A DNA stretch of 63,726 nucleotides, from the IMG/VR virus record IMGVR_UViG_3300025598_000038, positions 1 through 63,726 of that record; one strand, written 5' to 3'. Shown here one piece after another: positions 1 to 63,726 of this stretch; positions within the stretch are counted from its first letter, which is position 1, and every line of letters begins with the position of its first letter. The notes under the pieces are model-generated. The model did not search any database. It saw nothing but the letters and a program-made list of their open reading frames with translations, and had not been told where the DNA came from. The translations under genes and the position numbers were made by a program. This DNA is from a virus (taxonomy: Duplodnaviria > Caudoviricetes).

Positions 1-127
1 GTCCCTGCAACGCTGATAGACCCAGAAGAGCCATTGACCTGAGCAACGTACGATGTAGGCGCCGCAGGCGTACTGCCTGAGATCAAGACAGAGCCGTTAC
101 TAACGCCTACGCTGACAAGGCCAGCGC
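1..127. repeat. 127-bp terminal direct repeat, identical to 63600-63726 (circular assembly overlap)
   Basis: Base-for-base identity of 1-127 with 63600-63726; the reading frame of the giant fibre ORF is continuous across the join. Confidence 0.95.
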
Positions 128-3053
128 CAGCAAACATAAGGCTAGATTGGTTCAGAGATCCTGAAGTAGACAGGACCGTATTCGAGACGGCGTACGCAAA
201 AGGCGCTGGAACACCAATGCTGATAGTGCTTCCAGTCGTCGAGATGCTGACAAGACCAGTACCGCTAATAGACGATGTAGCAGGCACTGACTGAGTCGTG
301 TACGTCGTGATATATGGCGGCACAGACAAGATCAGGCCGTTAGTGCCCTGAGCGCCTGCTATGACGCTGCCTGTATTAGTCGTCGTCGTAAAGCCAGTTC
401 CGGCTATAGCGCCTGAAGCCTGTGTTTGCGTAGTCTGTGCAGCATATGTAGTCAGGAACGCGGGAACTGCCATAGACAGTCCATTTGTACCCAACGATGC
501 CGTAATGACTGAACCACTAGTCGAAGTGCTGGTAAACCCTGTCCCTGCAACGCTGACAGAGCCAGAAGAGCCATTGACCTGTTGTACGTATGAAGTGGGG
601 ACAGCAGAAATTGAAGCGGTGATTGTTCCGTTGTTCAACCCAAACGAAACATTGTTTGAGTTTGCAAAAGTAATTCCGCCGAAAGCGCCAGAACTTGCTC
701 CCGCAGATACGCTAAGAGGGACGGCCGCTACGGTATTGGCCGATATGGTTACTGACATGCCAGCGGCATTTGTTGAGCCGGAAAGCGTTATGTTGCTTCC
801 ACCAGCCAAAACAAATTGGTTTGATACTATCCCAGTATTTCCTGACGTATTACCGCCAGAAACGCCGACTGAGAATGCGGGCGCTCCAATGCTGATCGTG
901 CTGCCAGACGTCGATATGCTGACTATGCCAGTACCGCTGATAGACGAAGTTGCAGGAATAGTCCCGGTAGATGTCACCCACGCTGGAACAGAAAGCGCTA
1001 TACCGTTAGTTCCTAACGCTCCAAGAAGAACAGAACCAGTAGTTGAAACGGTTGAAAAACCTGTTCCAGCAATATTTCCTGATGCCTGAGTCTGCACTGA
1101 CTGAGAAGCGCCTATGCTTATAGTGCTTCCATTTGTCGATATGCTGACTATGCCAGTGCCGCTGATAGACGACGTAGCAGGTACTGACTGAGTCGTATAC
1201 GTGGTGATGTATGGAGGCACAGACAAGATCAGGCCATTAGTACCCTGAGCGCCTGCTATGACACTTCCCGTATTCGTCGTTGTCGTAAAGCCAGTTCCGG
1301 CTATAGCGCCTGAAGCCTGCGTCTGAACTGTTTGAGAAGCATAAGTTGTCAGGAATGCAGGGACTGCCATAGACAGACCGTTCGTTCCCAACGCCGCAGT
1401 AATTACTGAGCCGCTGGTCGAAGTGCTGGTAAAGCCTGTTCCTGCAACGCTGACAGAGCCAGAAGATCCGTTAACCTGAGCAACGTACGATGTAGGCGCC
1501 GCAGGCGTACTGCCTGAGATCAAGACAGAGCCGTTACTAACGCCTACGCTGACAAGGCCAGCGCCAGCAAACATAAGGCTAGATTGGTTCAAAGAACCAG
1601 AAGTAGATAAGACCGTATTAGAGGCCGCATAAGCAACAGGCGAAGGAACGCCAATGCTTATAGTGCTGCCATTTGTCGAAATATTAACGAGGCCAGTTCC
1701 GCTAATTGAAGAAGTCGCTGGAACCGTTTGAGTTGTGTATGTCGTGATATACGGAGGCACAGATAGCACTAAGCCATTTGTGCCAAGAGATCCGGCAAGC
1801 GCCGTTCCTGTCGTCGTTGAGGTTGAAAACCCTGTTCCGGCTATAGCGCCTGATGCCTGAGTCTGTACAGATTGAGATGCCCCAATACTGATCGTGCTTC
1901 CAGACGTAGCAATGGTGATAATTCCAGTGCCGCTGATAGAAGACGTCGATGGAACTGACTGGGTTGTATAAGTTGTAATGTAAGGAGGCACAGAAAGGGC
2001 TAACCCGTTTGTGCCAAGCGAACCAATCAACAAAGATCCAGTCGTCGCAGCGGTCGAGAATCCTGTCCCCGCTATAGCGCCTGATGCCTGAGTCTGTACG
2101 GATTGAGATGCGCCAATGCTGATGGTGCTGCCAGACGTCGCGATCGTGACAATTCCGGTTCCAGATAGCGAAGAAGTTCCCGGAATGCTGGCCGTAATAA
2201 CGCCTGAACTGAGGCCAAAACTTACGTTATTGCTGTTGGCAAACGTAATGGCCGAAAACGTGCCGGATGAGGCTCCGGCGGAAATCGTCATGTAGTTAGC
2301 AGTGCCTGCCGGGCCAGTAGGGCCAGTAGGACCTATGGGTCCTTGCGGTCCCGGCGGGCCAATAGGACCATCATCGCCATCATTGCCGTCAATGCCCGGA
2401 GGGCCCATTGGGCCAGCAGCGCCTGCAATTCCGGTAGCGCCTGTGGCGCCTTGCGGTCCCGGCGGTCCCGGCGGTCCAATTGCGCCATCATCGCCATCAT
2501 TACCGTCAATGCCCGGAGGTCCAACAGGTCCTGCGGCTCCAGTGGCTCCAGTAGCACCCGTGGCACCAGTAGCGCCCGTGGCACCAGTAGCGCCCGTGGC
2601 TCCTGTCGGGCCTTGCGGACCCTGTGGGCCGGGAGCCCCAATAGGACCTTCATCGCCGTCAGACCCGTCATTCCCCGGCGGACCCATGGCTCCAGTAACG
2701 CCCGTAGCGCCTGTGGGACCAGCAGGGCCAGTAGGGCCAGTAGGTCCAGTGGCGCCAGTAGGGCCCGGCAAAGACGGTCCTGCAGGGCCTTGTGGACCCT
2801 GAGGTCCTTGTGGGCCCTGAGGGCCAACAACCGCTACCGAAACGATTTCCGGCTGTGGCGTTTCGACAATCGAGACGATTTCGGAAGTTGCCTGCGTAAT
2901 GACGACGTCGGTGACGCCATCACATACGGCGACCGTGGTGGGCGATTCTGTGACCGAAACCTCAAATTGAGGCGTCTCAGTGACCGTAACCTGTACTAGA
3001 TCATCAGGCCCAAGAGAGGAGACTTGATTCGGTGAATTTGTGGATCCAGACAT
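1..3053 (-). CDS. 5' part of giant collagen / Ser-Thr-Gly repeat fibre protein (~2219 aa; continues across the circular junction from 63599 down to 59993)
   Basis: ATG at 3053 ([18 protein letters not shown]...), G-X-Y collagen at ~2300-2826, then [13 protein letters not shown]...GTNGL repeats. Same frame as ORF 59993..63685. Absent from the ORF track, consistent with running off the contig end. Confidence 0.85.
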
Positions 3054-3054
3054 A

Positions 3055-3444
3055 TCACCGGGTCACTTCTGGAGAAACGACGACTGTGCCTTGCAGCAAT
3101 CTCGTAACTATACCCCCGGCAGAAGTGAGATTCATGTCATAAACGCCACGCAGCCACGTGAACCCGGCTGTCGTCGTGGATGGGATTGTCAGCGTAATCG
3201 TCCCAGCAGTGCCGCCAAGGACGATATTTCCATTGGCGGTACTGCCCTCATACAGGATCGTGGTGGACTGCTGGGTCTGCCGAATCTGCATGTCGGCAGA
3301 AAACCCAGTCAAATCAACGGGCGTGGCCGTCGATGTGCTGGTGCTACAGCCCCCGCAGTCCGTCGTACCGCCGACCTGCCAAAGGAAGACCCGAATAAAC
3401 GTCGCGCCTTGCTCAATGTTTAAATTGTAAGTGCCAGCGCTCAT
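3055..3444 (-). CDS. Small virion structural protein, probable tail-fibre attachment/adaptor (BppU N-terminal-like)
   Basis: 129 aa with [11 protein letters not shown]...PVDLTG..A.MQIR...GVYD.......RLLQG.V.V.PEVTR pattern typical of fibre-associated phage proteins; sits directly upstream of the giant fibre gene. Confidence 0.55.
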
Positions 3445-3465
3445 TTGGCCTTCCTATCCAGAGGA

Positions 3466-5265
3466 TTAAGACATTGCTTCTTGAGCAATGATACTGGCAT
3501 TGATGCTCGCAGAACCAGTAATGGCGACCGTCAAAATGTCTGGCTGATTGCCCTGCACATTGTTGTACAGCGGGAAAAAGTTCGACAGGTCAAAGTTCTG
3601 CAGAGCACCAGAGGGCAGAGGTGCGTTATAGACCACTTCGCCGCCAACAAGCCCCGTAGCGGAAACGTCACGCTCTGCGAAACTGTTCAGCGATCCAAGG
3701 CTGTACATCGTTGCAAACGATGCGCCAGTCAACGCAATCGGAGAAGAGTAAGTAGACGCAATCAATTCCAGCGTGCAGTTGGCGCTAGAGAAAATGGACA
3801 GAATCTGCGGAAGCAATTGACCACGGTCAATGACTCCGAGAATGTAGTTGCCGCCAGCCGCAGGCAGGACAGGCATCGGGCCACCCTGCACGTTATCCAC
3901 GACCGTCAGGGCGCTTGTCGTGTTTGCGGTAATGCGGCCAACAGATCCCTGACCCGTTTGGTAAGTGATCGTGCCCGTTACCGTGCCCGAAGCCGTCGTG
4001 TTAAAGGTAAACGTGTTGGCCGTGACGCCAGTGATCTGAACTTGAGTAGGAAACGTGCCCGTCGCTGGCGTTGCGCCGTTAATCGTCACCCAACGACCAA
4101 CAGTCAAATAGTTGGGATTCGCCGCCGTCGTGGCAGTGGCCACGCTACCCGTAATCGTAATGCCCGTGATCGATGCCGTGGCGCCACGGCAGAAAATGTA
4201 TTTGCCAACCCATGCATTAGCGACAAGCGGAGTTCCCGTCAGCGTCACGGTGCTAGAGGCAGCGGTGTTGGTTGCGCTGGCAATCGCAGCGCCACCTGCA
4301 GGGAGAGTCCCGTTGGCGCCAGAGTAGGCCGAATCAACGCCATACTCCAACGTGCCCATGTTGCGGTAACGGACGGAAAGAACCGGATAGCGAGTGCCTG
4401 TGGTAACGGTTCTGGAGGCGCTGGTGCCGTAGCCGTACGTAAACCCACGCTGAGTATCAATCTTGCCTTTGGCAAGAACCGACACGCCATAGTGCGTCAT
4501 GCTGCCAGCAGCAGAAGCGCCGATGTTGCGAAGTTCATACCGGACAGGCAAGTTTCCCGTGCGCGCCCATGCAAGCGTTTGGGCAGACAAGTTGCCTATA
4601 CCGACCTGATGGAGGACGTACGGTTCGCCGTTAACCATGACGCCCCAACGAAGCAACCCGGCCCCGTACCAAGCGAATTCCACCCACCACATTTGAATGT
4701 TGTTGACGTTGAAAGCGCCAACAACAGGATTTAAACCACGGAAAACGCCTTGAGGATCCGACCAATTATTAGATGGAATACGAGTATCGACAACGCCTGA
4801 ACCATTCGCGTCCGATCGATAAACAACGTACATGCCCGAAGGATTTGTTGCAGTAGGATCAGCCTGTTCAAAAAACAACCCGTTACCATCGTCAAAAAAC
4901 CCTACGCGCTGGCGCTGGTTTGTGTTGGCGACACCAAACAAAAGACCGCTGGCCATGTACAGAGTCTTGCCCGGCTGATACCGAATATACGGACGAGTCT
5001 GGCGAATTGCGATGTCGCCTGAAGCCGCAGTGACCGACATGACAACGCCGCCCAACGCAGAGTTAGGGGTAATTGTCGCGCCGCCAATAATGACCTGTTC
5101 CCAGCGCATCGGCTGGCCACCGTATTCAAAGTCGGCCTCAAAGAGGTTCTGGACTTCCGAAACTTCTAACTTGCCGACGTTGTCACGCAGGCGCTGCGGA
5201 GCCGCAGTGATATTGGATGTCGGATCTGCGGGAAGAGTTTGCGCGGCTTCAGATAAACCAGCCAT
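3466..5265 (-). CDS. Virion structural protein (beta-rich, 599 aa)
   Basis: Long ORF in the structural operon; QTRPYIRYQPGK and WYGAG motifs of a widespread phage structural family; Thr-rich inserted beta domain. Confidence 0.6.
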   Translation of the reverse strand: MAGLSEAAQTLPADPTSNITAAPQRLRDNVGKLEVSEVQNLFEADFEYGGQPMRWEQVIIGGATITPNSALGGVVMSVTAASGDIAIRQTRPYIRYQPGKTLYMASGLLFGVANTNQRQRVGFFDDGNGLFFEQADPTATNPSGMYVVYRSDANGSGVVDTRIPSNNWSDPQGVFRGLNPVVGAFNVNNIQMWWVEFAWYGAGLLRWGVMVNGEPYVLHQVGIGNLSAQTLAWARTGNLPVRYELRNIGASAAGSMTHYGVSVLAKGKIDTQRGFTYGYGTSASRTVTTGTRYPVLSVRYRNMGTLEYGVDSAYSGANGTLPAGGAAIASATNTAASSTVTLTGTPLVANAWVGKYIFCRGATASITGITITGSVATATTAANPNYLTVGRWVTINGATPATGTFPTQVQITGVTANTFTFNTTASGTVTGTITYQTGQGSVGRITANTTSALTVVDNVQGGPMPVLPAAGGNYILGVIDRGQLLPQILSIFSSANCTLELIASTYSSPIALTGASFATMYSLGSLNSFAERDVSATGLVGGEVVYNAPLPSGALQNFDLSNFFPLYNNVQGNQPDILTVAITGSASINASIIAQEAMS

Positions 5266-5280
5266 GGGTCATTCTCCAGA

Positions 5281-5928
5281 TTAGTAAGGCGCGTTGCCGG
5301 ATTGGGCAAACACTGCCGAAACAGAGCCCGTGCCGCTGTTGAGCGTCACCTTAGCCCATGTTGGATTGTAGGTATAATTGCTCTGAACCGTCGCCGTCGA
5401 ATTGACTACAGCAGGGTCCGCGCTGTTAACCCACGCCACCTGATAAGGGAGGACCGGATTGGTCGGGCTGTTTGGATCCTGCAAGGTCTGCTGAACCGTG
5501 TAATTGACCGTTCCGTTGACCGTAACCTGAATAGAGGTTTGCGGTAACGCATATTCATCAAGGCGAACCCACATCGACGAAGCGACTGTATTGGTTCCGA
5601 CCGTAATTGCGCCAGCCGCAGCGGCGCTGATGGTGATCGACTTGATCGTGCCAAAGTCCATGTTGGTGTAACTGGTGCCGATGTTGGTCAATGCCAGCAC
5701 TTCGGTAATCGCGCTGCCGTTGTAATCGGTTCCCGTCAGAACAGCATTCTTGCCGCTCTCATTGGCCGACGTGGTGAAAAGGATTCGACGAGGCGTATCC
5801 AAAAAAGCAACACCATTGACGACTAAAGCACCGTTCAAGGTGAACGACGTCGTCGGCGTCTGTGTGGTGCAAATGTTGTTGGCGCTCGCAGCAGCAAGTG
5901 GGCCAACCGTGACTGTTACTGGGCGCAT
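5281..5928 (-). CDS. Virion structural protein (beta-rich, 215 aa)
   Basis: Thr/Ala/Val-rich ORF in the head-downstream structural cluster. Confidence 0.55.
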   Translation of the reverse strand: MRPVTVTVGPLAAASANNICTTQTPTTSFTLNGALVVNGVAFLDTPRRILFTTSANESGKNAVLTGTDYNGSAITEVLALTNIGTSYTNMDFGTIKSITISAAAAGAITVGTNTVASSMWVRLDEYALPQTSIQVTVNGTVNYTVQQTLQDPNSPTNPVLPYQVAWVNSADPAVVNSTATVQSNYTYNPTWAKVTLNSGTGSVSAVFAQSGNAPY

Positions 5929-5948
5929 GGCATGTCCTCAAGTCGAAG

Positions 5949-5975
5949 GAAAAACGGGGGCACAAGGCCCCCGTT
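5949..5975 (-). terminator. Rho-independent terminator
   Basis: Minus strand AACGGGGGC-CTTGT-GCCCCCGTT followed by T-run. Confidence 0.65.
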
Positions 5976-6010
5976 AGTGCAAGAAAAACTGGGTAGAGGG
6001 GGGTCCCAGT

Positions 6011-6343
6011 TTACTTCATGCCCATTTCCACGGTATGCGCCTTCGGCTCCGTGCCCTTGTGGGCCGTGAACGCAAAGATGTTGCCAGAGGTCTTGCCGCC
6101 ATGCTTGCGCGGCTTACGGCCAGCGTGATGCTTGCCGTGATGACCTTCGACCATCATCTCGTGCTTAGGCGCCTTACCGCCGTGCTTACGCTTGGCGCGA
6201 CCACCATGCTTACGCTCTTCGGCTTCCTTGTCGATTTCCTTCGCATTGGTGCGCGGTTCAGGACGGGTTTTGAGGTCCATCTCCGCTTCGTTGACACCAA
6301 CGTGGCCGCCTTTGGCCTTGTGATGCTTCTTATGACCTTTCAT
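6011..6343 (-). CDS. Small basic His/Lys-rich protein with repeated RKHGG motifs (putative internal core protein)
   Basis: 110 aa with KAKGG and RKHGG x3; GGAG RBS upstream; shares HHAGRKPRKxGGK with 11155..12381. Confidence 0.7.
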   Translation of the reverse strand: MKGHKKHHKAKGGHVGVNEAEMDLKTRPEPRTNAKEIDKEAEERKHGGRAKRKHGGKAPKHEMMVEGHHGKHHAGRKPRKHGGKTSGNIFAFTAHKGTEPKAHTVEMGMK

Positions 6344-6355
6344 ATCATGCTCCCA

Positions 6356-6841
6356 TTAGGCCGCGTATTGGCCGTTGGTGTAACCGTTAGCCGCCTGCAG
6401 GTACTTGACGATGAGAACGCCAACACCCGCTGTACCAGCGGTAGAACTCACAACGACCTGCTGGTCTTGCGTCGAACTCACGTTATTCCAAACACCAACC
6501 TGAGTTGCAGTGGTCGGAGTAACAGAGTTCTGGCCTACGCCGGGCGCCGTGACAGCATTCGCAAACGCCGTTGCCGTACCAGCAACGCCAATCTGCAAGT
6601 TCCCGCCCGACCAAGCAGTCGTCACGTTGACATACATGCTGGTGATAAGGCTATTCGCAGGAATGACGATAGTCGTAGCAACAGAAGAGGTCGATTGCGT
6701 GATAGGCGCAAACTGCACCATCTCCGCAAAGCCCACGTTCTGCGTGCCGGAACTACCACCAACGCCAGCAAGGTTGCCCGTGCCGTCGCTGTTGAGGACG
6801 TTACCTGCAAGTAGCGGACCCGTAAAAATAGTCGATGACAT
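6356..6841 (-). CDS. Capsid decoration/cement-like protein
   Basis: 161 aa immediately downstream of the major capsid gene, AGGAG RBS; N-terminal T.FTGP motif and jelly-roll-like IPANS.IT...V...W pattern. Confidence 0.55.
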   Translation of the reverse strand: MSSTIFTGPLLAGNVLNSDGTGNLAGVGGSSGTQNVGFAEMVQFAPITQSTSSVATTIVIPANSLITSMYVNVTTAWSGGNLQIGVAGTATAFANAVTAPGVGQNSVTPTTATQVGVWNNVSSTQDQQVVVSSTAGTAGVGVLIVKYLQAANGYTNGQYAA

Positions 6842-6886
6842 ATTTGTCTCCTAAGAATGGCCCCCATTGCTGGGAGCCTTTCCGTA

Positions 6887-7801
6887 TTACGAGGTCGGGA
6901 ACGAACCGTAAATCGAGCGCCAGTTGTAGTACCCGAAGGAGTACCGCTCGTAGCCCTTGACCAACAGATTGTCCGTAACGAAATCGACCTGCATGTCCGT
7001 TTCAAACTTGACGCGCTCCATGTACGAAAGGCCGTCAATGTTCGTCAGCAAGTACCAATAGAAGGACGAGGTCAAGAAGTCATTGACCATGTAGCCTTCC
7101 GGCAGGCCGCCAGCCGTCGTAAGGATTGCGTTGACGTCGTTGTCTGCAGTACCCGGACGCAATTCCGTCTTCAGAAGACGAATTGCAACAGGCTCCAACT
7201 GCGGAGGAACGATCAACTTACGACCACGAGCGAAGACCTTGAGGTTCGCCATGTCGCGGAAGTTGGTGCGGATCGCAATCATCGCGTTCAACAACGTCGC
7301 CTCGTTGAGGTCAACGTCAGTCGTCGGCTTGTTCGCGATCGTATTGCCGTCGATCGGGTGAGATGTGCTGCACAAGGCAACACCGTCACCGCCGATATTC
7401 GGGTTATACGTCGTCGCCGTGTTGAGGATGTTCGCCGCGTAAATTTCCTTGGTCTGCTGGAAAGATTCAATCAGACCGAGGTTAGACGGGTGGAACTGCG
7501 TCTTGTACAAGTTGTCGTCAATCGCTTTGCGCGTAATCGCGTAACCGAGAGCGATTTCCGAGTGCTCTTGGTTGTACACGAAACGCTCACCAGCGCCGTT
7601 GTCGAACGACGTCTGAGCGCCTTCCGACTTCAACTGCGCGAGGCCGAGGTAACGCATTTCGGCGGTACGCTCGAGGGCGAGTTTCGAGTCATGCTTGGTG
7701 AAGATCTTGTCGTACTGAGATGGGATCATCTCATACTTGCCTTCTACACCACGAAGTCCCGGCAGCAGGAGGTCTTTAATAGCACTTAAATTAACGGCCA
7801 T
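6887..7801 (-). CDS. Major capsid protein (Mu gpT-like, HK97 fold)
   Basis: 304 aa; LLLPGL N-terminus, GGDGVALCSTSHP, KLIVPPQL, C-terminal ERYSFGYYNWRSIYGS; position after scaffold. Confidence 0.9.
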   Translation of the reverse strand: MAVNLSAIKDLLLPGLRGVEGKYEMIPSQYDKIFTKHDSKLALERTAEMRYLGLAQLKSEGAQTSFDNGAGERFVYNQEHSEIALGYAITRKAIDDNLYKTQFHPSNLGLIESFQQTKEIYAANILNTATTYNPNIGGDGVALCSTSHPIDGNTIANKPTTDVDLNEATLLNAMIAIRTNFRDMANLKVFARGRKLIVPPQLEPVAIRLLKTELRPGTADNDVNAILTTAGGLPEGYMVNDFLTSSFYWYLLTNIDGLSYMERVKFETDMQVDFVTDNLLVKGYERYSFGYYNWRSIYGSFPTS

Positions 7802-7814
7802 TTTTAGTTACTCC

Positions 7815-8798
7815 TTAGACGCCGTAGGACTGCTTCAGCATCGCATTGTTGAATGCAACAACGATGCGGTTGTAAGCAGAGGTGTAGTCGTTGCCGTTGA
7901 TCGACTGAAGCGGGTTTGAACCGTCAGGCGTGTAGTTGGCAAGGGCGACAACGCGGAACGGGAGAAGCGGCTGATAGCCGCCCGGCGTGCTCAGAGAGTA
8001 CTGATCCGCGTAGGCGGTCGAAAGACCCGTGGCAGTGTTGCCGTTGGTCAAGCCAGTAACCTGAGTGCCCGACGTGTTGTAGTAGTTGCCGTACACAAAT
8101 CCGATGTTCTGGCCGATGTTGGCAATACCAACAGCAGATGACGTCGTATTCGAGTTGGCGGTCTGCACAACGAACTGAGCATTCGGGTCGTTGACCACGT
8201 ATGCCGTGACGTTTGCGTTGGTGTTCGCATCCGAGCCCGGCCAGTAGTTCGACCAGACGGTGCGCTTCTGAGCGACCGACAGGTACTTGCAGCCGACAAA
8301 AATGCCAGCAACCGGAACGTAGATGGTGACAGTACCAAACGTGGTGGACGTGACCGAAGCCGGGCCCGCGTTACCGCTGCTGTAAATCGCAACAGCCGTC
8401 GTCGTGGTGGACGAGGTTACCGTGTAAACGCCGTTCAGCGTAACCGGAGCCGCGCCAGAGACAACAATCTGCGAACCAACCGGAGGAGCCCACGCATTCG
8501 GCGTAGACGGCAGCGTGCCGCTATTGGCCGGGGTGGCCGCCGAGAAGGTGATGGTCGCAACACCGCCAGCAGACGTAACAATGCCGCCAGTCAAGCCAGT
8601 CAACGTGACCGGAGCATATGCCTGCGTAATAAGGCCCGTGCCGACGCCCGTGGCGCTGGCGGCCTGCATTACCGGATCACCAAAGAAAATGCCGCCAGTG
8701 TTCGACGGCGAGATCGCCATCTGCACTTGCTCATAGGTCGGGAGCGAACCCGTACCCGTGTACTGACTAAAACCGAAAGGCGCTGAAGTATTCGCCAT
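7815..8798 (-). CDS. Head structural/decoration protein preceding the capsid gene
   Basis: MANTSAPFGF...IFFGDPV...GIFVGCKY...YWP...AYVVNDPNAQFVVQ pattern typical of the gene upstream of gpT-like capsids; AGGAG RBS. Confidence 0.7.
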   Translation of the reverse strand: MANTSAPFGFSQYTGTGSLPTYEQVQMAISPSNTGGIFFGDPVMQAASATGVGTGLITQAYAPVTLTGLTGGIVTSAGGVATITFSAATPANSGTLPSTPNAWAPPVGSQIVVSGAAPVTLNGVYTVTSSTTTTAVAIYSSGNAGPASVTSTTFGTVTIYVPVAGIFVGCKYLSVAQKRTVWSNYWPGSDANTNANVTAYVVNDPNAQFVVQTANSNTTSSAVGIANIGQNIGFVYGNYYNTSGTQVTGLTNGNTATGLSTAYADQYSLSTPGGYQPLLPFRVVALANYTPDGSNPLQSINGNDYTSAYNRIVVAFNNAMLKQSYGV

Positions 8799-8893
8799 GA
8801 CGGATTCTCCTTACAGGAGGCCATCATCGCGCACCGGGGCGATTTAGACCGGGGGTTTTCTGCAACTCCCACGCCGGGCAGGAGGTTAAGCGG

Positions 8894-8922
8894 AATTTAC
8901 CCCTGCATATTAACAAGCGCAA
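8894..8922 (-). promoter_or_regulatory. Sigma70-like promoter for the capsid operon
   Basis: Minus strand TTGCGC-17 bp-TAAATT just downstream of a terminator; predicts a ~90-nt structured leader. Confidence 0.5.
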
Positions 8923-8929
8923 CAACACT

Positions 8930-8956
8930 AAAGAAAAAGCGCCCCGTAGGGCGCTT
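8930..8956 (-). terminator. Rho-independent terminator
   Basis: AAGCGCCC-TACG-GGGCGCTT (cUACGg tetraloop) plus T-tract on the minus strand after 8977..9591. Confidence 0.8.
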
Positions 8957-8976
8957 AAAAAGGCATTTACCGCCTA

Positions 8977-9591
8977 TTATTCTGGGATTGGAATGGCTTC
9001 GTAGGATTTTTTGACGCTGGCAAGACTGCTGCCGTCGCTCTTCTTGCGCTGAAGCGTGCCATCTGGCGCCGAGTTCAACTGCTCTTCCTTCTGACGAACC
9101 TGCTGGCGGGCGCGCCGCAAGTCAGCGGCACGTACTTCGTCCGTAATCTCTTTCGGACGTTCCATCAGAATCATGCCTTTGCGCTCAATCACGGCAAAAT
9201 TGCCCGTGCTGGGCATCATTTCAGGATGGCGATCGGCAGGAACGGCTTCCCATCCGTTACGGGCCAACTGGACCTGATACGCCGGATCTTCCTGCCCAAG
9301 CAGCAATTTGCGTTTCCATTCGTAGTCCCAGCCGTCCGGGATGATATCGAGAGGGATATAGAACTCGTCAGTCCCCTCGTCCATGGCGCCACGGTGCTCG
9401 CGCAATTCCGCCGCACGGCGGGCAGCGCGGTCACGCGGATTTTCGCGCAGTGGAGCACGCGGGATAGAGGCAGGCGCCTCCTCCTGAGCAAGGATGTCGT
9501 CAATGCTTTCGGACTCCACCTCGTCGATGGCTTCCATCAGGCGATTGTGCCGGGCTCTCTGGCGCTTTTCTTTCGGTGTTTCGGTATCCAT
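8977..9591 (-). CDS. Conserved head-module hypothetical protein
   Basis: 204 aa; IPDGWDYEWKR...GWEAVP...GMILMERP family commonly found between scaffold and capsid genes. Confidence 0.7.
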   Translation of the reverse strand: MDTETPKEKRQRARHNRLMEAIDEVESESIDDILAQEEAPASIPRAPLRENPRDRAARRAAELREHRGAMDEGTDEFYIPLDIIPDGWDYEWKRKLLLGQEDPAYQVQLARNGWEAVPADRHPEMMPSTGNFAVIERKGMILMERPKEITDEVRAADLRRARQQVRQKEEQLNSAPDGTLQRKKSDGSSLASVKKSYEAIPIPE

Positions 9592-9600
9592 AGTGATTCC

Positions 9601-10491
9601 TTAGTTCAATTTGCCTTCGCGCTGGAGAGCCAACTTGTTCTTGGCGTACTCCTGATCGGTCATACCCATCATCTTGGCCATCTCGCGCTCGTCCGAAGTC
9701 AAACGGACCACGTTAGAACGGCTTCCAGTGCCCGCAGTGCCGCTGCGCGAGACAGGGGCTGCTGGAGGTGCGGTACGGCGCTGCGTGACCTTGGCAGCGT
9801 CCGCAGAGGCGTCAGCGGCAGGCGCTGCCTCTTTGCGAACCCGCAAAGTCAGTTCAATCGAATCAAAATAGTCGTCAGTGTCGGCCGTCAGCCCGTCCGC
9901 CATTGCCAATTCGTGCGCCGCAATCATCTTGCGGTACAGATTGGGGTTGCGGGCGTACTCAGGGTGGGCGCGAACCCACTGCGCCGATCGAGGCGACAAC
10001 TGTGAGGCCAACGCCTCTACCGGGTCACTCTGGACCGGGTCCGGCGCCTTCTGCTTAGGCGCCTGTTCCATCGCCTGCTTGCCCTGCTCCAACTGCAGCA
10101 ACTTGGCAGAGTTCTCCGCCATGGTCTGCTGGATGTCGGCAGCGGCGTCATAGTCACCCGCAGCCATAGCCTGCGAGTACGCAGCCTTCAGGTTCTGCGT
10201 ATTTGCCTTAACGGTGTCGATTGCGTTGTTGATCAGGTGCAGATTGGTGTCTGCAACTTCACTCTGAGCCTTAAAAGCGTTCTGCTTGGCCTCGTTTGCC
10301 GCCTTTTCGGCTGCAATACGCGCCGCACGCTCGTCTTCCAACTGCTTTTTCAGCGCTTCAATGCCATCTTCGGGCAAAAGTTCAGCCTTTTGAGGCGTTT
10401 CTTCGGCCTTTACGACCTCAACTTCGTCCTTTTTGACGTCTTTTTCAATCGGATCGATCTCAATCTCAATCTGTTCCGGTTCATCAGCCAT
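9601..10491 (-). CDS. Capsid scaffolding protein
   Basis: Acidic N-terminus, long coiled coil, C-terminal VRLT..E..MAK.MGMT..EYAK motif; start reassigned to MADEPEQ (ATG 10491, AAGGGG RBS). Confidence 0.75.
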   Translation of the reverse strand: MADEPEQIEIEIDPIEKDVKKDEVEVVKAEETPQKAELLPEDGIEALKKQLEDERAARIAAEKAANEAKQNAFKAQSEVADTNLHLINNAIDTVKANTQNLKAAYSQAMAAGDYDAAADIQQTMAENSAKLLQLEQGKQAMEQAPKQKAPDPVQSDPVEALASQLSPRSAQWVRAHPEYARNPNLYRKMIAAHELAMADGLTADTDDYFDSIELTLRVRKEAAPAADASADAAKVTQRRTAPPAAPVSRSGTAGTGSRSNVVRLTSDEREMAKMMGMTDQEYAKNKLALQREGKLN

Positions 10492-10501
10492 GATTGCCCC
10501 C

Positions 10502-10894
10502 TTACCAGACCAAATCTGGGTGTGAAACACGTCCGCGCACGTTCTCATCCTTCAGGATGCGGCACAAAATGCCGTTAACAGTGATGCTCCAGCCGTCTGA
10601 AGGACGAAAAACGATCCAATCGCCCGTCGTAACGCTGACGTCTTTGAACCAAACACCGCTGTCATCGACAAAAGCATCAGGTCCAACCTTCAAAATGAGG
10701 CCAACCTTGCTCTGATGGCGGTCTTCGTTGCGGTGCTGGTCCGGCAAAACGATGCCGCCCTTGGTTTTTTCCGGCCGGATGTAGACGGCACACAGGATCT
10801 GATTGTGGTACAGGTCCAAACCGTCGATCGAGCCTACGGCTTTGATCAGATCTTCTTTCGGGTCGGTATCGTGTTGCATAGGTGTATGCGGCAT
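10502..10894 (-). CDS. groES: Phage co-chaperonin (GroES/Cpn10-like)
   Basis: EKTKGGIVLPD mobile loop, VGLILKVGP, GDWIVF, RILKDENV motifs. Confidence 0.85.
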   Translation of the reverse strand: MPHTPMQHDTDPKEDLIKAVGSIDGLDLYHNQILCAVYIRPEKTKGGIVLPDQHRNEDRHQSKVGLILKVGPDAFVDDSGVWFKDVSVTTGDWIVFRPSDGWSITVNGILCRILKDENVRGRVSHPDLVW

Positions 10895-10905
10895 AGGTAC
10901 TCCAA

Positions 10906-11106
10906 TTACAATTTATCGACTATAGAGCGGGCTTCATCGCACAAATCGTCAAGTTTACGCCACGCCGCGAGTTGCCCCGTGAGGTGTTTGTAGTCTGCGA
11001 TTTCGTGAATACTTGCGCCTGACTTGAGGATTTCGGTCAAGCGTTCAATCTCTTCTTGAACCAATTTCTTCAATTCGTATTCAAATCGAATGCTGATCGT
11101 TTGCAT
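10906..11106 (-). CDS. Small helical hypothetical protein
   Basis: ORF with DYKHLTGQL motif, the small gene usually found between portal-region genes and GroES. Confidence 0.6.
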   Translation of the reverse strand: MQTISIRFEYELKKLVQEEIERLTEILKSGASIHEIADYKHLTGQLAAWRKLDDLCDEARSIVDKL

Positions 11107-11120
11107 AGGTAGGTCCAATC

Positions 11121-11148
11121 AAAAGGGCGGCCATTTCTGACCGCCCTT
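11121..11148 (-). terminator. Rho-independent terminator
   Basis: AAGGGCGGTCA-GAAA-TGGCCGCCCTTTT on the minus strand right after the stop of 11155..12381. Confidence 0.7.
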
Positions 11149-11154
11149 ATATCA

Positions 11155-12381
11155 TCAAGCAGGCTTCAGGCCGTACGCCTTAACCTTTTCAAGCCGTCCC
11201 TTACCGCCACCCGAAGCGTGGTGAATCGGGTAGTGAACCCGGCCACCGCGCTTGCGGCCCATGGCGCCCGGAGGCGGAGCCATGGGCGGAGCGCCAGCGC
11301 CCGGAGGCGGCATCGGAGGGCGCATGCCGCCCGGCGGCATGCCGGGAGGAACGCCCGGGGGAACGCCCTGATGAAGACCCCCCGCAGGCGGCGGGGGCGG
11401 CATCATCCCGCCTGCCGGAGCCTGATGACCGCCGTGCGGCGCGATGACGATGTTGATGTTCGTCTTCTTGGCGCGACCGCCGTGCTTGCGGGCGTGACGA
11501 CCGCCAGTCGGGCGCGTGCCCTCTAAAGTGCCGTCAGAGACGCTGCCGCCCTTCTTCTTCGCCATGCCGCCGCCGCACTTGGCGCAACGGCAACCCTTCG
11601 GATGCACTTTGCCGCCGCGCTTCATGCCCGACGAGTCATCCGACATGGTGTCGTCGGAACCGCTGTCGTCCGAGCCAAGCATCTGCTGCTTCGCGCCCGA
11701 CTTCGGCGGAGGCGGCGGGGGAGCGGCCTTCGGCTTCTTCGGGGCGCCCGGCGCATTCGGGTAGTCCTTGTAGTAACTGTGCCCGTGCGCGAACTGGTAG
11801 TCGTTCAGGAAATCATCGCCCGGAGCGTCCGTGCCGCCGCGAGCCTTGTGGGCGCGGCCGCCGTGCTTCTTGCCCGGCTTGATGGCGTCCTTTTTGACGA
11901 CCTCATGGATCAGTTTCTTGTCTTCTTTGGCGTCGTCGTGCTTAACCTTGCCGCCGCGCTTGCGAAATTCACCGGCCAACACGCCGCCCGGCGCGTCCTT
12001 GTCCGGCAGCACGCCCAGAGCGCCGCCGCCCAGTTTGTGCGCCTTGCCGCCGCGCTTCATGCCGCCGACGTGCTTGGTGCCTGCGCGACCCTCGTTGGCT
12101 TCCTTCATGTCGCGGTTCAGGAGGCTGTCCGCCGTCAGCGCCTTGCCGCCGCTCTTGCGGGGCTTGCGACCGGCGTGATGGTGGGCGTGCTCGCCCTCAA
12201 CCTTGCCGCCGCGCTTGAACTGGCGACGGGAGATCGGGCGCAGGCCCGTCTTGGCTTCTGCCTCTAGAGGTTCTGCCTGTTTAAAGTCACTGGCGTCAAC
12301 CTTGCCTTCGTCGTGAGTGCGGCTGTAGCGCTTGGCTTTCGCCGCACGCTCTTCCCGCGCCTTTTTGGCTAATTCGGACAT
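11155..12381 (-). CDS. Basic low-complexity protein with about 12 [KRH]xGG motifs (putative internal core protein)
   Basis: 408 aa, Lys/Arg/His/Gly/Pro-rich; FKRGG, RKSGG, MKRGG, RKRGG, KKHGG, KARGG etc.; GGAG RBS. Confidence 0.75.
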   Translation of the reverse strand: MSELAKKAREERAAKAKRYSRTHDEGKVDASDFKQAEPLEAEAKTGLRPISRRQFKRGGKVEGEHAHHHAGRKPRKSGGKALTADSLLNRDMKEANEGRAGTKHVGGMKRGGKAHKLGGGALGVLPDKDAPGGVLAGEFRKRGGKVKHDDAKEDKKLIHEVVKKDAIKPGKKHGGRAHKARGGTDAPGDDFLNDYQFAHGHSYYKDYPNAPGAPKKPKAAPPPPPPKSGAKQQMLGSDDSGSDDTMSDDSSGMKRGGKVHPKGCRCAKCGGGMAKKKGGSVSDGTLEGTRPTGGRHARKHGGRAKKTNINIVIAPHGGHQAPAGGMMPPPPPAGGLHQGVPPGVPPGMPPGGMRPPMPPPGAGAPPMAPPPGAMGRKRGGRVHYPIHHASGGGKGRLEKVKAYGLKPA

Positions 12382-12401
12382 GTCAGTCTCCTGCGGGGGG
12401 T

Positions 12402-15400
12402 TTACCGCGCTTTTGGTTTTGTCAAGTGTGCGACCATACGGAGGGCATGGTCAACAAGACCTCCGCCCGCCTTCGGCATTAACTTATTTCGGGCGGCTGA
12501 CACGTCTTCTGGAGAAACGCCGTAGGCCTGTGCCTGCTGCGGCGTCATGTTCATTACCCCAGTAAGTGTTCGTGTGAACCTGTCGGCAGGGCGTGCTTGA
12601 CTATCATCTCGTACGCCCCCTCGATTTCCGCGTCCGTCACCTTGTCCGCTGACTGGCGCTTCTCCACCAGATAGTTGAGTTCCTTGTTCAGGAGCCCCAC
12701 TTGCGGATCGGACATCCGATTTACCGTCTCCCGGCCTAGAACCCGCACGGCTCTGTGCGAGATACTTTCGTAATGCGTCTTGTCGATCTTCATCTTTTCC
12801 ATCCCATTTCATAATGGACACAGAAGGCATTCCCATCGACTCGTCCCACCCGGTGGAACGCCAGTAATGCTTCAGGTCCTCAAGTTGTTGATCGGTAGAA
12901 TATTGTGGGTCAAACGGAATACGTCCTAACTCTTTAAAACCAAACTGCCTGTAAAACGATGGCAAAAAGCCATCCGGGTGTTTTTTAGATGGTACAGCAT
13001 ATGCGTCTAAGGCAGTAGCACCCTCTTTAATTGCTTTTAGCATGACCGAAGCGCCGCCAACCCCCTTGGCGCCCGGCTCATTGTTTACAACGCTGACCAA
13101 AGCGGTCTCATTAGGAGTCAATTCTGGGTGTTTAAACCCATATTCCTCCTCGTAATTTGTTCCGTGCTTCAGGCCAAAGTACACGTCGCCACTGGGTAAC
13201 TTAAACGCCCTGAACTTCTTCTTCTTGACCATGTCCTTGATTTCCTTCTCAGAATACTGAGTAAGGGTCGAGGAGGCTTCAGAGTTTTTTAGGGCTTTAG
13301 ACATCTCAGCAGGCGATACGCCGCCATGCCCAACGGGCGTTTCTGTATTAGTCCAACGGTCATGGGCGACATCAAGAGCCATACGGGCTGCTTGGGGGGA
13401 CTGCACGTCCATTGGATGACTAGGCAGGTTGTCGGCAATTGCCTGAGTAACCGTGGTTGTCGGCAAAGCAAGATCAAACCCGCGCAAAATTTGCGCCGTG
13501 TCTGCTGCAGGATTTGAAGACTTACCAGACGCTTTCTTTGCTGCTCGTTTTTGATCAAACCAGTCTTTCCACAAGGTCTCTGCAGCAAAAGGATGGTGGA
13601 ACTTGCCAACAATCCGACCGCGAATACCTAACGGATAGGACTCATGCGGAGTGAACCCTGACTTAACCAAATCGGCAACGCCCTTGTCTCCCTTTTCCAG
13701 TTCCAACAAGTACATCACGTCGCCACGGTTCAGACCCGAGAACCGAGGGTCTATCGTCTCTCTGGCAATTTTTTTGACGCTAGGAGCGCCTAATTTTTGC
13801 GCTCTTGCACTATGTAAAATTTTGGAAATCCGATCACGGCTTTCAAAGTTTAAAGAGTCAACGTAATTGTGAATATTTTGGTGTGCAAACCCCGGGAAGT
13901 CTTGCAAGACGCTAAGTTTCTTGTTCTTGGATTGCGCCCTGATCAGGGCATCAATTTGATCAAGGTTTTCTTTTGGAATGCGCTTGTCTCTAGCGTGAGC
14001 AGCCATTGTTCCAATCAAAGCACGGGCAAACGACGAATTAGATTCATGCGTGTTAGGCATCATCGCGGTGACAGCGGCATAGTCGGCATTCTTATTCAAT
14101 TTGAACGTGCCGCGTCCTTTACCTTTAATAGCCCACCCCATGCCGCCACGCTGATTCTCTTCAATCAATGGGAATCCCGGGCCGCCGCGCATAGCAACAG
14201 GCTTAGTTAACTGACTGGAATCAATTCCCGTGTAATCAGGCCCGGTCTTTAAAAGATCGGCCCGAATTGGAAAAATTCTTTTCCCAACGAGATCTTGCGG
14301 ATTGATCGTTGGCACTTCATCCCATGAAGAATAGATAGGTCGATCAACCTGCACTGACGACGCTTCATCTGCGGGGACAACTTTCTTTTTCTTAGGCGCT
14401 CCGCCACGCGCATATTTTTCTTCGCTCGAAAATGGAATGCCTGCGGCCCGCATAACATGTACAAGCGGATGATCAATCAAAGGATTGTCTTTGATCTTGC
14501 CGCCGGTAGCAGCGTGCTGCATGGCGTGAATGACGTCAGAATGCGTCGTCTGATCGTTGCCAACGGCGTCCCAGATGGTGTGATGTGCGAGGTGCTGATA
14601 GTAAGGGGCAAGACCTTCCGGCGTCGTGAGGTTCATCGCCCGCTGCCTTGCGGCAAGGCGTTCGACGGCCTCCGCGCCGCCAAGCCCGCTGCGCCGGGCG
14701 ATGTACGGTGCCGCCTGCTTTGACGGATTTCCGGTGTGAAGGACGATCTGCCTTGCGTCGAGCGTCGGCTGATCGCCTCGACCGAGCAGGGACGCAATGA
14801 ACCCCGCCTTGCTAGGGCCGACGCCGCGCACGCCTTGAATAAAGTCGCGCCATTCGGATGGGCTGCTTGTCCCCTGCTGTGCCTGAGCGACCAGTCGAGA
14901 CACGTCGCCCTCACGGCCCGGCAAGTTTTTCGCCGCCCACTGCAGCGCGTCTGGGATGTCCGTCGTGTGGCGGCCAAACGGCGCCATGATCTGCACCGCG
15001 TTGCTGATCGAATGGGGGTCGATAATGCCGCGCTCCGCGTGCTGCAGGTAGCGCTGACCCATCGGCGTGTGCAGCCACTCGCCAAACGCGCCTTCTGGGC
15101 GAACCTTGGGCTCGTTGTGGTTGGGCAACGCCAGTCCGGCGGCGCGAACCTTGTCAGAATCGACGGCGCCGCGCTGAATGCTAGCGCGGGTGATCGTGTA
15201 CGCCTTGATCAGGTCACGCGGCGTGAGGCCTACAGTGCCCGCCTTGTTTGCCGTGTCGTCCATAAAGCGACCAAAGGTTGCGACATGCGACGGGATTTCT
15301 TTTGTGTCGCCCAACTGCGCCTGCACGTCCTTAAGCGGACGCCACTTCCAGTCCTCAATGGCGCTCGTCTTTGGGTCCTTATAGCCGCCGCGCTTCATGC

Positions 15401-18400
15401 CTTCGGCCACCATCACCGCCCGCCGAATCGCCTTCTGCGGGTCTACGACGCCGCCCGTGGCTTTGGCGATGATGGCTCCGCCGTTTGCTTTTTCTGGCGC
15501 ATACTTTTTATGAAACGCTTCGTTTTCTTCTTTTGTTAAAAAATCAGGAAGCGTCTCGCCGTTCTCGCGCATCTTTTCGAGTATTGGCTTGTACAGTTTT
15601 AAACTAGGCCAATGACGCGCATCGATCAAATCGGCGTTATGAAGATCTGAAACGTCTCCCCATTTACCTGACTTCACGAAATCCTGAACGTAAGGCATGT
15701 AGCGGGCTACAGGCTTGCCATTGGCCTTCCCCTTAATTTGAGCAATGTCGTCAGGACTAGGGTTGCCTTCATCGTCCACAACGCCCAATGAATGAAGTTC
15801 ACTCATCCTTTCGTTTTCATCAGTCCCCAGTTCGTCGTGACGTTTGTTGAATTCGTCAAAGTCAAAATTGCTTTTAGGATGAGTTTCAACCGTCACATGA
15901 GGCTCACCTGTCTTCTTGTTGCGAAGACTAAAGATGCGAGAATGCCCGCCTGTAACATTGCTTGAATATCCACCGACGCAATGCCCCATGACATTGCCTT
16001 CGTAACTAAGCGCTTCTCTAAGGTCAGGGTCTTTCGCTTCTTGTCCGGGCGAAACCATGACATCTTCTTGTCCGCCATAGCGCAATGGGAATTGTTTGAT
16101 CTCTTTAATAAGCGGATCAAAGTCGCCGTTTTTGTTTTTTTCTCTTAACTGATCGTTAAACGTGTCGATGTAGTTTTGCGCTTCTTCTTGCGTATCAAAT
16201 TTTGCGGGGAAAGCACCATGCACTAAATGCTTACCCTTTTCATACTTCGGAGGAATGGCGGGCGTTGCGTTAGGCGAAGTCTTTAATTCATACCAAGCGT
16301 AGTGCGTGCCCGGATAGTCCTTGTGCAAGTACGTCGCAGGGTTGAATGCTTTTTTCCTGCTTGCATCCTCTCGATTCTTTTTGCGCCACTCGTTGATGTT
16401 GTGGACGTGCTCAACCGCTTGCGGCACGGACATGCGAGCCAACGACTCGTGGCGCAATTTGAAGTTATCAGGAAGATCGGACTCAGGATTGACGGCGTTA
16501 TGCAGTTCGTCAATAAGGTGATCAAATCCCAACAAACCATGATCTATAGATCCAGATTCTAAATCGGACGTTGCTCCGTAAATTTTTTCAGAAGGATCTA
16601 CTTTTTTCAGCCAAGGATGTTTTTCGCCAAAATTTTCGTAATCCGTCCAAAGCGGCATGTTTGAATAGCCAGAAGGCTTTAAAAGTTCTTCGGCCCTGAA
16701 AGATCTCCCTATGCTTTTGTCGGAAGCATTCTCCCACGCCTTGGCAAGATCTGACTTTCCTCGTGTCTCTGGATAACCCTCTCGCTTTCTGACCGTTTCG
16801 TAATGACGATCATAGTGTTGATTGTCAGGCGCGTAATGCAAAATTCCACGCTCTGCCAATGCACGCACGGGGTCACGCTCAGTGCCCATTTCGTTTTTGA
16901 CGTAGCGGGTCAATTGTTTGTTAATAAAATCGTTAACGGCTTTAGTTTGATTGGCTTTGTTAAGCGTGTCAGTCAGACCCTCCATACGCGCAGCGCGAGC
17001 GGCTTCTGGGTGATTACCAATATTGGCAATTCCACGCTCTGCGATTTCCTTGGCAACTTCTGGAGTTTCGTGCGTTCCGAGATAGGTGGGAATAGTTTCT
17101 TTTTTCAAAGGTTCCAATGAATTTTCAACACTACCACTCAGCCAGTTGCCCCCCGGCTCCTTCATGATCTGCGTGCCCTGCAACTTGGGTGGCGTAAAGT
17201 CGGGCTCTTTGGCGTCGCGGTCTACCGTTCCGCCTGTAGATTTTTCTGGCTTAAGCGCAAACGATGGAACTGGTTTGCCCATTTCCTCATACAACTTTCG
17301 CAATTTTTTGTTTTCAGCGCGATTCCTGACATGCTGCTCAGAAACAAAAGGCGCGTTTCTCATCTCATCAGTAATGTCCCTAGCCCTCATTCCATAAGGA
17401 AAAACATGCACAGGAATTTGCGTATGAGGACCATACAATTCGCTAATTGCTTTTGATCGATGCCGCCCTTCGTGTCCCTTAACGTCCCACTGTTTTTGAT
17501 CTTCATTCCAATCAGCATTTAAAAAAGGTTGCCCAAACGAACGACCTTTACGAAGATGATCTTTTAGAAAATCCAATGATTCCTGATCTGGGCTGTGAAG
17601 GGGGTATGCCATATCCAAAAATTCAGACACAGGCATGTGTCGAACCATGCCCATGTAATCAATATTTTTGTTATAAGGAACGGCTCCCGCACCTTCTTCA
17701 GGGTCAAATGACAGCGGGGGCAAATCGCGGTCTACTTCACCGCCTTCGGCTTTATGAATTTCAGGCTTTGACGGGTCAAAGTCTCCGTTGTTACCAATCG
17801 CGGACTTTAACTGATGCGGATGAAACGCAATGACCTCTTCTTCCTTCGCGGGGTCTTCGCCTAACGTGTACGGCAAATGGCCCGGACCCTTGTAATTAGG
17901 TCTCGTGCGGCTGCCGCCGTGGAAGATCCCGTCGTACCCGTCTGCAATCAGCGCATCACGAACGTGCTGATCAATCATCAGCGGGAATTGACTGTTATGC
18001 GGGTTATCGACGCCTGCGTAAGCCCTCGCCGCCCACTCAAGCATCTCAGGGCTGTCGAGCACCAAGGGATTTTTGATGTTAGCCCAGAGCGGCATGACAT
18101 GAGTTCCGGTCTTGTACTGCGGAATGCCATGTTCGTTTTTGCGCCCGCCTACGTTGTGCGCTGCGGGATAGTGATCTTTGTAAGGCGACATCCAGACGGC
18201 GGGGCCGCTTTGCCATTTCTTGGGGTCATCTCCGCCACCCGGGGCGAACGTATGAAAGTCTTTGGGCGTGGCGTGATACAGCATCTTGTGATCGCCGCTC
18301 TCGTCACGCACCTTGCTGTAGCGCAAAAAGTGCCCGAGATTGGAATCACGACGCATGTGCTCATCCCAGTCATCGACTTCACCGCCTTCGGCCTTTGTGA

Positions 18401-19040
18401 TGTCGGTTTCTTCAGAATTCTCATCGGAATCAGAATCAGAAAGAATTTGATGCGCCTGATCAAATGCCTTTTTCCAATTTTGAGGTCTTACATTGATCAT
18501 ATTTGCAGAATAGCCGCCATACCTGTCTTCAGGAGGATGATCGCTCATCCTGATGGTCGCTTGCTTCATCGTCTTAGGATGACTGGCTTTTAAATAAGTA
18601 CTGATGCTTCCAAGAGCCTTGGAATGATGAACGGTTACGCCATATCCATGATCAGAAAGTGCCTGATATAACTTTGCAGGGCCTTTCTTGCCCATAGAGT
18701 TTAATTTATCGACTTCTTGAGCGGTCCAAGCAGATTTAAAATCAGGATGTGCCTGTAATCTGCTTTTTAATTCATGTTCGTTAGTAGATACGCCGTGCTC
18801 GCGCTCTACATCTGCGGCAATCTTTTTAAATGAAGGATGAAGAAGGTTGTAACCAAGAAGCATTCTGTTCATTGGAACAGAAATAGGCGAAGACTCTTCT
18901 GCTTTAGGCACTCCGCCCTTGCTCATGCGGTCGGGATTGATCACATGAGGGTCGCGGATCTGCAGACCCGACGATGACGTGTCCTGCATGATGCCTTTGG
19001 CAGTCATCAGGGCCTTTTTAATGGCCTTCGGGTCAATCAT
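12402..19040 (-). CDS. Large polyvalent protein (2212 aa): ADP-ribosyltransferase-like, ParB/Srx-like, PcfJ-like, HhH glycosylase-like and GNAT-like domains
   Basis: YHAT...GPAVWMSP...ANIKNP...GYDG...EVIAF.P.QLKSAIGNNGDFDP (ART-like); GHEGRHR (ParB-like); EG.VMGHCVGGY..IFSLR..PHVTVE..QIKGKAN (PcfJ-like); GVGPSKAGF..PTLD (HhH); KGVGG..LDAY..LPSFYRQFGF.E (GNAT). Confidence 0.8.
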   Translation of the reverse strand: MIDPKAIKKALMTAKGIMQDTSSSGLQIRDPHVINPDRMSKGGVPKAEESSPISVPMNRMLLGYNLLHPSFKKIAADVEREHGVSTNEHELKSRLQAHPDFKSAWTAQEVDKLNSMGKKGPAKLYQALSDHGYGVTVHHSKALGSISTYLKASHPKTMKQATIRMSDHPPEDRYGGYSANMINVRPQNWKKAFDQAHQILSDSDSDENSEETDITKAEGGEVDDWDEHMRRDSNLGHFLRYSKVRDESGDHKMLYHATPKDFHTFAPGGGDDPKKWQSGPAVWMSPYKDHYPAAHNVGGRKNEHGIPQYKTGTHVMPLWANIKNPLVLDSPEMLEWAARAYAGVDNPHNSQFPLMIDQHVRDALIADGYDGIFHGGSRTRPNYKGPGHLPYTLGEDPAKEEEVIAFHPHQLKSAIGNNGDFDPSKPEIHKAEGGEVDRDLPPLSFDPEEGAGAVPYNKNIDYMGMVRHMPVSEFLDMAYPLHSPDQESLDFLKDHLRKGRSFGQPFLNADWNEDQKQWDVKGHEGRHRSKAISELYGPHTQIPVHVFPYGMRARDITDEMRNAPFVSEQHVRNRAENKKLRKLYEEMGKPVPSFALKPEKSTGGTVDRDAKEPDFTPPKLQGTQIMKEPGGNWLSGSVENSLEPLKKETIPTYLGTHETPEVAKEIAERGIANIGNHPEAARAARMEGLTDTLNKANQTKAVNDFINKQLTRYVKNEMGTERDPVRALAERGILHYAPDNQHYDRHYETVRKREGYPETRGKSDLAKAWENASDKSIGRSFRAEELLKPSGYSNMPLWTDYENFGEKHPWLKKVDPSEKIYGATSDLESGSIDHGLLGFDHLIDELHNAVNPESDLPDNFKLRHESLARMSVPQAVEHVHNINEWRKKNREDASRKKAFNPATYLHKDYPGTHYAWYELKTSPNATPAIPPKYEKGKHLVHGAFPAKFDTQEEAQNYIDTFNDQLREKNKNGDFDPLIKEIKQFPLRYGGQEDVMVSPGQEAKDPDLREALSYEGNVMGHCVGGYSSNVTGGHSRIFSLRNKKTGEPHVTVETHPKSNFDFDEFNKRHDELGTDENERMSELHSLGVVDDEGNPSPDDIAQIKGKANGKPVARYMPYVQDFVKSGKWGDVSDLHNADLIDARHWPSLKLYKPILEKMRENGETLPDFLTKEENEAFHKKYAPEKANGGAIIAKATGGVVDPQKAIRRAVMVAEGMKRGGYKDPKTSAIEDWKWRPLKDVQAQLGDTKEIPSHVATFGRFMDDTANKAGTVGLTPRDLIKAYTITRASIQRGAVDSDKVRAAGLALPNHNEPKVRPEGAFGEWLHTPMGQRYLQHAERGIIDPHSISNAVQIMAPFGRHTTDIPDALQWAAKNLPGREGDVSRLVAQAQQGTSSPSEWRDFIQGVRGVGPSKAGFIASLLGRGDQPTLDARQIVLHTGNPSKQAAPYIARRSGLGGAEAVERLAARQRAMNLTTPEGLAPYYQHLAHHTIWDAVGNDQTTHSDVIHAMQHAATGGKIKDNPLIDHPLVHVMRAAGIPFSSEEKYARGGAPKKKKVVPADEASSVQVDRPIYSSWDEVPTINPQDLVGKRIFPIRADLLKTGPDYTGIDSSQLTKPVAMRGGPGFPLIEENQRGGMGWAIKGKGRGTFKLNKNADYAAVTAMMPNTHESNSSFARALIGTMAAHARDKRIPKENLDQIDALIRAQSKNKKLSVLQDFPGFAHQNIHNYVDSLNFESRDRISKILHSARAQKLGAPSVKKIARETIDPRFSGLNRGDVMYLLELEKGDKGVADLVKSGFTPHESYPLGIRGRIVGKFHHPFAAETLWKDWFDQKRAAKKASGKSSNPAADTAQILRGFDLALPTTTVTQAIADNLPSHPMDVQSPQAARMALDVAHDRWTNTETPVGHGGVSPAEMSKALKNSEASSTLTQYSEKEIKDMVKKKKFRAFKLPSGDVYFGLKHGTNYEEEYGFKHPELTPNETALVSVVNNEPGAKGVGGASVMLKAIKEGATALDAYAVPSKKHPDGFLPSFYRQFGFKELGRIPFDPQYSTDQQLEDLKHYWRSTGWDESMGMPSVSIMKWDGKDEDRQDALRKYLAQSRAGSRPGDGKSDVRSASGAPEQGTQLSGGEAPVSGQGDGRGNRGGVRDDSQARPADRFTRTLTGVMNMTPQQAQAYGVSPEDVSAARNKLMPKAGGGLVDHALRMVAHLTKPKAR

Positions 19041-19042
19041 CG

Positions 19043-21466
19043 TCAGTCACCTTTCGGTTTTGCTTTCGCCGCTGCCTTTGCCTGCGCTTTTCGGTCTGCC
19101 GCACGCGCTTGGCGCTCGTGATGAGCCTGCTTGGCCTCGTGCTGCTGCTCGCTGTTGTGAATCAGGATGTCGCGAGCCAGTTCAATCGCCTGAATCTTCT
19201 CTTTTGACTGGCGATCGAGGTCACGATTTTGGTCTTCGACCATCGTATCGTGGTGTTTCAAGCGCATATCGTCCTGACGCTGCTTCATCTGAGCCATCAA
19301 ATCGAGATGTTTGACGCCCAACTCCTTCGATTTGGTCTGAGCGTCCATCAAACGCGCCTTGGCGGTCATCAACGTGGCCTGCTGCTGGGCTTCATCAGGC
19401 GGCTGCACGCCACCCTGAACCTGCTGCTTCGGTGCAAACGCGCCCTGCTGCGCTTTTGCCTGCACTTCGGCCATCTTCGCCTGCGCGGTGAGCATTTTGG
19501 CGTCCGAATCGGACTTTTTGTTCGCCAACTCTGCCTGAATTTGCTGCAATTCCGGCGGCGGAGCCTGCTGCGCCTCAGGCGGCGCCATAAACTGCTGCGG
19601 ATTGTTCCAGCCAATCGCCTGCAAGGCCGCCGTATCGATGGCGATCGGGTCGTACATCGACGGATTGGACTGCTGCAACTCCTTCAGAGCCATGATCTTC
19701 ATCACGCGCTGACTGTGCGAAGCCGTATTCGGGTCCGCTTGAGGCACCAAATCGCAATTGTTGATGGCCTGAATGAACATTTCCTTGTCCCACTTCGTGC
19801 CGGACTTACAGCCCTTGCGCCAAAATGCTTCTGGATTGTCCTTAAAGCAGTTCACCAGCAACTGAAATTCTTCAGCCTGAGCGGCGTGCATGCGCTTGTG
19901 GACCGCGTTCATGACCTTGGTGGCCTGTTCGATCATCGCAAGCGTCGTCCCGACAGGCGCTTCCGCCTTGCCTTCGCCCACCTGCTGCTCTGACGTGCCG
20001 CCAATACGCATACCCGTCTGCGCCATGTCGCCAACCAACTGCATCAGCGCCTGCGACGGCTGCTGATAGGGCAGTGGCATGATGGCTTGGCTGATCGGCA
20101 GGCCACCCGTCTTCACCAGCGCGCCGCCACCCGGCGGCACGCGGAAGATGTTGGTGTTCTGGCGACCGCCGGTGTCCGCCATGAGGAAGCCGGGGAAGTT
20201 GGAATACATGCCCGCGTCAAGCAACTCGCGCCACGCCGCCGTGATGGCGTTGGTCGTGTTGCCCAGAATGTGCAAGAGGCCAATATCGTAAAAGCCCAAG
20301 CCCGGCACAAACGGGTATTTGACGAAGCAGGGTTTCGCGGTCGGCAGATCCTGATCGTCTTCGTCGTAATTGCGGACGATGGACAGGATCTCGCGCGACG
20401 AAACGTCTATCGTGACGCGGTAAGGAATTTCCAGCCCGGTCTCTTTGCCCTTAAAGGTGTGCTCGAAACCATTGATGTCGAGTTCGCAGTGGCACTCGTA
20501 GATCTCGCGATCGCGGTCATCGGGGTTCGTGACCGATACCGCGATGCCCTGCTGGGCCCTTTCTTCGCGCTGCTGGGCGTCCAGTGACGATTCACGCGGC
20601 GTAGAAAGGTCTATATCACGGTATATACCAAGGATCTGCAGCCGCTTGACCGTTGATGGTTTCATGTACGAGCGGTGCGTAACGCGCTTGGCGTTCTGCA
20701 AGTCGGTCGCCGCGTTGTTGACGATCAGGTCATCGGCGTCGATGGTCTCCGACACCGGGCGATTACGCAGCGGGCAGTTGTAGACCTTCTTGAAAGCCGA
20801 GCCGCCGAAGCCGAGCATGAAGAACATGCGGTCGGTGTCGGGGTAATACTCTTTGGCGACCGATGTCAGGTAGTGATTGAGGTCGTCTTCAAGCGCGTCG
20901 GCCATCTGGTCGGCGGGAAGCCCGCCCGAGCGAGAATCGTCGCGGATTTTTACCGGACCGTCAGTCGGCAGCATTTCCGAGCGAGCATTCGCCTGAAAAC
21001 GCAGAACGGCCTCCAACAGAAGGGGATGCCGGACTTTAGACATGCCCTCGACTGGCGCGCCATCAGAAGCGCCCTGTAGGCCGGGAATCTCGACCTTAAG
21101 ACCCAGTAACTTGATGCCATTGGCCCTGTCCGCAATCCAATCACTACGGGAATCGATGTCGTCGGCAATGCCGCGCATCAGGTCTTCGGAAATGCGATGC
21201 AACTCCGATTGCTCGATCTGATCGACCAAGTTATCGAACCAGCCCGACTCTTCCTTCTCCGCGCGCTCAATCGGTGAGCCATCGAGAGATACCGTGATCG
21301 AGCCGTCGCCGTGCTCGATGCGAAGGACATTGCCCTTCTCGTCCATGTCGGGCACGTCACCGCCCTCGTCTGCCATCTCGACGATGACGTTAGACGGCTC
21401 GTGCTCTTCCGTAGGCTCTGGGGCCAACTCACGAATGCTGGGCGAAAGTCCGGGAGTCATTGCCAT
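19043..21466 (-). CDS. Portal protein
   Basis: 807 aa after terL; HPLLLEAVLRFQA, GSAFKKVY, FVPGLGFY.IGL.H, APVGTTLAMIE motifs and C-terminal Gln-rich barrel. Confidence 0.9.
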   Translation of the reverse strand: MAMTPGLSPSIRELAPEPTEEHEPSNVIVEMADEGGDVPDMDEKGNVLRIEHGDGSITVSLDGSPIERAEKEESGWFDNLVDQIEQSELHRISEDLMRGIADDIDSRSDWIADRANGIKLLGLKVEIPGLQGASDGAPVEGMSKVRHPLLLEAVLRFQANARSEMLPTDGPVKIRDDSRSGGLPADQMADALEDDLNHYLTSVAKEYYPDTDRMFFMLGFGGSAFKKVYNCPLRNRPVSETIDADDLIVNNAATDLQNAKRVTHRSYMKPSTVKRLQILGIYRDIDLSTPRESSLDAQQREERAQQGIAVSVTNPDDRDREIYECHCELDINGFEHTFKGKETGLEIPYRVTIDVSSREILSIVRNYDEDDQDLPTAKPCFVKYPFVPGLGFYDIGLLHILGNTTNAITAAWRELLDAGMYSNFPGFLMADTGGRQNTNIFRVPPGGGALVKTGGLPISQAIMPLPYQQPSQALMQLVGDMAQTGMRIGGTSEQQVGEGKAEAPVGTTLAMIEQATKVMNAVHKRMHAAQAEEFQLLVNCFKDNPEAFWRKGCKSGTKWDKEMFIQAINNCDLVPQADPNTASHSQRVMKIMALKELQQSNPSMYDPIAIDTAALQAIGWNNPQQFMAPPEAQQAPPPELQQIQAELANKKSDSDAKMLTAQAKMAEVQAKAQQGAFAPKQQVQGGVQPPDEAQQQATLMTAKARLMDAQTKSKELGVKHLDLMAQMKQRQDDMRLKHHDTMVEDQNRDLDRQSKEKIQAIELARDILIHNSEQQHEAKQAHHERQARAADRKAQAKAAAKAKPKGD

Positions 21467-21467
21467 G

Positions 21468-21737
21468 TTAGCACTTCACGTCCCAGCGCTTGAGCGCCAG
21501 ATTGATGCGGCTGTTGGGGTCGTGCGCGGTCTTGGCTGAAGTCAGTTTTTCCTTCATGCCACACATACGCGAGCGAAAGTTATCGCGGCGGGCGGATGCC
21601 TTTGGGCTATGCGCCGCTTCAGAAGCGCGGACGGGTTTCTTGATGTCATGACCTTCTGCACGCAAAGAGGCCCGACCTTTCTCATTCAGACCGCCGGAAG
21701 GTGACTTACCTTCCTTCCTCGTCCACGCTTTAGACAT
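21468..21737 (-). CDS. Small basic conserved phage protein (DUF6321-like)
   Basis: AWTRKEGK.P.GGLNEKGR...DPNSRINLALKRW motif. Confidence 0.7.
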   Translation of the reverse strand: MSKAWTRKEGKSPSGGLNEKGRASLRAEGHDIKKPVRASEAAHSPKASARRDNFRSRMCGMKEKLTSAKTAHDPNSRINLALKRWDVKC

Positions 21738-21749
21738 GACACGTCCTTT

Positions 21750-21953
21750 TTACGGCAAAAGATTCTCCATCTCTTCTACAAAGCGACGGATGCCCTCCTG
21801 CGCGGCATTATCGTCCGTTTTCGCCGAAATTGTATAGAACCGATGGGCCTTCCCCATCCCGTCCTCAAATCCGCCCGTGACATCCACTTCCCATACGGGC
21901 ATCGGACCGTCTTCCAACTTCTCTACGGTGGCCTGCGCTAAGACTCTGCTCAT
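21750..21953 (-). CDS. Hypothetical protein
   Basis: 67 aa ORF translationally coupled (ATGA overlap) to the upstream gene. Confidence 0.6.
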   Translation of the reverse strand: MSRVLAQATVEKLEDGPMPVWEVDVTGGFEDGMGKAHRFYTISAKTDDNAAQEGIRRFVEEMENLLP

Positions 21954-22243
21954 GGCTTATTCCTCAGGTGGGACTTGATCACCTCTTCCAATTCTCGCAC
22001 CTGATCTTTATGCGCCGCCAACTCGCGAATCAACTTGTCGCGCTCAAGGCGAAACCGCTCAATGTCTCTATGAGATACAGCCAGTGCCTCCCGCAGCCGC
22101 ATCAAATCGCCCATAGCGCGGATCTCCTGACGCAGGCTCTCGACCCAAAGAGGGGCGGGCAGCATCGGCCTTGTGTCGTCGTTGTCGCGCTCCAAGTCCT
22201 TTATCTGACCCTGCTTGTTACCCTTGCCGCTCAACGTAAACAT
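21950..22243 (-). CDS. Hypothetical coiled-coil protein
   Basis: 97 aa ORF directly after the terL stop. Confidence 0.55.
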   Translation of the reverse strand: MFTLSGKGNKQGQIKDLERDNDDTRPMLPAPLWVESLRQEIRAMGDLMRLREALAVSHRDIERFRLERDKLIRELAAHKDQVRELEEVIKSHLRNKP

Positions 22244-22246
22244 GGT

Positions 22247-23875
22247 TCACCCCGGATACAGTGGCTCGCCACGGCCTGAGCCCCGTGGGTAAATAACCTG
22301 CGATTCGATCTCCGCAATCCGCTCCGACGAGCGCTGCAAGAGGCCGACGTCACGCATATGCCGCATCGCCTGCGACACGGTATCGACCAAGTCGTCGTGC
22401 TTACCGCGCGGAAACTGGCCCACCTGCGTGATCACCATATCAGCCCATTGGCGATCGGGCGCGTAGACCATCCCTTCGGCAAACAGGTGCTGAATCGAGT
22501 ACAGGCGCGATAACTTGTCTTGCGACTTCGGATCCGACAACTGGACGGTAAACCTCTCGTTACCGTACAGGCGCCGCATTTCCTGCGCCACCGAGATACC
22601 CGCCGCCTTGTTCTCGATCAGCAGTTTATCCACTTTCAGCGATCGGCAAGTGGACGCCACCTTCTCGACCAATTCGTGCAACTCGAGCCGGGCCTGCCAC
22701 GCCATCATCAGCATCACCTTCGGCGACCCTTCGGCGTAATTGCGATCAATGTACGACGGCCGCCCGTCAGGTCCCACAACCCTCGACGCCGTCGCCTTCG
22801 TCTCCTCCGTGAACACGCCCCAGATGGTCAACGCCGAATAGTCATTGCTGGTCTTCAGCGTGTAGGCTGTATCTAGAGACGCCAGAATGAAATCCATGGG
22901 CGGGAAGGCGGGGTCCTCCCACGTCTGCCACCAGTCGCGCTTGATGACGCCGCCGCCCGCAGGCTCCGGCCTCTGCTGCAACTGCCCGGCGGTGGCGAAG
23001 GGTCCCAACTGTTTCTCGAGGACCGTCAACTCCTCCTCGCCAAAGCGCTCCGGCCAGAGCAACTCCCCCGGCTCGCTGCGGGGGTCATTCCAGCCGATCT
23101 TGGTCATGAAGGCGCGCTCTGGCTCGTAGCGCATCGGCAGACACAAGTGGGTCCACTCGCCGACGTTCTTCTCCAAAATGTGACCCGTCAGGTCGTCCTC
23201 CGCCAGTCTCTGCTGAATCACCACGTACGCGCCCGTCTTCGGGTCATTCAGACGGGTGCTCATCGTGCCGTCCCACCAGTCAATCGTCGCCTGAATCGTC
23301 GCCTCAGAGAACGCCTCGTTGGCGGCGTTGGGGTCGTCGACCACGATGATCGAGCCACCTTCACCCGTCACCGCCGCGCCGATCGACGTGATCAGTCGCT
23401 CGCCGCCCTGATCGTTGCTGAAACGCGATTTGGTGTTCTGGTCGCTATTTAATATGAAGCGATCACCCCACAACTTCTGATACCACGGCGATTCGATCAA
23501 CCGGCGGCACTTCACCGAGTCCCTGAGCGACAACTGATTGGCGTACGACGCATGGAGAAACTGGACGCCCGGACCCGACGTGGGACCGCGATCACTCTGC
23601 GCCCACGTCCACGCAGGCAACGCCACCGACGTGATACTCGACTTACCCATGCGAGGCGGGATGTTGATGATCAGGCGCTTGATGTCACCGTCCACGACCG
23701 CCTGCAGGTGCTCCGCCACCGCCTCAATCGGCCACCCGTCCACCCACTTACTGGAATCCAAATACTTCCACGCATGGCGCAAAAACTCGTACAGGCTCTC
23801 CTCGCAGTCGGCCCTCTCCAAGTCGATGAGTTGAGCCGCAGGGTCGATAATGACGCCGCCGATCTTGATGGCCAT
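22247..23875 (-). CDS. terL: Terminase large subunit
   Basis: Walker A-like INIPPRMGKS, Walker B IIVVDD, coupling motif IQQR, nuclease SLDTAY...DYSA and FP.GKHDDLVD. Confidence 0.95.
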   Translation of the reverse strand: MAIKIGGVIIDPAAQLIDLERADCEESLYEFLRHAWKYLDSSKWVDGWPIEAVAEHLQAVVDGDIKRLIINIPPRMGKSSITSVALPAWTWAQSDRGPTSGPGVQFLHASYANQLSLRDSVKCRRLIESPWYQKLWGDRFILNSDQNTKSRFSNDQGGERLITSIGAAVTGEGGSIIVVDDPNAANEAFSEATIQATIDWWDGTMSTRLNDPKTGAYVVIQQRLAEDDLTGHILEKNVGEWTHLCLPMRYEPERAFMTKIGWNDPRSEPGELLWPERFGEEELTVLEKQLGPFATAGQLQQRPEPAGGGVIKRDWWQTWEDPAFPPMDFILASLDTAYTLKTSNDYSALTIWGVFTEETKATASRVVGPDGRPSYIDRNYAEGSPKVMLMMAWQARLELHELVEKVASTCRSLKVDKLLIENKAAGISVAQEMRRLYGNERFTVQLSDPKSQDKLSRLYSIQHLFAEGMVYAPDRQWADMVITQVGQFPRGKHDDLVDTVSQAMRHMRDVGLLQRSSERIAEIESQVIYPRGSGRGEPLYPG

Positions 23876-23997
23876 TACGTTGCTTCACCCCAACTTGTGG
23901 CAATGCGTCTGCACTTCTTACAGTAGATAACGGGGAACATCTCCCATAACAGTCCCGGCTTGAGCAAGCCGCGACAGGCTTTGCAGTGGGATTTCAT
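23875..23997 (-). CDS. 40-aa zinc-finger mini-protein
   Basis: My translation MKSHCKACRGLLKPGLLWEMFPVIYCKKCRRIATSWGEAT; CxxC...CxxC; ATGA and TAATG overlaps with both neighbours. Confidence 0.55.
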   Translation of the reverse strand: MKSHCKACRGLLKPGLLWEMFPVIYCKKCRRIATSWGEAT

Positions 23998-24194
23998 TTC
24001 TCCCCCCTCTCCCGGATTCGAGCCGCAAAGACCTCGCCGCCCTTAACCGCTGACTTTCGTTCACACGCTTTCGCACACGCCTCACGCTCCTCCAAAACCG
24101 CTTGACGAATTTGCACTTCAAACATGGCTTGCGCTTTCGCAATAATGTTTTCAGCCATCTCTGCGGTCATCGGCGGAATGTCATCCCTGTTCAT
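23994..24194 (-). CDS. Small protein, EREACA...IRxRG family (copy 1)
   Basis: MNRDDI...EEREACAKACERKSAVKGGEVFAARIRERGEK; paralogous to 24819..25025. Confidence 0.65.
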   Translation of the reverse strand: MNRDDIPPMTAEMAENIIAKAQAMFEVQIRQAVLEEREACAKACERKSAVKGGEVFAARIRERGEK

Positions 24195-24822
24195 TGTTCC
24201 CCCTTGCGCGGATGGCCTCACAACACTCCGTTTCTGTCACCACACGCAAAAACTGTGCTGTTTGAGCAGACCACGCCGCATCCCACGCCACATCCCACGC
24301 CGCAGCCAACGCCACATCCCACGCCGCACCACGCGCCGCATCCCACGCCGCATCAAACGCCGCAGACCACGCCGCAGACCACGCCGCACCACGCGCCGCA
24401 TCCCACGCCACATCCCACGCCGCAGCCAACGCCGCAGACCACGCCGCAGACCACGCCACATCACGCGCCGCATCACGCACCGCAGACCACGCCGCATCAC
24501 GCGCCGCATCCAATTCATTTTTTGTCGCTGCGCCCAAAGCAAAACGCTCTGCGACATTGATTGCGTCATGGCTTCGTTGATTGGTCATCAGATGCTGCAC
24601 TTGTCTTGCACACCAGACAGCAAACAACCGCCACTCGAGGTCATGCTCAGGCACCGTGCGACACGCCCACAAAGCGTCTTTTATGCCGTTTGATTCCACA
24701 ATGACGCTAAACGGTAGCGGCTCGTCATCGGCTTCTGTTTTGCCAAGATGCCGAAGAAGTTTTTTCCACCCTTCAACACACGGATCATGTTCGCGAATTC
24801 GATTCAATGTCGTGCAGATCAC
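24181..24822 (-). CDS. Ala/Trp tetrapeptide-repeat protein (AAWD/AAWS/AARD)
   Basis: Globular N-terminus (PCVEGWKKLL..GIKDALWA..RLFAVWCARQV) followed by 12-bp tandem repeats at ~24270-24510. Confidence 0.8.
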   Translation of the reverse strand: MICTTLNRIREHDPCVEGWKKLLRHLGKTEADDEPLPFSVIVESNGIKDALWACRTVPEHDLEWRLFAVWCARQVQHLMTNQRSHDAINVAERFALGAATKNELDAARDAAWSAVRDAARDVAWSAAWSAALAAAWDVAWDAARGAAWSAAWSAAFDAAWDAARGAAWDVALAAAWDVAWDAAWSAQTAQFLRVVTETECCEAIRARGNNEQG

Positions 24823-25025
24823 GGGTTCTCCCCCCGCGCACGGATCCGAGCCGCAAATATCTCACCGCCCTTAACCGCTGACTTTTGTTCACACAATCGC
24901 GCACACGCCTCTTGCTCCTCGGCCCTTGCCCGCGCATCGACTTTCGTCATCAGCGCGTGAAGCGCGTCGTAGAACGTTTGATGCAACTTGGCAAACGCAT
25001 ATTTGGCTGCTTCATCGCGGGTCAT
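24819..25025 (-). CDS. Small protein, EREACA...IRARG family (copy 2)
   Basis: MTRDE...EQEACARLCEQKSAVKGGEIFAARIRARGENP; AGGAGG RBS. Confidence 0.65.
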   Translation of the reverse strand: MTRDEAAKYAFAKLHQTFYDALHALMTKVDARARAEEQEACARLCEQKSAVKGGEIFAARIRARGENP

Positions 25026-25161
25026 GGCTTTTCCTCCTCGCAGCGTTGAGTGACCGCCGAGACTCGAGCCGATTGACGAGCATCCAGATCAAGATCGTGA
25101 CAGCGATTCTGAAGACCACGATGAAAGCGAGGGCGCAGAACGCCAGTTTTATGATGGTCAT
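25012..25161 (-). CDS. 49-aa single-pass membrane protein
   Basis: My translation MTIIKLAFCALAFIVVFRIAVTILIWMLVNRLESRRSLNAARRKSHDPR; coupled to a 20-aa ORF at 25158-25220. Confidence 0.45.
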   Translation of the reverse strand: MTIIKLAFCALAFIVVFRIAVTILIWMLVNRLESRRSLNAARRKSHDPR

Positions 25162-25265
25162 GCCGTCACCTTTGTAAACAAAACTTCACGCACCATCCGA
25201 ATAATGTCATCGCGGGTCATCTGAGTCTCTCCATCGGTTAGTCATACACGTCGGACAGTATCCGC

Positions 25266-25913
25266 CTATTCCTCGTCCTCGTCCACATACTGGGCATCCT
25301 CAGCCTTCGACTGGAGGTTCGCCGCCAACGCCGCCTTCATGATCTCCCTGAGATTCTCGCGTTGCTCAGGCGTCAACTTCCGTGAGTCAAACGTCTGGTT
25401 GGCCTGAACCTGTATCGGCTGACCGTCAGCGCCCGTCACCTCTAGCCGGTCCTTCTCGCGCCACTGGGCACGGGTCTTCAGGATAAAGATACTGGCGCTG
25501 ACCGCGTCCTTCCGGTCGCTCATCGCGATTTGGTACAAATTATTGGCCACGTTCGCCAACATCTCCGGGACGGCCGAGTCCAACTCGTGCTTGTAGTACT
25601 TATTGAGCGTGTTCTCGCTCAACCCCGTCAGGACCGAGATGCGCTCAATCGGATACCCTAAGAACGCGAACGATCGAATTTTGTGCCGCATAATCTCGTC
25701 CACCACGTGGGCCGGGATGCCTTGTGGCCTGTCGGGTGGGCTGATCAACTCGCGGATGGGGTTGGGCTTCGTCTTACTGTTACGAGTTTTTTTTGCTTTA
25801 AGGTCTTGGGGCGTGTCCCCGGCCTGCGCCCCGTCGCCAATGATCGCCGCCTCCTGTGGAGTTACCGGGGTCAATTTGTAAATCGGTTCCAAGTCTTTTC
25901 TGCTTTTTGCCAT
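25266..25913 (-). CDS. terS: Terminase small subunit
   Basis: HTH (GYPIERISVLTGLSENTLNKYY..EL), A.IFILKTRAQWRE and EVTGADGQPIQ motifs; upstream of terL. Confidence 0.85.
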   Translation of the reverse strand: MAKSRKDLEPIYKLTPVTPQEAAIIGDGAQAGDTPQDLKAKKTRNSKTKPNPIRELISPPDRPQGIPAHVVDEIMRHKIRSFAFLGYPIERISVLTGLSENTLNKYYKHELDSAVPEMLANVANNLYQIAMSDRKDAVSASIFILKTRAQWREKDRLEVTGADGQPIQVQANQTFDSRKLTPEQRENLREIMKAALAANLQSKAEDAQYVDEDEE

Positions 25914-26004
25914 CGGTAGGCTCCATTAGGTCGGTCAATGTCGCATTTGACTCTACCCAAGCACTCTCCCACGCCGTCGTCCGTTGGGGAGAGTCTTTGG
26001 GTAC

Positions 26005-26041
26005 CCCCCCACCCTTTTATTTCGCGAAGGGGGGTGGGGGG
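26005..26041. repeat. G/C-tract inverted repeat upstream of terS (possible packaging/pac element)
   Basis: CCCCCCACCC (26005-26014) / GGGTGGGGGG (26032-26041) around an internal TTCGCGAA palindrome; further G-runs at 26118-26135. Confidence 0.4.
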
Positions 26042-26143
26042 TCTGTCTATAGGCGGATTCTGAGTATATGTAGTTGGCGGGCAGATCCACCACCCCACGC
26101 GCCTTTCGCCTAATACAGGGGGGGTCGGAGGGGGGTCAAGCGG

Positions 26144-26217
26144 TTATCCACAGGTTATCCACAGGATTTTCCGAGTTATCCACAGGATATTCACAGTTTC
26201 CTAACAGGATATTCACA
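26144..26217 (+). promoter_or_regulatory. DnaA-box array 1 (phased at ~11 bp)
   Basis: TTATCCACA at 26144, 26155, 26176; ATATTCACA at 26187, 26209; degenerate units at 26166, 26198. Confidence 0.85.
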
Positions 26218-26246
26218 GGCGCGCCCGAGATGCAGCGGGCCATCGC

Positions 26247-26429
26247 TCATAAGCCGTTGATTCCGTTAGCCTTATCGCGCGCGGACTTGAAGGCACGTGA
26301 CCGCTCGACGCACTGCACGCAGCGCCAGCAGCGCGCTCGCAGGTGTGGCTTGGTGCGGACGAGCAGCAGGTCGCCGACGCTCTTGCACGCCGCGCACCAG
26401 CCGCGCCTGCTGGGCGTCGGGCCGTTCAT
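26247..26429 (-). CDS. Possible small zinc-finger protein inside the cis-element cluster
   Basis: MNGPTPSRRGWCAACK...CWRCVQC; GC-rich, coding-like segment between the two DnaA arrays. Confidence 0.4.
   Translation of the reverse strand: MNGPTPSRRGWCAACKSVGDLLLVRTKPHLRARCWRCVQCVERSRAFKSARDKANGINGL
26250..26262 (-). promoter_or_regulatory. IHF consensus site
   Basis: Minus strand AATCAACGGCTTA matches WATCAANNNNTTR. Confidence 0.65.
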
Positions 26430-26457
26430 GGGCCCGCGTCCCACCGCAGGCGTGCGT

Positions 26458-26485
26458 ACTTCGCATAATCGTTATTATGTTGCAT
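26458..26485 (+). promoter_or_regulatory. dif-like XerC/XerD recombination site
   Basis: ACTTCGCATAA-TCGTTA-TTATGTTGCAT: 11-6-11 layout versus E. coli dif GGTGCGCATAA-TGTATA-TTATGTTAAAT. Confidence 0.8.
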
Positions 26486-26496
26486 GCGTAAACTCG

Positions 26497-26509
26497 TAAG
26501 TGATTGATT
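26497..26509 (-). promoter_or_regulatory. IHF consensus site
   Basis: Minus strand AATCAATCACTTA matches WATCAANNNNTTR. Confidence 0.65.
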
Positions 26510-26535
26510 ACGCTGCAGATTATTGGTGGGAGAAG

Positions 26536-26567
26536 TTATCCACAGGTTATGCACACAACCATCCACA
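26536..26567 (+). promoter_or_regulatory. DnaA-box array 2
   Basis: TTATCCACA 26536, TTATGCACA 26547, CCATCCACA 26559; same orientation as array 1. Confidence 0.8.
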
Positions 26568-26591
26568 GGCTGGCGCGCATTCTCTCCCACT

Positions 26592-27164
26592 TCACCAGCG
26601 GATGTCAGCCGGGCTGTCGTCCTTGAACGGCTCGCTCGAGGGCGCGTCAGGATCGGCCAGCGGCGTGGCCTGCATGCTGGTCAAGATCGCGCCGAACCGC
26701 CGCTTGAGCGCTCGCAGGGGCGCGTCCTGCGCCTCGACAAGCGTGGCCAACTCCTCGACCGTCCATACCTCTAGAGCGCGGTCGCGCGCCCTCACGCGGG
26801 CCGCGTGCTCGCGCTCCTGCACGATCGCCAGCGTGCTGCCATCGCTCATGCGCGCCTCCCACACGCCCGGCAGCAGCACGCCGCACGCCTGCGCGGCCTT
26901 GTCGGCGGCAGCAAGCGCCTTCTCCATGCGGCCGACCTCCATCAGCAGCGTGGGCAGATCCGCCTCGCGTGACGCCCGCCACAGGCGCTCCTCCTGCGCG
27001 TCGTAGCGCTCCCTGACGTCAGGCGCGAGGCACAGGCGGGCTCGCCCTACGCCCCACGCGAGGTGCAGAGCGCGCTCCTTTGCCTCGATGCTGTCCAGCG
27101 CCGTGCGCCCTGCCTTGTACCCTGCCTGCGTGTGCGCCCACGGCGGTCCTACCACTGTCTTCAC
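26592..27164 (-). CDS. Conserved hypothetical phage protein
   Basis: 190 aa with WGVGR...ALAAADKAA..WE...VWTVEELA pattern; GC3-rich codons. Confidence 0.7.
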   Translation of the reverse strand: MKTVVGPPWAHTQAGYKAGRTALDSIEAKERALHLAWGVGRARLCLAPDVRERYDAQEERLWRASREADLPTLLMEVGRMEKALAAADKAAQACGVLLPGVWEARMSDGSTLAIVQEREHAARVRARDRALEVWTVEELATLVEAQDAPLRALKRRFGAILTSMQATPLADPDAPSSEPFKDDSPADIRW

Positions 27165-27224
27165 GGTTTGTGCTACCCATTGATTCGGTGAATTGAGCCT
27201 GCATCGGTCGATAGATCACGTGCA

Positions 27225-27240
27225 TGTTCCACGTGGAACA
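27225..27240. promoter_or_regulatory. parS centromere-like site
   Basis: Perfect 16-bp palindrome TGTTCCACGTGGAACA matching the chromosomal parS consensus TGTTNCACGTGNAACA; intergenic. Confidence 0.85.
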
Positions 27241-27298
27241 TTCCACAGTCAGCCATGCCGCGATGGTCGCAATGGCTGACAAGCAGAATCGCGCTAAC

Positions 27299-27586
27299 TT
27301 ATTGAATGCGTTCAACATTCTTCACATAAGCGCGCAAGAAAATGGGCGTGTTATTGCCAGCCCATGCGCCTGTCACGTTGAAGTCCATGAACTCGACCGC
27401 TTCCTCTTCCGACATTTGGTCACGATGCACCAAAATATCGACGCATTGGTCCCAGTCATAAATCGCGACGGCGCGATTGAACTGCGTGCCCATCCCGATC
27501 AGGGCCGCCTCGAACCCGTCGGCCAGCAGGACGTCCTCGAACATCTCCGCGACCTCATCGTCCTCGTAAACCACTTTTGTCGTCAC
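27299..27586 (-). CDS. Conserved acidic hypothetical phage protein
   Basis: ADGFEAALIG...YD...MSEEEAVEFMDFNV.GAW.G..TPIF family; GGAGG RBS. Confidence 0.8.
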   Translation of the reverse strand: MTTKVVYEDDEVAEMFEDVLLADGFEAALIGMGTQFNRAVAIYDWDQCVDILVHRDQMSEEEAVEFMDFNVTGAWAGNNTPIFLRAYVKNVERIQ

Positions 27587-27684
27587 CGCTCACCTCCATT
27601 GCCAACAAGCAACGCAATCAAAAACACGATCATCGCCCAGCAGTAATGCCCGTGGGCCAGCAGGACCGCGATCGCCAACACCAT
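27583..27684 (-). CDS. 33-aa hydrophobic mini-protein
   Basis: My translation MVLAIAVLLAHGHYCWAMIVFLIALLVGNGGER; fills the gap with a GTGA overlap. Confidence 0.4.
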   Translation of the reverse strand: MVLAIAVLLAHGHYCWAMIVFLIALLVGNGGER

Positions 27685-27686
27685 TG

Positions 27687-27989
27687 CTACAGCCATACTT
27701 TCTCCTCCATAGCCGCTCTAAACGCCTCAGAATCGGCCTGATGATGCTCTTCGAGCAACTTCCACTCCCGGTTGCGCTTGAACGACTGCGTCGAGCGGGA
27801 CCACGCCAAGTAAAAAACATTCTTGCGGGCAGGCGTCAGCAGCACCGCTTTGAGCGCGACCCATTCGGCCGTGGTCCACGCCGCGACCGTGCTCACGACC
27901 CACGGGCCATGCTCTGCCACGACCCGCTCATCCGGGCGCACCCGCACCCGGCGCCGTCCGGCCATCCTGAATTCACCTGTCTCCATCAC
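27687..27989 (-). CDS. Hypothetical protein
   Basis: 100 aa ORF with GGAGG RBS. Confidence 0.6.
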   Translation of the reverse strand: MMETGEFRMAGRRRVRVRPDERVVAEHGPWVVSTVAAWTTAEWVALKAVLLTPARKNVFYLAWSRSTQSFKRNREWKLLEEHHQADSEAFRAAMEEKVWL

Positions 27990-28086
27990 TCACCTCCAAC
28001 CTGCCTGCGTGCGGGGGCAGCGGAACTCGCGCAGCCCCGTGCGGAGCGATTCCGCGTTGCCCCGCGTCAATGCCCGCTTGCTGTTC

Positions 28087-28119
28087 AAAAAAAAAAACAG
28101 ACTGCAGATTCGCAGTCTG
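28087..28119 (-). terminator. Rho-independent terminator downstream of primase-helicase
   Basis: Minus strand CAGACTGC-GAATCT-GCAGTCTG followed by T11. Confidence 0.7.
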
Positions 28120-28174
28120 CAGGTGGTGGTTGCGGTAACGCACCCACCTTACCCCTCTACCGAGGGTAAGTGGT

Positions 28175-28354
28175 GTCTCCGCAAACTTTGCCGCAACGCA
28201 TACCGCATTGATTTCATTGGATTTTTCGACCCTGTCTCCGCGTCTCCGCAATACGTCTCCGCAAATGCTATACCGCAATGATTCTGTTGAAGTTTTTTGC
28301 GGAGACGCACTTTTTGCGGAGACGTCTCCGCATGCGTCTCCGCAATGTCTCCGC
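28175..28354. repeat. Iteron cluster (GTCTCCGC x9), probable phage replication origin
   Basis: Forward copies at 28175, 28234, 28242, 28255, 28324, 28336, 28347; reverse at 28299, 28316; 18-bp palindrome at 28315-28332; immediately downstream of the primase-helicase. Confidence 0.75.
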
Positions 28355-28358
28355 AACC

Positions 28359-30512
28359 TCACGACTCGTCTCCGGCGCGGTTTTCGCGCCAATCACGCAC
28401 CACCTGAACCGTGTTGTCGACGACCTTTAGGCCCTTCGCCTTGGTGTTTCTGTCCACCATCTCAAGCGCGATCTGGCCGCTGTGCAGCCAGTCCTCGAGC
28501 AGGGTCTGGGCCTTGTCGGCCGGGATGCCCATGGCGTGCATGTGCGTGATCGCGTACCGACCCTCGTTGCGACTGCGGGGATGTGGGCTCCACGGCTTCT
28601 TAGCCTCCCACGCCGCCTGCATGGCGCTCAGGACCTTCTGGACAGCCAACAGGTCCACCTCAGGCTCTGAGGCCGTCAGCGGGCTCCTGAAGGGCTCTAC
28701 GACAAGGGATTGCGTCCCTTTGAGATCGCCAAGGGCGATGGGGCGCAGGCTGTAGCCGATCGTCCAGCCGTCCGGGGCTGCCTTGATCTTGGCGGCCGTC
28801 AGCAGGCCCTCACTGGCGCCCGAGTCCTTGGTGACCGCCATGATGAAGTCTGCGGCACCGCTGAAGACGCTCGAGCCGCGCATGTTCTCGCCCGCCTTGC
28901 TCGAGTGGTGCACGCACAGGACCACGCAGCCGTAGGTCTGGCGCAGCAGGTCGAGGGCGCGCACCGTGACGTTGGCATCCTCCTGCTTATTCTCGTCGCC
29001 TGACATGGCGCGTGCGAGCGTATCGACGACGATGAGGGCTGGCGCGACGCTATGGCGGTCCACGACCGTCTGGACCGTCCTGAGCAGTTTCAGGACGTCG
29101 CCTTCGGCGTTCAGGTTGATCTGACTGTGCCCAAGGTAAAAAGGGGCGTCGTCTGCGCTCAGGTTATTCGCGATCTCGATCGCTCGAATGCGGTTCTTGA
29201 TGTCGCTGACGCCTTCACTGGAGAGATAGATCACGGGCGCCGGGCCTTCCGGCACGTGCAGGTTGCGGTCGAACCAGACCGCCTGCTTAAGCGCGATGGC
29301 CATGGACATGCCCATGGCGAGGAATGACTTGCCGGATCCCGGCGCCCCGGTGATGAATCCGACCGCCTGCGGTCCGATGATCATGCCCTCGACCAACCAC
29401 GTCGGGTCTGGAAGCGCTTTGATGCCGCGCACGTCGAGCAACTCGAACGTGTCAGGGGCGAAATCGCCCTGCTCTACGATGATCTCACCTGTCTCTGGAT
29501 CGATCCGAGGCGGGATGACAGGTTGTTCCTGCCCCGGTTGCTGTTTTGGGGAGGGTCTTGCTGCCTCCTGCGCTACCTTGTGGTCCCACTGGTTCAGCGC
29601 CGCGCGCCACTTCTGCTGCATCAGCGTATGCCCACGACCCTCGCGCTCGAGCAGGACGTGCTGCGGCGTGCCGGGCTCGTGGATGCGAGATTTGACGTTG
29701 CGCAGGTAGACCTCGTAGGTCTCCCGCATCAGGTTGTTGAGGGCTTCGGTCGAGGGCAAGAACGGGCACTCGCGGTGGAGGTCCAACATGCGGCCCCAAA
29801 CCAGCCGCGTCATGTAATCCTCGCGACCGTCGATGCGCGCGCCGAAGGCATCGAGTTCTTGGCCGACGCTGGGCGTTTTAACGGCCGCTGCGCCGTCGTG
29901 GTGTTGGGATGAGGGCTGAGGGCCGACCAGATGGTCGATCGCCGCACAGAGGGCCTCAGGCGCCTCCGGTATCTCTAGGGTCCACGGTTCGCGTCCTGCG
30001 TTCCACGCATACCGTCCGCCCGACTCGTGACGAGACGGGGGAACGACGGCGAAGCCGCCCTGTCCTCGAATGTCCACGCCGATTGGAGTCTTGGCGGTCG
30101 GTGGCGTCCACCCGGCAGGTGCCCTGAGAAAGACCTGCAAGCCGCCTCCGCCTGTCCGTTGAGTGGGCGCGATGATGGGGTCGTCACAAGTGACAGCCTG
30201 CCACCATTCGGCCGCTTCGGCGTAGCGCTGGATGTCGAGGTCCACGACAAACACGCCACTCGAGCAGGCGCCCGTGAGCACGCCGATGTTGTGGCCGTTG
30301 CGATGGCTGCCCGTGGGGCTGAACCAACGATCGAAAGTCTCTTGGGGGACGAGGGCGTTCTCGAACTCACGCCAACTGGACAGCATGGGTCGTTTCCAGT
30401 TGGGGCTGGACGCCGGATCATGGCCCGGCACAACCTGAAGGCCCAACGAACGAAGCATCTGTGCATGATCTGAGGTCGAGGCAAAATCCGGGTCAAAAGC
30501 AATTGACATCAT
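28359..30512 (-). CDS. Bifunctional primase-polymerase (Prim-Pol) fused to RepA-like/AAA_25 helicase
   Basis: NIGVLTG..VVDLD, TGGGG, DIRGQGGFAVVPPS.H (Prim-Pol); GAPGSGKS, LIVVDTLAR, VHHSSK, RGSS (RecA-family helicase). Confidence 0.9.
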   Translation of the reverse strand: MMSIAFDPDFASTSDHAQMLRSLGLQVVPGHDPASSPNWKRPMLSSWREFENALVPQETFDRWFSPTGSHRNGHNIGVLTGACSSGVFVVDLDIQRYAEAAEWWQAVTCDDPIIAPTQRTGGGGLQVFLRAPAGWTPPTAKTPIGVDIRGQGGFAVVPPSRHESGGRYAWNAGREPWTLEIPEAPEALCAAIDHLVGPQPSSQHHDGAAAVKTPSVGQELDAFGARIDGREDYMTRLVWGRMLDLHRECPFLPSTEALNNLMRETYEVYLRNVKSRIHEPGTPQHVLLEREGRGHTLMQQKWRAALNQWDHKVAQEAARPSPKQQPGQEQPVIPPRIDPETGEIIVEQGDFAPDTFELLDVRGIKALPDPTWLVEGMIIGPQAVGFITGAPGSGKSFLAMGMSMAIALKQAVWFDRNLHVPEGPAPVIYLSSEGVSDIKNRIRAIEIANNLSADDAPFYLGHSQINLNAEGDVLKLLRTVQTVVDRHSVAPALIVVDTLARAMSGDENKQEDANVTVRALDLLRQTYGCVVLCVHHSSKAGENMRGSSVFSGAADFIMAVTKDSGASEGLLTAAKIKAAPDGWTIGYSLRPIALGDLKGTQSLVVEPFRSPLTASEPEVDLLAVQKVLSAMQAAWEAKKPWSPHPRSRNEGRYAITHMHAMGIPADKAQTLLEDWLHSGQIALEMVDRNTKAKGLKVVDNTVQVVRDWRENRAGDES

Positions 30513-30604
30513 GGTACGCTCATGGGTGCATGGTCGATTAGGGGGCGGCAGACTTTGCGGGTCGCCGCCCCCACCTTATCCGCCTCTAGAGCGGCTTATG
30601 TCAA

Positions 30605-31051
30605 TCAGACCAGACCACGAAGCGCAGCGCGGACCGCCTCCATCTTGGCGGTGTCCTGCTCGACCAATTTCAGGGCCGTCTCGAGTTCGCAAAGGGCGTC
30701 CACGGCCGCCTGCAGTTTATTCATGGCCACCTTGAGGGGCGAAAGCGGGACTGCGGGCGCGCAGTCATTCGTGGGCACCAGCATGGCAGTGAAGTCGGCG
30801 GTTTCTTTCTTCATCGGTTCATCCTTTTGCTTCTTGATAGGTCGGTCGAATTCAACGCCGATCTTCCGCAGATCGGACTTAGCATTCATGATGGCTCTCG
30901 AGTCGCCAGAGCGGCGCAGCGTGACGATGCCGTGGCCGTCTTTGCCGTACACCACGTAGCCGAAACTTTTGTTCCGGTGCGGCTGCACTCGAAAGCCTTG
31001 GTCGGTGGCGATGTCCACCAACTCCTCGATGTCTCTCATCGCGTTGCTCAT
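30605..31051 (-). CDS. Protein with HicA-like N-terminal domain and C-terminal coiled coil
   Basis: ELVDIATDQGFRV...YVVYGKDG.GIVTL..SGDSRAIMNAKSDLRKIGV resembles the HicA dsRBD-like fold; GGAG RBS. Confidence 0.45.
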   Translation of the reverse strand: MSNAMRDIEELVDIATDQGFRVQPHRNKSFGYVVYGKDGHGIVTLRRSGDSRAIMNAKSDLRKIGVEFDRPIKKQKDEPMKKETADFTAMLVPTNDCAPAVPLSPLKVAMNKLQAAVDALCELETALKLVEQDTAKMEAVRAALRGLV

Positions 31052-31072
31052 GAATCATTCCTCCACTTTTGA

Positions 31073-31321
31073 TTAGTCAGCATTGGTTGCATCCTTCTTC
31101 TTGAGAACACCCGCGCGGATCTTGCGCGCGAACCATGAGGGCTCGAGCAAGCCCTCGTCATAGGCCATGATCAGAAGACCAGCGTATTGCGGCACGGCAA
31201 ACTCGCCGTTGCACCACGCGCGCGCCTGCCTGACGTTGACGCCACACATCCACGCGAGGTCCTGTTGGCGCAGGTTGTTGCGCGCCATGATCGACCTGAG
31301 TTTGTCTTTCTCGAACTTCAT
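31073..31321 (-). CDS. XRE-family HTH regulator
   Basis: LRSIMARNNLRQQDLAWMCGVNVRQARAWCNG...VP. Confidence 0.75.
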   Translation of the reverse strand: MKFEKDKLRSIMARNNLRQQDLAWMCGVNVRQARAWCNGEFAVPQYAGLLIMAYDEGLLEPSWFARKIRAGVLKKKDATNAD

Positions 31322-31437
31322 CAAAGCATCCTCATGACAACAACAAAAACACCCAGCATGAAGCCCATGCAGAAGGGCAGCATGTTGCGCTCGATGAACT
31401 CGTGCGCGCGTTCGTGAAACGGTTTCTTGATATTCAC
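31321..31437 (-). CDS. 38-aa membrane mini-protein
   Basis: My translation MNIKKPFHERAHEFIERNMLPFCMGFMLGVFVVVMRML; overlaps both neighbours. Confidence 0.45.
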   Translation of the reverse strand: MNIKKPFHERAHEFIERNMLPFCMGFMLGVFVVVMRML

Positions 31438-31640
31438 AGTCCGTACTCTCCTGAAAGAACTTTGCGGGCCGCATACGCGACCATGACGCCCTTAGCGTTA
31501 AGGCCGGGCGATGTTTCGATGTACTCCGCGCACGAGCGCAACACGCTGCGGAGCACTTCGATTTGGTTGGCCATGGTGAATGCGTGGTCCTCGAGCAGGT
31601 CCACGCGATTCGCCAGTTGGTACTCGTGCTCGAGGGCCAT
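31434..31640 (-). CDS. Hypothetical protein
   Basis: 68 aa; TAATG coupling to the upstream gene. Confidence 0.55.
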   Translation of the reverse strand: MALEHEYQLANRVDLLEDHAFTMANQIEVLRSVLRSCAEYIETSPGLNAKGVMVAYAARKVLSGEYGL

Positions 31641-31873
31641 TATTCGTGGTCCCAGTAAGCGCGATCGTTCGCGCGCTCGACGCGGCTCTCAATCTCTTCC
31701 TCAGTGATGCCGCCGCAGATCACGCACTCGCCGTTGATCATGATGTGGCGCGGCTTCGAGCCGTTCTTGCGCGAATTGCAATCGTTATGGTTCTTGGCGT
31801 CGATGATGTAGAAGTCGTCGAACGCCGAGGCGCTGTCGAGGTAGGCCGAAAGCAGGCGGTTGTCGTAGTCCAT
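31640..31873 (-). CDS. Hypothetical Cys/His-containing protein
   Basis: Start at MDYDNR with GGAG RBS; follows a promoter. Confidence 0.55.
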   Translation of the reverse strand: MDYDNRLLSAYLDSASAFDDFYIIDAKNHNDCNSRKNGSKPRHIMINGECVICGGITEEEIESRVERANDRAYWDHE

Positions 31874-31913
31874 GATCGCTCCAGTAGGTAGGTCAGAAAT
31901 GTCGGACAGGCGG

Positions 31914-31942
31914 AGTATGGGCTGATTCCGCCTGTCCGTCAA
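31914..31942 (-). promoter_or_regulatory. Sigma70-like promoter overlapped by a 12-bp inverted repeat
   Basis: TTGACG-17-CATACT; IR CGGACAGGCGGA (31903-31914) / TCCGCCTGTCCG (31927-31938). Confidence 0.6.
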
Positions 31943-31949
31943 TAAGCCC

Positions 31950-33416
31950 TTAGCGGGCCTCCTCGATCAAGTACAACTCCTGCTTCGCGCGGGTCGCAGC
32001 GACGTAGCAAAGGTTGGCCTCCTGCTCCTTCTGCCAGTCCTTGCGCGCCCACTTCGACGGGCACTGCGACGAGTTCAGCCAGTAAACCCGGTCGGCTTCC
32101 AGACCCTTGGCCTTGTGGATCGTCGCCAACGTCGTCACGCCGCGCTCCTGATCGAAGATGGTGTCGAGCAGGCGGAGCAGCGCCGGGACCGTGCGGTCGG
32201 TCTCAGGCAGGCTCTCGATGAGGCAGAGGATCGACTCAGCCTGATCTTGGATGGCGGCGATCTTGGCCTCGTTGCCGCGAGCCTTGGCCTTCTCGACCTC
32301 ACGTTCTTCCCACTTGCGCAATTTCTCGACGAGCGCGTCGATGCCCTTGGCGTTCATGCGGGTGATCAGGCGCTGCAGGCCCTCACCAATGGACTTGCCA
32401 AGGATCTTGCAGCCCTGACCGCTGCGGAGCATGCGGTACGCCAGAGCCACGAGGGGCTTGGTCGTGCGGCAGATGATCAGGTCGGTTGGGTCGAACATGG
32501 CACCGTTCCATTCGGTGCCGAGGTTGCCCACAACGCCTTCGGCGGCCGCCGGGGCGGACTCGATGTGCGACACCCATTGGCGGGCGAAGGCGACGACCGA
32601 CTTCGGGCAGCGGTACGACACGGTCAGCGGCAGGCGGATGGCGTTGAACTCTTCGGTGATCAGGTCGAGGCTGCGGCTGTCGGCGCCACGGAAGCCGTAG
32701 ATCGCTTGGCGCGGGTCGCCGACGGCGACGATGCGGGTGCCTGCGTGCGAGATTTTGCGGAGGATCGCACGTTGGATGGCGTTGGTGTCCTGCGCCTCGT
32801 CGACGAACACGAAGTCGAACTTCGGCAGGCTGATGCCTTCCAGAACGGAACGGTAGAGCAGGTCGGTGAAGTCGCACTCCGGCGATTCGTTCGACGCCTG
32901 CAGCAGGCGGCGGGCGAGGTGGATGGCGCGAGCCATGTCGCCCTCGACTTCAAGGTCATGGTGCTCAGCGATATCAAGCCAGACCTGCTCGCTGTCCTCG
33001 ACGAGGCAGCCGACACCGGCTTCGCGGGCCAACTTGACGAGTTCGTTGATGAACGCGCCGTAGGTGCGGACGTCGGCGTCGGTCAGGTTGTCGGCGATGA
33101 TGCGGCGCAACTTGTCCTTGTCGATGTTGTTGATGCCGCAGAAGCGGAGCACCGGGCTGAAGCACAGCGAGTGGAAGGTCTTGGCGTTGACGCCGCGACT
33201 GACCAACTCCGTCGCGATGGCCTTGCCGAAGGCCAAGAACACGGCGTTGCCCTTGATGCGGTTGAAGGCCTCGACGAGGGTTGTGGTCTTGCCGCTGCCT
33301 GCGACGGCTTCGACGACAGCGTTGCCGGTGCCGTTCTCGACGAAGTCGAAAATGGCCGACTGGTACGGGGACCACGAGCGGGTGGCGGCGGCGACGGCGT
33401 TGGTGACTGCGTTCAT
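31950..33416 (-). CDS. UvrD/Rep-like superfamily 1 helicase
   Basis: AVAGSGKT, VDEAQD, VGDPRQAIYGFRGA, SYRCP, TIHKAKGLE, YVAATRA motifs. Confidence 0.93.
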   Translation of the reverse strand: MNAVTNAVAAATRSWSPYQSAIFDFVENGTGNAVVEAVAGSGKTTTLVEAFNRIKGNAVFLAFGKAIATELVSRGVNAKTFHSLCFSPVLRFCGINNIDKDKLRRIIADNLTDADVRTYGAFINELVKLAREAGVGCLVEDSEQVWLDIAEHHDLEVEGDMARAIHLARRLLQASNESPECDFTDLLYRSVLEGISLPKFDFVFVDEAQDTNAIQRAILRKISHAGTRIVAVGDPRQAIYGFRGADSRSLDLITEEFNAIRLPLTVSYRCPKSVVAFARQWVSHIESAPAAAEGVVGNLGTEWNGAMFDPTDLIICRTTKPLVALAYRMLRSGQGCKILGKSIGEGLQRLITRMNAKGIDALVEKLRKWEEREVEKAKARGNEAKIAAIQDQAESILCLIESLPETDRTVPALLRLLDTIFDQERGVTTLATIHKAKGLEADRVYWLNSSQCPSKWARKDWQKEQEANLCYVAATRAKQELYLIEEAR

Positions 33417-33462
33417 GTTGAAAGATCTCCGATGTAGGTAGGTAGGTAACTCGACGGGGGTG

Positions 33463-33492
33463 ATTCTAAGACAGGCAGAAACACCCTGTCAA
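33463..33492 (-). promoter_or_regulatory. Strong sigma70-like promoter for the helicase
   Basis: TTGACA-18-TAGAAT; overlapping GACAGG...CCTGTC inverted repeat. Confidence 0.7.
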
Positions 33493-33544
33493 CACCCAAA
33501 GTAAAGGGGAGACGCCTACCAGAGACGGCTCCCCTTGGTTTTGT

Positions 33545-33958
33545 TTAGGGGCTCTCAGGTTCCATGTACATGTCCTCAAGGTACTCCGCCGGGTCGAGGA
33601 TGTCGGTGTCGGCCTGCTCCGGCGGGGTCCAGTCGGTGCCGTCCTGCAGGCAGGTGATCTGGCTCTGCAGTTCGTCGAGCCACGCACGGACCGACTCGCC
33701 GCGCTCCGACTCCTGCCACTTCTCCGTGGCCAAGTCGAACTCCTCCTCGTGGGCGCGGTGGATGTCCTCCAGAAAGCCCGCAGCCTCATCCTTGGCCTCG
33801 TCGAGGTCCGACAGCAGGCTCTGGACCTTGGCCGTGTGCATCTCGATCTCAGCGTTCATCTCCTCGATGGCGCGGATGAAAGCCCGGTACTTGGCGCGGA
33901 TCGTGTCCGTGTGCCCGTCGATGGTGACCTGCTCTGCGCGGGTAATGCGGTATGCCAT
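33545..33958 (-). CDS. Acidic coiled-coil hypothetical protein (in-frame upstream GTG at 34237 could extend it)
   Basis: MAYRITR start with AGGAG RBS; EKWQESERGE motif; frame is open upstream to 34318. Confidence 0.65.
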   Translation of the reverse strand: MAYRITRAEQVTIDGHTDTIRAKYRAFIRAIEEMNAEIEMHTAKVQSLLSDLDEAKDEAAGFLEDIHRAHEEEFDLATEKWQESERGESVRAWLDELQSQITCLQDGTDWTPPEQADTDILDPAEYLEDMYMEPESP

Positions 33959-34245
33959 GGTGATTCTCCTTACCAGTTGAAAATTTCGACGTCGACACCC
34001 ATGTGGGTGGAGGCTTTCATTGGAGGAGGCCTCCGCCGCACGCTTGGCGTCCTTGACCGACGCATACTCGCCGTGCAGGTCGAACATGAAGTACAGGCTG
34101 CTGCCGACGATGCGACCACTGAAAAGCCACGCGAAGACCGGCTCGATGCGAAACACGCCATCATCGCTGATCCACTCGCCGCGCTTAGAGGCGAGGTACT
34201 TGGCGGCTCTGGGCTTGACCCATTTGATCTTGGCCACGGGGCACC

Positions 34246-34587
34246 TCACTTGGACTTGCGGGCGGTGACGCGCACGGTGACGTAACCGGCGGTCGTCTTG
34301 GTGTTGTGGGTGAACCAACGGTTGTCGACGCCGAGGTCGCGCAACTTTGCCTCCATCGCCTTTGGGTCGTACGACTCCCGGGGGGCGACTTCCGACACGG
34401 TGGCACGATACGCGACGCCGTCGTAGGCGCCGACGCCTGCCTCCTTGATCAAGGTGAGCAGGCGCTCCTCCGACTCCTTGAGCGCCGCGATCTCAGCGCG
34501 GATGCGGCCCAGTTCGTCGACCGGGTTGGTGACTTCAAAAACGTCCTGCTCCGTGAGGCCGTGCAGGTAGGCGACTGATGCGTTCAT
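34246..34587 (-). CDS. Hypothetical protein
   Basis: VDELGRIRAEIAALK..E...G..YRATV family; GGAG RBS. Confidence 0.7.
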   Translation of the reverse strand: MNASVAYLHGLTEQDVFEVTNPVDELGRIRAEIAALKESEERLLTLIKEAGVGAYDGVAYRATVSEVAPRESYDPKAMEAKLRDLGVDNRWFTHNTKTTAGYVTVRVTARKSK

Positions 34588-34630
34588 TTGAGGCTCCGAA
34601 ATAGGTAGGTAGATAAAATCGACGAAGGAG

Positions 34631-34659
34631 ATGTTATCGGACATTTTGTCCTGATGCAA
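34631..34659 (-). promoter_or_regulatory. Sigma70-like promoter with operator GGACA-TTT-TGTCC in the spacer
   Basis: TTGCAT-17-TAACAT; palindrome at 34639-34651. Confidence 0.65.
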
Positions 34660-34840
34660 CACCTCCCTCGAAAATAATTTTGAGGGCGAGCATGACCGGC
34701 TTCGGCACCTCCTGCGTGCCGCTGACCCACCGCCTCACCGTGCGCTCTGAGACGCCCAGAGAAAGCGCCAGAGCGGCTTGTGTGATGCCAAGCCGGGTCA
34801 GTGCCGCCCGGATGAACTGAGCCTGCTGCGCGGGCGTCAT
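34634..34840 (-). CDS. XRE-family HTH regulator
   Basis: IRAALTRLGITQAALALSLGVSERTVRRWVSG..EVP. Confidence 0.85.
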   Translation of the reverse strand: MTPAQQAQFIRAALTRLGITQAALALSLGVSERTVRRWVSGTQEVPKPVMLALKIIFEGGVASGQNVR

Positions 34841-35076
34841 GTCAGCGGGTCCAAGTGGTGGAGGCCGCGCACGAGCAGTTCCTCGACGCCGAAGACGCCG
34901 TTGTTGCCGCACTCCTTGCACTTGGCGTTGTCGACGTCGGGCTCGATGCCGTGGTGCTCGTGACCGCAGCGGATGCAGAAGCCGACGCTGTCGTCGGCCA
35001 TCAGGTGGTCCATCAGGTCCGACTCCGACTGGAAGACGTAGCGCTTTTTAGTTTGCTTGCCGATCATCTCTTTCAT
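34837..35076 (-). CDS. Zinc-ribbon protein
   Basis: GFCIRCG...IEPD....CKECG..VFG. Confidence 0.75.
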   Translation of the reverse strand: MKEMIGKQTKKRYVFQSESDLMDHLMADDSVGFCIRCGHEHHGIEPDVDNAKCKECGNNGVFGVEELLVRGLHHLDPLT

Positions 35077-35351
35077 TTTTTTTCTCCCTTCGTGGTGATC
35101 CGAGTGGTTGACCAGACCCAGAAGCATGCGTTCCCAAAATAACCGCCCACAAGCGGCCCATCGTAATTACCGCTAGGCCCCGGCTTCCACCCCATCGCGT
35201 CGCAAAGCGCGAGGCACGCGGCCTGATGGTTTTCCTTGTTGTCGACCGCAAAGTCATACGGGACGTAAATCGTTTTGAGGTCGCACTTGGCCTGCATGCG
35301 CGCAGGCTTGAAGTTGGATGCGTCGATAAATTTTGTTTGTATTGCGAGCAT
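35073..35351 (-). CDS. Hypothetical early protein
   Basis: AIQTKF...ARMQA...NHQAA..L family of small phage early proteins. Confidence 0.65.
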   Translation of the reverse strand: MLAIQTKFIDASNFKPARMQAKCDLKTIYVPYDFAVDNKENHQAACLALCDAMGWKPGPSGNYDGPLVGGYFGNACFWVWSTTRITTKGEKK

Positions 35352-35352
35352 G

Positions 35353-35622
35353 TTAGATATTCACTGTTGGCCAATCGGTTTTGATCTTGTCGATGATGGC
35401 GATGAACGCCAGTCCCGCTTGGTTCACCCACTCAGCCGCGCTGTAGTGTTTGGTGTGGCGGATCATCACGACGTGATAGATGTTCACCTGCGTGATCGTG
35501 CCGTCGCGCTGAATCATGGGGCGGTCAAACACGAAATAGTGATATCCCTCGCCTCGCACGAGTTCCAGTGGGATCCCTGCCCGCGCAATGCGGGCGTTGA
35601 TCTTGGCAAGTGAAGTGCTCAT
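35353..35622 (-). CDS. Hypothetical early protein
   Basis: MSTSLAKIN...ELVRGEGYHYFVFD; AGGAG RBS. Confidence 0.65.
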   Translation of the reverse strand: MSTSLAKINARIARAGIPLELVRGEGYHYFVFDRPMIQRDGTITQVNIYHVVMIRHTKHYSAAEWVNQAGLAFIAIIDKIKTDWPTVNI

Positions 35623-35632
35623 GTGGTTCTCC

Positions 35633-36013
35633 TCAGAACGAAAAGTCGTGGTAGTGGGCGCGCTCGCCGATACGCAGGCCGCAGCCACGCGCAATCACCA
35701 AGCGGCCCTTGTCGTTGTAGCAGTGCTCGACCCACATGCCCTTACGGTCCTTCTTGAAGTAGGACTTGCGGCCACGCAGGTTGGTCGTGAACTGGTATTG
35801 CTGCGATTCGCTCATGCCGTTGCTGTCGACGCGCTTGACTTCGTCTTCGGTGACGACGAGCACGTTGCCACGGATCTCGACGATGGTGCCCGCAGCGCGG
35901 TCGGTCCACATCAGCAGGGTGACGCCCATGCCAACGACGGGGGTCGGCTCGCCGACGACCATGCGCGAGTAGAGGTGGTTCAGGACGCTGCCGGTTTCGG
36001 TTCCAAGTTTCAT
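35633..36013 (-). CDS. Hypothetical early protein
   Basis: P.VGMGVT...WTDR.A.TI...IGER.HYHDFSF family; GGAG RBS; first gene after the promoter. Confidence 0.75.
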   Translation of the reverse strand: MKLGTETGSVLNHLYSRMVVGEPTPVVGMGVTLLMWTDRAAGTIVEIRGNVLVVTEDEVKRVDSNGMSESQQYQFTTNLRGRKSYFKKDRKGMWVEHCYNDKGRLVIARGCGLRIGERAHYHDFSF

Positions 36014-36051
36014 GAGGCTCTCCAGATAGGTTGTTAATCGACCGAGAACGA

Positions 36052-36080
36052 AGATTAGGACGTTTCGTCCTAAGATGCAA
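36052..36080 (-). promoter_or_regulatory. Leftward early promoter with operator TTAGGACG-TTT-CGTCCTAA
   Basis: TTGCAT-17-TAATCT; palindrome at 36055-36073. Confidence 0.7.
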
Positions 36081-36088
36081 CAGGGGCA

Positions 36089-36117
36089 TTGAACTTTTTT
36101 TTCGAGAAGTCCATCCT
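36089..36117 (+). promoter_or_regulatory. Rightward promoter, probably giving a leaderless RHH transcript
   Basis: TTGAAC-17-CATCCT, with ATG 7 nt after the -10 element and no RBS. Confidence 0.5.
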
Positions 36118-36124
36118 GCGCCCC

Positions 36125-36283
36125 ATGTCATCCAAATCAGACACGTCAGACCGCCGAATCAGCGTCAGGCTTCCTGCGGAGGTCTACAAGGCCCTGAAAG
36201 CGACTACCCGTGGGGCTATGGCTCCGTCGACCTCACAGGTCGTTGTAGCGGCTCTCAGGCGCTTCCTGAAGGTGCAAGCATGA
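36125..36283 (+). CDS. Ribbon-helix-helix (Arc/CopG-like) regulator
   Basis: RRISVRLPAEVYKALK.....STSQVVVAALRRFL; first gene at the divergent switch. Confidence 0.75.
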   Translation: MSSKSDTSDRRISVRLPAEVYKALKATTRGAMAPSTSQVVVAALRRFLKVQA

Positions 36284-36471
36284 GTCTCAGACCCGACATC
36301 GTGGACCGCCTGCTTGAGCGGAACGACGAAACGTCCAGAGATGCCGCAAAGGTCATCATCGAGTTGCGGAAGTCGTACCTCGACGGGCTTGAGGCTTGGC
36401 GCAAAAACAACAACCATCACGCCGCAGAAATTGCGAAGTTGCAGATGGAACTGAAGAAGGCAAAAGGATGA
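36280..36471 (+). CDS. Hypothetical protein
   Basis: DIVDRL...DAAKVIIELR motif; ATGA overlaps. Confidence 0.6.
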   Translation: MSLRPDIVDRLLERNDETSRDAAKVIIELRKSYLDGLEAWRKNNNHHAAEIAKLQMELKKAKG

Positions 36472-36944
36472 TCATCGGCATCGATCCCGGTTTAAACGGC
36501 GCGATCGCGCTTTACGACAGCGTTGAGGGGACGCTTGAGGTCCACGACATGCCTGTCGTCGAGGTGACGCGGAATGGAAAAACGAAGCGTGAGGTTGTTG
36601 CTGCTCTGGTCGCTGACCTCATCGCGGGCAAGGCCGTTGCGGCGGCTTACCTTGAGCGCGTCGGGGCAATGCCGGGACAGGGCGTCACCAGTATGTTCTC
36701 GTTGGGTCGTTCAGTCGGCGTCGTCGAAGGCGTGCTAGGCGCGTACGAGATTCCCGTCACCATCGTGCCGCCGCGCACATGGCAGAAGGCGCTGAACCTG
36801 CGCGATGGCAAGGACGGCTCACGCGAGCGCGCCATGGCTCTGTTCCCGAAGTATTCAGAGTTGTTCAAGCGCAAGAAGGACGACGGCCGCGCTGACGCGA
36901 CGTTGATTGCCTTCTACGGCGCAAAGCACGGAGTAGAAGCATGA
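36468..36944 (+). CDS. RuvC-like Holliday junction resolvase
   Basis: MIIGIDPG.NGAIA, LERVGAMPGQGVTSMFS.G, P..WQK, DGRADA motifs. Confidence 0.88.
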   Translation: MIIGIDPGLNGAIALYDSVEGTLEVHDMPVVEVTRNGKTKREVVAALVADLIAGKAVAAAYLERVGAMPGQGVTSMFSLGRSVGVVEGVLGAYEIPVTIVPPRTWQKALNLRDGKDGSRERAMALFPKYSELFKRKKDDGRADATLIAFYGAKHGVEA

Positions 36945-37135
36945 GTCTCAGGGCGATTGATGGGTTTTCGATGGCGCAATCTCTGACCATCCGCGAGCAT
37001 TTTGCGATCAACATTTTTGCGGCCATGGTCCAGAACGGAAACCACAACACGCATCAGGCGGTCTACCTCGCGCAGGACCTGATCAACGTGTTGAATTCCG
37101 TCACGCCGCCCGACAGCAACGCGGGCAATGCCTGA
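36941..37135 (+). CDS. Hypothetical protein
   Basis: LTIREHFA...AV.LA.DLI..LN small phage family; overlaps neighbours. Confidence 0.6.
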   Translation: MSLRAIDGFSMAQSLTIREHFAINIFAAMVQNGNHNTHQAVYLAQDLINVLNSVTPPDSNAGNA

Positions 37136-37890
37136 TGTCATTTGCCGCATTCGGTATCAAGCATCTTTCGCCATCGACTCTGAACGGCTTTGCGGCGCAG
37201 CCCGCTATGTTCGTCATGCAGAAGGTGCTGGGCCGCACGCAGCCTGTCGGCGCCGCCGCGCATCGCGGCACGTGCGTTGAAGAAGGCATTGTGCATGGCC
37301 TGATGAACCGTAAGTCGTCTTTGCGTGATTGTTGCGAGATTGCGATCAGCAAATTTCAGACGTTGACGGCGTTGTCGTCGGATCCGCGCATCGACAAAGA
37401 GGCTGGCGCGATCATTCTGATGATTGAGGAAGGCTTGAAGGCATTATTGCCGATGGGCGGCTTGATCTCGACACAGGGCGAGGTCCGCATTGAGGTCCCC
37501 GGCCTTGAGGTGCCGCTCTTCGGCTACTACGACATGCTGTTTGAATCGGGCGCGCTTGTTGACCTGAAGACGACGCACGCACTGCCGTCGAAGATCAGCG
37601 TGCCGCACGCGCGGCAGGTTGCGCTCTACTCGAAAGGCGTTAGCGCGGGCGACAAGCCGATCGACCCAATGATTGCGTACGTGACGCCGAAGAAGTCGGC
37701 CACGTATCGGCTTGAAAATGCCGATGAGCATTTCAACGCATTGGTTAAAATTGCACTGACCGTTCAGAAACTGGTCAACATTTCGGATGACCCGATGGAG
37801 ATTGCATCGCTTGTGACTCCTGACGTCGATTCGTTTTATTGGAACGATCCACTTGCCCGCCAAGCGGCATTTGAGGTGTGGGGCGTTTGA
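37135..37890 (+). CDS. PD-(D/E)XK exonuclease (RecB/Cas4-like)
   Basis: HLSPS, RGT..E, GYYD...VDLKT, QVALY motifs. Confidence 0.85.
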   Translation: MSFAAFGIKHLSPSTLNGFAAQPAMFVMQKVLGRTQPVGAAAHRGTCVEEGIVHGLMNRKSSLRDCCEIAISKFQTLTALSSDPRIDKEAGAIILMIEEGLKALLPMGGLISTQGEVRIEVPGLEVPLFGYYDMLFESGALVDLKTTHALPSKISVPHARQVALYSKGVSAGDKPIDPMIAYVTPKKSATYRLENADEHFNALVKIALTVQKLVNISDDPMEIASLVTPDVDSFYWNDPLARQAAFEVWGV

Positions 37891-37954
37891 TGGATTGGGC
37901 GTTGTGCCCGAAGGCAAGTAGCAGGCCAGACTGCTGCATTTTGGAGAAACGACA

Positions 37955-38599
37955 ATGGCTTTAGGTTTTAACTTTGCTTCGGAAGGCGGCAGCGACATCA
38001 TCCCGATCGTCAAGTATGACGCTCGTGCTGGCCGCTTCTCACTGCGCGACTACGTTGATGGCGCGTACGTGACGAAAGACATCACCAACGAATTCGCGGC
38101 CATCTTCGATGTTGAAAACATCGAGACGGGCAGCATCGACTTCAGCACGGGCGGCGCGCCGTCGTTTGCTGTTGCGAAGTTTGGCGATCGCATTCCGGCT
38201 CCGCCTTCGGCGAATCACAAGCCGGGTTTCCGCATCCTGATCAAGTTGAGCAACACGTTGGGCGGCACCATTCGTGAGTTCGCATCGACTGCGCGCTCGT
38301 GCCTGCGTGGCATCGACGAGTTGCATAACGCATATCTGGCTGGCGCGAAGTCCAACCCCGGTATGTTGCCGATCGTGAAGTTGAAGGCGACGGTCCCTGT
38401 GACCACTGGCGAGGGCGCGAAGAAGAGCACGAACTACGTGCCGACGTTCGAGATCATCAAATGGGTCGCTCGTCCGGCGGATCTTGTTTACGTTCCTAAG
38501 GCTGTTACTGCCGCTCCTGCGGTGGGTGGAACGGTTCAAGTGCCTCCGAGCACGGGTTCTACGCCCGTTAATCTGGGAACGGCCGACGACTTCGGCTAA
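37955..38599 (+). CDS. Putative ssDNA-binding/annealing protein
   Basis: Follows the exonuclease; VKYDARAGRF..P.FEIIKWV.RP, flexible tail ending in acidic DDFG; GGAG RBS. Confidence 0.6.
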   Translation: MALGFNFASEGGSDIIPIVKYDARAGRFSLRDYVDGAYVTKDITNEFAAIFDVENIETGSIDFSTGGAPSFAVAKFGDRIPAPPSANHKPGFRILIKLSNTLGGTIREFASTARSCLRGIDELHNAYLAGAKSNPGMLPIVKLKATVPVTTGEGAKKSTNYVPTFEIIKWVARPADLVYVPKAVTAAPAVGGTVQVPPSTGSTPVNLGTADDFG

Positions 38600-38648
38600 T
38601 CTTCGCAGGCGGTGGGGGACGGCCCTCACCGCCTTATGGAGACTACCG

Positions 38649-38876
38649 ATGCGATTCCAAATCACGTTGAACATGCCCTCGCGGGCTCAAAGCCTTGTCC
38701 ATCAAGTCATCGGCGATGCCGATGTCGATTCTTTTGAAGAATTCATTCAGTTGTGTAACGACAACCCGTTCATCATCGTCGAAGAAATCTACAAAGACGG
38801 CATGAGCACTAAGTCGGTTGGCCCGATGGGCATCAACACCGCGCACATTGGCAAGATCAAAGAGTTCACGCCTTAG
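38649..38876 (+). CDS. Hypothetical protein
   Basis: MRFQITLNMPSR...HIGKIK; GGAG RBS; last gene of the plus-strand operon. Confidence 0.6.
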   Translation: MRFQITLNMPSRAQSLVHQVIGDADVDSFEEFIQLCNDNPFIIVEEIYKDGMSTKSVGPMGINTAHIGKIKEFTP

Positions 38877-39334
38877 GTCAGCAGGACAGGCACGGAAGCG
38901 CCAACAGTCGTGCCAAACAGCGTCGTGGTGTCGGATCGAGAGAACAGATAGCGCGTGTTGGCCACATTCGCTAACACCGCGTTGTCGAATGTTGCCGTCG
39001 GCGATGTCATGGTCACGCCCGCCACCGTCAGCGTGCTGATCAGCGTGGTGTTGTTCCCCGCGACGTAAACGTAGTAGCCCGAAGCGCTGGTGGTGCTTGC
39101 AGGCGTGCTGACCGACGCAATTCCAAGAATCTGCACGCCGTTGATGTAAAGTGGTGACGGAATGACGCTACCAGCCACGGGGGAGTCTGGGTAGTAGATG
39201 CTCCCGCTGCCAGAGATGGTGCTCCATCCCCACCATGTCAACGTGCTGCGTCCCGTTGTGGTGGTCATGGTGCCGACAATCACCGACACGTTGATGCCGC
39301 CCAAATAGCCTAGAGTGCGCGTCGCGAAAGTCAT
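38873..39334 (-). CDS. Tail-fibre-associated/adhesin-like protein
   Basis: Thr/Ser/Gly beta-rich; ATGA-coupled to the tail fibre gene. Confidence 0.55.
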   Translation of the reverse strand: MTFATRTLGYLGGINVSVIVGTMTTTTGRSTLTWWGWSTISGSGSIYYPDSPVAGSVIPSPLYINGVQILGIASVSTPASTTSASGYYVYVAGNNTTLISTLTVAGVTMTSPTATFDNAVLANVANTRYLFSRSDTTTLFGTTVGASVPVLLT

Positions 39335-40587
39335 GCGAAGGCCTTTGAGAGCGTGCAATACCAGTAGCCCGTGCTGCTGCGGTAGGTCATCACCAGAAGA
39401 TCTACCGCGCTGCTCGTAGTCGAGATGGCAGGCACCGTGCCGCCGGGCCACTTAAACGACGTCGGCCACGCCAGCGTCCATGAGGATCCCTGCGTAATAA
39501 ACAGGTTGATGGTCTGGCCATCGACTTTGTTGTTGATCGTCCATCCGGTGTTGGGCACGTTGCCCGTCATCACCAAGGTCTGGACGTTCGATGCCGAGCA
39601 GTCCATCGTAAATCCAGTGCCGCTGTTTCCGATGTTGACCGATGGAGTGGCTGCTTGCTTGAACTGAGCCAGCGCTGGCGTCGTCTGCCCGAGGTTGACG
39701 TTATCCATAGTCCCGGCAGTGCCAGTGCCCGTAATCGAGATCAGGCCCGACAGCGCGACCGCTCGAGTCAGGACCAATTGGTTGATCGTCGCATATGGCG
39801 ACGTCAGGAAGCCGTTAACCGCTTCGCCCGTCGTGGCCGAGAACATCGGTTGCGCCGCAAGGTTGGGATATGACGGAGAGATCGTGTAGGTCGGACCTGA
39901 GCCGCTGATAGTCGCGCCAGACGGGATACTGGGGGCGTAGACCTTTTGATTTGCGGCGATTGTGCCCGTCACGCTCGAGACCGTCAGGACGGTTCCCGTG
40001 GCGTCTGTGGAGCCCGTAAACGTCGCGGTGACAGTGCTGTCGCCGACCGTCAGGATGTTGCCATCAAAAGCCAAGTTTGCGGAGCCTGCCAGCGAACCGC
40101 CCGAGTTGTATTGCACCTGACTGGTAGACCCGGCCGCCGCCAGCGCGCCAGACAGGCCGCTGAACACGTTGGTACCGTCGCAGAACAGCAGGGTGCGCGT
40201 CGATGGCTGCAAGACAACGCTCGTGCCGCCACCGCCCGACGTGATCGTCACCGTGTAAGACGTCGTCGAAGGCGTGCCAGTCGGGCAGGCATTCGCGATC
40301 GACCAAAAGCCGCCGACGCCTGACGGGATCTGGTAGGTCACGTTGGTGTACCCGGCCGTCAGAGTGCCCGCCGAGATGACGATGTTGGGAGGCCGATACT
40401 GGGTAACCGTCAGGACAATGACCGAAGCGCCCGTGGACGTCGGGTTAATCGTCGTCGTACCGCCAAAGCACGCATCGATGGCCGCCCAGTCGGCATTAAC
40501 GGGAGAATCCCAAGTATTGCTGTAGGCGCCATTGGCAGGCTGCTCGAACGTCTTGTTTGTCGTAAAAGTACTTGGCGGGGTTGGCAT
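39331..40587 (-). CDS. Tail fibre protein
   Basis: N-terminal anchor (EQPANG...TW....N....ID), AAGSTSQVQYNSGG..AGSA repeat, C-terminal WP...KWPGGTVP..ST...VD domain. Confidence 0.75.
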   Translation of the reverse strand: MPTPPSTFTTNKTFEQPANGAYSNTWDSPVNADWAAIDACFGGTTTINPTSTGASVIVLTVTQYRPPNIVISAGTLTAGYTNVTYQIPSGVGGFWSIANACPTGTPSTTSYTVTITSGGGGTSVVLQPSTRTLLFCDGTNVFSGLSGALAAAGSTSQVQYNSGGSLAGSANLAFDGNILTVGDSTVTATFTGSTDATGTVLTVSSVTGTIAANQKVYAPSIPSGATISGSGPTYTISPSYPNLAAQPMFSATTGEAVNGFLTSPYATINQLVLTRAVALSGLISITGTGTAGTMDNVNLGQTTPALAQFKQAATPSVNIGNSGTGFTMDCSASNVQTLVMTGNVPNTGWTINNKVDGQTINLFITQGSSWTLAWPTSFKWPGGTVPAISTTSSAVDLLVMTYRSSTGYWYCTLSKAFA

Positions 40588-40595
40588 TGCGACTC

Positions 40596-42965
40596 CTAAA
40601 TTGCGTCCTGCGCGACCTTCAGCGCCTGCACGATATGCTCGTCGGGCGAATCGAGAAGCGGCTTCGTAGTCATGTCAGTCAGTTTCTTGGCCTGCTTATA
40701 GCGGCTCATGAGGCGTTGCACCAGCGGCTCAATGTCGTTCAGGCGGCCACCGGAAGCGCGGCCAACACGGCCGCCTGTAGCACGGCCTGTGACGCTATGA
40801 ACGTAATTGCGCGTCTCTTCCGGCAAGTGCTCAAGAAAGTCTTTGCCGCTGAAATGCGCGTCTGCCAAGGCATCTTTAACGCGCTGAGGTCCAGCGTTAT
40901 ACGCCGCAACGGCATGACGCTCATCGCCAAACATGTCCTTGAGGTGCTCAAAATACGCTTTGCCCAATTTCCGATTGTAGTCAGCGTCGTTGCGGAATCG
41001 ATTTTCATCCCAGTCTTCGCCCGCAAGGCGCGCGGCTTCAGGGCCAGTACCCGGCATGATCTGCGCGGCACCGATGGCACCAGCCGACGACGTTTTCGGA
41101 TTTCCCTTTTCGTCGAACTGCTTATTGTTACTTTCCTGATGAAGAATCTTCGAGTACGTGTCTGCGCCTTTGTCAGGCGCTGCAGCAGGGGCCTCAGAAA
41201 GTGCTTCTGGCTCGTTCTCGCGTTCCGCATTGCCTGCGTAGTAGGTCGAGTTCTTTGGCAATGCCTTTACAACCTTGGATACGGCTCGAGAGGCTGGCGC
41301 AATGCCAGTCAGTGCGCCTAAACGGCCAGCGCCGTAGTTCAAAGCACCAACAACCTTGGGTGAACCCGCAATCATCGTAGCGGCGCCAACAACGGGATGC
41401 ACGCCGTGACCCAGAATCGAGCCAGCGATCATGTCTTGAATTGTGTGCGTGACGCCTGCCGTGGCCGGATTCACCGCATGGCCTGCCAACATGGCGGGCA
41501 ACGTCGGTTCGTACTTGGCCATCCTCTCGAGCATGTTGACGCCCGTGGTGTCTTTGATGGATCGCAGCGCCTTTGCCATCGACGCCGTGGCGCCCGTCTT
41601 GTCTCCGCCGATGAGCAACTTCTTGGCGTCATTCACGCCGCTCATGGCAGTCGAGTACTTTTCCATCAAATCGTCGTAAGCCGGGTCGATTGCGCGAATG
41701 GACCCTTTGACACTGTTGTAGATGGCGCCCAGATGGCGTTGCGCGGCTGGATTGTTCGTTCCATTCATCAGGTCGCCGATAGCCTGCTTCAGGTTATCGA
41801 AACTGTGAATCGTCGGCTGAACAGGCGAACCGCCATTCACGCCATACTTGTGTTCTTTGACAAGTTGTTCGACCTGATCAATCGCAGAATTGGCGTTTTG
41901 AAATGCGGCTGATCCGGGACCTGCCAATTGAGTTTCTTGACGCGCGGCCGCTATCGCGTCTTCGACAGGTTGAAAACTAGGCGCTCCCGGCTGAAGAGAT
42001 CCTTTTTTCCGAATGTAATCATTAACGGCAGCCTGCTTATCCTGTTTAAGCGCGCTTTCTGACTTGGACACCCATTCAGTAGGATCGCCCTCTCCGCGCG
42101 CAAACCGATTGTAGGCGTCACGCATGGCGTCGCCTGCTTTGCCCGTCATGGAGCCAATTTTGGTAGCAACTTGCTGCGCGTATGTAGACACACCGCTGGC
42201 CTTACTCATTGCGCCGCGCGCGATGTTGACTGGCAACTTCGCGGCGCCAACCGCCAACTGCCCGGCTCGAGCAACAGGGTTTAACTTATCGACGATCGAC
42301 GCTGCCTTTCCTGCAGCACCCGCAATCTTTTCAAGGCCAGCCACTTTGCCTACCGCTCCCGCTCCACCAAGGAACGTCGAAGCGTCCATCAGGATGCCTG
42401 CAGGATCTTCGGCAAGTGCTTTTTTGAAGCCAGCAATCGATCCATATACGTTCTTGTAATGGTCTTCAAGCGCGCCGATCAGTTTCTCGTCTTCGGGATT
42501 GTGCTCGAATCCCATCGCGCCCTTAGCCTGCGAATATCCGCCGTATGCGATCGCCGCCAGCGCCTTGGCCGTGTCGATAGGGTGCAAGATGCCGCTGGCT
42601 GCCGCATTAACGGCGCCAAATGCACTGGGAATGGCATTCGACAACGCTTTAGATCCCACTTCTCCCCAACTCATCTCAGGCTCACCCGGCGCCGATGGCG
42701 TTCCGGCTTGATGCCAAATCGTCTTATTGCTCTTGGGCTTTTCTCCGCCTTCGCTTCCCGGAGGTGCAGGGTCACCCGCCAACCTCACGCCCTTAGCGCG
42801 AAGGCTTTGAAGGCTCTTCTGATAATCCTCATCAGACAAATCGCCCGGCGCCTTCGGCTGCACAGGCGCTTGAGCCGCTGGCGCGACGGGCTCTTCAGGC
42901 GACGGTTCTGGAGGAGCCCCGTATCGAGCAGCGTAGTCGTAGTCGTTGCTAGGATCGTACGGCAT
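40596..42965 (-). CDS. Internal virion/ejection protein with lytic transglycosylase (SLT) domain
   Basis: QES, SSAGAIGAAQIMPGT, AVAAYNAGP, PEETRNYV motifs near the C-terminus. Confidence 0.88.
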   Translation of the reverse strand: MPYDPSNDYDYAARYGAPPEPSPEEPVAPAAQAPVQPKAPGDLSDEDYQKSLQSLRAKGVRLAGDPAPPGSEGGEKPKSNKTIWHQAGTPSAPGEPEMSWGEVGSKALSNAIPSAFGAVNAAASGILHPIDTAKALAAIAYGGYSQAKGAMGFEHNPEDEKLIGALEDHYKNVYGSIAGFKKALAEDPAGILMDASTFLGGAGAVGKVAGLEKIAGAAGKAASIVDKLNPVARAGQLAVGAAKLPVNIARGAMSKASGVSTYAQQVATKIGSMTGKAGDAMRDAYNRFARGEGDPTEWVSKSESALKQDKQAAVNDYIRKKGSLQPGAPSFQPVEDAIAAARQETQLAGPGSAAFQNANSAIDQVEQLVKEHKYGVNGGSPVQPTIHSFDNLKQAIGDLMNGTNNPAAQRHLGAIYNSVKGSIRAIDPAYDDLMEKYSTAMSGVNDAKKLLIGGDKTGATASMAKALRSIKDTTGVNMLERMAKYEPTLPAMLAGHAVNPATAGVTHTIQDMIAGSILGHGVHPVVGAATMIAGSPKVVGALNYGAGRLGALTGIAPASRAVSKVVKALPKNSTYYAGNAERENEPEALSEAPAAAPDKGADTYSKILHQESNNKQFDEKGNPKTSSAGAIGAAQIMPGTGPEAARLAGEDWDENRFRNDADYNRKLGKAYFEHLKDMFGDERHAVAAYNAGPQRVKDALADAHFSGKDFLEHLPEETRNYVHSVTGRATGGRVGRASGGRLNDIEPLVQRLMSRYKQAKKLTDMTTKPLLDSPDEHIVQALKVAQDAI

Positions 42966-42969
42966 ACCG

Positions 42970-45900
42970 TTACCTGCCTAAGATGTATCGAGTGATTCCG
43001 CGAGCGTTGTGATTACGCTCCCAAGCCTGAATTTCTTGCTGACTAAACGAGCCGTTAAGAACGCCCTTCAGAAAGTTATTGTCTTCCAAGGCAGCCGTCA
43101 GTTTGTCCTTGTCAGGGAAATAGTGGTCGTCCGACCCGTCACGCTTTCTAAACTGCCTGTCAGCACTGCGAGCATTAAAACTGTACGGGCTCTTTGAATA
43201 ATTCCTTGCATCGCGGACGTAGTCTTCTTTGTCCAAATCTTTTTGCTTTTCGAGCATCAAAGAGGACAGCATCGAAAGGGCCGTATGACGATCTAGATTT
43301 GTACCCGGAACGCCAGTGCCTGCTTCCATTAAAGACTGCAGCGAATGCTGCTGGCTATCGCTGGCAAGGTTAAACCGCAACGCAGCAGAAATTTTATCTG
43401 CCATCGTATGGTTTGTGATGTCACTTTGATCTGCAACCAACTCAGGGTGTCCGCCCATCTTTACAAGGTCATTGTAATAGTTGAGCGCGGTTGCTCTGAT
43501 GTCCGAAAACGGACCTGAATGCAAGAACGTATTGTCATCGATTCCGCTAATCGATGAAGCCAGCGTCGTTAAATTAGAGCCATGACGCCTGCCAGCCTCT
43601 GCTTTGGCAGAAATGGAATTTTCAAAATTATCTGAATCAGTCTTATTGCGCTGAAGACTCGCGGCACCCATCGATCCCGGACCACGCATGAAATTCTGCG
43701 CGTCGAGATCCATTTCGGCTCGAGCCTCAGGAGACACCAACGGCCTGCCGTTTATGTTTGTAGGCTGGTACGCAATGGGAGACACGGGCTTTTGCGGAGG
43801 CGCGTTGATAACTTTCCCTGCGGCAAGTCGATTCATTCCAGCAACGGACTCTGCAGAACCCCATGTGGCAGGCTGCCCCATGTCCATCCACTGGCCATAA
43901 GGCACCCAATTGCCTTGCGCCAATCGTACAAGACCCTTATTCGTATCGATCGCATCAGCCGAAATATTGTTAGTGCGGATTGCGTTCTCGATATCGATTC
44001 CGCGATTCTGCGCTTGCTGAGCCGTGATTTCGGCCTGCTTCATTTGCGTCGGCAGATACGACTGAACGCCAGCGTTCACCCCATACGCGAGCGCATTGCC
44101 CAAATGCTGAGTGGGCGCATTGATTGCCGCCGTGACGCCCGTTGCAATCGGGATGATCTTGCTAGGATCCCAATTGCCTTTTTCATCTTTGAACAGCCTG
44201 CTAATAATTCCGGGATGCTGCTCTTCTGGAGCGACTGACGGATTGCGCGGGGTTGCGTTCAACTTGTCAATCATCGAAGGATTGGCAGACACGGCCGAAC
44301 TTTGTGGAGCAGGTGGAGCCAACCCAGTCGCGGTGGTTTCATCGGCGGGCTGTGCGGCCACTGGCTTCTTTTCAGGCGCAGGCGGGCCTTCGCCAACAAA
44401 ATTCGGCGATGCCGGGCCTACAAAAGATGATGTTCCATAAGACTCAGCAGGCGGCGGTGCCGCAGGAGATGCAACAGGCGCGAGTTTTGGTTTCAATCCC
44501 GGCTTTGGATAAAAGCGCGCTTCATCTTCCTTGTCCTGCCTAACCATTGTTTCATGAGCGGTTTCAGGACGAGATGTTGCTGGAGTCGATTCTTGTTTGC
44601 CCGCCAACCCCTGCTTAAGGGTGTCAAACGGATGCATAAACTGATTGAGCGACGGCATGTCGAACCAGCCCAAAGGCTTATCTTGTGGCTGATCGCTATT
44701 GGGCATGTCAGGCAGCGGGTCGCTGCTATCCCAGCCACCTCCATCGCCGCTAACGACACCCGCCTTGTCTTTGTGAATCCGACCGCCCTCAGCCCGGCGC
44801 AGCCCTTCAAGTGCCGCGCGAATTTGTGGATGCATGGGGCCGCCAACTTCTGCCTTTCCAGCGCCCTGCATCATCGGACGCGGCATTGCGAGACCCATAT
44901 GAGGCGCCATAGCCGGGTTAACGCCCGGAACGCCGCCGTAGGCGTGACCTTCGCGCTCAATGGCTCCGCCGCGAGCAGCAAACAAAGCGGCTACCTGAGC
45001 GATGGCTTTAAGATCTTGTGCGTTTTGATCAGTCGGAGGCGCTGCCGAATTCATGGACGGCAATTTCGCCTGAGACGTTTCCTCTGGAATGTCGAGTCCG
45101 GTTTCGCCGCCGTCCGCATATCCAGCAAGTCCGCCACGCGCTAAAGTTGGCGGGTCATTTGCAACGGAAGGCATTCCGCCAAAATTTACAACATTCTGTG
45201 CCGCATCAGCCGTTTCGGGATTAATGTCTCCAATGTTCCCTTGGAAATTTTTAATATCCCGGCCAGCCTGATAACTGTTGTAGGCATTTTTGGCCGAATT
45301 GTAAATGTCCTGACCCTTTTTCCAATCTTTATTGAGCCCTTCAGCCAAATCGTTCATCGATTTAACTTGATCCGATGCGCTCTTCGGTTGAGGCATGCGC
45401 GGATTGTTTGGCGTGAGCATATGCGGAATGGCGTTGCCGCTTTGCGGGATAAGGCCCTGAGTTCCGCCATACGGCGCGTTGCCTTTGCTGCCGTAGAAAG
45501 TCGCGTGCGCGTACGGCGCATTCGATTCAAGGCTGGACTGCTGGGCTTGCAGAATGGCGTTGAAATCAACAGGAGAAACGCCTGAAGGAGTCGCCTGAAC
45601 GCCGCCATAGGCAAAGGGCTCACGTACTCCACTAAGGCCAACCAGCCCACCCTGACTTGTAGAGCCGCCGTGAGCATGTCCTTCGCGCTTAATGGCGCCA
45701 CCTCGCGCGGCAAAGAGGCCGCCCGGCGTCGTGGTCGTCTGCGTCTGCCCGGACAGCGCGCCAATACCTTCGACAGCGTTTGTGTAGAACTGCGATGCTT
45801 GGAAGGGAAAGGCTTCTGCCATGTTGAATTGATTGTAGAGCGCGGCGTCCTGCGCCTGCTGAGTCTGCTGCTGCAGCGTACCTGCACCGATCTGCGCCTG

Positions 45901-46647
45901 AGCGCCTTGCAGTGCCGCATCCTGAGCGCCCTGACCCAAAGCAGCCGTTTCCTGCGCCGCGCCAAGCCCCTGCGCGTATTGCTGCTGGCCGATGCCCTGC
46001 AGCAACTGCGCGGCGTTTCCATAAGCGGCTCGATTAGCCTGTTCTGCGCCCAAGTAGACGCCCTGCTGCTGCTGAGCAGCGTTCAGGGCTTGGTTGTAAC
46101 CCTGATTCAGGATGTTGCTGTAGATGTTGGCGTTGGCCAACTGGTTCTGTTGATTCAGATTGGCGGCAGCGATGCCAGCCCGATCTCCGCCAAAGGCGCC
46201 TGACGTGATGGCGTTGCCCAACTGGCCCGCCATGGCCTGTTGTTGGTTCTGATTAAGGAGCGCTGCCTCGCTACCTGCGACGTTCTGCAGGTAAGGCGAC
46301 ATAAACTGATTGATCGCCGCCCCGTTGATCTGAGACGGATCAACATTCTGTCCGGCGCCCAGCGCGTACGCCGTGGCGCCCATGTTGTACGGCTGCGCCC
46401 CGGCATAAGCCGATTGCACGCCACCAATCGCATTCTGGTAGGTGGGCTGCGCCTGATAGGCAGCGGCATTGATGCCTGAGATACCCTGCTGCTGTTGTGG
46501 ATTGATGCCCGCAACGAACTCGCCGTTATAGTATTTGAACGGTGTGTTAGATACCGCATACGCCCGATTAGTGGCCGATTGGTATTGGGCCAATACCTCT
46601 GGCGGTATAGTGGTCTGGTTCGTTGTTTGAGACGTCTTTCCGAACAT
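42970..46647 (-). CDS. Large internal virion/DNA ejection protein
   Basis: Start MFGKTSQ; Gln/Ala-rich N-half with FMSPY..V, GAFGGDRA; many xAxGG motifs. Confidence 0.75.
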   Translation of the reverse strand: MFGKTSQTTNQTTIPPEVLAQYQSATNRAYAVSNTPFKYYNGEFVAGINPQQQQGISGINAAAYQAQPTYQNAIGGVQSAYAGAQPYNMGATAYALGAGQNVDPSQINGAAINQFMSPYLQNVAGSEAALLNQNQQQAMAGQLGNAITSGAFGGDRAGIAAANLNQQNQLANANIYSNILNQGYNQALNAAQQQQGVYLGAEQANRAAYGNAAQLLQGIGQQQYAQGLGAAQETAALGQGAQDAALQGAQAQIGAGTLQQQTQQAQDAALYNQFNMAEAFPFQASQFYTNAVEGIGALSGQTQTTTTPGGLFAARGGAIKREGHAHGGSTSQGGLVGLSGVREPFAYGGVQATPSGVSPVDFNAILQAQQSSLESNAPYAHATFYGSKGNAPYGGTQGLIPQSGNAIPHMLTPNNPRMPQPKSASDQVKSMNDLAEGLNKDWKKGQDIYNSAKNAYNSYQAGRDIKNFQGNIGDINPETADAAQNVVNFGGMPSVANDPPTLARGGLAGYADGGETGLDIPEETSQAKLPSMNSAAPPTDQNAQDLKAIAQVAALFAARGGAIEREGHAYGGVPGVNPAMAPHMGLAMPRPMMQGAGKAEVGGPMHPQIRAALEGLRRAEGGRIHKDKAGVVSGDGGGWDSSDPLPDMPNSDQPQDKPLGWFDMPSLNQFMHPFDTLKQGLAGKQESTPATSRPETAHETMVRQDKEDEARFYPKPGLKPKLAPVASPAAPPPAESYGTSSFVGPASPNFVGEGPPAPEKKPVAAQPADETTATGLAPPAPQSSAVSANPSMIDKLNATPRNPSVAPEEQHPGIISRLFKDEKGNWDPSKIIPIATGVTAAINAPTQHLGNALAYGVNAGVQSYLPTQMKQAEITAQQAQNRGIDIENAIRTNNISADAIDTNKGLVRLAQGNWVPYGQWMDMGQPATWGSAESVAGMNRLAAGKVINAPPQKPVSPIAYQPTNINGRPLVSPEARAEMDLDAQNFMRGPGSMGAASLQRNKTDSDNFENSISAKAEAGRRHGSNLTTLASSISGIDDNTFLHSGPFSDIRATALNYYNDLVKMGGHPELVADQSDITNHTMADKISAALRFNLASDSQQHSLQSLMEAGTGVPGTNLDRHTALSMLSSLMLEKQKDLDKEDYVRDARNYSKSPYSFNARSADRQFRKRDGSDDHYFPDKDKLTAALEDNNFLKGVLNGSFSQQEIQAWERNHNARGITRYILGR

Positions 46648-46648
46648 G

Positions 46649-47146
46649 TTAGTGCTCCGTGCCCTGCCACTTGCCAGTCTGGGCGCCATACAGGAAGAAT
46701 GCGCCGCTAGGTGGGCCAAATTGCCGCTCGTACATGCGGACCTTAGCCGAGGTACGATGGTTTGACAAAACGCCGATGATCAACGGAATTTTCAGATGGT
46801 CGGCGACTTTCTTGCTGAACTCGCACAACTTAGACGCGCGACCGCCCTTTGCGTTGCGAAATTCCGGGTGAATGAAGATGGCCTTTTCTTCGACGACTTG
46901 ATAGTCGGAGTACCACATAGAACCAATCCGAAGCAGAACGGCGCCTTCGATCTTGCCGCCCGGCGCGCCAATAACCGCGCAGAGGCCATGATCATTGTTC
47001 AAGGCAGGCCAGATCTCAGCCGCCATCTTCAGCGGATTCGGATGCAAGAACCCATTCTCTTCGCACGCCATCAGAGCGATGTTCATGATTTCATCAAGGT
47101 CCTGAGGGCCCGCGAGACGAATCTGAAGTTCAACTGGATCGGTCAT
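46649..47146 (-). CDS. GNAT-family acetyltransferase (virion module)
   Basis: IRLAGPQD N-terminus, FIHPEFRNAKGGRASKL acetyl-CoA motif. Confidence 0.75.
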   Translation of the reverse strand: MTDPVELQIRLAGPQDLDEIMNIALMACEENGFLHPNPLKMAAEIWPALNNDHGLCAVIGAPGGKIEGAVLLRIGSMWYSDYQVVEEKAIFIHPEFRNAKGGRASKLCEFSKKVADHLKIPLIIGVLSNHRTSAKVRMYERQFGPPSGAFFLYGAQTGKWQGTEH

Positions 47147-47149
47147 GTC

Positions 47150-47758
47150 TTAATCCCTTTTAGGTCCGGGCAATTTAGATAAAGTCTTAATCGTATTCTT
47201 TCGCATTTCCTTGACCCATGCGTCGAGAACCTTATGTCCACGGTCAAGATCTCCGTCGCCTGCTTCGATCACTTGGTGCGGGGCGAGGACGTATTCTCCG
47301 CCTGCGGCGACGATGGGCACTCCTCCATCTGTTGCGCCGCCAGCCGCACGATGAGGCATTTCAGCGCCATAAGGACCGCCAGACTGACCATAAGGCGCGG
47401 ACCCTCCGCCATAAGGAACTCCTCCAAAAATGCGTTTCATGTGTTTGAAGCCAGCGATCGTGTTGCCTTCGCCCATGGCCGAAATGATGTCGGCAGGAAT
47501 TACATAAGCGCCACTAGGCACATGCATAGGCAGATGATCAGTACGGCCCGCCACAGAACTATGAATTGGTCCCACGTGAAGTTTTCCCCCACCAGAAGCA
47601 GCAGCATGTTTAGTAGGTAAGCGTAAGCCACCGCCCGCTGAACTGCGGGCCGTAGCAAGCGCCGCAGCAATAGCCTGATCTTTAGGGTGACCCGCATGGA
47701 TCATCTCCGCGATGTTGTGGCTAATTGTCTTCTGACTTTTACCGTGAGTAAGAGGCAT
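47150..47758 (-). CDS. Conserved virion-module protein with G-R-T-D...G-x-YV domain
   Basis: MPL..GKSQKTIS.NI.EM..AG.P..QAIAAAL; GPIHSSVAGRTDHLP..VPSGAYVIPADIISAMGEGNT; VPIVAAGGEYVL. Confidence 0.7.
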   Translation of the reverse strand: MPLTHGKSQKTISHNIAEMIHAGHPKDQAIAAALATARSSAGGGLRLPTKHAAASGGGKLHVGPIHSSVAGRTDHLPMHVPSGAYVIPADIISAMGEGNTIAGFKHMKRIFGGVPYGGGSAPYGQSGGPYGAEMPHRAAGGATDGGVPIVAAGGEYVLAPHQVIEAGDGDLDRGHKVLDAWVKEMRKNTIKTLSKLPGPKRD

Positions 47759-47760
47759 GG

Positions 47761-48546
47761 TTAAGCCGCCGTGTTGGAGATGAGGATGCCTTCGACACCG
47801 ATGCCGACTTGGAATGAGCCAGATGCTGGCTCTCCCGCCGCTTGCCATTGGATGTCGGTCTTCTGCGTATAGGCACGGGGCGCAACGCGAAGCGTCCCGT
47901 ATTCGTTCGTGAACGGAGCCTGAAGAAGAATCTGAATCAGGCCCGTACTGGATTGCGTGTACACGCGATAGAACGAGTAGTTACCCGCCGTGTTACCGTT
48001 GAGGCTTGAGTACGCGTTAGAGCGCGTCAGATAGAACGTGTACCCGTTCGGCACGGTGTAGATCATCATCTGACTTTTGCCGTATCCAACAGTGATCTCA
48101 GCGTACTGGAGCGTCTTGCCCGAGTTGCCTACGTTCAGCGTACCTACTGCGTTAACCGTTCCGACCACAGAGATGCCGTTGATCCGCAGGTATGAATTGA
48201 CGGAAGTAACACCCGTCATGCCGTTGGTCAGCGTAAGTGTCTCTGAGATCGCGTTGTAACCGGAATCCAGCCCGTTGATCAGAACCTGCACCGCCGTATC
48301 CGACGCTGACGAACTCCAGAGCAACACCTGCGCCGCTGACGCAGGGTACGTGTACTGCGTAGTGTTCTCCCACACTGGGTAAAACGTAGCGCCCGTGCTG
48401 TTGGGTAACGCGCCTTGGTAGCCGTAGATATTGACGACCGAGCATCCCGGCACGAGGCCACGCGAGACCTGCATGTACCAAGGCGCAGCAATAGAAGTCT
48501 CTGTGCTGCCTGTGTAAATGCTTTGCGGGTAAAGACTGATCGTCAT
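47761..48546 (-). CDS. Virion structural protein
   Basis: MQVSRGLVPG..YG..VWE...SSSASDT..GLD..ETLTL..YLRIN..SQMMIYTVPNGYT family. Confidence 0.65.
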   Translation of the reverse strand: MTISLYPQSIYTGSTETSIAAPWYMQVSRGLVPGCSVVNIYGYQGALPNSTGATFYPVWENTTQYTYPASAAQVLLWSSSASDTAVQVLINGLDSGYNAISETLTLTNGMTGVTSVNSYLRINGISVVGTVNAVGTLNVGNSGKTLQYAEITVGYGKSQMMIYTVPNGYTFYLTRSNAYSSLNGNTAGNYSFYRVYTQSSTGLIQILLQAPFTNEYGTLRVAPRAYTQKTDIQWQAAGEPASGSFQVGIGVEGILISNTAA

Positions 48547-48938
48547 GTCGCGGCCCTGCCTGAAATGTTCACGGTGCAACCCGTCGCAGACGCATAAGCC
48601 TGAATGGTGGCGCCACTATTGAGCACCTGAGTCCCAGTCCATTGCAAGGTGCTATAGGCCGGGATTGAGGCATTGTAGAAAAGCGCGTTAGAGGCGCCCG
48701 GAGTGCCGTTAAGTGGAACCAGCGAAATATAGACCGACAAAGCGGCGCCTGTTGTGTTGCAGACGCAAATATCGTTCACGTACACGCGCGACGAAGTGTT
48801 CGCGGTGTACAAGATCGAGTAAGACGTCGTCAGCGCGCTTTGCGCCAGCAAATTAGCCGCATACGAAGAGATCAGGCCATTGATAGCAATGACGCCGTTT
48901 TTAAGTGCCGACAGGATGTCACTGAGTGAGGCGGCCAT
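48543..48938 (-). CDS. Small tail structural protein
   Basis: MAASLSDILSALKNGVIAIN then a beta domain (LYTA...I.VCNT...L..G..IQA.AS). Confidence 0.6.
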   Translation of the reverse strand: MAASLSDILSALKNGVIAINGLISSYAANLLAQSALTTSYSILYTANTSSRVYVNDICVCNTTGAALSVYISLVPLNGTPGASNALFYNASIPAYSTLQWTGTQVLNSGATIQAYASATGCTVNISGRAAT

Positions 48939-51274
48939 CAGAATTTACCATCCTGTTGACTGCGATAGCGAATGTTTCCCAAACGCCAGAACGTGCCGAC
49001 ATCATTGCTCGAGAGCCCAATGGACACAAGGCGTCCACGGAATCGAGGCGTAATGAACGTCGTCTGCTGCGTCAGCGCATAAGGTCCATACTGAGTAGGC
49101 GTCTGGCCGGGGTAGTTTGCAACGTAGAACGTCAGGTTGACCGTCGCATTCTGGGTGCCGTTGTAGTATCCCCACTTCATGTCAGGCCATACCTGATCGA
49201 CAAAGGTCTTCCAGTCACCTTCGTCGAGGGCAAAGTAACCCGTCTGGAACGAGGCCAACAAAGGCTGCCCATCTGCATCGGTCGAGGTCTCGTGCTGATA
49301 GATGTAGCCAGAAACCGGATCGGCTCCAATAGGCGGTCCAAGAACCGACTGATCGATCCAAGCCGTCCTTCCAAGCGCTCCAAAATCCCAGACGTTTAGA
49401 TAGGCGTTAAATTTGACGTAGTTCGATACTTCGCCGTTGCTGGTCGTCGTTGGGTAATACCAACTGATTTCGCCAAAGCGCGAATTCACGGCAACGCGAA
49501 TTTTAGATAAATTGGTCTGATCAAGGTTCTGGAAGATGACGTCCCAAATAGGGCACGGTAAAGGCTCTACGCCGCTTCCAGAGAGCATGTAGAACTGAGA
49601 CGGACCCATCCAGTAGACAATACCGTTAAGGGCCGCAGCGGCTTTCTTAGCAATCAGGCCGCAACCCGATCCGATCTCGTTGAACGAGTAAATATACGGC
49701 GGCCCCACGTACTGCATGGCCCACAGGTCAACGTCAGTCCACACCAACCCCTGTTGAGGACCCTGAATGGCGCCAATGATCTTAGATCCTTTCGGCAGGC
49801 GGTATGACCCGGCCTGATTGGTGATCTGGCCTACCCAGACGTTGAAGTTGTTTACGTCGCACCAGCGAATCAGAAGCGGATCTTGAATGCCCGTGAATGT
49901 GGTGCCATACGCCACAAGTTGGCGCTGAGGCATCGCCATGAACACGCCTTCGTTGACTGGAGGCCCATAAGGAAGGGCTACGGCCGTGGGCGCGCCGCCA
50001 GATCCATTCCACGCATAAATAGGCGAATATTGAGTGCCGCTATACCCGGCATCGTTAACTCCCACCCCGACCAGAATCTCGCCCCAATTGTCGAGAGTCC
50101 AGTCGTACGCGATGATTTTTGTTCCGGTAGACGGCGTGACTGCAGTGCCAGTGCCGTATCCGCCAGAGCCATATGTGCCGATACCGTACCCGGTGCCGGA
50201 TGGAATCGCGCCAACGCCGAATCCGTAAATGTACCGGGCTAGATTACCGTTGATATAGGCAGAACCCGCGCTTGTGGCCGTGTTCCCTGCGTTGATCGTG
50301 AATTGCGCGGCATTGATGACAGACTGCACGATGTAATTTCCGTACAGGGTGAGACCGTTCAACGTGGTTGATACCAATACCGGATAAGTCGATCCGACCG
50401 AATAACCGTGATACGGCAAAGTAACCGTCACGATCGACGAACTGGTTGTCGTGGTGTACTGAGCCAGAACGGCAGCATTCAGGATTGAAATCGTGCCCGC
50501 AACGGTTTGCGATCCCGTTGTCGAACTAGAAAACGACACCGACGTCGTAGTCGGTGCTGGCGAAGCCAGAACCGTAAACGTGCCGTTGTAGTTTGGCGTA
50601 ACGCCAGAGATTGTGACCGTAGATCCTACGGCCGGGGGCACAGGAAGCGCTGCGAAAGATACCGTCGCAACCGATCCCGTACCAGTGGCCGCTGTCGTCG
50701 CAAGCGTGACTGCGTTAGCCGCAAGCGCGTTCCCGAGCACGTCAGTGGCCATGACCGAATAACTGCCCGCGCTCAAATAGCCATTAGGGTCGCAAGGGTA
50801 CAGGCCAAAGAGAATGACTCCGCCGACAGAAATGTGCGTGGCGATGTATACCGAGTCATAACTTGTGATGCCCGTCACAACCGAATCGTTGATGACAAAG
50901 TACGGGCTGCCTACCGTTGGCGTGTTGACCGATGCCGCAATGTTGTTGACGGTGTAGGTCGGAGTGATGTCTTGGACCGTGCCACCCTGCGGGATGACAG
51001 ACAATGATGCCGACGTCGATGAATTAGGCGACTGCGTTCCAAGCGCAAGGTACGACACAGACTGAGTCGTCTCCCACGCCCAAAGGGCGCGAATCGTTTG
51101 GCTAAAGGCGTACGGATAGAACTTCGTCCATCCGCCCAACTTCTGAATGAGCGCGCCTAAAGTCTTGTCGTAAATGAAACGAATAAGGTTGCTCGACGAA
51201 AAGCCAGCCTCGTTGAGCGCCAACGTCTCGTTAAGATCAATTCCCGGCTTCAGTTTTACGCTTGCGTGTGGCAT
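48938..51274 (-). CDS. Tail nozzle / packaged-DNA stabilisation protein (P22 gp10 / T7 gp12-like)
   Basis: 778 aa beta-propeller-like; KLGGW, LDNWGE, DPLLIRWCD, NQAG, CGLI, R.RGR..WRLG..R...DG motifs. Confidence 0.8.
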   Translation of the reverse strand: MPHASVKLKPGIDLNETLALNEAGFSSSNLIRFIYDKTLGALIQKLGGWTKFYPYAFSQTIRALWAWETTQSVSYLALGTQSPNSSTSASLSVIPQGGTVQDITPTYTVNNIAASVNTPTVGSPYFVINDSVVTGITSYDSVYIATHISVGGVILFGLYPCDPNGYLSAGSYSVMATDVLGNALAANAVTLATTAATGTGSVATVSFAALPVPPAVGSTVTISGVTPNYNGTFTVLASPAPTTTSVSFSSSTTGSQTVAGTISILNAAVLAQYTTTTSSSIVTVTLPYHGYSVGSTYPVLVSTTLNGLTLYGNYIVQSVINAAQFTINAGNTATSAGSAYINGNLARYIYGFGVGAIPSGTGYGIGTYGSGGYGTGTAVTPSTGTKIIAYDWTLDNWGEILVGVGVNDAGYSGTQYSPIYAWNGSGGAPTAVALPYGPPVNEGVFMAMPQRQLVAYGTTFTGIQDPLLIRWCDVNNFNVWVGQITNQAGSYRLPKGSKIIGAIQGPQQGLVWTDVDLWAMQYVGPPYIYSFNEIGSGCGLIAKKAAAALNGIVYWMGPSQFYMLSGSGVEPLPCPIWDVIFQNLDQTNLSKIRVAVNSRFGEISWYYPTTTSNGEVSNYVKFNAYLNVWDFGALGRTAWIDQSVLGPPIGADPVSGYIYQHETSTDADGQPLLASFQTGYFALDEGDWKTFVDQVWPDMKWGYYNGTQNATVNLTFYVANYPGQTPTQYGPYALTQQTTFITPRFRGRLVSIGLSSNDVGTFWRLGNIRYRSQQDGKF

Positions 51275-51277
51275 GTC

Positions 51278-52051
51278 TTATCTCGTCGGCGTAGCGCCCT
51301 GAGGAACAGACATAGACGACCACGCAGAGCCTTGGAACTTCTTCCGGTACTCTTCGAGAATGGCCGCGTTCTTAAGAGCCTGATACTGACCCTCGTAACT
51401 CTGCGCCATGGCTGGATCGTCGCTCATGCGGCCGAAATTACGCTGGAAGGCGCTGATATAGACCATGCTGGCCATGATCAAAAGATCCGGCAGGTATGTG
51501 CTAATAAATGTCGTCGAAGTATTGGCTTGAGCCGTCGTCGCAAACGAATACAAAGTAGGCGTGCGAATCGTGCCGTAAATCGTCACGGGGTACGACTCGT
51601 CGGCGTAAGGTCCAAACATGATGCTGTTATACGTGCTGCCGCCCGACGAAAGGTCTCCGCCTGTCATAGCAAAGAACGCTGGCGTCCCAAGGTTGTTGGG
51701 ATTGCTAAACACTGCCTGCATGTACTCTTTTGACACAGGCTGCAGAGAAACAGCCGGGAGGTAAGGCTGAGTAATTTGCACCGTCTGAATAGTTACAAAG
51801 TCGTCCACAGAGATCTGCAACATGTTTGTATACGGCGAAATCGTGTACGTACGCGGCACTACTGACGGCAGAAGATCTAAATCGCGCTGTATGCGAAGTT
51901 CCGCATAGTTCAACATCTGCGGAATGATGGCGTTGAATGCCGTATCGACGCCCTGAATGACACCGTTGACGGTCGTCGTATTGACGACGGCCATAGTGGC
52001 AATCTGATTGACGTACCCGTTGTAAGTCAGCGGCGTCGTATTGGCGGACAT
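51278..52051 (-). CDS. Head-tail adaptor protein
   Basis: AELRIQRDL, GTPAFFA, GPYAD..Y, TTFISTYLPDLL..ASMV motifs. Confidence 0.75.
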   Translation of the reverse strand: MSANTTPLTYNGYVNQIATMAVVNTTTVNGVIQGVDTAFNAIIPQMLNYAELRIQRDLDLLPSVVPRTYTISPYTNMLQISVDDFVTIQTVQITQPYLPAVSLQPVSKEYMQAVFSNPNNLGTPAFFAMTGGDLSSGGSTYNSIMFGPYADESYPVTIYGTIRTPTLYSFATTAQANTSTTFISTYLPDLLIMASMVYISAFQRNFGRMSDDPAMAQSYEGQYQALKNAAILEEYRKKFQGSAWSSMSVPQGATPTR

Positions 52052-52053
52052 GA

Positions 52054-52485
52054 TTAATCCTTAGCAAACAAAGCCGCTTCAGCGGCTCGTCTAGCAGTCA
52101 ACCCGGGCAATTTCTTGCCGCCAGCCAAATCCCATTTTTGAAATTCAGCATCCGCAGCGGCGTAATCTTTTTCGTTCAAGTACTTCAACAGCGATGAATG
52201 CAAAAGATTTCCAGAGCCTACGTTAAACGTGAAGTCCACCAACGCATCAAATTGATGCTGCGTCAGTGGAACCTTCACGTAGGTATTAACGGCGAGTTCT
52301 GCATTGGCCAAGTCGGCTTCCAGCAGGCTTTCTGCCTGATCCTTTGAGATCACCAGACCCGGATGGACGTCAGGACCCGTATGGCCATAGCCAATGGTCC
52401 AGATGCCAACCGGATCTGGATAGGCGGTAAGTCGGCATGACTCACTGCCTTCTGTAAGGGACAAGCAGTCGCCGTCAACTTTCAT
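52054..52485 (-). CDS. Endolysin, GH24 lysozyme
   Basis: E.CRLTAYPD.VGIWTIGYGHT catalytic E-D-T; QFDALVDFTFNVG; GL..RR.AE. Confidence 0.93.
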   Translation of the reverse strand: MKVDGDCLSLTEGSESCRLTAYPDPVGIWTIGYGHTGPDVHPGLVISKDQAESLLEADLANAELAVNTYVKVPLTQHQFDALVDFTFNVGSGNLLHSSLLKYLNEKDYAAADAEFQKWDLAGGKKLPGLTARRAAEAALFAKD

Positions 52486-52835
52486 ACGGGGGCAGCCACC
52501 GGAGTAGGGGTCGTTGCCGCCGAAACCTGATTCACAACCGTCGTGACAAGCGTGTTCAGCGTCTTCGACGTGAGATCCTTACCCAACGACTTGAATTCAG
52601 TCTCAGCAGAAGCGATGCCCGCCGCAATGGCGCCAGCCGTGCCTCCTGTCGCCAGCCCGGTAAGAGCCGCAAGGCCGATCACTTTGACCGCATTCTCAAG
52701 ATCGGCCACGGCGATACTTTCCAATTCCGAAACAGCAGCCTTGAAGTCGGCTTCGATAGCGGCACCGACCGGGTTGCCATTGAACCACTTACCCAGTGCA
52801 GCAACGTCCTGTTCAAGCGTAGCGAAAAAAGTCAT
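52482..52835 (-). CDS. Lysis-cassette hydrophobic protein
   Basis: 117 aa with a central Ala/Gly hydrophobic stretch; GAGG RBS; coupled to the endolysin. Confidence 0.55.
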   Translation of the reverse strand: MTFFATLEQDVAALGKWFNGNPVGAAIEADFKAAVSELESIAVADLENAVKVIGLAALTGLATGGTAGAIAAGIASAETEFKSLGKDLTSKTLNTLVTTVVNQVSAATTPTPVAAPV

Positions 52836-52838
52836 TGT

Positions 52839-53042
52839 TCATTCCTCTGTTAAATTGCACGAAAATCCAATATCAAACTCAGCCTTCTGCAGGCTTGTCG
52901 CTGTCAGCGGTGTTTCCTTCGGCGGAACTACCGCCGCCGTTGGATGACACTCCAACCCTTGCTGACGTAATTGTGTGCATGACGGCATTAAAAGCAGTGA
53001 CGATAGCCACAATGCCCGCAGCCAGATTCTGTGTGGTGTCAC
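52839..53042 (-). CDS. Overlapping lipoprotein (o-spanin/Rz1-like candidate)
   Basis: GGAG-7nt-GTG start; MTPHRIWLRALWLSSLLLMPS-C signal with Cys; alternate frame inside 52879..53220. Confidence 0.5.
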   Translation of the reverse strand: MTPHRIWLRALWLSSLLLMPSCTQLRQQGLECHPTAAVVPPKETPLTATSLQKAEFDIGFSCNLTEE

Positions 53043-53220
53043 TATCCAACTCCACGTTGAACCCAAAGGCTTTACCCAATCCCAGCAAAGTTCCCAGAAG
53101 CGCAAGAATTACGTTAGTCGCAATTGTGCGGTTTTTCCAAGTTGCCGGGTCAGCGACTTCTTTACCTTCTTTAAACAGTTCGAAGAACTTGGGAATTTGA
53201 GCAAGAAATTTGAACATCAT
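52879..53220 (-). CDS. Holin-like membrane protein (2 TM)
   Basis: WKNRTI..NVILALLG...; two hydrophobic segments; lies in the lysis cassette. Confidence 0.65.
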   Translation of the reverse strand: MMFKFLAQIPKFFELFKEGKEVADPATWKNRTIATNVILALLGTLLGLGKAFGFNVELDSDTTQNLAAGIVAIVTAFNAVMHTITSARVGVSSNGGGSSAEGNTADSDKPAEG

Positions 53221-53453
53221 TGATCCTTCCTGCTGATGGTCTGCAGTTTCTGCTCAATGGCAGTGACTCTGTTTTCCATTTTCAAAGCATAAGAATTGAA
53301 ATTTTCAGCCAACTGATCAACTCGATTGATCAATGAAGTGCCAATCCATGCAATAAGCGCGACCAAAATGGCCAGAAGAGCCCCTGTAAAATCCTTTGAG
53401 GGGATAGTTGATGCTCGCAAAAGTTTTTGCGTATCCAATGGATTGAACTCCAT
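53217..53453 (-). CDS. Single-TM coiled-coil protein (lysis cassette)
   Basis: GALLAILVALIAWIG TM segment followed by coiled coil ...RVTAIEQK. Confidence 0.55.
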   Translation of the reverse strand: MEFNPLDTQKLLRASTIPSKDFTGALLAILVALIAWIGTSLINRVDQLAENFNSYALKMENRVTAIEQKLQTISRKDQ

Positions 53454-53469
53454 GACGACCTCTAAGTTG

Positions 53470-53769
53470 TTAAGCGGCCCCAGCGCCTGAGTACTGCCAG
53501 ACAACAGTGCCGTCTTTAGCAGTCCCATTCACCGGAATTACAGGTTGAGTGGCACCCGTTTTGCCGCCTGTGATGGCGGTTGCATGGAATACCTGACCAG
53601 ACACTACAAAATTGATTACGGATCCTGTAGGAAACGCGGTGTTGGGACCCCAGAAACTAGGCGTCACAACAACGACGGGGGGCTGAGAAGGGCCAGAAGA
53701 ACTTGAGCAGCCCGAAATAACCGCCATCCCCAAGAACGAAAACAGCGCGATCAGATGAAGCGTTTTCAT
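53470..53769 (-). CDS. Lipoprotein
   Basis: MKTLHLIALFSFLGMAVISG-C lipobox; C-terminal GKTGATQP...DGTVVWQY module. Confidence 0.75.
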   Translation of the reverse strand: MKTLHLIALFSFLGMAVISGCSSSSGPSQPPVVVVTPSFWGPNTAFPTGSVINFVVSGQVFHATAITGGKTGATQPVIPVNGTAKDGTVVWQYSGAGAA

Positions 53770-53777
53770 AAAATTCC

Positions 53778-54362
53778 TTAGGTGAAGTAGAAGACGACGG
53801 CGCCTGCGCCGCCGGGACTTGCCGTGCCTGCGTTACCGGCGCTGCCCGCGCCGTATGGCGAACCGTCGCCGGAAACGGTGCCGGTTATGCCGGTTCCGCC
53901 CGTAGGGGCAGAGCCTGATGCGCCGTTTTGGTTGGCCTGATTACCCGCTGTCGGCAATCCGCCCGGAGTGCCGCCGGTCGTTGGCGCTGTACCACCACCA
54001 CCACCAGCCGCTGTCATCGTCGTAAAACCGGTGATATTGCCGCTCGATACCGTCGTCGTACCGCCGCCGCCGCCAGTAGAACCGCCGCCAGATCCGCCAG
54101 AGCCGATAGTAAACGTCAGCGTCTGCGTACCCGATCCGTTCAGCGCATAACTGGACCGCGAATAACTGCCAGACGCGCCGCCACCGCCGGGCGACGTGCC
54201 GCCGCTACCCTGACCACCACCGCCCCAAATTTCGACGACGATGTTGGTCGAGCCGGACGGGACGGTGTATGGGCTCGTTTGATTGATAACGACCTGCGGC
54301 GTAAATCCGCCGCCGCCACCGCCTGCTGCGCCAATAAACCCGATGACTGCACTGCCTGTCAT
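53778..54362 (-). CDS. Glycine-rich tail adhesin-like protein
   Basis: YTVPSG..IVVEIWGGGG.G and polyglycine motifs ending GAVVFYF. Confidence 0.75.
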   Translation of the reverse strand: MTGSAVIGFIGAAGGGGGGFTPQVVINQTSPYTVPSGSTNIVVEIWGGGGQGSGGTSPGGGGASGSYSRSSYALNGSGTQTLTFTIGSGGSGGGSTGGGGGTTTVSSGNITGFTTMTAAGGGGGTAPTTGGTPGGLPTAGNQANQNGASGSAPTGGTGITGTVSGDGSPYGAGSAGNAGTASPGGAGAVVFYFT

Positions 54363-54371
54363 GATTCCCCC

Positions 54372-54662
54372 TTACCCAGCGACCCAAGCGCTGCCGTTGT
54401 AAAACACCGGAGTGACCACTGACCCGTTGCCCGTCAAAGGTCCCAGATACGTCGGAGACTGTGCGTCAGTGACATAGGCTTGCTGGCCTTTGGTTGCTGA
54501 CGATGGCAGCGTTGCTACCGTATAACCCGGCAAGACCGGAATCAGGCCAGCAATTTGCGCGGCCGTCACTCGCACAGTGACTCCATTCTGGACCGCTGGA
54601 ATTTGCTCCAGCCCGGTCATGGCGGTTACTGTCGGCAAGTTGGTGATTGCAATATTGGCCAT
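54372..54662 (-). CDS. Small tail-fibre-like protein
   Basis: ITNLP...EQIPAVQNGVT and YTVATLP...YVTDA...PVFYNGSAW modules. Confidence 0.65.
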   Translation of the reverse strand: MANIAITNLPTVTAMTGLEQIPAVQNGVTVRVTAAQIAGLIPVLPGYTVATLPSSATKGQQAYVTDAQSPTYLGPLTGNGSVVTPVFYNGSAWVAG

Positions 54663-54664
54663 GG

Positions 54665-55417
54665 TTAAATTCCAGTCTGCGGGATCAGCGTAAAGCCGTA
54701 GGGCAGCGTCAGGTAGGCGGTCACGATGCGAGTCTTTGCCCCCAGAAGGGACCCAGAGGCGATCGGAGTAATCTGGCTGATCTGGTAGGTAAACGCCGTC
54801 GCCGTGGTCACTGTGACGTTGTAAAACCCCGTGGCGGCGTTGTTGGTTAACCCTAGAACAGAGATCAAATTGTTCGTAGAAAGGCCGTGAGCGGCGCTGC
54901 AGGTGACCGTAATGGTCGTTGTGCCGTTGGCAATGACCGAGACGACGGGCAATTGCACGCCGTAAGCGGTGGCCTCGAACTGTGGCATTACGGCCGCCTG
55001 CTCGAGCCCGTCTCCAATATTGTTGGGGTTGGGGCCTATGGGCTGGGCGACAAGATTGTTGCCCAGTTGGTCCGCCAAGACGTTGGGAGACGGCACTGGA
55101 AGACCCGTTGTCGGATCTTTAGTAGACGCCGAAAACGCCAAATTATCAGTCGCGGCTCCAACGAAATCTTCAATACGCGCGTTGACGATCGGTGTCGGAT
55201 CGCCCGGAATGACGATTGCCCGAATATTTTCCTGAGGCTTATCGAGACAGTCATTGCAGACCAGAATCTTGATGTTCTGCAGCGTTGCTCCGCGCCATTC
55301 AAATTGCCAGATCAGGTCCACAAAGTTGTACCGAAAACCACATCGGTCACAAATTGCATGCGCCTGCGGATTGCCAGCATTAGTTCTAGCCCGGCCCGAT
55401 TGAGATGCGTACCCCAT
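54665..55417 (-). CDS. Conserved Cys-motif neck-region protein with C-terminal beta domain
   Basis: AICDRCGFRY...EW.G...LVCNDCLDKPQ; C-terminal TVTCSAAHGL domain. Confidence 0.7.
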   Translation of the reverse strand: MGYASQSGRARTNAGNPQAHAICDRCGFRYNFVDLIWQFEWRGATLQNIKILVCNDCLDKPQENIRAIVIPGDPTPIVNARIEDFVGAATDNLAFSASTKDPTTGLPVPSPNVLADQLGNNLVAQPIGPNPNNIGDGLEQAAVMPQFEATAYGVQLPVVSVIANGTTTITVTCSAAHGLSTNNLISVLGLTNNAATGFYNVTVTTATAFTYQISQITPIASGSLLGAKTRIVTAYLTLPYGFTLIPQTGI

Positions 55418-55420
55418 GGC

Positions 55421-56107
55421 TTACGGCCTGAAGTAGGACGAGATCTGGGGAGAGATGTACTGAGCCGCAGTCTCAATATTCTGCTCTGCAGCAATCTGAT
55501 ATGACTCGTCGGCCAACGGCTTAAGCATCGCGACCTTTTCAGGTGCCCATACCATGGCCAATCGTTGCGCCAGACCAAAGACAAATGCCTCAAGAAAGTA
55601 GTACGGGACTTCTACCTGAGAGTCATCGCCCAGAACGGCATCCTGAATCTGCCGCACGCGGTAGTACCGCAACTGGGATACGGTCCCGTCCGGTACTGGC
55701 CAGAGGGTCACCTGCGGCGACAGTAGGCGGTCAAACCAGAACGTCGTTGGAAAGCCTTGCTGGCTTTTGTTGGGATACGAAGCATATTCGGTACGGCTGA
55801 TCGGCATGATGATGCGATCAGTGATGCTGCCGACGCTCTGCCGGATGTACGCATCCAGCATAACGATCGTGTTGCTTGGAACATCATAGGTGCAGACGCC
55901 TTGCGTCAGGTTGACGCACTGCAAATCCACCGCCCACAGGTTAACGCCCTGACTGCTCCAGCGGCCCAACAACATGTTGGCCGCCATGCGGGCTGTCTCT
56001 AGATGCTCTTGAAGGAGCGCACTCTGCCTGATACCACACAGGTTATAAGCATAGAGCGTTGCCTCTCCGAGACCCGGATTGAAGGCATATGTGTTGCTTG
56101 TAGCCAT
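55421..56107 (-). CDS. Neck/tail tubular adaptor protein
   Basis: W..QGVNLW, ISRTEYASYPNK..QG.P, LWPVPD, YYRVRQIQDA motifs. Confidence 0.75.
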   Translation of the reverse strand: MATSNTYAFNPGLGEATLYAYNLCGIRQSALLQEHLETARMAANMLLGRWSSQGVNLWAVDLQCVNLTQGVCTYDVPSNTIVMLDAYIRQSVGSITDRIIMPISRTEYASYPNKSQQGFPTTFWFDRLLSPQVTLWPVPDGTVSQLRYYRVRQIQDAVLGDDSQVEVPYYFLEAFVFGLAQRLAMVWAPEKVAMLKPLADESYQIAAEQNIETAAQYISPQISSYFRP

Positions 56108-56235
56108 CAGTCCGCCCTATGCGAAAAGTTACTGCGCGGAATTCTACCCCACCAACAGAATGTCCAATCAAATCATACAACCTTCCCGGCGCTTTTCCAC
56201 CTATAGAAAAGCGCAAGGAAGGGCGTATCAACCTA

Positions 56236-56637
56236 TTAAGCGATGCCGATTTCGCCTTCGCACTCGATCGTAAGGCCAGTCGTGCTTGCAGCGGCGACAA
56301 AATATTCGCCGACATCAAGACGAACCTGACCGTACCAGTCGATATACGAGCCAGCAGCAACCGAAATACCGCCGGAGGTATACGCAGTTGTGCCCACACC
56401 GCCAGCGAAGAATTCCTTACCTGCTGCGCCAGTTGCGCTGACTGTGTTGATGAACCCGATGATACTCGCGGCCGTAGCAGTCGTATTCACAACGCGAATG
56501 TGACGCAGGATCACATAAGTGTTGGTAACAGTCGTACCGCTGGTGGAGCCACCAGTAGTCGTCGGCGGGGAATACACGTTAGCCATCGTTGCCGTAACAG
56601 CAACCGGGCCTGTGCGGATGATTTTATTCTGTGCCAT
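56236..56637 (-). CDS. Small virion structural protein
   Basis: 133 aa beta-rich, ILRHIRVVNTT...L..GE motif similar to 48543..48938. Confidence 0.6.
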   Translation of the reverse strand: MAQNKIIRTGPVAVTATMANVYSPPTTTGGSTSGTTVTNTYVILRHIRVVNTTATAASIIGFINTVSATGAAGKEFFAGGVGTTAYTSGGISVAAGSYIDWYGQVRLDVGEYFVAAASTTGLTIECEGEIGIA

Positions 56638-56649
56638 TTCAATTTTCCT

Positions 56650-58620
56650 TTAGGCCCAAGTGCCTATGTTGACGTTGCTGCCTGTCGTTCCAACAGGTGT
56701 AAATTTAAACCACGCCCCCGTAGCAATTGAAACCGACGTACCCGGAGCCGCTGATAGCGCAATGACTGGGTTGAGGCTGCCGCCCGTAGTGATTGCGATG
56801 ACCCCACGAATACGGTAATTCGACGTCTGGTTAGACGTTATTGAGGCAGTTACCACTGACGGAGTAACTGTCGTAAACCATTGGCTATAGGGCGATGCCG
56901 CTGTCGTTCCATTTGTAAAACGATCTACTGTGTATCCTGCATACGAAACTGTTGCTGTTGTCAGCACAAATCCGAATGATTCTGTATGCGCCGTTGTACC
57001 AGCAGTCGTTAACTGAAATTCGCCTTCAACAAAGTAAACCGTGCTGGCTTGTAACACTACGCCGGACGTTAAGCCTGTACCTGTCGCAGTGCCCAGAATA
57101 ATCTGGTTTCCGGTTGCGTTAGAAAGCGTTCGAGCGGTTGGGTTTACCCAAAGATAAGTAACTTCTTGCAAACCACGAGCGGTGCCTGCAGGCGTGAAAT
57201 ACTTTAATTTTCCATCGTATTCAATCGCGCCCGCTGCAGGCGTGGTCAAGTTAGTGCCAGAGGTCAGTTTAATGGGCGCGACGGTTGTTGTGCCTGCAGC
57301 ATGACTTGCGCCGCCGTTAAACGTCGCCAAGCCAGTGTAGGTTGATGTGGAAGTTACAGATAACGTATCTGTTGATGTGCCACCAGTAACAGATGCGCCG
57401 CCACTAAAAGTGGCCAATCCCGTAAGCGTACTTGTTGAAGTAACCGACAATGTGTCGGTTGTAAATCCACCTGTGACACTTGATCCAGCGGAAGAAGTAA
57501 AACCGCTTTGAAACGACGCTGACAAAATTGCAGTCAACTGCGTGAACTGGCCTGTTCCCGCTGCATTTGCGCCGATATTGCAAGCGTCAATCTGACCCAA
57601 TGTTACGCCGGGAGAACCGCCCGGATAAATTACCAATCCACCCGCTGTTTGCGCTTGATAGATAAATCGAGAAATAGAACTCAGTACTGGGAACACAATT
57701 TGTACGTTCTGAGATCCAACATTGCCCGTCAGATCTGAAGACCCAGCCGTAAAATTGTCCGTCGTGACAAGCGTTCCATTAGGCGCCGTAAAACCTACGG
57801 GGAAAAAATTTGGTACGTTCTGCTGCGAAAAATCCGGCGCATCAACGTAATCGGCCTCAAAGACCAAAATAGCGCTGCTACCGCCACCGCCCGAACCCGA
57901 TGCGCCTGTAGCGCCCGTGGCCCCAGTCGGTCCGGTAGGCCCAGCGAATCCCGGCCGACCATCTTGGCCGTCTTCCCCGTCTTGAGCCATCATGAAAAGC
58001 GCCGCGCCCATAGGGCCTGCAGCGCCAGCCGCGCCGGGAGCACCTTGCGGCCCAGCCGGGCCAATCAGGCCATCTTCGCCGTCAACGCCGTCAATTCCGG
58101 GAGGCCCTTGAAATCCGGCAGTACCCGTGGCTCCGGTAGCGCCTGTGGCGCCCGTAGCACCTGCGCCCGTAGCACCTGTGGCTCCAGTGGCTCCCGTGGC
58201 GCCCGTGGCACCTGTAACGCCTGTAGCGCCCGTGGCGCCTGCGCCAGTGGCTCCGGTGGCGCCAGTGGCCCCGGTGGCTCCAGTAGCGCCAGAAAAGCCC
58301 GGCCGACCGTCTTGGCCGTCTTCGCCATCCTGCGCCATCATAAACAGCGCAGCCCCGGGAACGCCTTGAGTGCCCGCTGATCCTGCTGGACCTTGAGGCC
58401 CAGCAGGCCCTATCAACCCATCATCGCCGTCAATGCCGTCATTGCCGGGAGGGCCTTGCAGCCCGGTGGGGCCTGTAACCCCAGTAGGTCCCGTAGCGCC
58501 TGTCGGCCCGGTAGCGCCAACAGACCCCGGAGGACCCTGCGGCCCTTCAGTACCGACTTGGACTATCTGCGGATTGTCGCAGGAAGTCACAACGACGGTC
58601 GAATTCGGGTTGCTACTCAT
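56650..58620 (-). CDS. Collagen-like tail fibre protein
   Basis: Long G-X-Y tract (~57900-58545) with duplicated [30 protein letters not shown] fibre motif. Confidence 0.85.
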
Positions 58621-58707
58621 TGACTACGGCCAGCCGGAGGTTGGGATAGTCGAATGATACATGCCCCCGGTGTAATTTCCACAACCGGGAGCAAATAGGC
58701 AGTTACA

Positions 58708-59238
58708 TCACTTTTTGGTGAGGGTGATGATTAAATCCCGGTAGGAATTGATGTACCGCCCCATGGCAAACATCTTCATTTCCTGATTTCGGGTTTCCAG
58801 CCAAGGATCCCACGAGCCGCCAATGACGAAATCGAAGTCGCAGGTCAAAGGCGCGTGGGGCGCATTCACGTCACGCCAGTCCTTGTTCAGGTAGTAGACC
58901 GCCCATTCAGACATCGGTGGCCACTGGTGAGTCGGATCGCCGTAGGCGCAGGCATTCGACCAGTGCGGCGTGATGACCCGAGCCTGACCGCCCTTCTTCA
59001 GGACGCGGCACAGTTCGTTCCAGAACACGACGCGCTCATTGTTGGTCAGGTGCTCGATGAAGTGACTGGAATGTACTTCGTCAACCTCACCATCCGCCCA
59101 CTGCCACCCCGGCTTACTGGCGTCCATGACGATATCGACGCCCTCAAAGGCGATGGAGTCGACGCCCAGAAAGCCTTCTGCCTTGCGCTTGCCGCACCCG
59201 ATGTCGAGTTTGATCGGCTTTTTCTCTTCGGTGCTCAT
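58708..59238 (-). CDS. Class I SAM-dependent methyltransferase
   Basis: LDIGCG, SSHFIEHL, E..RVLKKGG, DPTH motifs. Confidence 0.88.
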   Translation of the reverse strand: MSTEEKKPIKLDIGCGKRKAEGFLGVDSIAFEGVDIVMDASKPGWQWADGEVDEVHSSHFIEHLTNNERVVFWNELCRVLKKGGQARVITPHWSNACAYGDPTHQWPPMSEWAVYYLNKDWRDVNAPHAPLTCDFDFVIGGSWDPWLETRNQEMKMFAMGRYINSYRDLIITLTKK

Positions 59239-59246
59239 ATGTTTCC

Positions 59247-59981
59247 TTACCACATCGTATCAGGTTGACCAAACTTGCCCTCGAAATCGTAGTGCCCCAC
59301 GAGCACTCCGCAATCGACGGCGCATCGATAGCCATAGTTTCGAGCATCATTCCAGAAATAGAGGTCCTGCGTGCCAATGCCCTGACCTTCCGAGCCGTTC
59401 AGCGTCTTGAACCATGGGCGGCGCAGGCGCTCGTCCTTGAACATGCTCGTGCGCCACAGGTTGAAGCCCATGGACGTGCCGCAGCACTCGACCAACTGGC
59501 CCGGAACCGGCACCTGCGGACGGAAGTTCAACGCGTCCTTCGGGTCACCCCAAATGTGAGCGCAGCCCTCCGGTCCCTTGCACCAGTACAAGCCGCCGAT
59601 GCAGGAGTACTCCGGATGCAATTCCATCTGCTTGATCAGGCGGATGACGCCGTCGCCCGGCGGGCAGTTGTCTGCCTCGATGGTCAGGATGTATTCCCAC
59701 TGGCTCAGGTCAGGGTGGGCCAGAATCTCGCTGATGCAATTGCTATACGCTTCGCCGACTTCCTGCCCGAGGGCAAGCATCCGGTGGACTGCTTGATTGG
59801 GCGGGAAAGCCAAACCCCAGTGCGATAAGGCTACTTTGGTAGGGATGGTCGAGGCGGCGGGTAAGATGACTATGACACGCTGCTTTTTCCAAGATCCGCC
59901 TTCGTAAACGCGAGTAGCAGACTTGTCCAAGTCATCGTTGTGATAGCCGGGGTCGTGATTGTTCACGATCTGTGGTTTCAA
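59247..59981 (-). CDS. GT-A fold (GT2-like) glycosyltransferase
   Basis: YILTIEADN (ExD in the DxD position), GGLY, GMGF-like TSMGFNL, PWF, QDLYF...GY...VD....GH motifs. Confidence 0.75.
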   Translation of the reverse strand: MKPQIVNNHDPGYHNDDLDKSATRVYEGGSWKKQRVIVILPAASTIPTKVALSHWGLAFPPNQAVHRMLALGQEVGEAYSNCISEILAHPDLSQWEYILTIEADNCPPGDGVIRLIKQMELHPEYSCIGGLYWCKGPEGCAHIWGDPKDALNFRPQVPVPGQLVECCGTSMGFNLWRTSMFKDERLRRPWFKTLNGSEGQGIGTQDLYFWNDARNYGYRCAVDCGVLVGHYDFEGKFGQPDTMW

Positions 59982-59992
59982 AACACCCTCCT

Positions 59993-62900
59993 TTAATACA
60001 AAGCAAATTGAATATACGGAGCGAAATTCGCATTAATAGATTGGATTGAATTACTCGCAATACTAGAGGGCCAAGCGTTAGATGTCGATGTATACCTAAA
60101 GCCCCATTGGTCAAACACGGCCGTGGTCACAGATGTTGTTGGCGAAATGGCCGCGTTGATAGCGCCCGTGCCACGGGTCGCTCCAGCCCAACTGAGATTC
60201 CATGTAGCGCCTGCAGCACTGGTGCTGATTGCCATGCCGACATAGTATTCGCCGCTTCCTGCGATGCTGCCAGAGAACGGCATAGACATCAGGTTCAAGC
60301 CATTGGGGATGGCGTTCAGGTTGGTCGAACTGGCGGTGTAACTGCCCGCGCCCTGCGAAAGAGTGAACCCGCCATTTTGTGTGGACGAACCGCTGACCGC
60401 GAGTACATACGACGATGAACTCATCAGAGTGAGGCGATTGGCATTTGCACTGTCTTTTGAGTACAGCGCATAACTGCCAGTAAATGTGTTGCCCCAAGTT
60501 GAAGTGCCAAGGACAGTTGCGATCGATATTATCTGATTCAGGCTGCTGAAACTGACGGCTGCCTGAGGATAGGCTGGAGCAAAGTACAGGCTATTTGCCG
60601 CAAAAGACGTCGCCGAGTTAGCAGCAACAGGCTCAAACCGTGGCGTCGTATACCCGCCGCCACCGCCCGAGTTGGCCGACAAAGATAGGCTAACGCCAGC
60701 CGTGTTGACGCTTAGGGTGCCCGTCAAGTTGGTCAGGTTGAGGGCCGTTCCTGTTCCCGCCACAGATATCGCGCCAGAAGACCCGTTGACGTTAGACACA
60801 TACGAAGTCGGTACTGTCGGGACCGTATAAGACCCAAGAATACTGCTGTTAGATGTGTAGAACGTAAATCCATTTCCCGTTCCAAAAGATAAAGTCTGGA
60901 ACGTGTAAGTACCGTTTGAACCGCTAACAGCGTTAAATGGCGCGCCAATGCTGATCGTGCTTCCATTGGCAGATACGCTAACCATGCCAGTGCCGCTAAT
61001 CGAAGACGTAGCAGGAACATTTAATCCAGACAGCGAAATATTGATGCCGCTCGTGTTAAGCGTAATGCTTCCGCTGATGTTGGTTCCGCCAAAGCCAGTA
61101 CTGGTTCCGGCAATATTTCCTGATGCCTGAGTCTGAACGGTTTGAGATGCATATGTAGTCAGGAACGATGGGATTGCCATAGACAATCCGTTCGTTCCTA
61201 AGGCCGCCGTAATGACAGAGCCGCTAGTAGAGGTGCTGGTAAAGCCAGTTCCCGCAATCGCGCCAGTAGCCTGCGTTTGCGTAGTCTGTGCGACGTAAGT
61301 CGTAATGTATGGGGGAACCGAAAGAATCAATCCATTGGTTCCATGCGCGCCAGCAATCAAAACGCCGCTAGTCGTCGATGTGGTAAATCCAGTTCCCGCT
61401 ATAGCACCTGAAGCCTGCGTTTGAACCGACTGCGTATAGCCCGTCAGGAACGCTGGCACCGCCATAGACAACCCATTCGTACCCAACGCCGCCGTAATTA
61501 CAGAGCCGCTAGTAGAAGTGCTGGTAAACCCGGTTCCAGCAATTGCGCCCGAAGCCTGCGTCTGAACCGACTGCGTATAGCCTGTCAGGAACGATGGTAC
61601 GCCCATAGACAAGCCATTTGTACCCAACGCCGCCGTAATGACAGAGCCGCTAGTAGAGGTGCTGGTAAATCCAGTCCCCGCAATAGCGCCAGTAGCCTGA
61701 GTCTGCGTAGTCTGTGCGACGTAAGTCGTAATGTATGGGGGAACCGAAAGAATCAATCCATTGGTTCCATGCGCGCCAGCAATCAAAACACCGCTAGTCG
61801 TCGAAGTCGTAAATCCAGTTCCGGCAATAGCCCCTGAAGCCTGCGTCTGCACTGACTGCGTATAGCCCGTAAGGAATGCAGGCACAGCCATAGACAAGCC
61901 GTTTGTACCCAACGCTGCCGTGATAACGGAGCCGCTAGTAGACGTGCTTGTAAAGCCTGTTCCTGCAATCGCGCCTGATGCCTGCGTCTGTACTGTTTGG
62001 GAGGCGTACGTCGTTAAGAACGCAGGGACCGCCATAGACAGTCCGTTCGTTCCCAACGCAGCCGTAATCACTGATCCGCTAGTTGAAGTGCTGGTAAAGC
62101 CAGTACCTGCGACTGTGACAGATCCAGAAGAGCCGTTGACCTGCGCGACATAAGAAGTAGGTGCCGCAGGCGTGCTTCCAGAGATCAAGACAGAGCCGTT
62201 ACTAACGCCTACGCTGACAAGGCCAGCACCAGCAAATACCAGACTAGATTGATTCAGAGAACCAGAGGTAGACAGGACCGTATTCGAGACGGCGTACGCA
62301 AAAGGCGCTGGAACACCAATGCTGATAGTGCTTCCAGTCGTCGAGATGCTGACAAGACCAGTACCGCTAATAGACGACGTAGCAGGCACTGACTGAGTCG
62401 TGTACGTGGTGATGTACGGAGGTACAGACAGGATCAGGCCGTTAGTGCCCTGAGCGCCTGCTATGACGCTGCCTGTATTGGTCGTCGTCGTAAAGCCAGT
62501 CCCGGCTATAGCGCCCGACGCTTGAGTCTGAACGGTCTGAGAGGCGTAAGTAGTCAAGAATGCAGGGACTGCCATGGACAGACCGTTGGTCCCGAGTGAC
62601 GCTGAAATAACAGAACCGCTAGTCGATGTGCTGGTAAATCCGGTTCCCGCAATAGCGCCAGTAGCCTGAGTCTGCGTAGTCTGTGCGACGTAAGTCGTTA
62701 GGAATGCAGGGACCGCCATGGACAGTCCGTTTGTTCCTAAGGCTGCGGTGATGACGGAGCCGCTAGTAGATGTGCTAGTAAACCCTGTACCCGCAATTGC
62801 TCCCGAAGCCTGAGTCTGTACTGATTGCGTGTAAGTTGTCAGGAATGCGGGCACGGCCATGGACAAGCCGTTTGTGCCTAATGCTGCAGTGATTACTGAA

Positions 62901-63726
62901 CCACTGGTCGATGTGCTCGTAAATCCTGTTCCCGCTACAGTAACTGAACCTGACGATCCATTTACCTGCTGGACATATGAAGTTGGAACGGCAGAAATTG
63001 AAGCAGTGATTGTTCCGTTGCTCAACCCAAACGAAACATTGTTTGAGTTTGCAAAAGTAATTCCGCCAAAAGCGCCAGAACTTGCTCCGGCAGACACACT
63101 AAGAGGAACGGCCGCTACAGTGTTTGCTGATATAGTTACCGACATACCAGCAGCGTTTGTTGACCCAGAAAGCGTGATATTGCTTCCGCCAGCCAAGACA
63201 AATTGATTTGATACTGTACCGCTGTTGCCAGTCGTATTGCCGCCAGAAATGCCTGCCGAAAAAGCCGGGGCGCCAATACTTATGGTGCTTCCTGTCGTCG
63301 ATATGCTGACTATGCCTGTACCGCTAATCGATGAGGTTGCAGGGACTGACTGAGTCGTGTACGTGGTGATGTACGGAGGCACAGACAAGATCAGGCCGTT
63401 AGTGCCCTGAGCGCCTGCTATGACGCTGCCTGTATTAGTCGTCGTCGTAAAGCCAGTCCCGGCTATAGCGCCCGACGCTTGAGTCTGAACGGTCTGAGAG
63501 GCGTAAGTAGTCAAGAATGCAGGGACTGCCATAGACAGTCCGTTTGTTCCCAACGATGCCGTAATGACTGAACCACTAGTCGAAGTGCTGGTAAACCCGG
63601 TCCCTGCAACGCTGATAGACCCAGAAGAGCCATTGACCTGAGCAACGTACGATGTAGGCGCCGCAGGCGTACTGCCTGAGATCAAGACAGAGCCGTTACT
63701 AACGCCTACGCTGACAAGGCCAGCGC
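59993..63726 (-). CDS. 3' part of giant Ser/Thr/Gly repeat fibre protein (starts at 3053)
   Basis: ORF track 59993..63685; frame is open to the contig end and continuous with 1..3053; non-repetitive C-terminal domain of about 220 aa. Confidence 0.9.
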   Translation of the reverse strand, partial: AGLVSVGVSNGSVLISGSTPAAPTSYVAQVNGSSGSISVAGTGFTSTSTSGSVITASLGTNGLSMAVPAFLTTYASQTVQTQASGAIAGTGFTTTTNTGSVIAGAQGTNGLILSVPPYITTYTTQSVPATSSISGTGIVSISTTGSTISIGAPAFSAGISGGNTTGNSGTVSNQFVLAGGSNITLSGSTNAAGMSVTISANTVAAVPLSVSAGASSGAFGGITFANSNNVSFGLSNGTITASISAVPTSYVQQVNGSSGSVTVAGTGFTSTSTSGSVITAALGTNGLSMAVPAFLTTYTQSVQTQASGAIAGTGFTSTSTSGSVITAALGTNGLSMAVPAFLTTYVAQTTQTQATGAIAGTGFTSTSTSGSVISASLGTNGLSMAVPAFLTTYASQTVQTQASGAIAGTGFTTTTNTGSVIAGAQGTNGLILSVPPYITTYTTQSVPATSSISGTGLVSISTTGSTISIGVPAPFAYAVSNTVLSTSGSLNQSSLVFAGAGLVSVGVSNGSVLISGSTPAAPTSYVAQVNGSSGSVTVAGTGFTSTSTSGSVITAALGTNGLSMAVPAFLTTYASQTVQTQASGAIAGTGFTSTSTSGSVITAALGTNGLSMAVPAFLTGYTQSVQTQASGAIAGTGFTTSTTSGVLIAGAHGTNGLILSVPPYITTYVAQTTQTQATGAIAGTGFTSTSTSGSVITAALGTNGLSMGVPSFLTGYTQSVQTQASGAIAGTGFTSTSTSGSVITAALGTNGLSMAVPAFLTGYTQSVQTQASGAIAGTGFTTSTTSGVLIAGAHGTNGLILSVPPYITTYVAQTTQTQATGAIAGTGFTSTSTSGSVITAALGTNGLSMAIPSFLTTYASQTVQTQASGNIAGTSTGFGGTNISGSITLNTSGINISLSGLNVPATSSISGTGMVSVSANGSTISIGAPFNAVSGSNGTYTFQTLSFGTGNGFTFYTSNSSILGSYTVPTVPTSYVSNVNGSSGAISVAGTGTALNLTNLTGTLSVNTAGVSLSLSANSGGGGGYTTPRFEPVAANSATSFAANSLYFAPAYPQAAVSFSSLNQIISIATVLGTSTWGNTFTGSYALYSKDSANANRLTLMSSSSYVLAVSGSSTQNGGFTLSQGAGSYTASSTNLNAIPNGLNLMSMPFSGSIAGSGEYYVGMAISTSAAGATWNLSWAGATRGTGAINAAISPTTSVTTAVFDQWGFRYTSTSNAWPSSIASNSIQSINANFAPYIQFALY
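63600..63726. repeat. 127-bp terminal direct repeat (copy of 1-127)
   Basis: Identical sequence. Confidence 0.95.

Follow-up and report, generated by a model that had tools for sequence, protein, structure and literature searches.

A conserved Gly-Gly motif at module boundaries of putative head-internal proteins in a podophage genome

Short signals in packaged and ejected proteins

Adenain, the adenovirus protease, cleaves core proteins and polyproteins at (M/I/L)-x-G-G/x, and the ASFV protease pS273R does so at G-G/x, the slash marking the cut. The motif that we describe here comes from a podophage that has an SU10-type portal and whose complete genome of 63.7 kb, a metagenomic record, is the whole stretch of DNA analyzed (hereafter the window). 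The motif is similar in that a short Gly-Gly element recurs in several polyproteins and other proteins presumed to lie inside the virion, some of them small, basic, and DNA-associated. However, its P4 residue is mostly Ala or Lys and not Met, Ile, or Leu, Val/Ile and Asp are preferred at +2 and +3, neither a clan-CE nor any other protease gene was detectable, and cleavage is here a prediction; the P4 residue and the missing protease defeat the analogy with adenovirus and ASFV drawn in an earlier note on this DNA. The capsid-targeting sequence of T4 ends at the gp21 site L/I-x-E, and the prohead proteases of phiKZ and SPN3US cut at S/A/G-x-E. There, too, leaders on head-internal, ejected proteins end at a short consensus and one code serves many cargo proteins, but the motif is another one and the protease is phage encoded, whereas in the window no protease was found, and the motif also lies inside proteins and at C-termini.

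Encapsulin cargo-loading peptides, which are short, terminal, and Gly-containing, target cargo to an HK97-fold shell, and the leaders of double-glycine bacteriocins are N-terminal amphipathic segments of 15-30 aa ending in G-G. Both differ from our motif in consensus, and no C39 peptidase was found in the window; among relatives' ORFs there are leaders with GG at residue 18-28, and the first motif of the 2212-aa protein of the window at residues 39-45, counted from the predicted start. Peptidase_S74 is an intramolecular chaperone and self-cleaving module of endosialidase tailspikes, present internally in eukaryotic MYRF. It splits a polyprotein at a Ser-Asp bond and fills, in 105 of 114 homologous rows, a junction held by Gly-Gly in the window, but it is a folded, self-acting domain of ~75-95 aa here, as opposed to a 7-aa motif.

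Iyer et al. 2017 (PMC5512222) predict that polyvalent proteins are processed into units and propose as the device MPTase, a zincin self-processing domain frequent among these proteins and not universal; the word "glycine" has no match in the text of that paper. The 2212-aa protein resembles this class in combining ART-PolyVal with PcfJ, in its place beside the portal gene among virion/late genes, and in its mosaicism across relatives, and it departs from it in that MPTase (PF18818) is absent from the window (six-frame search) and from 45 of 45 proteins of relatives. In P22, host OpdA is reported to remove a 20-aa leader from gp7, just before KGGKGG (PMC8402733). This is again an ejection protein of a protease-less podophage that loses an N-terminal leader to a host enzyme, but there is a single site, cut before K-G-G and not after G-G, and its sequence misfits [AK]-x-G-G.

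Table 1. Coordinates of the features discussed in the text
Feature	Position	Strand	Description
110-aa basic His-rich protein	6011..6343	-	Four Gly-Gly motifs: KAKGGHV, RKHGGRA, RKHGGKA, RKHGGKT
Head module	6887..10548	-	No recognisable protease among its proteins
304-aa major capsid protein	6887-7801	-	Head module
327-aa protein	7815-8798	-	Head module
Conserved 204-aa protein	8977-9591	-	Head module
Scaffold-like 315-aa protein	9601-10548	-	Head module
Phage GroES homologue	10502..10894	-	Pfam Cpn10, E=3e-9; mobile loop EKTKGGIVLPD
408-aa basic Pro/Gly-rich protein, predicted disordered	11155..12381	-	15 loose, 10 strict motifs
2212-aa polyvalent protein	12402..19040	-	12 loose, 5 strict motifs, at module boundaries
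C-terminal end of polyvalent protein	12405..12476	-	PKAGGGLVDHALRMVAHLTKPKAR: motif, then terminal helix
Internal junction, residues 1184-1221	15378..15491	-	KANGGAI-IAKATGG-VVDPQKAIRRAVMVAEGMKRGG-YKDPK; leader-type helix flanked by motifs
ART-PolyVal domain bracket	17733..18395	-	Identical KAEGGEV at residues 216-222 and 430-436
SU10-type portal protein	19043..21466	-	Pfam SU10_portal, E=2.5e-16
789-aa ejection-type protein	40596..42965	-	Pfam SLT transglycosylase, residues 622-704; PHROG endolysin-type matches
Portable C-terminal tail, 70 aa	40599..40808	-	Double motif RATGGRVGRASGGRL, then two helices ending ...DEHIVQALKVAQDAI
1225-aa ejection protein	42970..46647	-	PHROG 4287, DNA ejection protein; 12 loose motifs
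Junction 2, residues 553-574	44926..44991	-	LFAARGGAIEREGHAYGGVPG; source-like copy of the element inserted at junction 1
Junction 1, residues 305-350	45598..45735	-	PGGLFAARGGAIKREGHAHGGSTSQGGLVGL...FAYGG; at the site of the Peptidase_S74 module in most homologues
202-aa protein	47150..47758	-	N-terminal helical domain PKDQAIAAALATAR, then SSAGGG; RAAGG and VAAGGEYV downstream

Enrichment of the motif

The Gly-Gly motif is a real, conserved signal common to a set of six proteins that we regard as head-internal or ejected, and it is placed at their module boundaries. Its consensus is [YFRK]-[AK]-x-G-G-x-[VI]-D, extended to G-[YF/RK]-[AK]-x-G-G-x-[VI]-D, with strong flank preferences for V/I at +2 and D at +3. 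The motif instances listed in the earlier note are all present at the positions it gave, except that its "about 12 copies" in the 408-aa protein are 15 by a loose pattern (overlaps counted) and 10 by a strict one.

With the loose pattern,.[AKS].GG, the six proteins contain 53 matches in 4946 aa (53/90 GG dipeptides fit) and the 43 other ORFs 28 matches in 13052 aa (28/118). Set against 2000 composition-preserving shuffles per protein, the counts were 4 versus 0.59 expected in the 110-aa protein (P=0.001), 15 versus 3.4 in the 408-aa protein, 12 versus 3.7 in the 2212-aa protein, 12 versus 3.2 in the 1225-aa protein (each of these three reached by 0/2000 shuffles), and 6 versus 1.3 in the 202-aa protein (P=0.001); the 789-aa protein alone was not significant (4 versus 2.5, P=0.25). 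Composition as the sole cause is thus contradicted for five of the six. Only two of the 43 other ORFs fell at P<0.05, a GNAT gene at 46649-47146 (2 versus 0.31 expected) and an ORF at 53778-54362 with 32% Gly (8 versus 4.1), and collagen-like, Gly-rich tail fibres were depleted (1 versus 7.4 and 1 versus 4.9). The shuffles also bear out that capsid, terminase, and replication proteins are not enriched, as had been claimed, and the portal is likewise not enriched.

The strict pattern, [FYHKRMLWIV][AK].GG.[VILA], which was picked after seeing the data, gave 22 matches in the six proteins and 3 elsewhere (Fisher p=4e-10); the 789-aa protein had 2 versus 0.25 expected (P=0.02) and the 202-aa protein none. 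Applied unchanged to three related complete genomes, it was again enriched in homologues of the six, with 14/4017 aa versus 3/12720 aa in all other ORFs, 18/5166 aa versus 0/12883 aa, and 11/3487 aa versus 3/16106 aa. Two residues before GG, the 90 GG contexts of the six proteins have Ala 29 and Lys 17 times (46/90 together) and Leu 3 times, with Met and Ile outside the six commonest residues. The residues most often found at +1 are K, V, R, G, and A in the window and E, D, A, and S in relatives, and at +3 Asp predominates.

We infer that all six proteins lie inside the virion, as the earlier note had proposed. This location is supported for the 1225-aa protein by its PHROG ejection-protein match, for the 789-aa protein by its SLT domain, and for the 2212-aa protein by its polyvalent nature and its place beside the portal gene; for the 110-aa, 408-aa, and 202-aa proteins, genome position and shared elements suggest it.

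Anatomy of the junctions

In the direction of transcription, the polyvalent gene immediately follows the portal gene and precedes the head genes. Pfam places ART-PolyVal at residues 246-421 (E=5e-12) and PcfJ at 1006-1057 (E=8e-8) of its product, the sole HExxH of which is GHEGRH; relatives' polyvalent proteins also carry LPD23, InPase, PBECR5, GP88, and cell-wall hydrolases. The motif pair around the ART domain recurs in ART-bearing proteins of relatives, 26-34 aa upstream in 6/8 and 9-18 aa downstream in 7/8. Furthermore, the protein has mosaic homology to split ORFs of relatives, every one of which keeps at least one motif copy. The polyvalent region of MW202675.1 is divided into three ORFs; one ends in HARGGVAK-stop, aligned with KAEGGEVD at residue 430 of the window protein, and another, a stand-alone ORF, begins just after the window KATGG (1197), aligned from q1204. 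ORFs of the relatives L062 and L065 likewise start aligned from about q1202, and such ends and starts at the motif fit a processing code. The helix of the junction at residues 1184-1221, which matches the N-terminal leaders of relatives and is internal in this lineage only, resembles the N-terminus of the 2212-aa protein itself, MIDPKAIKKALMTAKG. A hypothetical cut behind G1197 would produce the N-terminus VVDPQKAIRRAV, in register with the natural N-termini MIDPKAIKKAL of the 2212-aa protein and MMHHDPQKAIRFA of relatives.

At relatives' N-termini the order is Met, amphipathic helix, motif; at their C-termini it is motif, helix, stop, as at the end of the window protein. The helix thus invariably takes the outer position and the motif the one next to the protein body, a layout that, judged from sequence, looks like that of removable targeting peptides. 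Termini as such are not enriched, the motif being present in 31 C-terminal and 25 N-terminal segments of 745 ORFs versus ~65 expected from the mean density. In some cases, 2-6 residues separate the motif from a terminus (HARGGVAK-stop, IFKNGGKK-stop, MFRKGGNVGT), and L062 keeps the leader helix without GG.

The 1225-aa ejection protein has its motifs clustered at residues 305-350, 500-515, 555-575, and 618-624, and its N-domain has 2374 homologues (E<=1e-10). The junction after this conserved domain is the one occupied by Peptidase_S74 (PF13884, start SDxRLKxx) in the 105 rows mentioned above; Gly-Gly elements stand in its place in 8/114 rows, at a minimum of three tree positions (the lineage of the window and two more). 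The clade that contains the window is nested among S74-bearing sequences (SH-aLRT 100). At junction 1 of the window protein, ~60 aa of S74 are replaced by a 16-aa copy of the junction 2 element, and that element is also kept in S74-bearing relatives. Six-frame searching found no Peptidase_S74 in the window ejection protein or in the whole genome. Past the S74 module, [AK]xGG occurs at 70-99 aa in 118/124 cases, compared with a background density of 0.005 per aa. By the alignments and the tree, the Gly-Gly motif has repeatedly replaced the self-cleaving module at junction 1, which fits a processing code. The tail of the 789-aa protein is matched by 528 cluster representatives (E<=1e-3). Among the best 150 of these, in proteins of 60-1434 aa, no more than 10 residues lie between the end of the match and the C-terminus, GG is present in 150/150, and double GG in 122/150; the tail is 84% identical on a 983-aa protein that is otherwise unalignable.

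The 408-aa protein has 2854 homologues at E<=1e-3 among 8000 scored, with no Pfam domain among the 120 matches listed, and its AlphaFold2 model has a mean pLDDT of 51.5, with 237/408 residues below 50. The GG motifs are invariant columns in this family, each position being strictly kept across 35-60% identity, whereas the spacers are unconserved and of variable length. It shares the element HHAGRKPRKxGGK with the 110-aa protein, which has no PHROG or Pfam family match and keeps all four of its motifs in three homologues from related contigs. The 202-aa protein, the N-terminus of which is matched by PHROG 2423, keeps RAAGG, RADGG, KAEGG, YAAGG, and VAAGGE in three homologues.

Proposed cleavage in trans and its alternatives

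The cargo proteins are probably either cut apart or tethered at the motif. Our tentative preference is that the motifs are junction sites of packaged and ejected cargo, cleaved in trans; the bolder version, that a single Gly-Gly code of seven residues serves a large clade of aquatic podophages, is read by a trans-acting protease that cuts head-packaged polyproteins, is interchangeable with S74 in evolution, and replaces MPTase, we consider conceivable and somewhat doubtful. The motif, which marks the borders between functional modules and those that set amphipathic "leader" or "tail" helices at the termini apart from the protein body, would then be a short linear junction signal, and the substrates would be the polyvalent effector proteins, the ejection proteins, and the disordered basic "hub" protein of 408 aa. 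Cuts made in trans in the large polyproteins, while the head assembles, once it is assembled, or after ejection, would free single effector modules, detach the helices at the termini, and break the disordered 408-aa protein and the basic 110-aa protein down into small peptides. We infer cleavage, its exact bond, and its timing, and the enzyme might be a host one or a phage protein of unrecognised kind. The clade's lack of the MPTase device counts in favor of this reading, and P22 gp7 with OpdA offers a precedent for a host enzyme as cutter. To our knowledge, sites far from the ends of a 2212-aa chain would be out of reach for an oligopeptidase.

Several observations count against cleavage. Pfam scans of the window's ORFs found no peptidase of any family, clan CE and C39 included, and six-frame searches found neither S78 nor ClpP, in agreement with the earlier note, which had recognised no prohead protease; a six-frame S77 search was uninformative, its control having no match anywhere. 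At E<=1e-3, no PDB fold, and hence no protease-like one, matches the model of the 204-aa head protein. The small capsid protein with a separate scaffold-like protein corresponds to P22/T7-type assembly, which usually proceeds without a maturation protease, and this too weighs against cleavage, as do the L062 leader helix without GG, the lack of enrichment at termini, and motifs so close to a terminus that cutting there would achieve little. A host enzyme would have to read the motif from SAR11 to freshwater bacteria, and we know of no host protease of this specificity across that range.

The main rival, which we rate as rather unlikely, is an uncleaved docking or hinge motif that tethers cargo, by itself or jointly with the amphipathic helices next to it. 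Its partner would be a site repeated within the procapsid (on the scaffold, the portal, or the inner surface of the capsid) or on other cargo proteins, so that cargo is loaded and positioned much as by encapsulin cargo-loading peptides, and Gly-Gly flexibility would let modules move or unfold for ejection. Conserved motifs between unconserved spacers in the 408-aa family are a hallmark of multivalent short-motif arrays and suit docking as well as cleavage; the +2 and +3 preferences might just as well stem from a strand with a structural or binding role. Docking also accounts for the copy retained in each split ORF, even at extreme termini where cleavage would be pointless, for a double-motif tail that is a strongly conserved unit of 60-70 aa, always terminal, on many different bodies, and for the missing protease, and a flexible hinge could stand in for the covalent break once S74 was lost. 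However, no reader site was identified, and the mirrored order of helix and motif at the two termini is awkward for one binding mode and natural for cleavage. Conserved flanks at -3, -2, +2, and +3 are superfluous for a mere hinge, and the independent S74 losses each gained canonical motifs and not arbitrary linkers. The earlier proposal of a processing code is thus favored by the boundary positions, the relatives' ORF ends, the S74 replacement, and the terminal helices, and weakened in that docking or a hinge explains most of the same anatomy.

It is improbable that the motifs are homotypic "stickers" through which the 10-15-valent hub and its clients condense into one internal body that needs no reader. 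The hub is predicted to be disordered and has 10-15 copies compared with 2-12 in the far longer client chains, and the aromatic or basic residues adjoining Gly-Gly would resemble those of low-complexity stickers; but strict motif positions at 35-60% identity exceed usual sticker conservation, and the boundary positions, S74 replacement, and terminal helices would be left unexplained. Still less credible is mimicry of the GroES mobile loop, by which the motifs would recruit host GroEL to cargo proteins. The K-x-G-G-x-V core does look like the loop of the phage's own GroES; the gene for this protein belongs to the head module, and GroES is a hallmark of the wider clade. In E. coli GroES, however, a hydrophobic triplet after GG binds GroEL, and this triplet is not conserved here, where E, D, K, or R prevail at +1 and D at +3; moreover, Caulobacter phage RW, with GroES and the same head module, shows motif enrichment in 0/24 ORFs. 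We give next to no credence to the view that the pattern has no function and simply follows from low-complexity sequence rich in Gly, Ala, and Lys. The loose pattern does admit a great deal, about one-quarter of the GG dipeptides in other proteins fitting it, the 789-aa protein is not significant alone, and the Gly-rich ORF at 53778-54362 also scores, but the shuffle tests, the depleted fibres, the invariant columns, and the repetition of the enrichment in three genomes contradict this explanation. To date, we have found no published description of a Gly-Gly junction motif in phage cargo in the literature searched.

If the motif is indeed a code for processing or loading, it would provide a residue-level rule that predicts where effector modules begin and end in the proteins injected by very abundant phages, most of them uncultured; the families concerned comprise 2854 hub homologues, 2374 ejection N-domain homologues, and 528 tail clusters, and the relatives include HTVC023P-type pelagiphages. 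It would also point to a reader, be it a protease or a docking site, and would turn the handling of giant cargo in protease-less podophages into a question testable by terminomics. That a self-cleaving domain and a short motif have replaced each other repeatedly would constitute a clean natural experiment on the exchange of cis and trans processing in viruses, and the motif would offer a portable tag or junction usable to load foreign cargo into phage heads.

Gene content and occurrence of the Gly-Gly motif

Almost all genes of this complete IMG/VR virus record (63,726 bp) lie on the minus strand. We found nothing in the phage collection that is related at the nucleotide level, and megablast of 11000-21500 returned no match. 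By portal comparison, the relatives include the uncultured MW202675.1 (62% identity) and, at a greater distance, the Pelagibacter phages HTVC027P and HTVC023P as well as Roseobacter, Caulobacter and Planktothrix phages; 208 IMG/VR stretches also belong to the portal-based relatives.

Assigned features of the window and the remaining proteins in which the motif had been noticed
Feature	Coordinates	Strand	Basis
SU10-type portal	19043-21466	-	Pfam, PHROGs
Two SU10-type adaptors			Pfam, PHROGs
Terminase, large and small subunits			Pfam, PHROGs
Major capsid protein, 304 aa	6887-7801	-	Pfam, PHROGs
GroES (Cpn10) homologue	10502-10894	-	Pfam, PHROGs
SLT-bearing protein, 789 aa	40596-42965	-	Pfam, PHROGs
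"DNA ejection protein"	42970-46647	-	Pfam, PHROGs
Polyvalent protein, 2212 aa, ART-PolyVal and PcfJ, directly after the portal gene	12402-19040	-	Pfam, PHROGs
110-aa protein	6011-6343
408-aa protein	11155-12381
202-aa protein	47150-47758

Several other loci deserve mention. A 127-bp terminal direct repeat (1-127 and 63600-63726) falls within a tail-fibre gene that is highly repetitive and in part collagen-like. Joining the ends after dropping one copy yields one open frame of 2222 aa, so that the end ORFs 3-3053 and 59993-63724 (minus strand) are halves of one gene; the "terminal repeat" probably arose as an overlap in the assembly. An 89-aa protein (21468-21737) has DUF6321, a domain that PHROG profiles place C-terminally in far longer phage proteins, and a 194-aa ORF among the tail genes (53778-54362; 32% glycine, GGGG runs) weakly matches a tail fibre assembly PHROG. 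Between the ejection-protein genes, at the same position as in MW202675.1, stands a GNAT-type acetyltransferase gene (46649-47146; weak Pfam match, PHROG 1249) with two loose-pattern matches, one of which, NAKGGRA, resembles the ordinary acetyl-CoA-binding loop of the GNAT fold.

The earlier note had read a Gly-Gly motif, shared by six probable internal-virion proteins, as a candidate processing or packaging code. Each listed instance was checked and is present in the window. When the loose pattern x-[AKS]-x-G-G was compared with 2000 composition-preserving shuffles, the proposed enrichment held for five of the six proteins (P<=0.001) and failed for the SLT protein alone (4 matches versus 2.5 expected, P=0.25). 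The six contain 53 matches in 4946 aa, versus 28 in 13052 aa of the 43 other ORFs, and the pattern is depleted by the shuffle test in the Gly-rich collagen-like fibres. Of the 90 GG contexts in the six, 46 have A or K two residues ahead of GG, and V is favoured at +2; the window's other proteins have no such preferences. A strict pattern, [FYHKRMLWIV][AK].GG.[VILA], picked post hoc with the data already seen, matches 22 times in the six (never in the 202-aa protein) and 3 times in the remaining ORFs. The strict pattern was then run, without alteration, on three complete genomes of relatives and gave 14 versus 3, 18 versus 0 and 11 versus 3 matches in homologues of the six and in other ORFs, the latter class holding about three times more residues in each genome. 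We derived the extended consensus G-[YF/RK]-[AK]-[SDE]-G-G-[ED]-V-D from 174 distinct contexts in 53 large proteins encoded after the portal, namely the window's 2212-aa protein and 52 proteins of relatives. A preferentially terminal position was rejected, since 4 of 472 matches are 10 residues or less from a C-terminus and counts at termini fall below the density expectation.

Among other phages, the SU10 ejection proteins gp20-23 are not enriched in the loose pattern (P>=0.5), and the known SU10 ejection protein gp24 (25674-30095 of that phage's locus) is (6 versus 1.29 expected, P=0.002), with mostly Ala/Gly-rich contexts. Five ejection proteins are reported for SU10, and the words "protease" and "cleav" are absent from the portion of the SU10 text available (PMC9509320). 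No single ORF of HTVC027P reached P<=0.01; its contexts YADGGRIGF, KKADGGRIGY and MFRKGGNV are similar by eye to those of the window. Cultured relatives bearing the motif are HTVC027P, HTVC023P and the Planktothrix phage Pag-Yong1.

Module borders in the cargo proteins

As a short linear signal, the motif is conserved where modules meet in cargo proteins that are probably head-internal, and the junction in the ejection protein is the most telling result. At E<=1e-10, 2374 homologues were found for the N-domain of this protein (residues 1-311). Of the best 120 of these plus the window, 114 rows had a locatable anchor, ...GALSGSTTTTxQPGGFF (one of them is mis-anchored), and the seven others were excluded. 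The junction is followed in 105 of the 114 rows by SDERLKE..., the start of a Peptidase_S74 module confirmed by Pfam in two related genomes, and in eight rows, including the window, by Gly-Gly elements. These eight occupy at least three positions in a quick maximum-likelihood tree, where the window clade (SH-aLRT 97) is nested in a 100-supported clade with the S74-bearing homologues P0244-P0247. S74 was found nowhere in the window genome; in the alignment, AARGGAIKREGHAHGG stands in place of about 60 aa of S74 and duplicates the element of residues 555-574, an element that the S74-bearing relatives also have. The motif bounds the S74 module itself, [AK]xGG lying 70-99 aa past the Ser-Asp in 118 of 124 modules, compared with a background of 0.005 per residue.

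By pattern, 100 of 121 ejection proteins of this family carry one S74 module and 12 carry two; since most thus have one or two internal self-cleaving modules, the family looks, from its sequences, like a self-splitting polyprotein. No paper on S74 modules in ejection proteins came up in our full-text literature searches. The homologues compared with the window here were P0244-P0361, L097:4906-9849 and L096:7709-12988.

The ART domain of the polyvalent protein (residues 246-421) lies between two identical KAEGGEV motifs, and among eight ART-bearing proteins a motif stands 26-34 aa upstream in six and 9-18 aa downstream in seven. MW202675.1 has the polyvalent region split over three ORFs, one of which terminates with HARGGVAK, aligned to the window's second KAEGGEV, while another starts where the window has KATGG/VVDPQKAIRR. 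The 22-residue helix from KATGG to MKRGG equals the leader found at the N-terminus of free-standing ORFs in relatives; as it is internal in the window's lineage only, a single fusion event accounts for it. The codon at the internal junction is GTC, which rules out a vestigial GTG start there. Across 745 ORFs of related loci, this protein class has N-termini of Met, helix and motif, and C-termini of motif, helix and stop, such as FAQGGSVDENHPVVQRAMHLVRSFLLNG and the window's PKAGGGLVDHALRMVAHLTKPKAR, each directly followed by the stop; overall enrichment of the motif at termini is absent from the same ORFs. With the 2212-aa protein as query, PDB sequences yielded no match below E=0.78. By eye, its residues at about 433-600, 1400-1430 and 1950-2080 recall three domain types, and a ParB-type nuclease motif (GHEGRHR), a helix-hairpin-helix (HhH-GPD-like) glycosylase motif (GVGPSKAGFIASLLGRGDQPTLD) and a GNAT-like loop were all unsupported by Pfam at E<=1 over six segments.

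The final 70 residues of the SLT protein comprise a double motif and then two helices. At E<=1e-3 this tail matches 528 cluster representatives; among the top 150, the aligned stretch stops 10 residues or less from the C-terminal end of proteins of 60-1434 aa, GG is present in all 150 and double GG in 122. For the 408-aa protein, 2854 of 8000 scored entries are homologues at E<=1e-3, with no Pfam domain among the 120 listed, and tblastn with the BLAST low-complexity filter on matched MW202675.1 only. Within a 22-member alignment of this family, GG motifs form invariant columns separated by spacers highly variable in length and sequence, and the AlphaFold2 model built from it (mean pLDDT 51.5) places the motifs in coil. 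All four motifs of the 110-aa protein are kept in three homologues, and the element VEGxHxxHHAGRKPRKxGGK is common to this protein and the 408-aa family. Co-folding of the capsid protein and the scaffold-like protein with a segment of the 408-aa protein (residues 40-125) gave no answer (score 0.00, in a run without controls), which speaks neither for nor against an association.

The head module and the search for a reader

The earlier note recognised no prohead protease gene. Pfam scans detected no peptidase family in the window's ORFs. Six-frame searches of the window for S78, ClpP and MPTase-PolyVal gave no match, no peptidase that might read the motif was found among 45 post-portal proteins of relatives either, and seven unassigned head or tail proteins had no Pfam match at E up to 10. 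The 204-aa head protein is conserved (1567 homologues), and its model (pLDDT 71.7) has no PDB match at E<=1e-3 by Foldseek. Together with the 315-aa protein, it falls in unnamed viral clusters only of the ESM-Atlas; the nearest named cluster to the latter is a scaffolding family (0.87), and its assignment as scaffold is a lead only.

A head module of GroES, scaffold-like, about 200-aa, about 190-330-aa and capsid protein is common to the window, HTVC027P, Pag-Yong1 and Caulobacter phage RW. The GroES gene is flanked by the cargo genes on one side and the scaffold-like gene on the other, a layout found in these phages and in MW202675.1. Phage RW has this module and no motif enrichment, so GroES and the head proteins do not track the motif, which weakens a GroES-motif link. 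The available part of a pelagiphage preprint reports a GroES gene and few identifiable structural proteins (10.1101/2019.12.14.876532). Just upstream of the capsid gene, 7815-8798 encodes a 327-aa protein whose ends match the about 190-aa proteins of relatives and whose insertion resembles the C-terminal portion of the 56650-58620 tail fibre (26% identity over 250 aa). This protein may decorate the head and have borrowed a domain from a fibre.

Possible cleavage or docking at the motif

Our tentative preference is for cleavage in trans at the motif, because a cut after GG would regenerate natural N-termini, because the layout of distal helix and proximal motif mirrors removable targeting peptides, and because lineages losing the self-cleaving S74 module gained canonical motifs at the same site. 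Counting against cleavage are the missing cutting enzyme, the position of some motifs a few residues from termini, one relative's leader that has no GG and the array-like conservation in the disordered 408-aa hub, all of which would suit an uncleaved docking or hinge role, which we regard as somewhat less likely than cleavage, or homotypic stickers, which we think improbable.

No paper describing the Gly-Gly motif was found in full-text literature searches. According to the part of their paper available, Iyer et al. hold that polyvalent proteins need processing and assign it to MPTase domains (PMC5512222), unlike the window's system, which has no MPTase. P22 is a protease-less podophage whose gp7 loses a 20-aa leader next to KGGKGG to the host enzyme OpdA (PMC8402733), which shows that a podophage without its own protease can borrow one from its host.

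Follow-up and report, generated by a model that had tools for sequence, protein, structure and literature searches.

What might a tailed phage gain from a short DNA segment that combines the kinds of sites by which bacteria initiate, resolve and segregate their own chromosomes? This question is raised by the complete 63.7 kb genome of an uncultured freshwater tailed phage (63,726 bp, the whole stretch of DNA analyzed, hereafter termed the window), for which a sequence-only reading had proposed two DnaA-box arrays, three IHF sites, a dif-like site and a parS palindrome. The cluster is located in the 1.3 kb between terS and the replication genes.

Composition of the site cluster

Rechecking the sequence confirmed the coordinates of all proposed sites (Table 1). 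The sites occupy the non-coding intervals that lead from the replicase module (primase-helicase, p100, p95, p190) to the packaging genes, and the genes around the cluster all run in a single direction on the minus strand. The proposed location beside terS also holds, as the respective ORF matches the terminase small subunit family phrog_309 (E 4e-11). The cumulative GC-skew of the genome reaches its minimum at ~28–29 kb, where gene orientation is unchanged.

Table 1 Features of the site cluster and the adjoining genes, with positions given in the window.
Feature	Position	Strand	Description
terS, terminase small subunit	25266–25913	−	phrog_309, E 4.1e-11; first packaging gene downstream of the region
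G/C-run block	26004–26138		nested inverted repeats I8, I19, I20; most conserved non-coding stretch here
DnaA-box array 1	26144–26217	+	seven 11-bp units, head to tail
zn65, small conserved ORF	26247–26444	−	~60–65 aa; CxxC...CxxC zinc-ribbon pattern; between the arrays
dif-like 11-6-11 site	26458–26485		ACTTCGCATAA / TCGTTA / TTATGTTGCAT
Candidate IHF consensus site	26497–26509	−	AATCAATCACTTA on the minus strand
Inverted repeat around array 2	26526–26590		GTGGGAGA (26526–26533) / TCTCCCAC (26583–26590)
DnaA-box array 2	26536–26567	+	TTATCCACA (26536), TTATGCACA (26547), CCATCCACA (26559)
p190, replication-module protein	26592–27164	−	acidic C-terminal tail; homologues conserved
Candidate chromosomal-type parS	27225–27240		perfect 16-bp palindrome TGTTCCACGTGGAACA
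p95, small phage protein	27299–27586	−	phrog_13182, E 2e-25
Phage replicase	28359–30512	−	Prim-Pol primase + AAA_25 (RepA/DnaB-like) helicase fusion; Pfam, PHROG

The chance level of the individual motifs was derived from 300 dinucleotide shuffles. The exact DnaA box TTATCCACA was observed four times in the window, always on the plus strand and confined to 26144–26544, compared with a shuffle mean of 0.26 and a maximum of 2. The pattern TTATNCACA adds a fifth box at 26547, yielding four exact boxes and one TTATNCACA box inside 412 bp of one strand; for this pattern the shuffles gave a mean of 1.1 and a maximum of 5, a count reached once in 300 and never clustered. Allowing one mismatch, the box has 11 matches in the window, five of them in this cluster. 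Repeat analysis resulted in unit spacings of 11, 11, 10, 11, 11, 11 and then 338, revealing an 11-bp register within two arrays that share their orientation on the plus strand, as had been proposed. Array 1 consists of three exact boxes (26144, 26155 and 26176), ATATTCACA at 26187 and 26209, and two degenerate units; array 2 starts directly after the p190 stop codon. Work on oriC has established tandem boxes with 2-bp spacers as the arrangement for growth of the DnaA oligomer.

The IHF pattern WATCAANNNNTTR was matched six times against a shuffle mean of 1.0, with six being reached in one of the 300 shuffles. Among the three IHF sites originally claimed, the one at 26497 stands, with a consensus conserved in all three lineages described below, and the other two are doubtful. 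The conserved site differs at its N positions, reading AATCAACGACTTA in L031 and L017 and AATCAATGAGTTA in L032, and its identity of 85% compares with 0–27% in an adjoining 11-bp stretch. The match at 26250 falls in the 3′ end of the zn65 ORF and is lost in relatives; the near-match at 27295–27307 contains one mismatch and overlaps the stop codon of the p95 ORF. The most AT-rich 40-mers of the region adjoin the conserved IHF site, reaching 67.5% AT at position 26472, and the stretch 26460–26535 as such is 57–67% AT within a locus of 55–64% GC. It is short (~75 bp), and no repeated 13-mer-like unwinding element was found in it.

The dif-like site was recovered where it had been proposed, once per genome and in the part of the region with the highest AT content; its left arm is of the CGCATAA type and its right arm of the TTATG type. 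Compared with a dif consensus, it matched 22 of 27 specified positions, the shuffles reaching at most 20. At up to one mismatch, a pattern derived from the arms was found in 141 of 201 bacterial genomes, a tally that includes the unpublished genome G041, and its reversed control in about 79 of the 201. Many of these bacterial matches have the form NTCGCATAAT[AG]TATATTATG, and in five such sites the arms are identical to the phage arms at 16–17 of 22 positions, flanking centres of the TATATA type.

The claimed parS palindrome is indeed perfect, an exact match to TGTTNCACGTGNAACA found once in the window and in none of the 300 shuffles. It occupies part of the 134 bp separating p95 from p190, at distances of 1.1 kb to the primase-helicase gene, 660 bp to a DnaA-box array and 740 bp to the dif-like site. 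In the close relatives L031 and L032, ~150 bp upstream of p190, the palindrome reads TGTTTCACGTGGAACA, which we take to be the Bacillus subtilis consensus; this single change affects the free position of the consensus, in a flanking gap that is 31–66% identical. Of 101 bacterial genomes from the class to which genome G008 belongs, G041 being counted here as well, 78 contain the exact motif, compared with one of 101 for the reversed control, and both phage variants occur among the genomes of this class. The palindrome is single and its half-sites are not clustered elsewhere, for example in the early control region, which argues against an operator of a phage repressor. Exact DnaA boxes, parS and the dif-like score each exceeded the range of the 300 shuffles, the control that the sequence-only reading had called for.

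Conservation of the cluster among related phages

In three diverged lineages (p190 81% identical in L031 and 70% in L032), both arrays, the IHF site at 26497, the arms of the dif-like site and parS are all retained, and in close lineages the sequence between the conserved sites drifts. Array 1 retains five in-register units in L031 and six in L032, array 2 is 91% and 78% identical, respectively, and the inverted repeat in L032 reads GTGGGACA / TGTCCCAC with one compensatory change. For the dif-like site, the left (XerC-like) arm is 100% identical in both L031 and L032, the right (XerD-like) arm 91% and 64%, and the 6-bp centre 33–50%, reading TCGTTA, TAGCCA and CATCTA across close lineages. 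In natural plasmid Xer sites, conservation of the XerD arm equals or exceeds that of the XerC arm; the phage site reverses this pattern, with an invariant XerC-like and a variable XerD-like arm. Sequence comparison therewith supports the predicted sites as real, non-random and under selection, including 26497 as the only conserved one of the three IHF candidates.

Co-location of the sites, which the sequence-only reading had suggested testing in relatives, extends to all three close lineages covering the region (3/3) but not to three complete distant relatives (primase 40–46% identical), in which 0–1 DnaA boxes and neither parS nor a dif-like site were found. Likewise, DnaA boxes are absent from the stretches of 16 second-clade loci that were examined. 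As the three complete relatives share the replicase family and lack the sites, DnaA and ParB cannot be indispensable for replicons of this type. A distant carrier of the primase–p190–terL order has been deposited as a circular plasmid (38 kb) from a Caenibius isolate; it encodes an integrase, and no site of the cluster is present. The second clade contains a related dif-like site with the right arm TTATCGAAAAT, situated between a terS-like gene and terL, and these phages carry their own integrase 11 kb from it; a phage-specific role of this element is therefore possible.

The neighbouring phage genes are conserved to varying extents. terS is 93% identical in L016 and L017, and p95 is 58–64% identical in L031 and L032. 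For zn65, tblastn identities of 51–58% were obtained in L016, L017, L031 and L032, and its gaps relative to L017 (6, 6 and 15 nt) are all multiples of three; no Pfam, PHROG or NCBIfam match was found. Homologues of p190 come after the primase-helicase in all clades, with a DDxPF/W tail in the first distant clade; its AlphaFold model (pLDDT 78) gave no PDB match at E ≤ 0.001. Adjoining the cluster, the G/C-run block, which is not among the sites originally claimed, is 99% identical to L031 and 81% to L032 between flanks of 37–62%. It shows no Rfam family above threshold and may serve in packaging (cos/pac) or as a leader element.

An origin of the cluster by chance, or by chimeric assembly with host DNA, is hardly credible and already contradicted by the data. 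By calculation, some perfect 16-bp palindrome is expected about once per 64 kb, and the TTATNCACA count of five was reached in one of the 300 shuffles; however, the boxes are clustered, phased and restricted to one strand, parS was not reproduced by any shuffle, and three lineages from other samples retain the sites. A chimeric host insertion, which had been named as a way for the proposal to fail, is ruled out by the interleaving of the sites with phage genes whose synteny extends to relatives and by contigs from independent runs bridging the region, one of which (22,667 nt) spans 25143–28500 with zero differences.

Proteins encoded by the phage

In six-frame HMM searches of the genome we found no Phage_integrase or Resolvase (tyrosine/serine recombinase), no ParB_N, AAA_31 or CbiA ParA at E ≤ 1, and neither DnaA_C, the DNA-binding domain of DnaA, nor DNA_pol_A, in agreement with the suggestion that integrase and parA are missing. 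As the phage has no ParB or ParA, host proteins would have to act at parS. Scanning the ORFs against Pfam or PHROGs yielded no convincing polymerase match. A tail-fibre ORF has a marginal 33-residue match to a PHROG labelled DNA polymerase.

The further suggestions that the genome contains no Rep initiator and would be run entirely on host proteins are not supported. A Prim-Pol/AAA_25 primase-helicase, a UvrD-type helicase and p190 adjoin the sites, the first of these constituting the phage's own replicase with an N-terminal Prim-Pol domain (Pfam, E 6.7e-24), AAA_25 (E 2e-33) and matches to PHROG primase/helicase families. No clear lysogeny module emerged, the genome yielding just small HTH proteins and nothing like a CI repressor. 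With structural genes and replicase present and partition genes absent, the genome falls outside the gene-based definition of phage-plasmids of the P1, N15 and SSU5 kinds. A search of 185,579 species genomes with the primase as query revealed no integrated or plasmid copy, its only hits being two MAG contigs of distant relatives.

Possible roles and relation to known systems

Based on enriched and phased sites that are conserved in three lineages and stand without cognate phage proteins, the region may plausibly be a plasmid-like, host-factor-dependent origin and maintenance region. This is the reading we tentatively prefer; we infer every binding event and every function of the sites in it, and the specificities of host DnaA, ParB and Xer are assumed. 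Host DnaA would oligomerize on the two co-oriented arrays (7 + 3 units), where the boxes are one helical turn apart, and host IHF would bend the DNA at 26497, whereupon the ~75-bp AT-rich stretch between IHF and zn65, including the dif-like site, would open. The phage Prim-Pol/AAA_25 primase-helicase and p190 would then act with the host polymerase. At the single parS, at a distance of 660 bp, host ParB would load and thereby connect the phage DNA with host ParABS/SMC for positioning or segregation of an extrachromosomal genome. The dif-like site would most simply be a Xer-type core for multimer resolution or for circularizing a terminally redundant genome; alternatively, it could be the palindromic core of the origin itself. 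The GC-skew minimum and the AT-rich 40-mers beside the IHF site speak for this model; against it speak the relatives that manage without the sites, the lack of a clear lysogeny module and of integrated or plasmid copies in the genomes searched, the shortness of the AT-rich stretch, the lopsided conservation of the dif-like arms and the related site in integrase-bearing phages. It is conceivable, if unlikely, that a tailed phage without integrase or partition genes even persists as a host-run minichromosome with a DnaA/IHF origin, XerCD resolving multimers or joining ends, and ParABS segregating the genome via a borrowed chromosomal centromere. Of the proteins tested, such a phage would supply the primase-helicase and helicase genes only, and the same sites would disturb the host cell cycle upon genome amplification.

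Several other explanations have to be weighed against this origin and maintenance model. The sites might not serve a replicon but act as a decoy, amplified genomes soaking up DnaA, ParB and possibly XerCD until host initiation, segregation and division stop, at a dose of about ten DnaA boxes and one ParB-loading site, plus the Xer site, per genome copy. The datA locus titrates DnaA, and many high-affinity boxes per genome together with an IHF site recall the arrangement of datA and DARS2; the phage encodes none of the cognate proteins, has no obvious lysogeny module, and belongs to a group whose other members replicate without the sites, as expected of an accessory takeover device. We nevertheless judge a decoy improbable, as one parS and one dif-like site per genome would be weak sinks, as strict 11-bp phasing, a single orientation and the adjoining IHF site and AT-rich stretch exceed what titration needs, and as a Xer site would risk recombination with the host chromosome at no clear decoy value. 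The two ideas are not exclusive, since titration would also arise as a side effect of an origin. Unlikely as well, in our estimate, is an early-to-late switch, in which DnaA, IHF and spreading ParB would block read-through into zn65–terS until genome copies exceed the host proteins, with the dif-like element as late promoter or operator. The position of the sites would suit this function, in inter-gene gaps of unidirectional minus-strand genes, where the replication (early/middle) genes end and the packaging (late) genes begin. So would a conserved −10-like hexamer that the dif-like element, read in the gene direction, contains ~45 nt before the start of zn65 (CATAAT; in the second clade GATAAT), a freely varying, spacer-like centre, and the position of the second-clade element just past a terminator-like hairpin and ahead of terL. 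The promoter scan, however, detected no sigma-70-type promoter at the dif-like site, its sole match in 25700–27700 being 26608–26579 on the minus strand, at a rate not above shuffles; a −35 element is lacking, and a switch leaves the exact host DnaA and ParB sites and the asymmetric dif-type arms unexplained.

Two further possibilities concern the dif-like site and its immediate surroundings. Lambda cosB contains an IHF site, and the conserved IHF site, the nearly invariant G-run block and the palindrome of the dif-like site, immediately upstream of terS and, in the second clade, next to terL, could together form a cos/pac region with the palindrome as the terminase cutting site. Such packaging signals would account for neither the exact DnaA boxes nor parS, the second clade keeps the element despite an unrelated terL (no tblastn match, E ≤ 1e-3), and it would be unusual for a cohesive end to be AT-rich and variable at its centre, making this proposal very unlikely. 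We assign a slightly lower probability still to integration at the host dif through XerCD and the dif-like site, for which the lack of an integrase or resolvase in the phage and arms matching bacterial dif-type sites could be cited. The 6-bp centre differs between close lineages as well as from the TATATA-type bacterial centres, so that recombination between sister copies fits better than recombination with a host site. Moreover, no prophage copy emerged from the primase query of species genomes, which returned just the two MAG contigs, and the second clade retains the site despite its own integrase.

Among known systems, P1 and host chromosomal loci offer the closest parallels. Plasmid origins of the P1 oriR type have DnaA-box sets at both ends and combine an element-encoded replication protein with the host replisome. 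The region resembles P1 oriR in its DnaA-box sets and its element-encoded replication protein, and in belonging to a tailed phage, P1 being able to live as a plasmid. P1, however, brings its own initiator and iterons, partition system (ParA/ParB/parS) and Cre/lox, whereas no phage-initiator iterons are evident in this window, the arrays form long tandem series with an 11-bp register, and the partition and resolution sites are of host-chromosome type without phage proteins. With oriC, datA and DARS2 the region shares a cluster of consensus DnaA boxes, 2-bp spacers and an IHF site; in contrast to these, its arrays point the same way rather than face to face, enclose a coding gene, are phage-borne and lack a recognizable repeated unwinding element.

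The 16-bp parS is identical to chromosomal parS/ParB (Spo0J) centromere sites, but it is virus-borne, has no accompanying ParB or ParA, and occurs as a single copy near a DnaA-box array and a dif-like site. In Bacillus subtilis a single parS reportedly stabilizes a plasmid when the host has ParAB. Our literature searches turned up no report of a chromosomal parS in a tailed phage that lacks ParB. With dif, cer/psi and Xer-exploiting attachment sites the dif-like element has the 11-6-11 layout and the lack of an element-encoded recombinase in common and, as in plasmid Xer sites, its centre is free to differ between lineages. It deviates from Xer sites in that its right arm is the variable one and that no accessory sequences or integrated copies are known, and from Xer-exploiting elements in that a related site also occurs in integrase-bearing phages. 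The Xer-exploiting elements found in the literature are solely of filamentous, microvirus and double-jelly-roll kinds, none of them tailed. P1 loxP, located near pac, circularizes terminally redundant DNA by site-specific recombination; the phage likewise has a recombination-type site close to packaging genes, kept in two clades, for which the recombinase would be host XerCD.

If host ParB, DnaA and XerCD do act on the cluster, this virus would be a natural case of a genome with the cis-sites for all three steps of chromosome maintenance but without any of the corresponding proteins. It would then provide a compact test system for the minimum that a replicon needs to ride the host cell-cycle machinery, for whether chromosomal ParABS partitions foreign DNA in nature, and for a possible use of such sites by phages in late-gene timing or in arresting the host cycle. 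Furthermore, Xer exploitation would be extended to tailed phages, and temperate or carrier-state behaviour of such phages would be missed by predictors based on genes such as integrase and ParAB.

Layout and statistics of the sites

All sites that the sequence-only reading had placed in this region are present where it located them. The DnaA box TTATCCACA occurs four times in the genome (26144, 26155, 26176 and 26536), on the plus strand every time, with TTATGCACA next at 26547; at one mismatch, 5 of the 11 genome-wide matches fall in this region. The array units are spaced in register at 11, 11, 10, 11, 11 and 11 bp, followed by 338 bp to array 2. As significance control we used 300 dinucleotide-preserving shuffles, in which exact DnaA boxes had a mean of 0.26 and a maximum of 2 (observed 4), and the parS palindrome TGTTCCACGTGGAACA, occurring once in the window, was never found (0/300). 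The IHF pattern was observed 6 times against a shuffle mean of 1.0, six being reached in 1 of the 300 shuffles, and the best match to a dif consensus agreed at 22/27 positions, compared with a shuffle maximum of 20/27. The count of 5 for TTATNCACA was equalled once among the shuffles, and the weight therefore rests on clustering and phasing rather than on the count. The KOPS-like GGGNAGGG has 2 copies, a number that is uninformative. The 9-mer CTCTCCCAC is not enriched genome-wide (8 matches at ≤1 mismatch, 11.85 expected); three of these eight fall within a 630-bp stretch of this region, and the 9-mer has just two exact copies genome-wide, at 25964 and 26582.

Among the three IHF sites proposed, the one at 26497 is kept in relatives, whereas the match at 26250 falls within zn65, a small zinc-ribbon ORF, and the near-match at 27295 runs into the stop codon of another small ORF, p95. 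The most AT-rich part of the region spans 26460–26535 (up to 67.5% AT per 40-mer). The cumulative GC-skew minimum of the genome lies at ~28–29 kb, where gene orientation is unchanged, and is a weak pointer to a nearby origin. A role of parS as a phage-repressor operator was rejected, as it is present in single copy and its half-sites are unclustered.

Features of the region in gene direction, followed by other phage genes
Feature	Position	Strand	Remarks
Primase-helicase	28359–30512	minus	Prim-Pol + AAA_25; first in order
Two small ORFs			between primase-helicase and p95
p95	27299–27586	minus	
134-bp gap			p95 to p190; contains a hairpin and parS
parS	27225–27240		in the 134-bp gap
p190	26592–27164	minus	
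Array 2	26536–26567		between the arms of an 8-bp inverted repeat (26526–26533 / 26583–26590)
IHF site	26497–26509		between array 2 and dif-like site
dif-like site	26458–26485		between IHF site and zn65
zn65	26247–26444	minus	small zinc-ribbon ORF
Array 1	26144–26217		between zn65 and G-run block
G-run block	26004–26138		135 bp; between array 1 and terS
terS	25266–25913		
terL	22247–23875		
Polyvalent protein	12402–19040		2,212 aa; ART-PolyVal ADP-ribosyltransferase domain + PcfJ-like domain

The phage genome and the neighbours of the sites

The record has a CheckV completeness of 100% and is classed as having direct terminal repeats. The repeat measures exactly 127 bp (1–127 and 63600–63726), a length at which assemblers commonly leave a k-mer overlap, and we infer that it marks a circular assembly rather than a physical end. 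The junction of the repeat is crossed by one large tail-fibre-like ORF. The window is a tailed phage: besides the terminase genes it encodes portal, head, tail-fibre and DNA-ejection proteins, together with the polyvalent protein, which is probably injected as a countermeasure to host defences. Nearly all genes of the phage lie on the minus strand. Among named genomes, its terL is most similar to those of an uncultured Caudoviricetes genome (48% identity) and of the Roseobacter phages CRP-901 and CRP-902 (43%). Comparison of 25200–30600 by blastn with phage and plasmid collections gave no nucleotide match, and a tRNA scan of the phage found zero tRNAs. Strain variation is concentrated at 24100–25220, where nearly all differences and contig breaks of four runs lie; the ORF at 24181–24822 (phrog_18326) is built of short AAW/DAA-type repeats.

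The phage encodes the primase-helicase, a UvrD-type helicase, a RuvC-like resolvase, a PD-(D/E)XK nuclease and small HTH proteins. In view of these genes, the statement that it has no Rep initiator was wrong, whereas the reported absence of integrase, ParA/ParB and DnaA stands: six-frame HMM searches at E≤1, whose positive controls were detected in 10–14 of 14 reference genomes, found no Phage_integrase, Resolvase, ParB_N, AAA_31, CbiA, DnaA C-terminal domain or DNA_pol_A. Scanning of the ORFs against Pfam or PHROGs gave no convincing polymerase match; one tail-fibre ORF has a marginal 33-residue match to a PHROG labelled DNA polymerase.

The predicted structure of p190 (pLDDT 78) had zero matches in the PDB at E≤0.001 and matched only viral hypothetical clusters in the Atlas (0.88–0.89). 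NCBIfam gave no match for the primase, p190, zn65 or p95, and tblastn of p190 against plasmids none either. The p190 family, comprising the window's p190 and its homologues in L005, L007, L012, L018 and L019, consists of replication-module proteins without known fold or family. The acidic C-terminal tail that its members have in one clade, DDxPF/W, is similar to the tip at the C terminus of bacterial SSB, a hint that p190 might dock onto SSB-binding host proteins. A repeat search found no iteron arrays downstream of p190 in four distant relatives, and the equivalent stretch of L007 is densely coding.

zn65 is a CxxC...CxxC ORF conserved between both DnaA arrays, and the packaging genes follow directly downstream; in size and location it is reminiscent of small activators of late genes, without a family match. 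The G-run block contains nested, mutually exclusive inverted repeats (26005–14/26032–41 and 26031–45/26082–96) and is 99% and 81% identical in the close relatives L031 and L032, respectively, compared with 37–62% for its flanks; possible roles are a cos/pac site and a leader switch for terS. Its hairpins were rejected as a rho-independent terminator, as a T-run is absent. An Rfam scan of 25500–27700 returned only two sub-threshold microRNA matches, judged to be chance.

Conservation in relatives and occurrence elsewhere

Close relatives from other samples have p190 identities of 81% (L016/L017/L020 and L031, with terS at 93%) and 70% (L032). They retain zn65, the G-run block, both arrays with the 11-bp register intact, the IHF site with its N positions differing, and the dif-like arms, which flank three different 6-bp centres (TCGTTA, TAGCCA and CATCTA). 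Where the contig extends that far, parS lies ~150 bp upstream of p190 as TGTTTCACGTGGAACA, differing from the window site solely at a consensus free position. In L031 and L032, respectively, identity was 100% and 100% for the dif left arm, 50% and 33% for the centre, 91% and 64% for the right arm, 91% and 78% for array 2, and 85% and 85% for the IHF site, whose adjoining 11 bp reached 27% and 0%. The gaps beside parS are 31–66% identical; the 44% obtained for parS of L032 is an artefact of MAFFT misplacement, the site being located by motif scan.

The inverted repeat around array 2 shows one compensatory change in L032 (GTGGGACA/TGTCCCAC). Between parS and p190, L032 carries four palindromes of the form T5-GCAGTGCA-A5 (2250–2380) and L031 an AT-rich insertion in which units resembling AAATTTACC recur (1270–1400), both absent from the window; these could be lineage-specific iterons or operators.

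Co-location of the sites holds among the close lineages and breaks down in distant groups, where neither the DnaA arrays nor parS were found. In three complete genomes whose primase is 40–46% identical there are 0–1 DnaA boxes and no parS, dif-like site or integrase. A second clade of ~36-kb phages shares only the primase (26–31% identical) and p190 (33%), encodes a tyrosine integrase and a terL unrelated to that of the window, and lacks DnaA boxes and parS in the stretches examined. A terS-like gene and terL of this clade flank a relative of the dif-like site, CCATCGCATAA / TGNNGA-like centre / TTATCGAAAAT, which in the complete record G006 lies 11 kb from the integrase. This distribution indicates that the lineage of the window acquired the DnaA arrays and parS recently, whereas the dif-like element is older and moves together with the replication module. 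The Caenibius sp. WL plasmid p1 (NZ_CP081845.1; L288/L289), deposited as a circular 38-kb "plasmid" of an isolate, has the full make-up of a phage-like genome, with capsid, terminase and lysis genes, integrase and HicAB. It is a distant carrier of the same primase–p190–terL order with none of the sites, and shows no more than that cultures can yield such elements in circular form.

Class-level motif searches were centred on a MAG titled Alphaproteobacteria, which does not identify the phage host; both tallies include the unpublished genome G041. The parS pattern was exact in 78 of 101 genomes of that class (reversed control 1/101), usually at 1–3 sites per genome and often in pairs ~2 kb apart, and both phage variants were found among the chromosomal sites. 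The dif-arm pattern (9 + 6N + 5 letters, ≤1 mismatch) matched 141/201 genomes, many matches having the form NTCGCATAAT[AG]TATATTATG, compared with roughly 79/201 for the reversed control, counted by hand; the excess is real and the pattern loose. The full sequences of five such bacterial sites agree with the phage site at 16–17 of 22 arm positions, and their right arms vary at the same positions.

Scans of IMG/VR yielded at least 119 stretches each for parS and for a control palindrome of the same composition. Two or more parS sites were present in 11 of the first 80 among the matches listed (control 0/80). Multi-parS contigs (L053, L064, L083, L084, L085 and others) carry 2 to 5 or more copies; they could be phage-plasmids that encode a ParB themselves, or origin regions of chromosomes assigned to the wrong bin. 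Since chromosomal-type parS occurs on other viral contigs, a bare parS in a viral bin is not unique; it is rarely accompanied by a DnaA-box cluster (1/119 among the parS loci listed: L145, unrelated to the phage). The portions of the literature covered describe no tailed phage with a chromosomal parS but without ParB, nor one using Xer, the Xer-exploiting phages therein being filamentous, microviral or double-jelly-roll.

Candidate functions of the region

We tentatively read the region as a plasmid-like, host-factor-dependent origin and maintenance region, to which we give slightly less than an even chance. DnaA oligomers would assemble on the phased arrays, IHF would bend the DNA and the AT-rich stretch would melt open, allowing the genome to be replicated by the phage primase-helicase (with p190) and host polymerase. 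parS would load ParB for positioning or segregation, and the dif-like site would serve as a Xer-type site for multimer resolution or the joining of redundant ends. Counting against the origin reading are the relatives with the same replicase but without the sites, the weak unwinding element, and the lack of any known lysogeny module, plasmid or prophage copy of the phage. Natural Xer sites, moreover, show the reverse of the arm conservation seen here.

Unlikely is an early-to-late switch, with DnaA, IHF and ParB controlling read-through towards the packaging genes and the dif-like element serving as promoter or operator of late genes; a promoter scan lent it no support. That the sites form a titration decoy is rather more doubtful still, and the origin model would itself entail titration as a side effect. 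We consider it improbable that they are packaging signals, and distinctly so that they mediate Xer-driven integration: the 6-bp centre varies freely from lineage to lineage, which is easier to reconcile with recombination among sister copies than with host dif. The stretch occurs in 24 freshwater metagenome runs from 2017, of which 13 are possible sources; each is available as contigs, and no RNA run is listed. Contigs of four runs showed no joint at the dif-like site; as contigs drop rare forms, this says nothing against integration. Contigs do not show molecule ends. Chance or a chimeric insertion, the latter raised by the sequence-only reading, is barely credible, being contradicted by the conservation and by a 22,667-nt contig that spans 25143–28500 with zero differences.

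The nearest counterparts among known systems are the P1 plasmid-prophage origin with DnaA boxes at both ends, oriC, datA and DARS with box arrays and IHF, chromosomal parS/ParB, and Xer sites, be they chromosomal, plasmid-borne or part of elements that exploit Xer. Altogether, the feature is real, selected and unusual, with a putative function of the kinds known from DnaA-assisted origins, parS centromeres and Xer sites.
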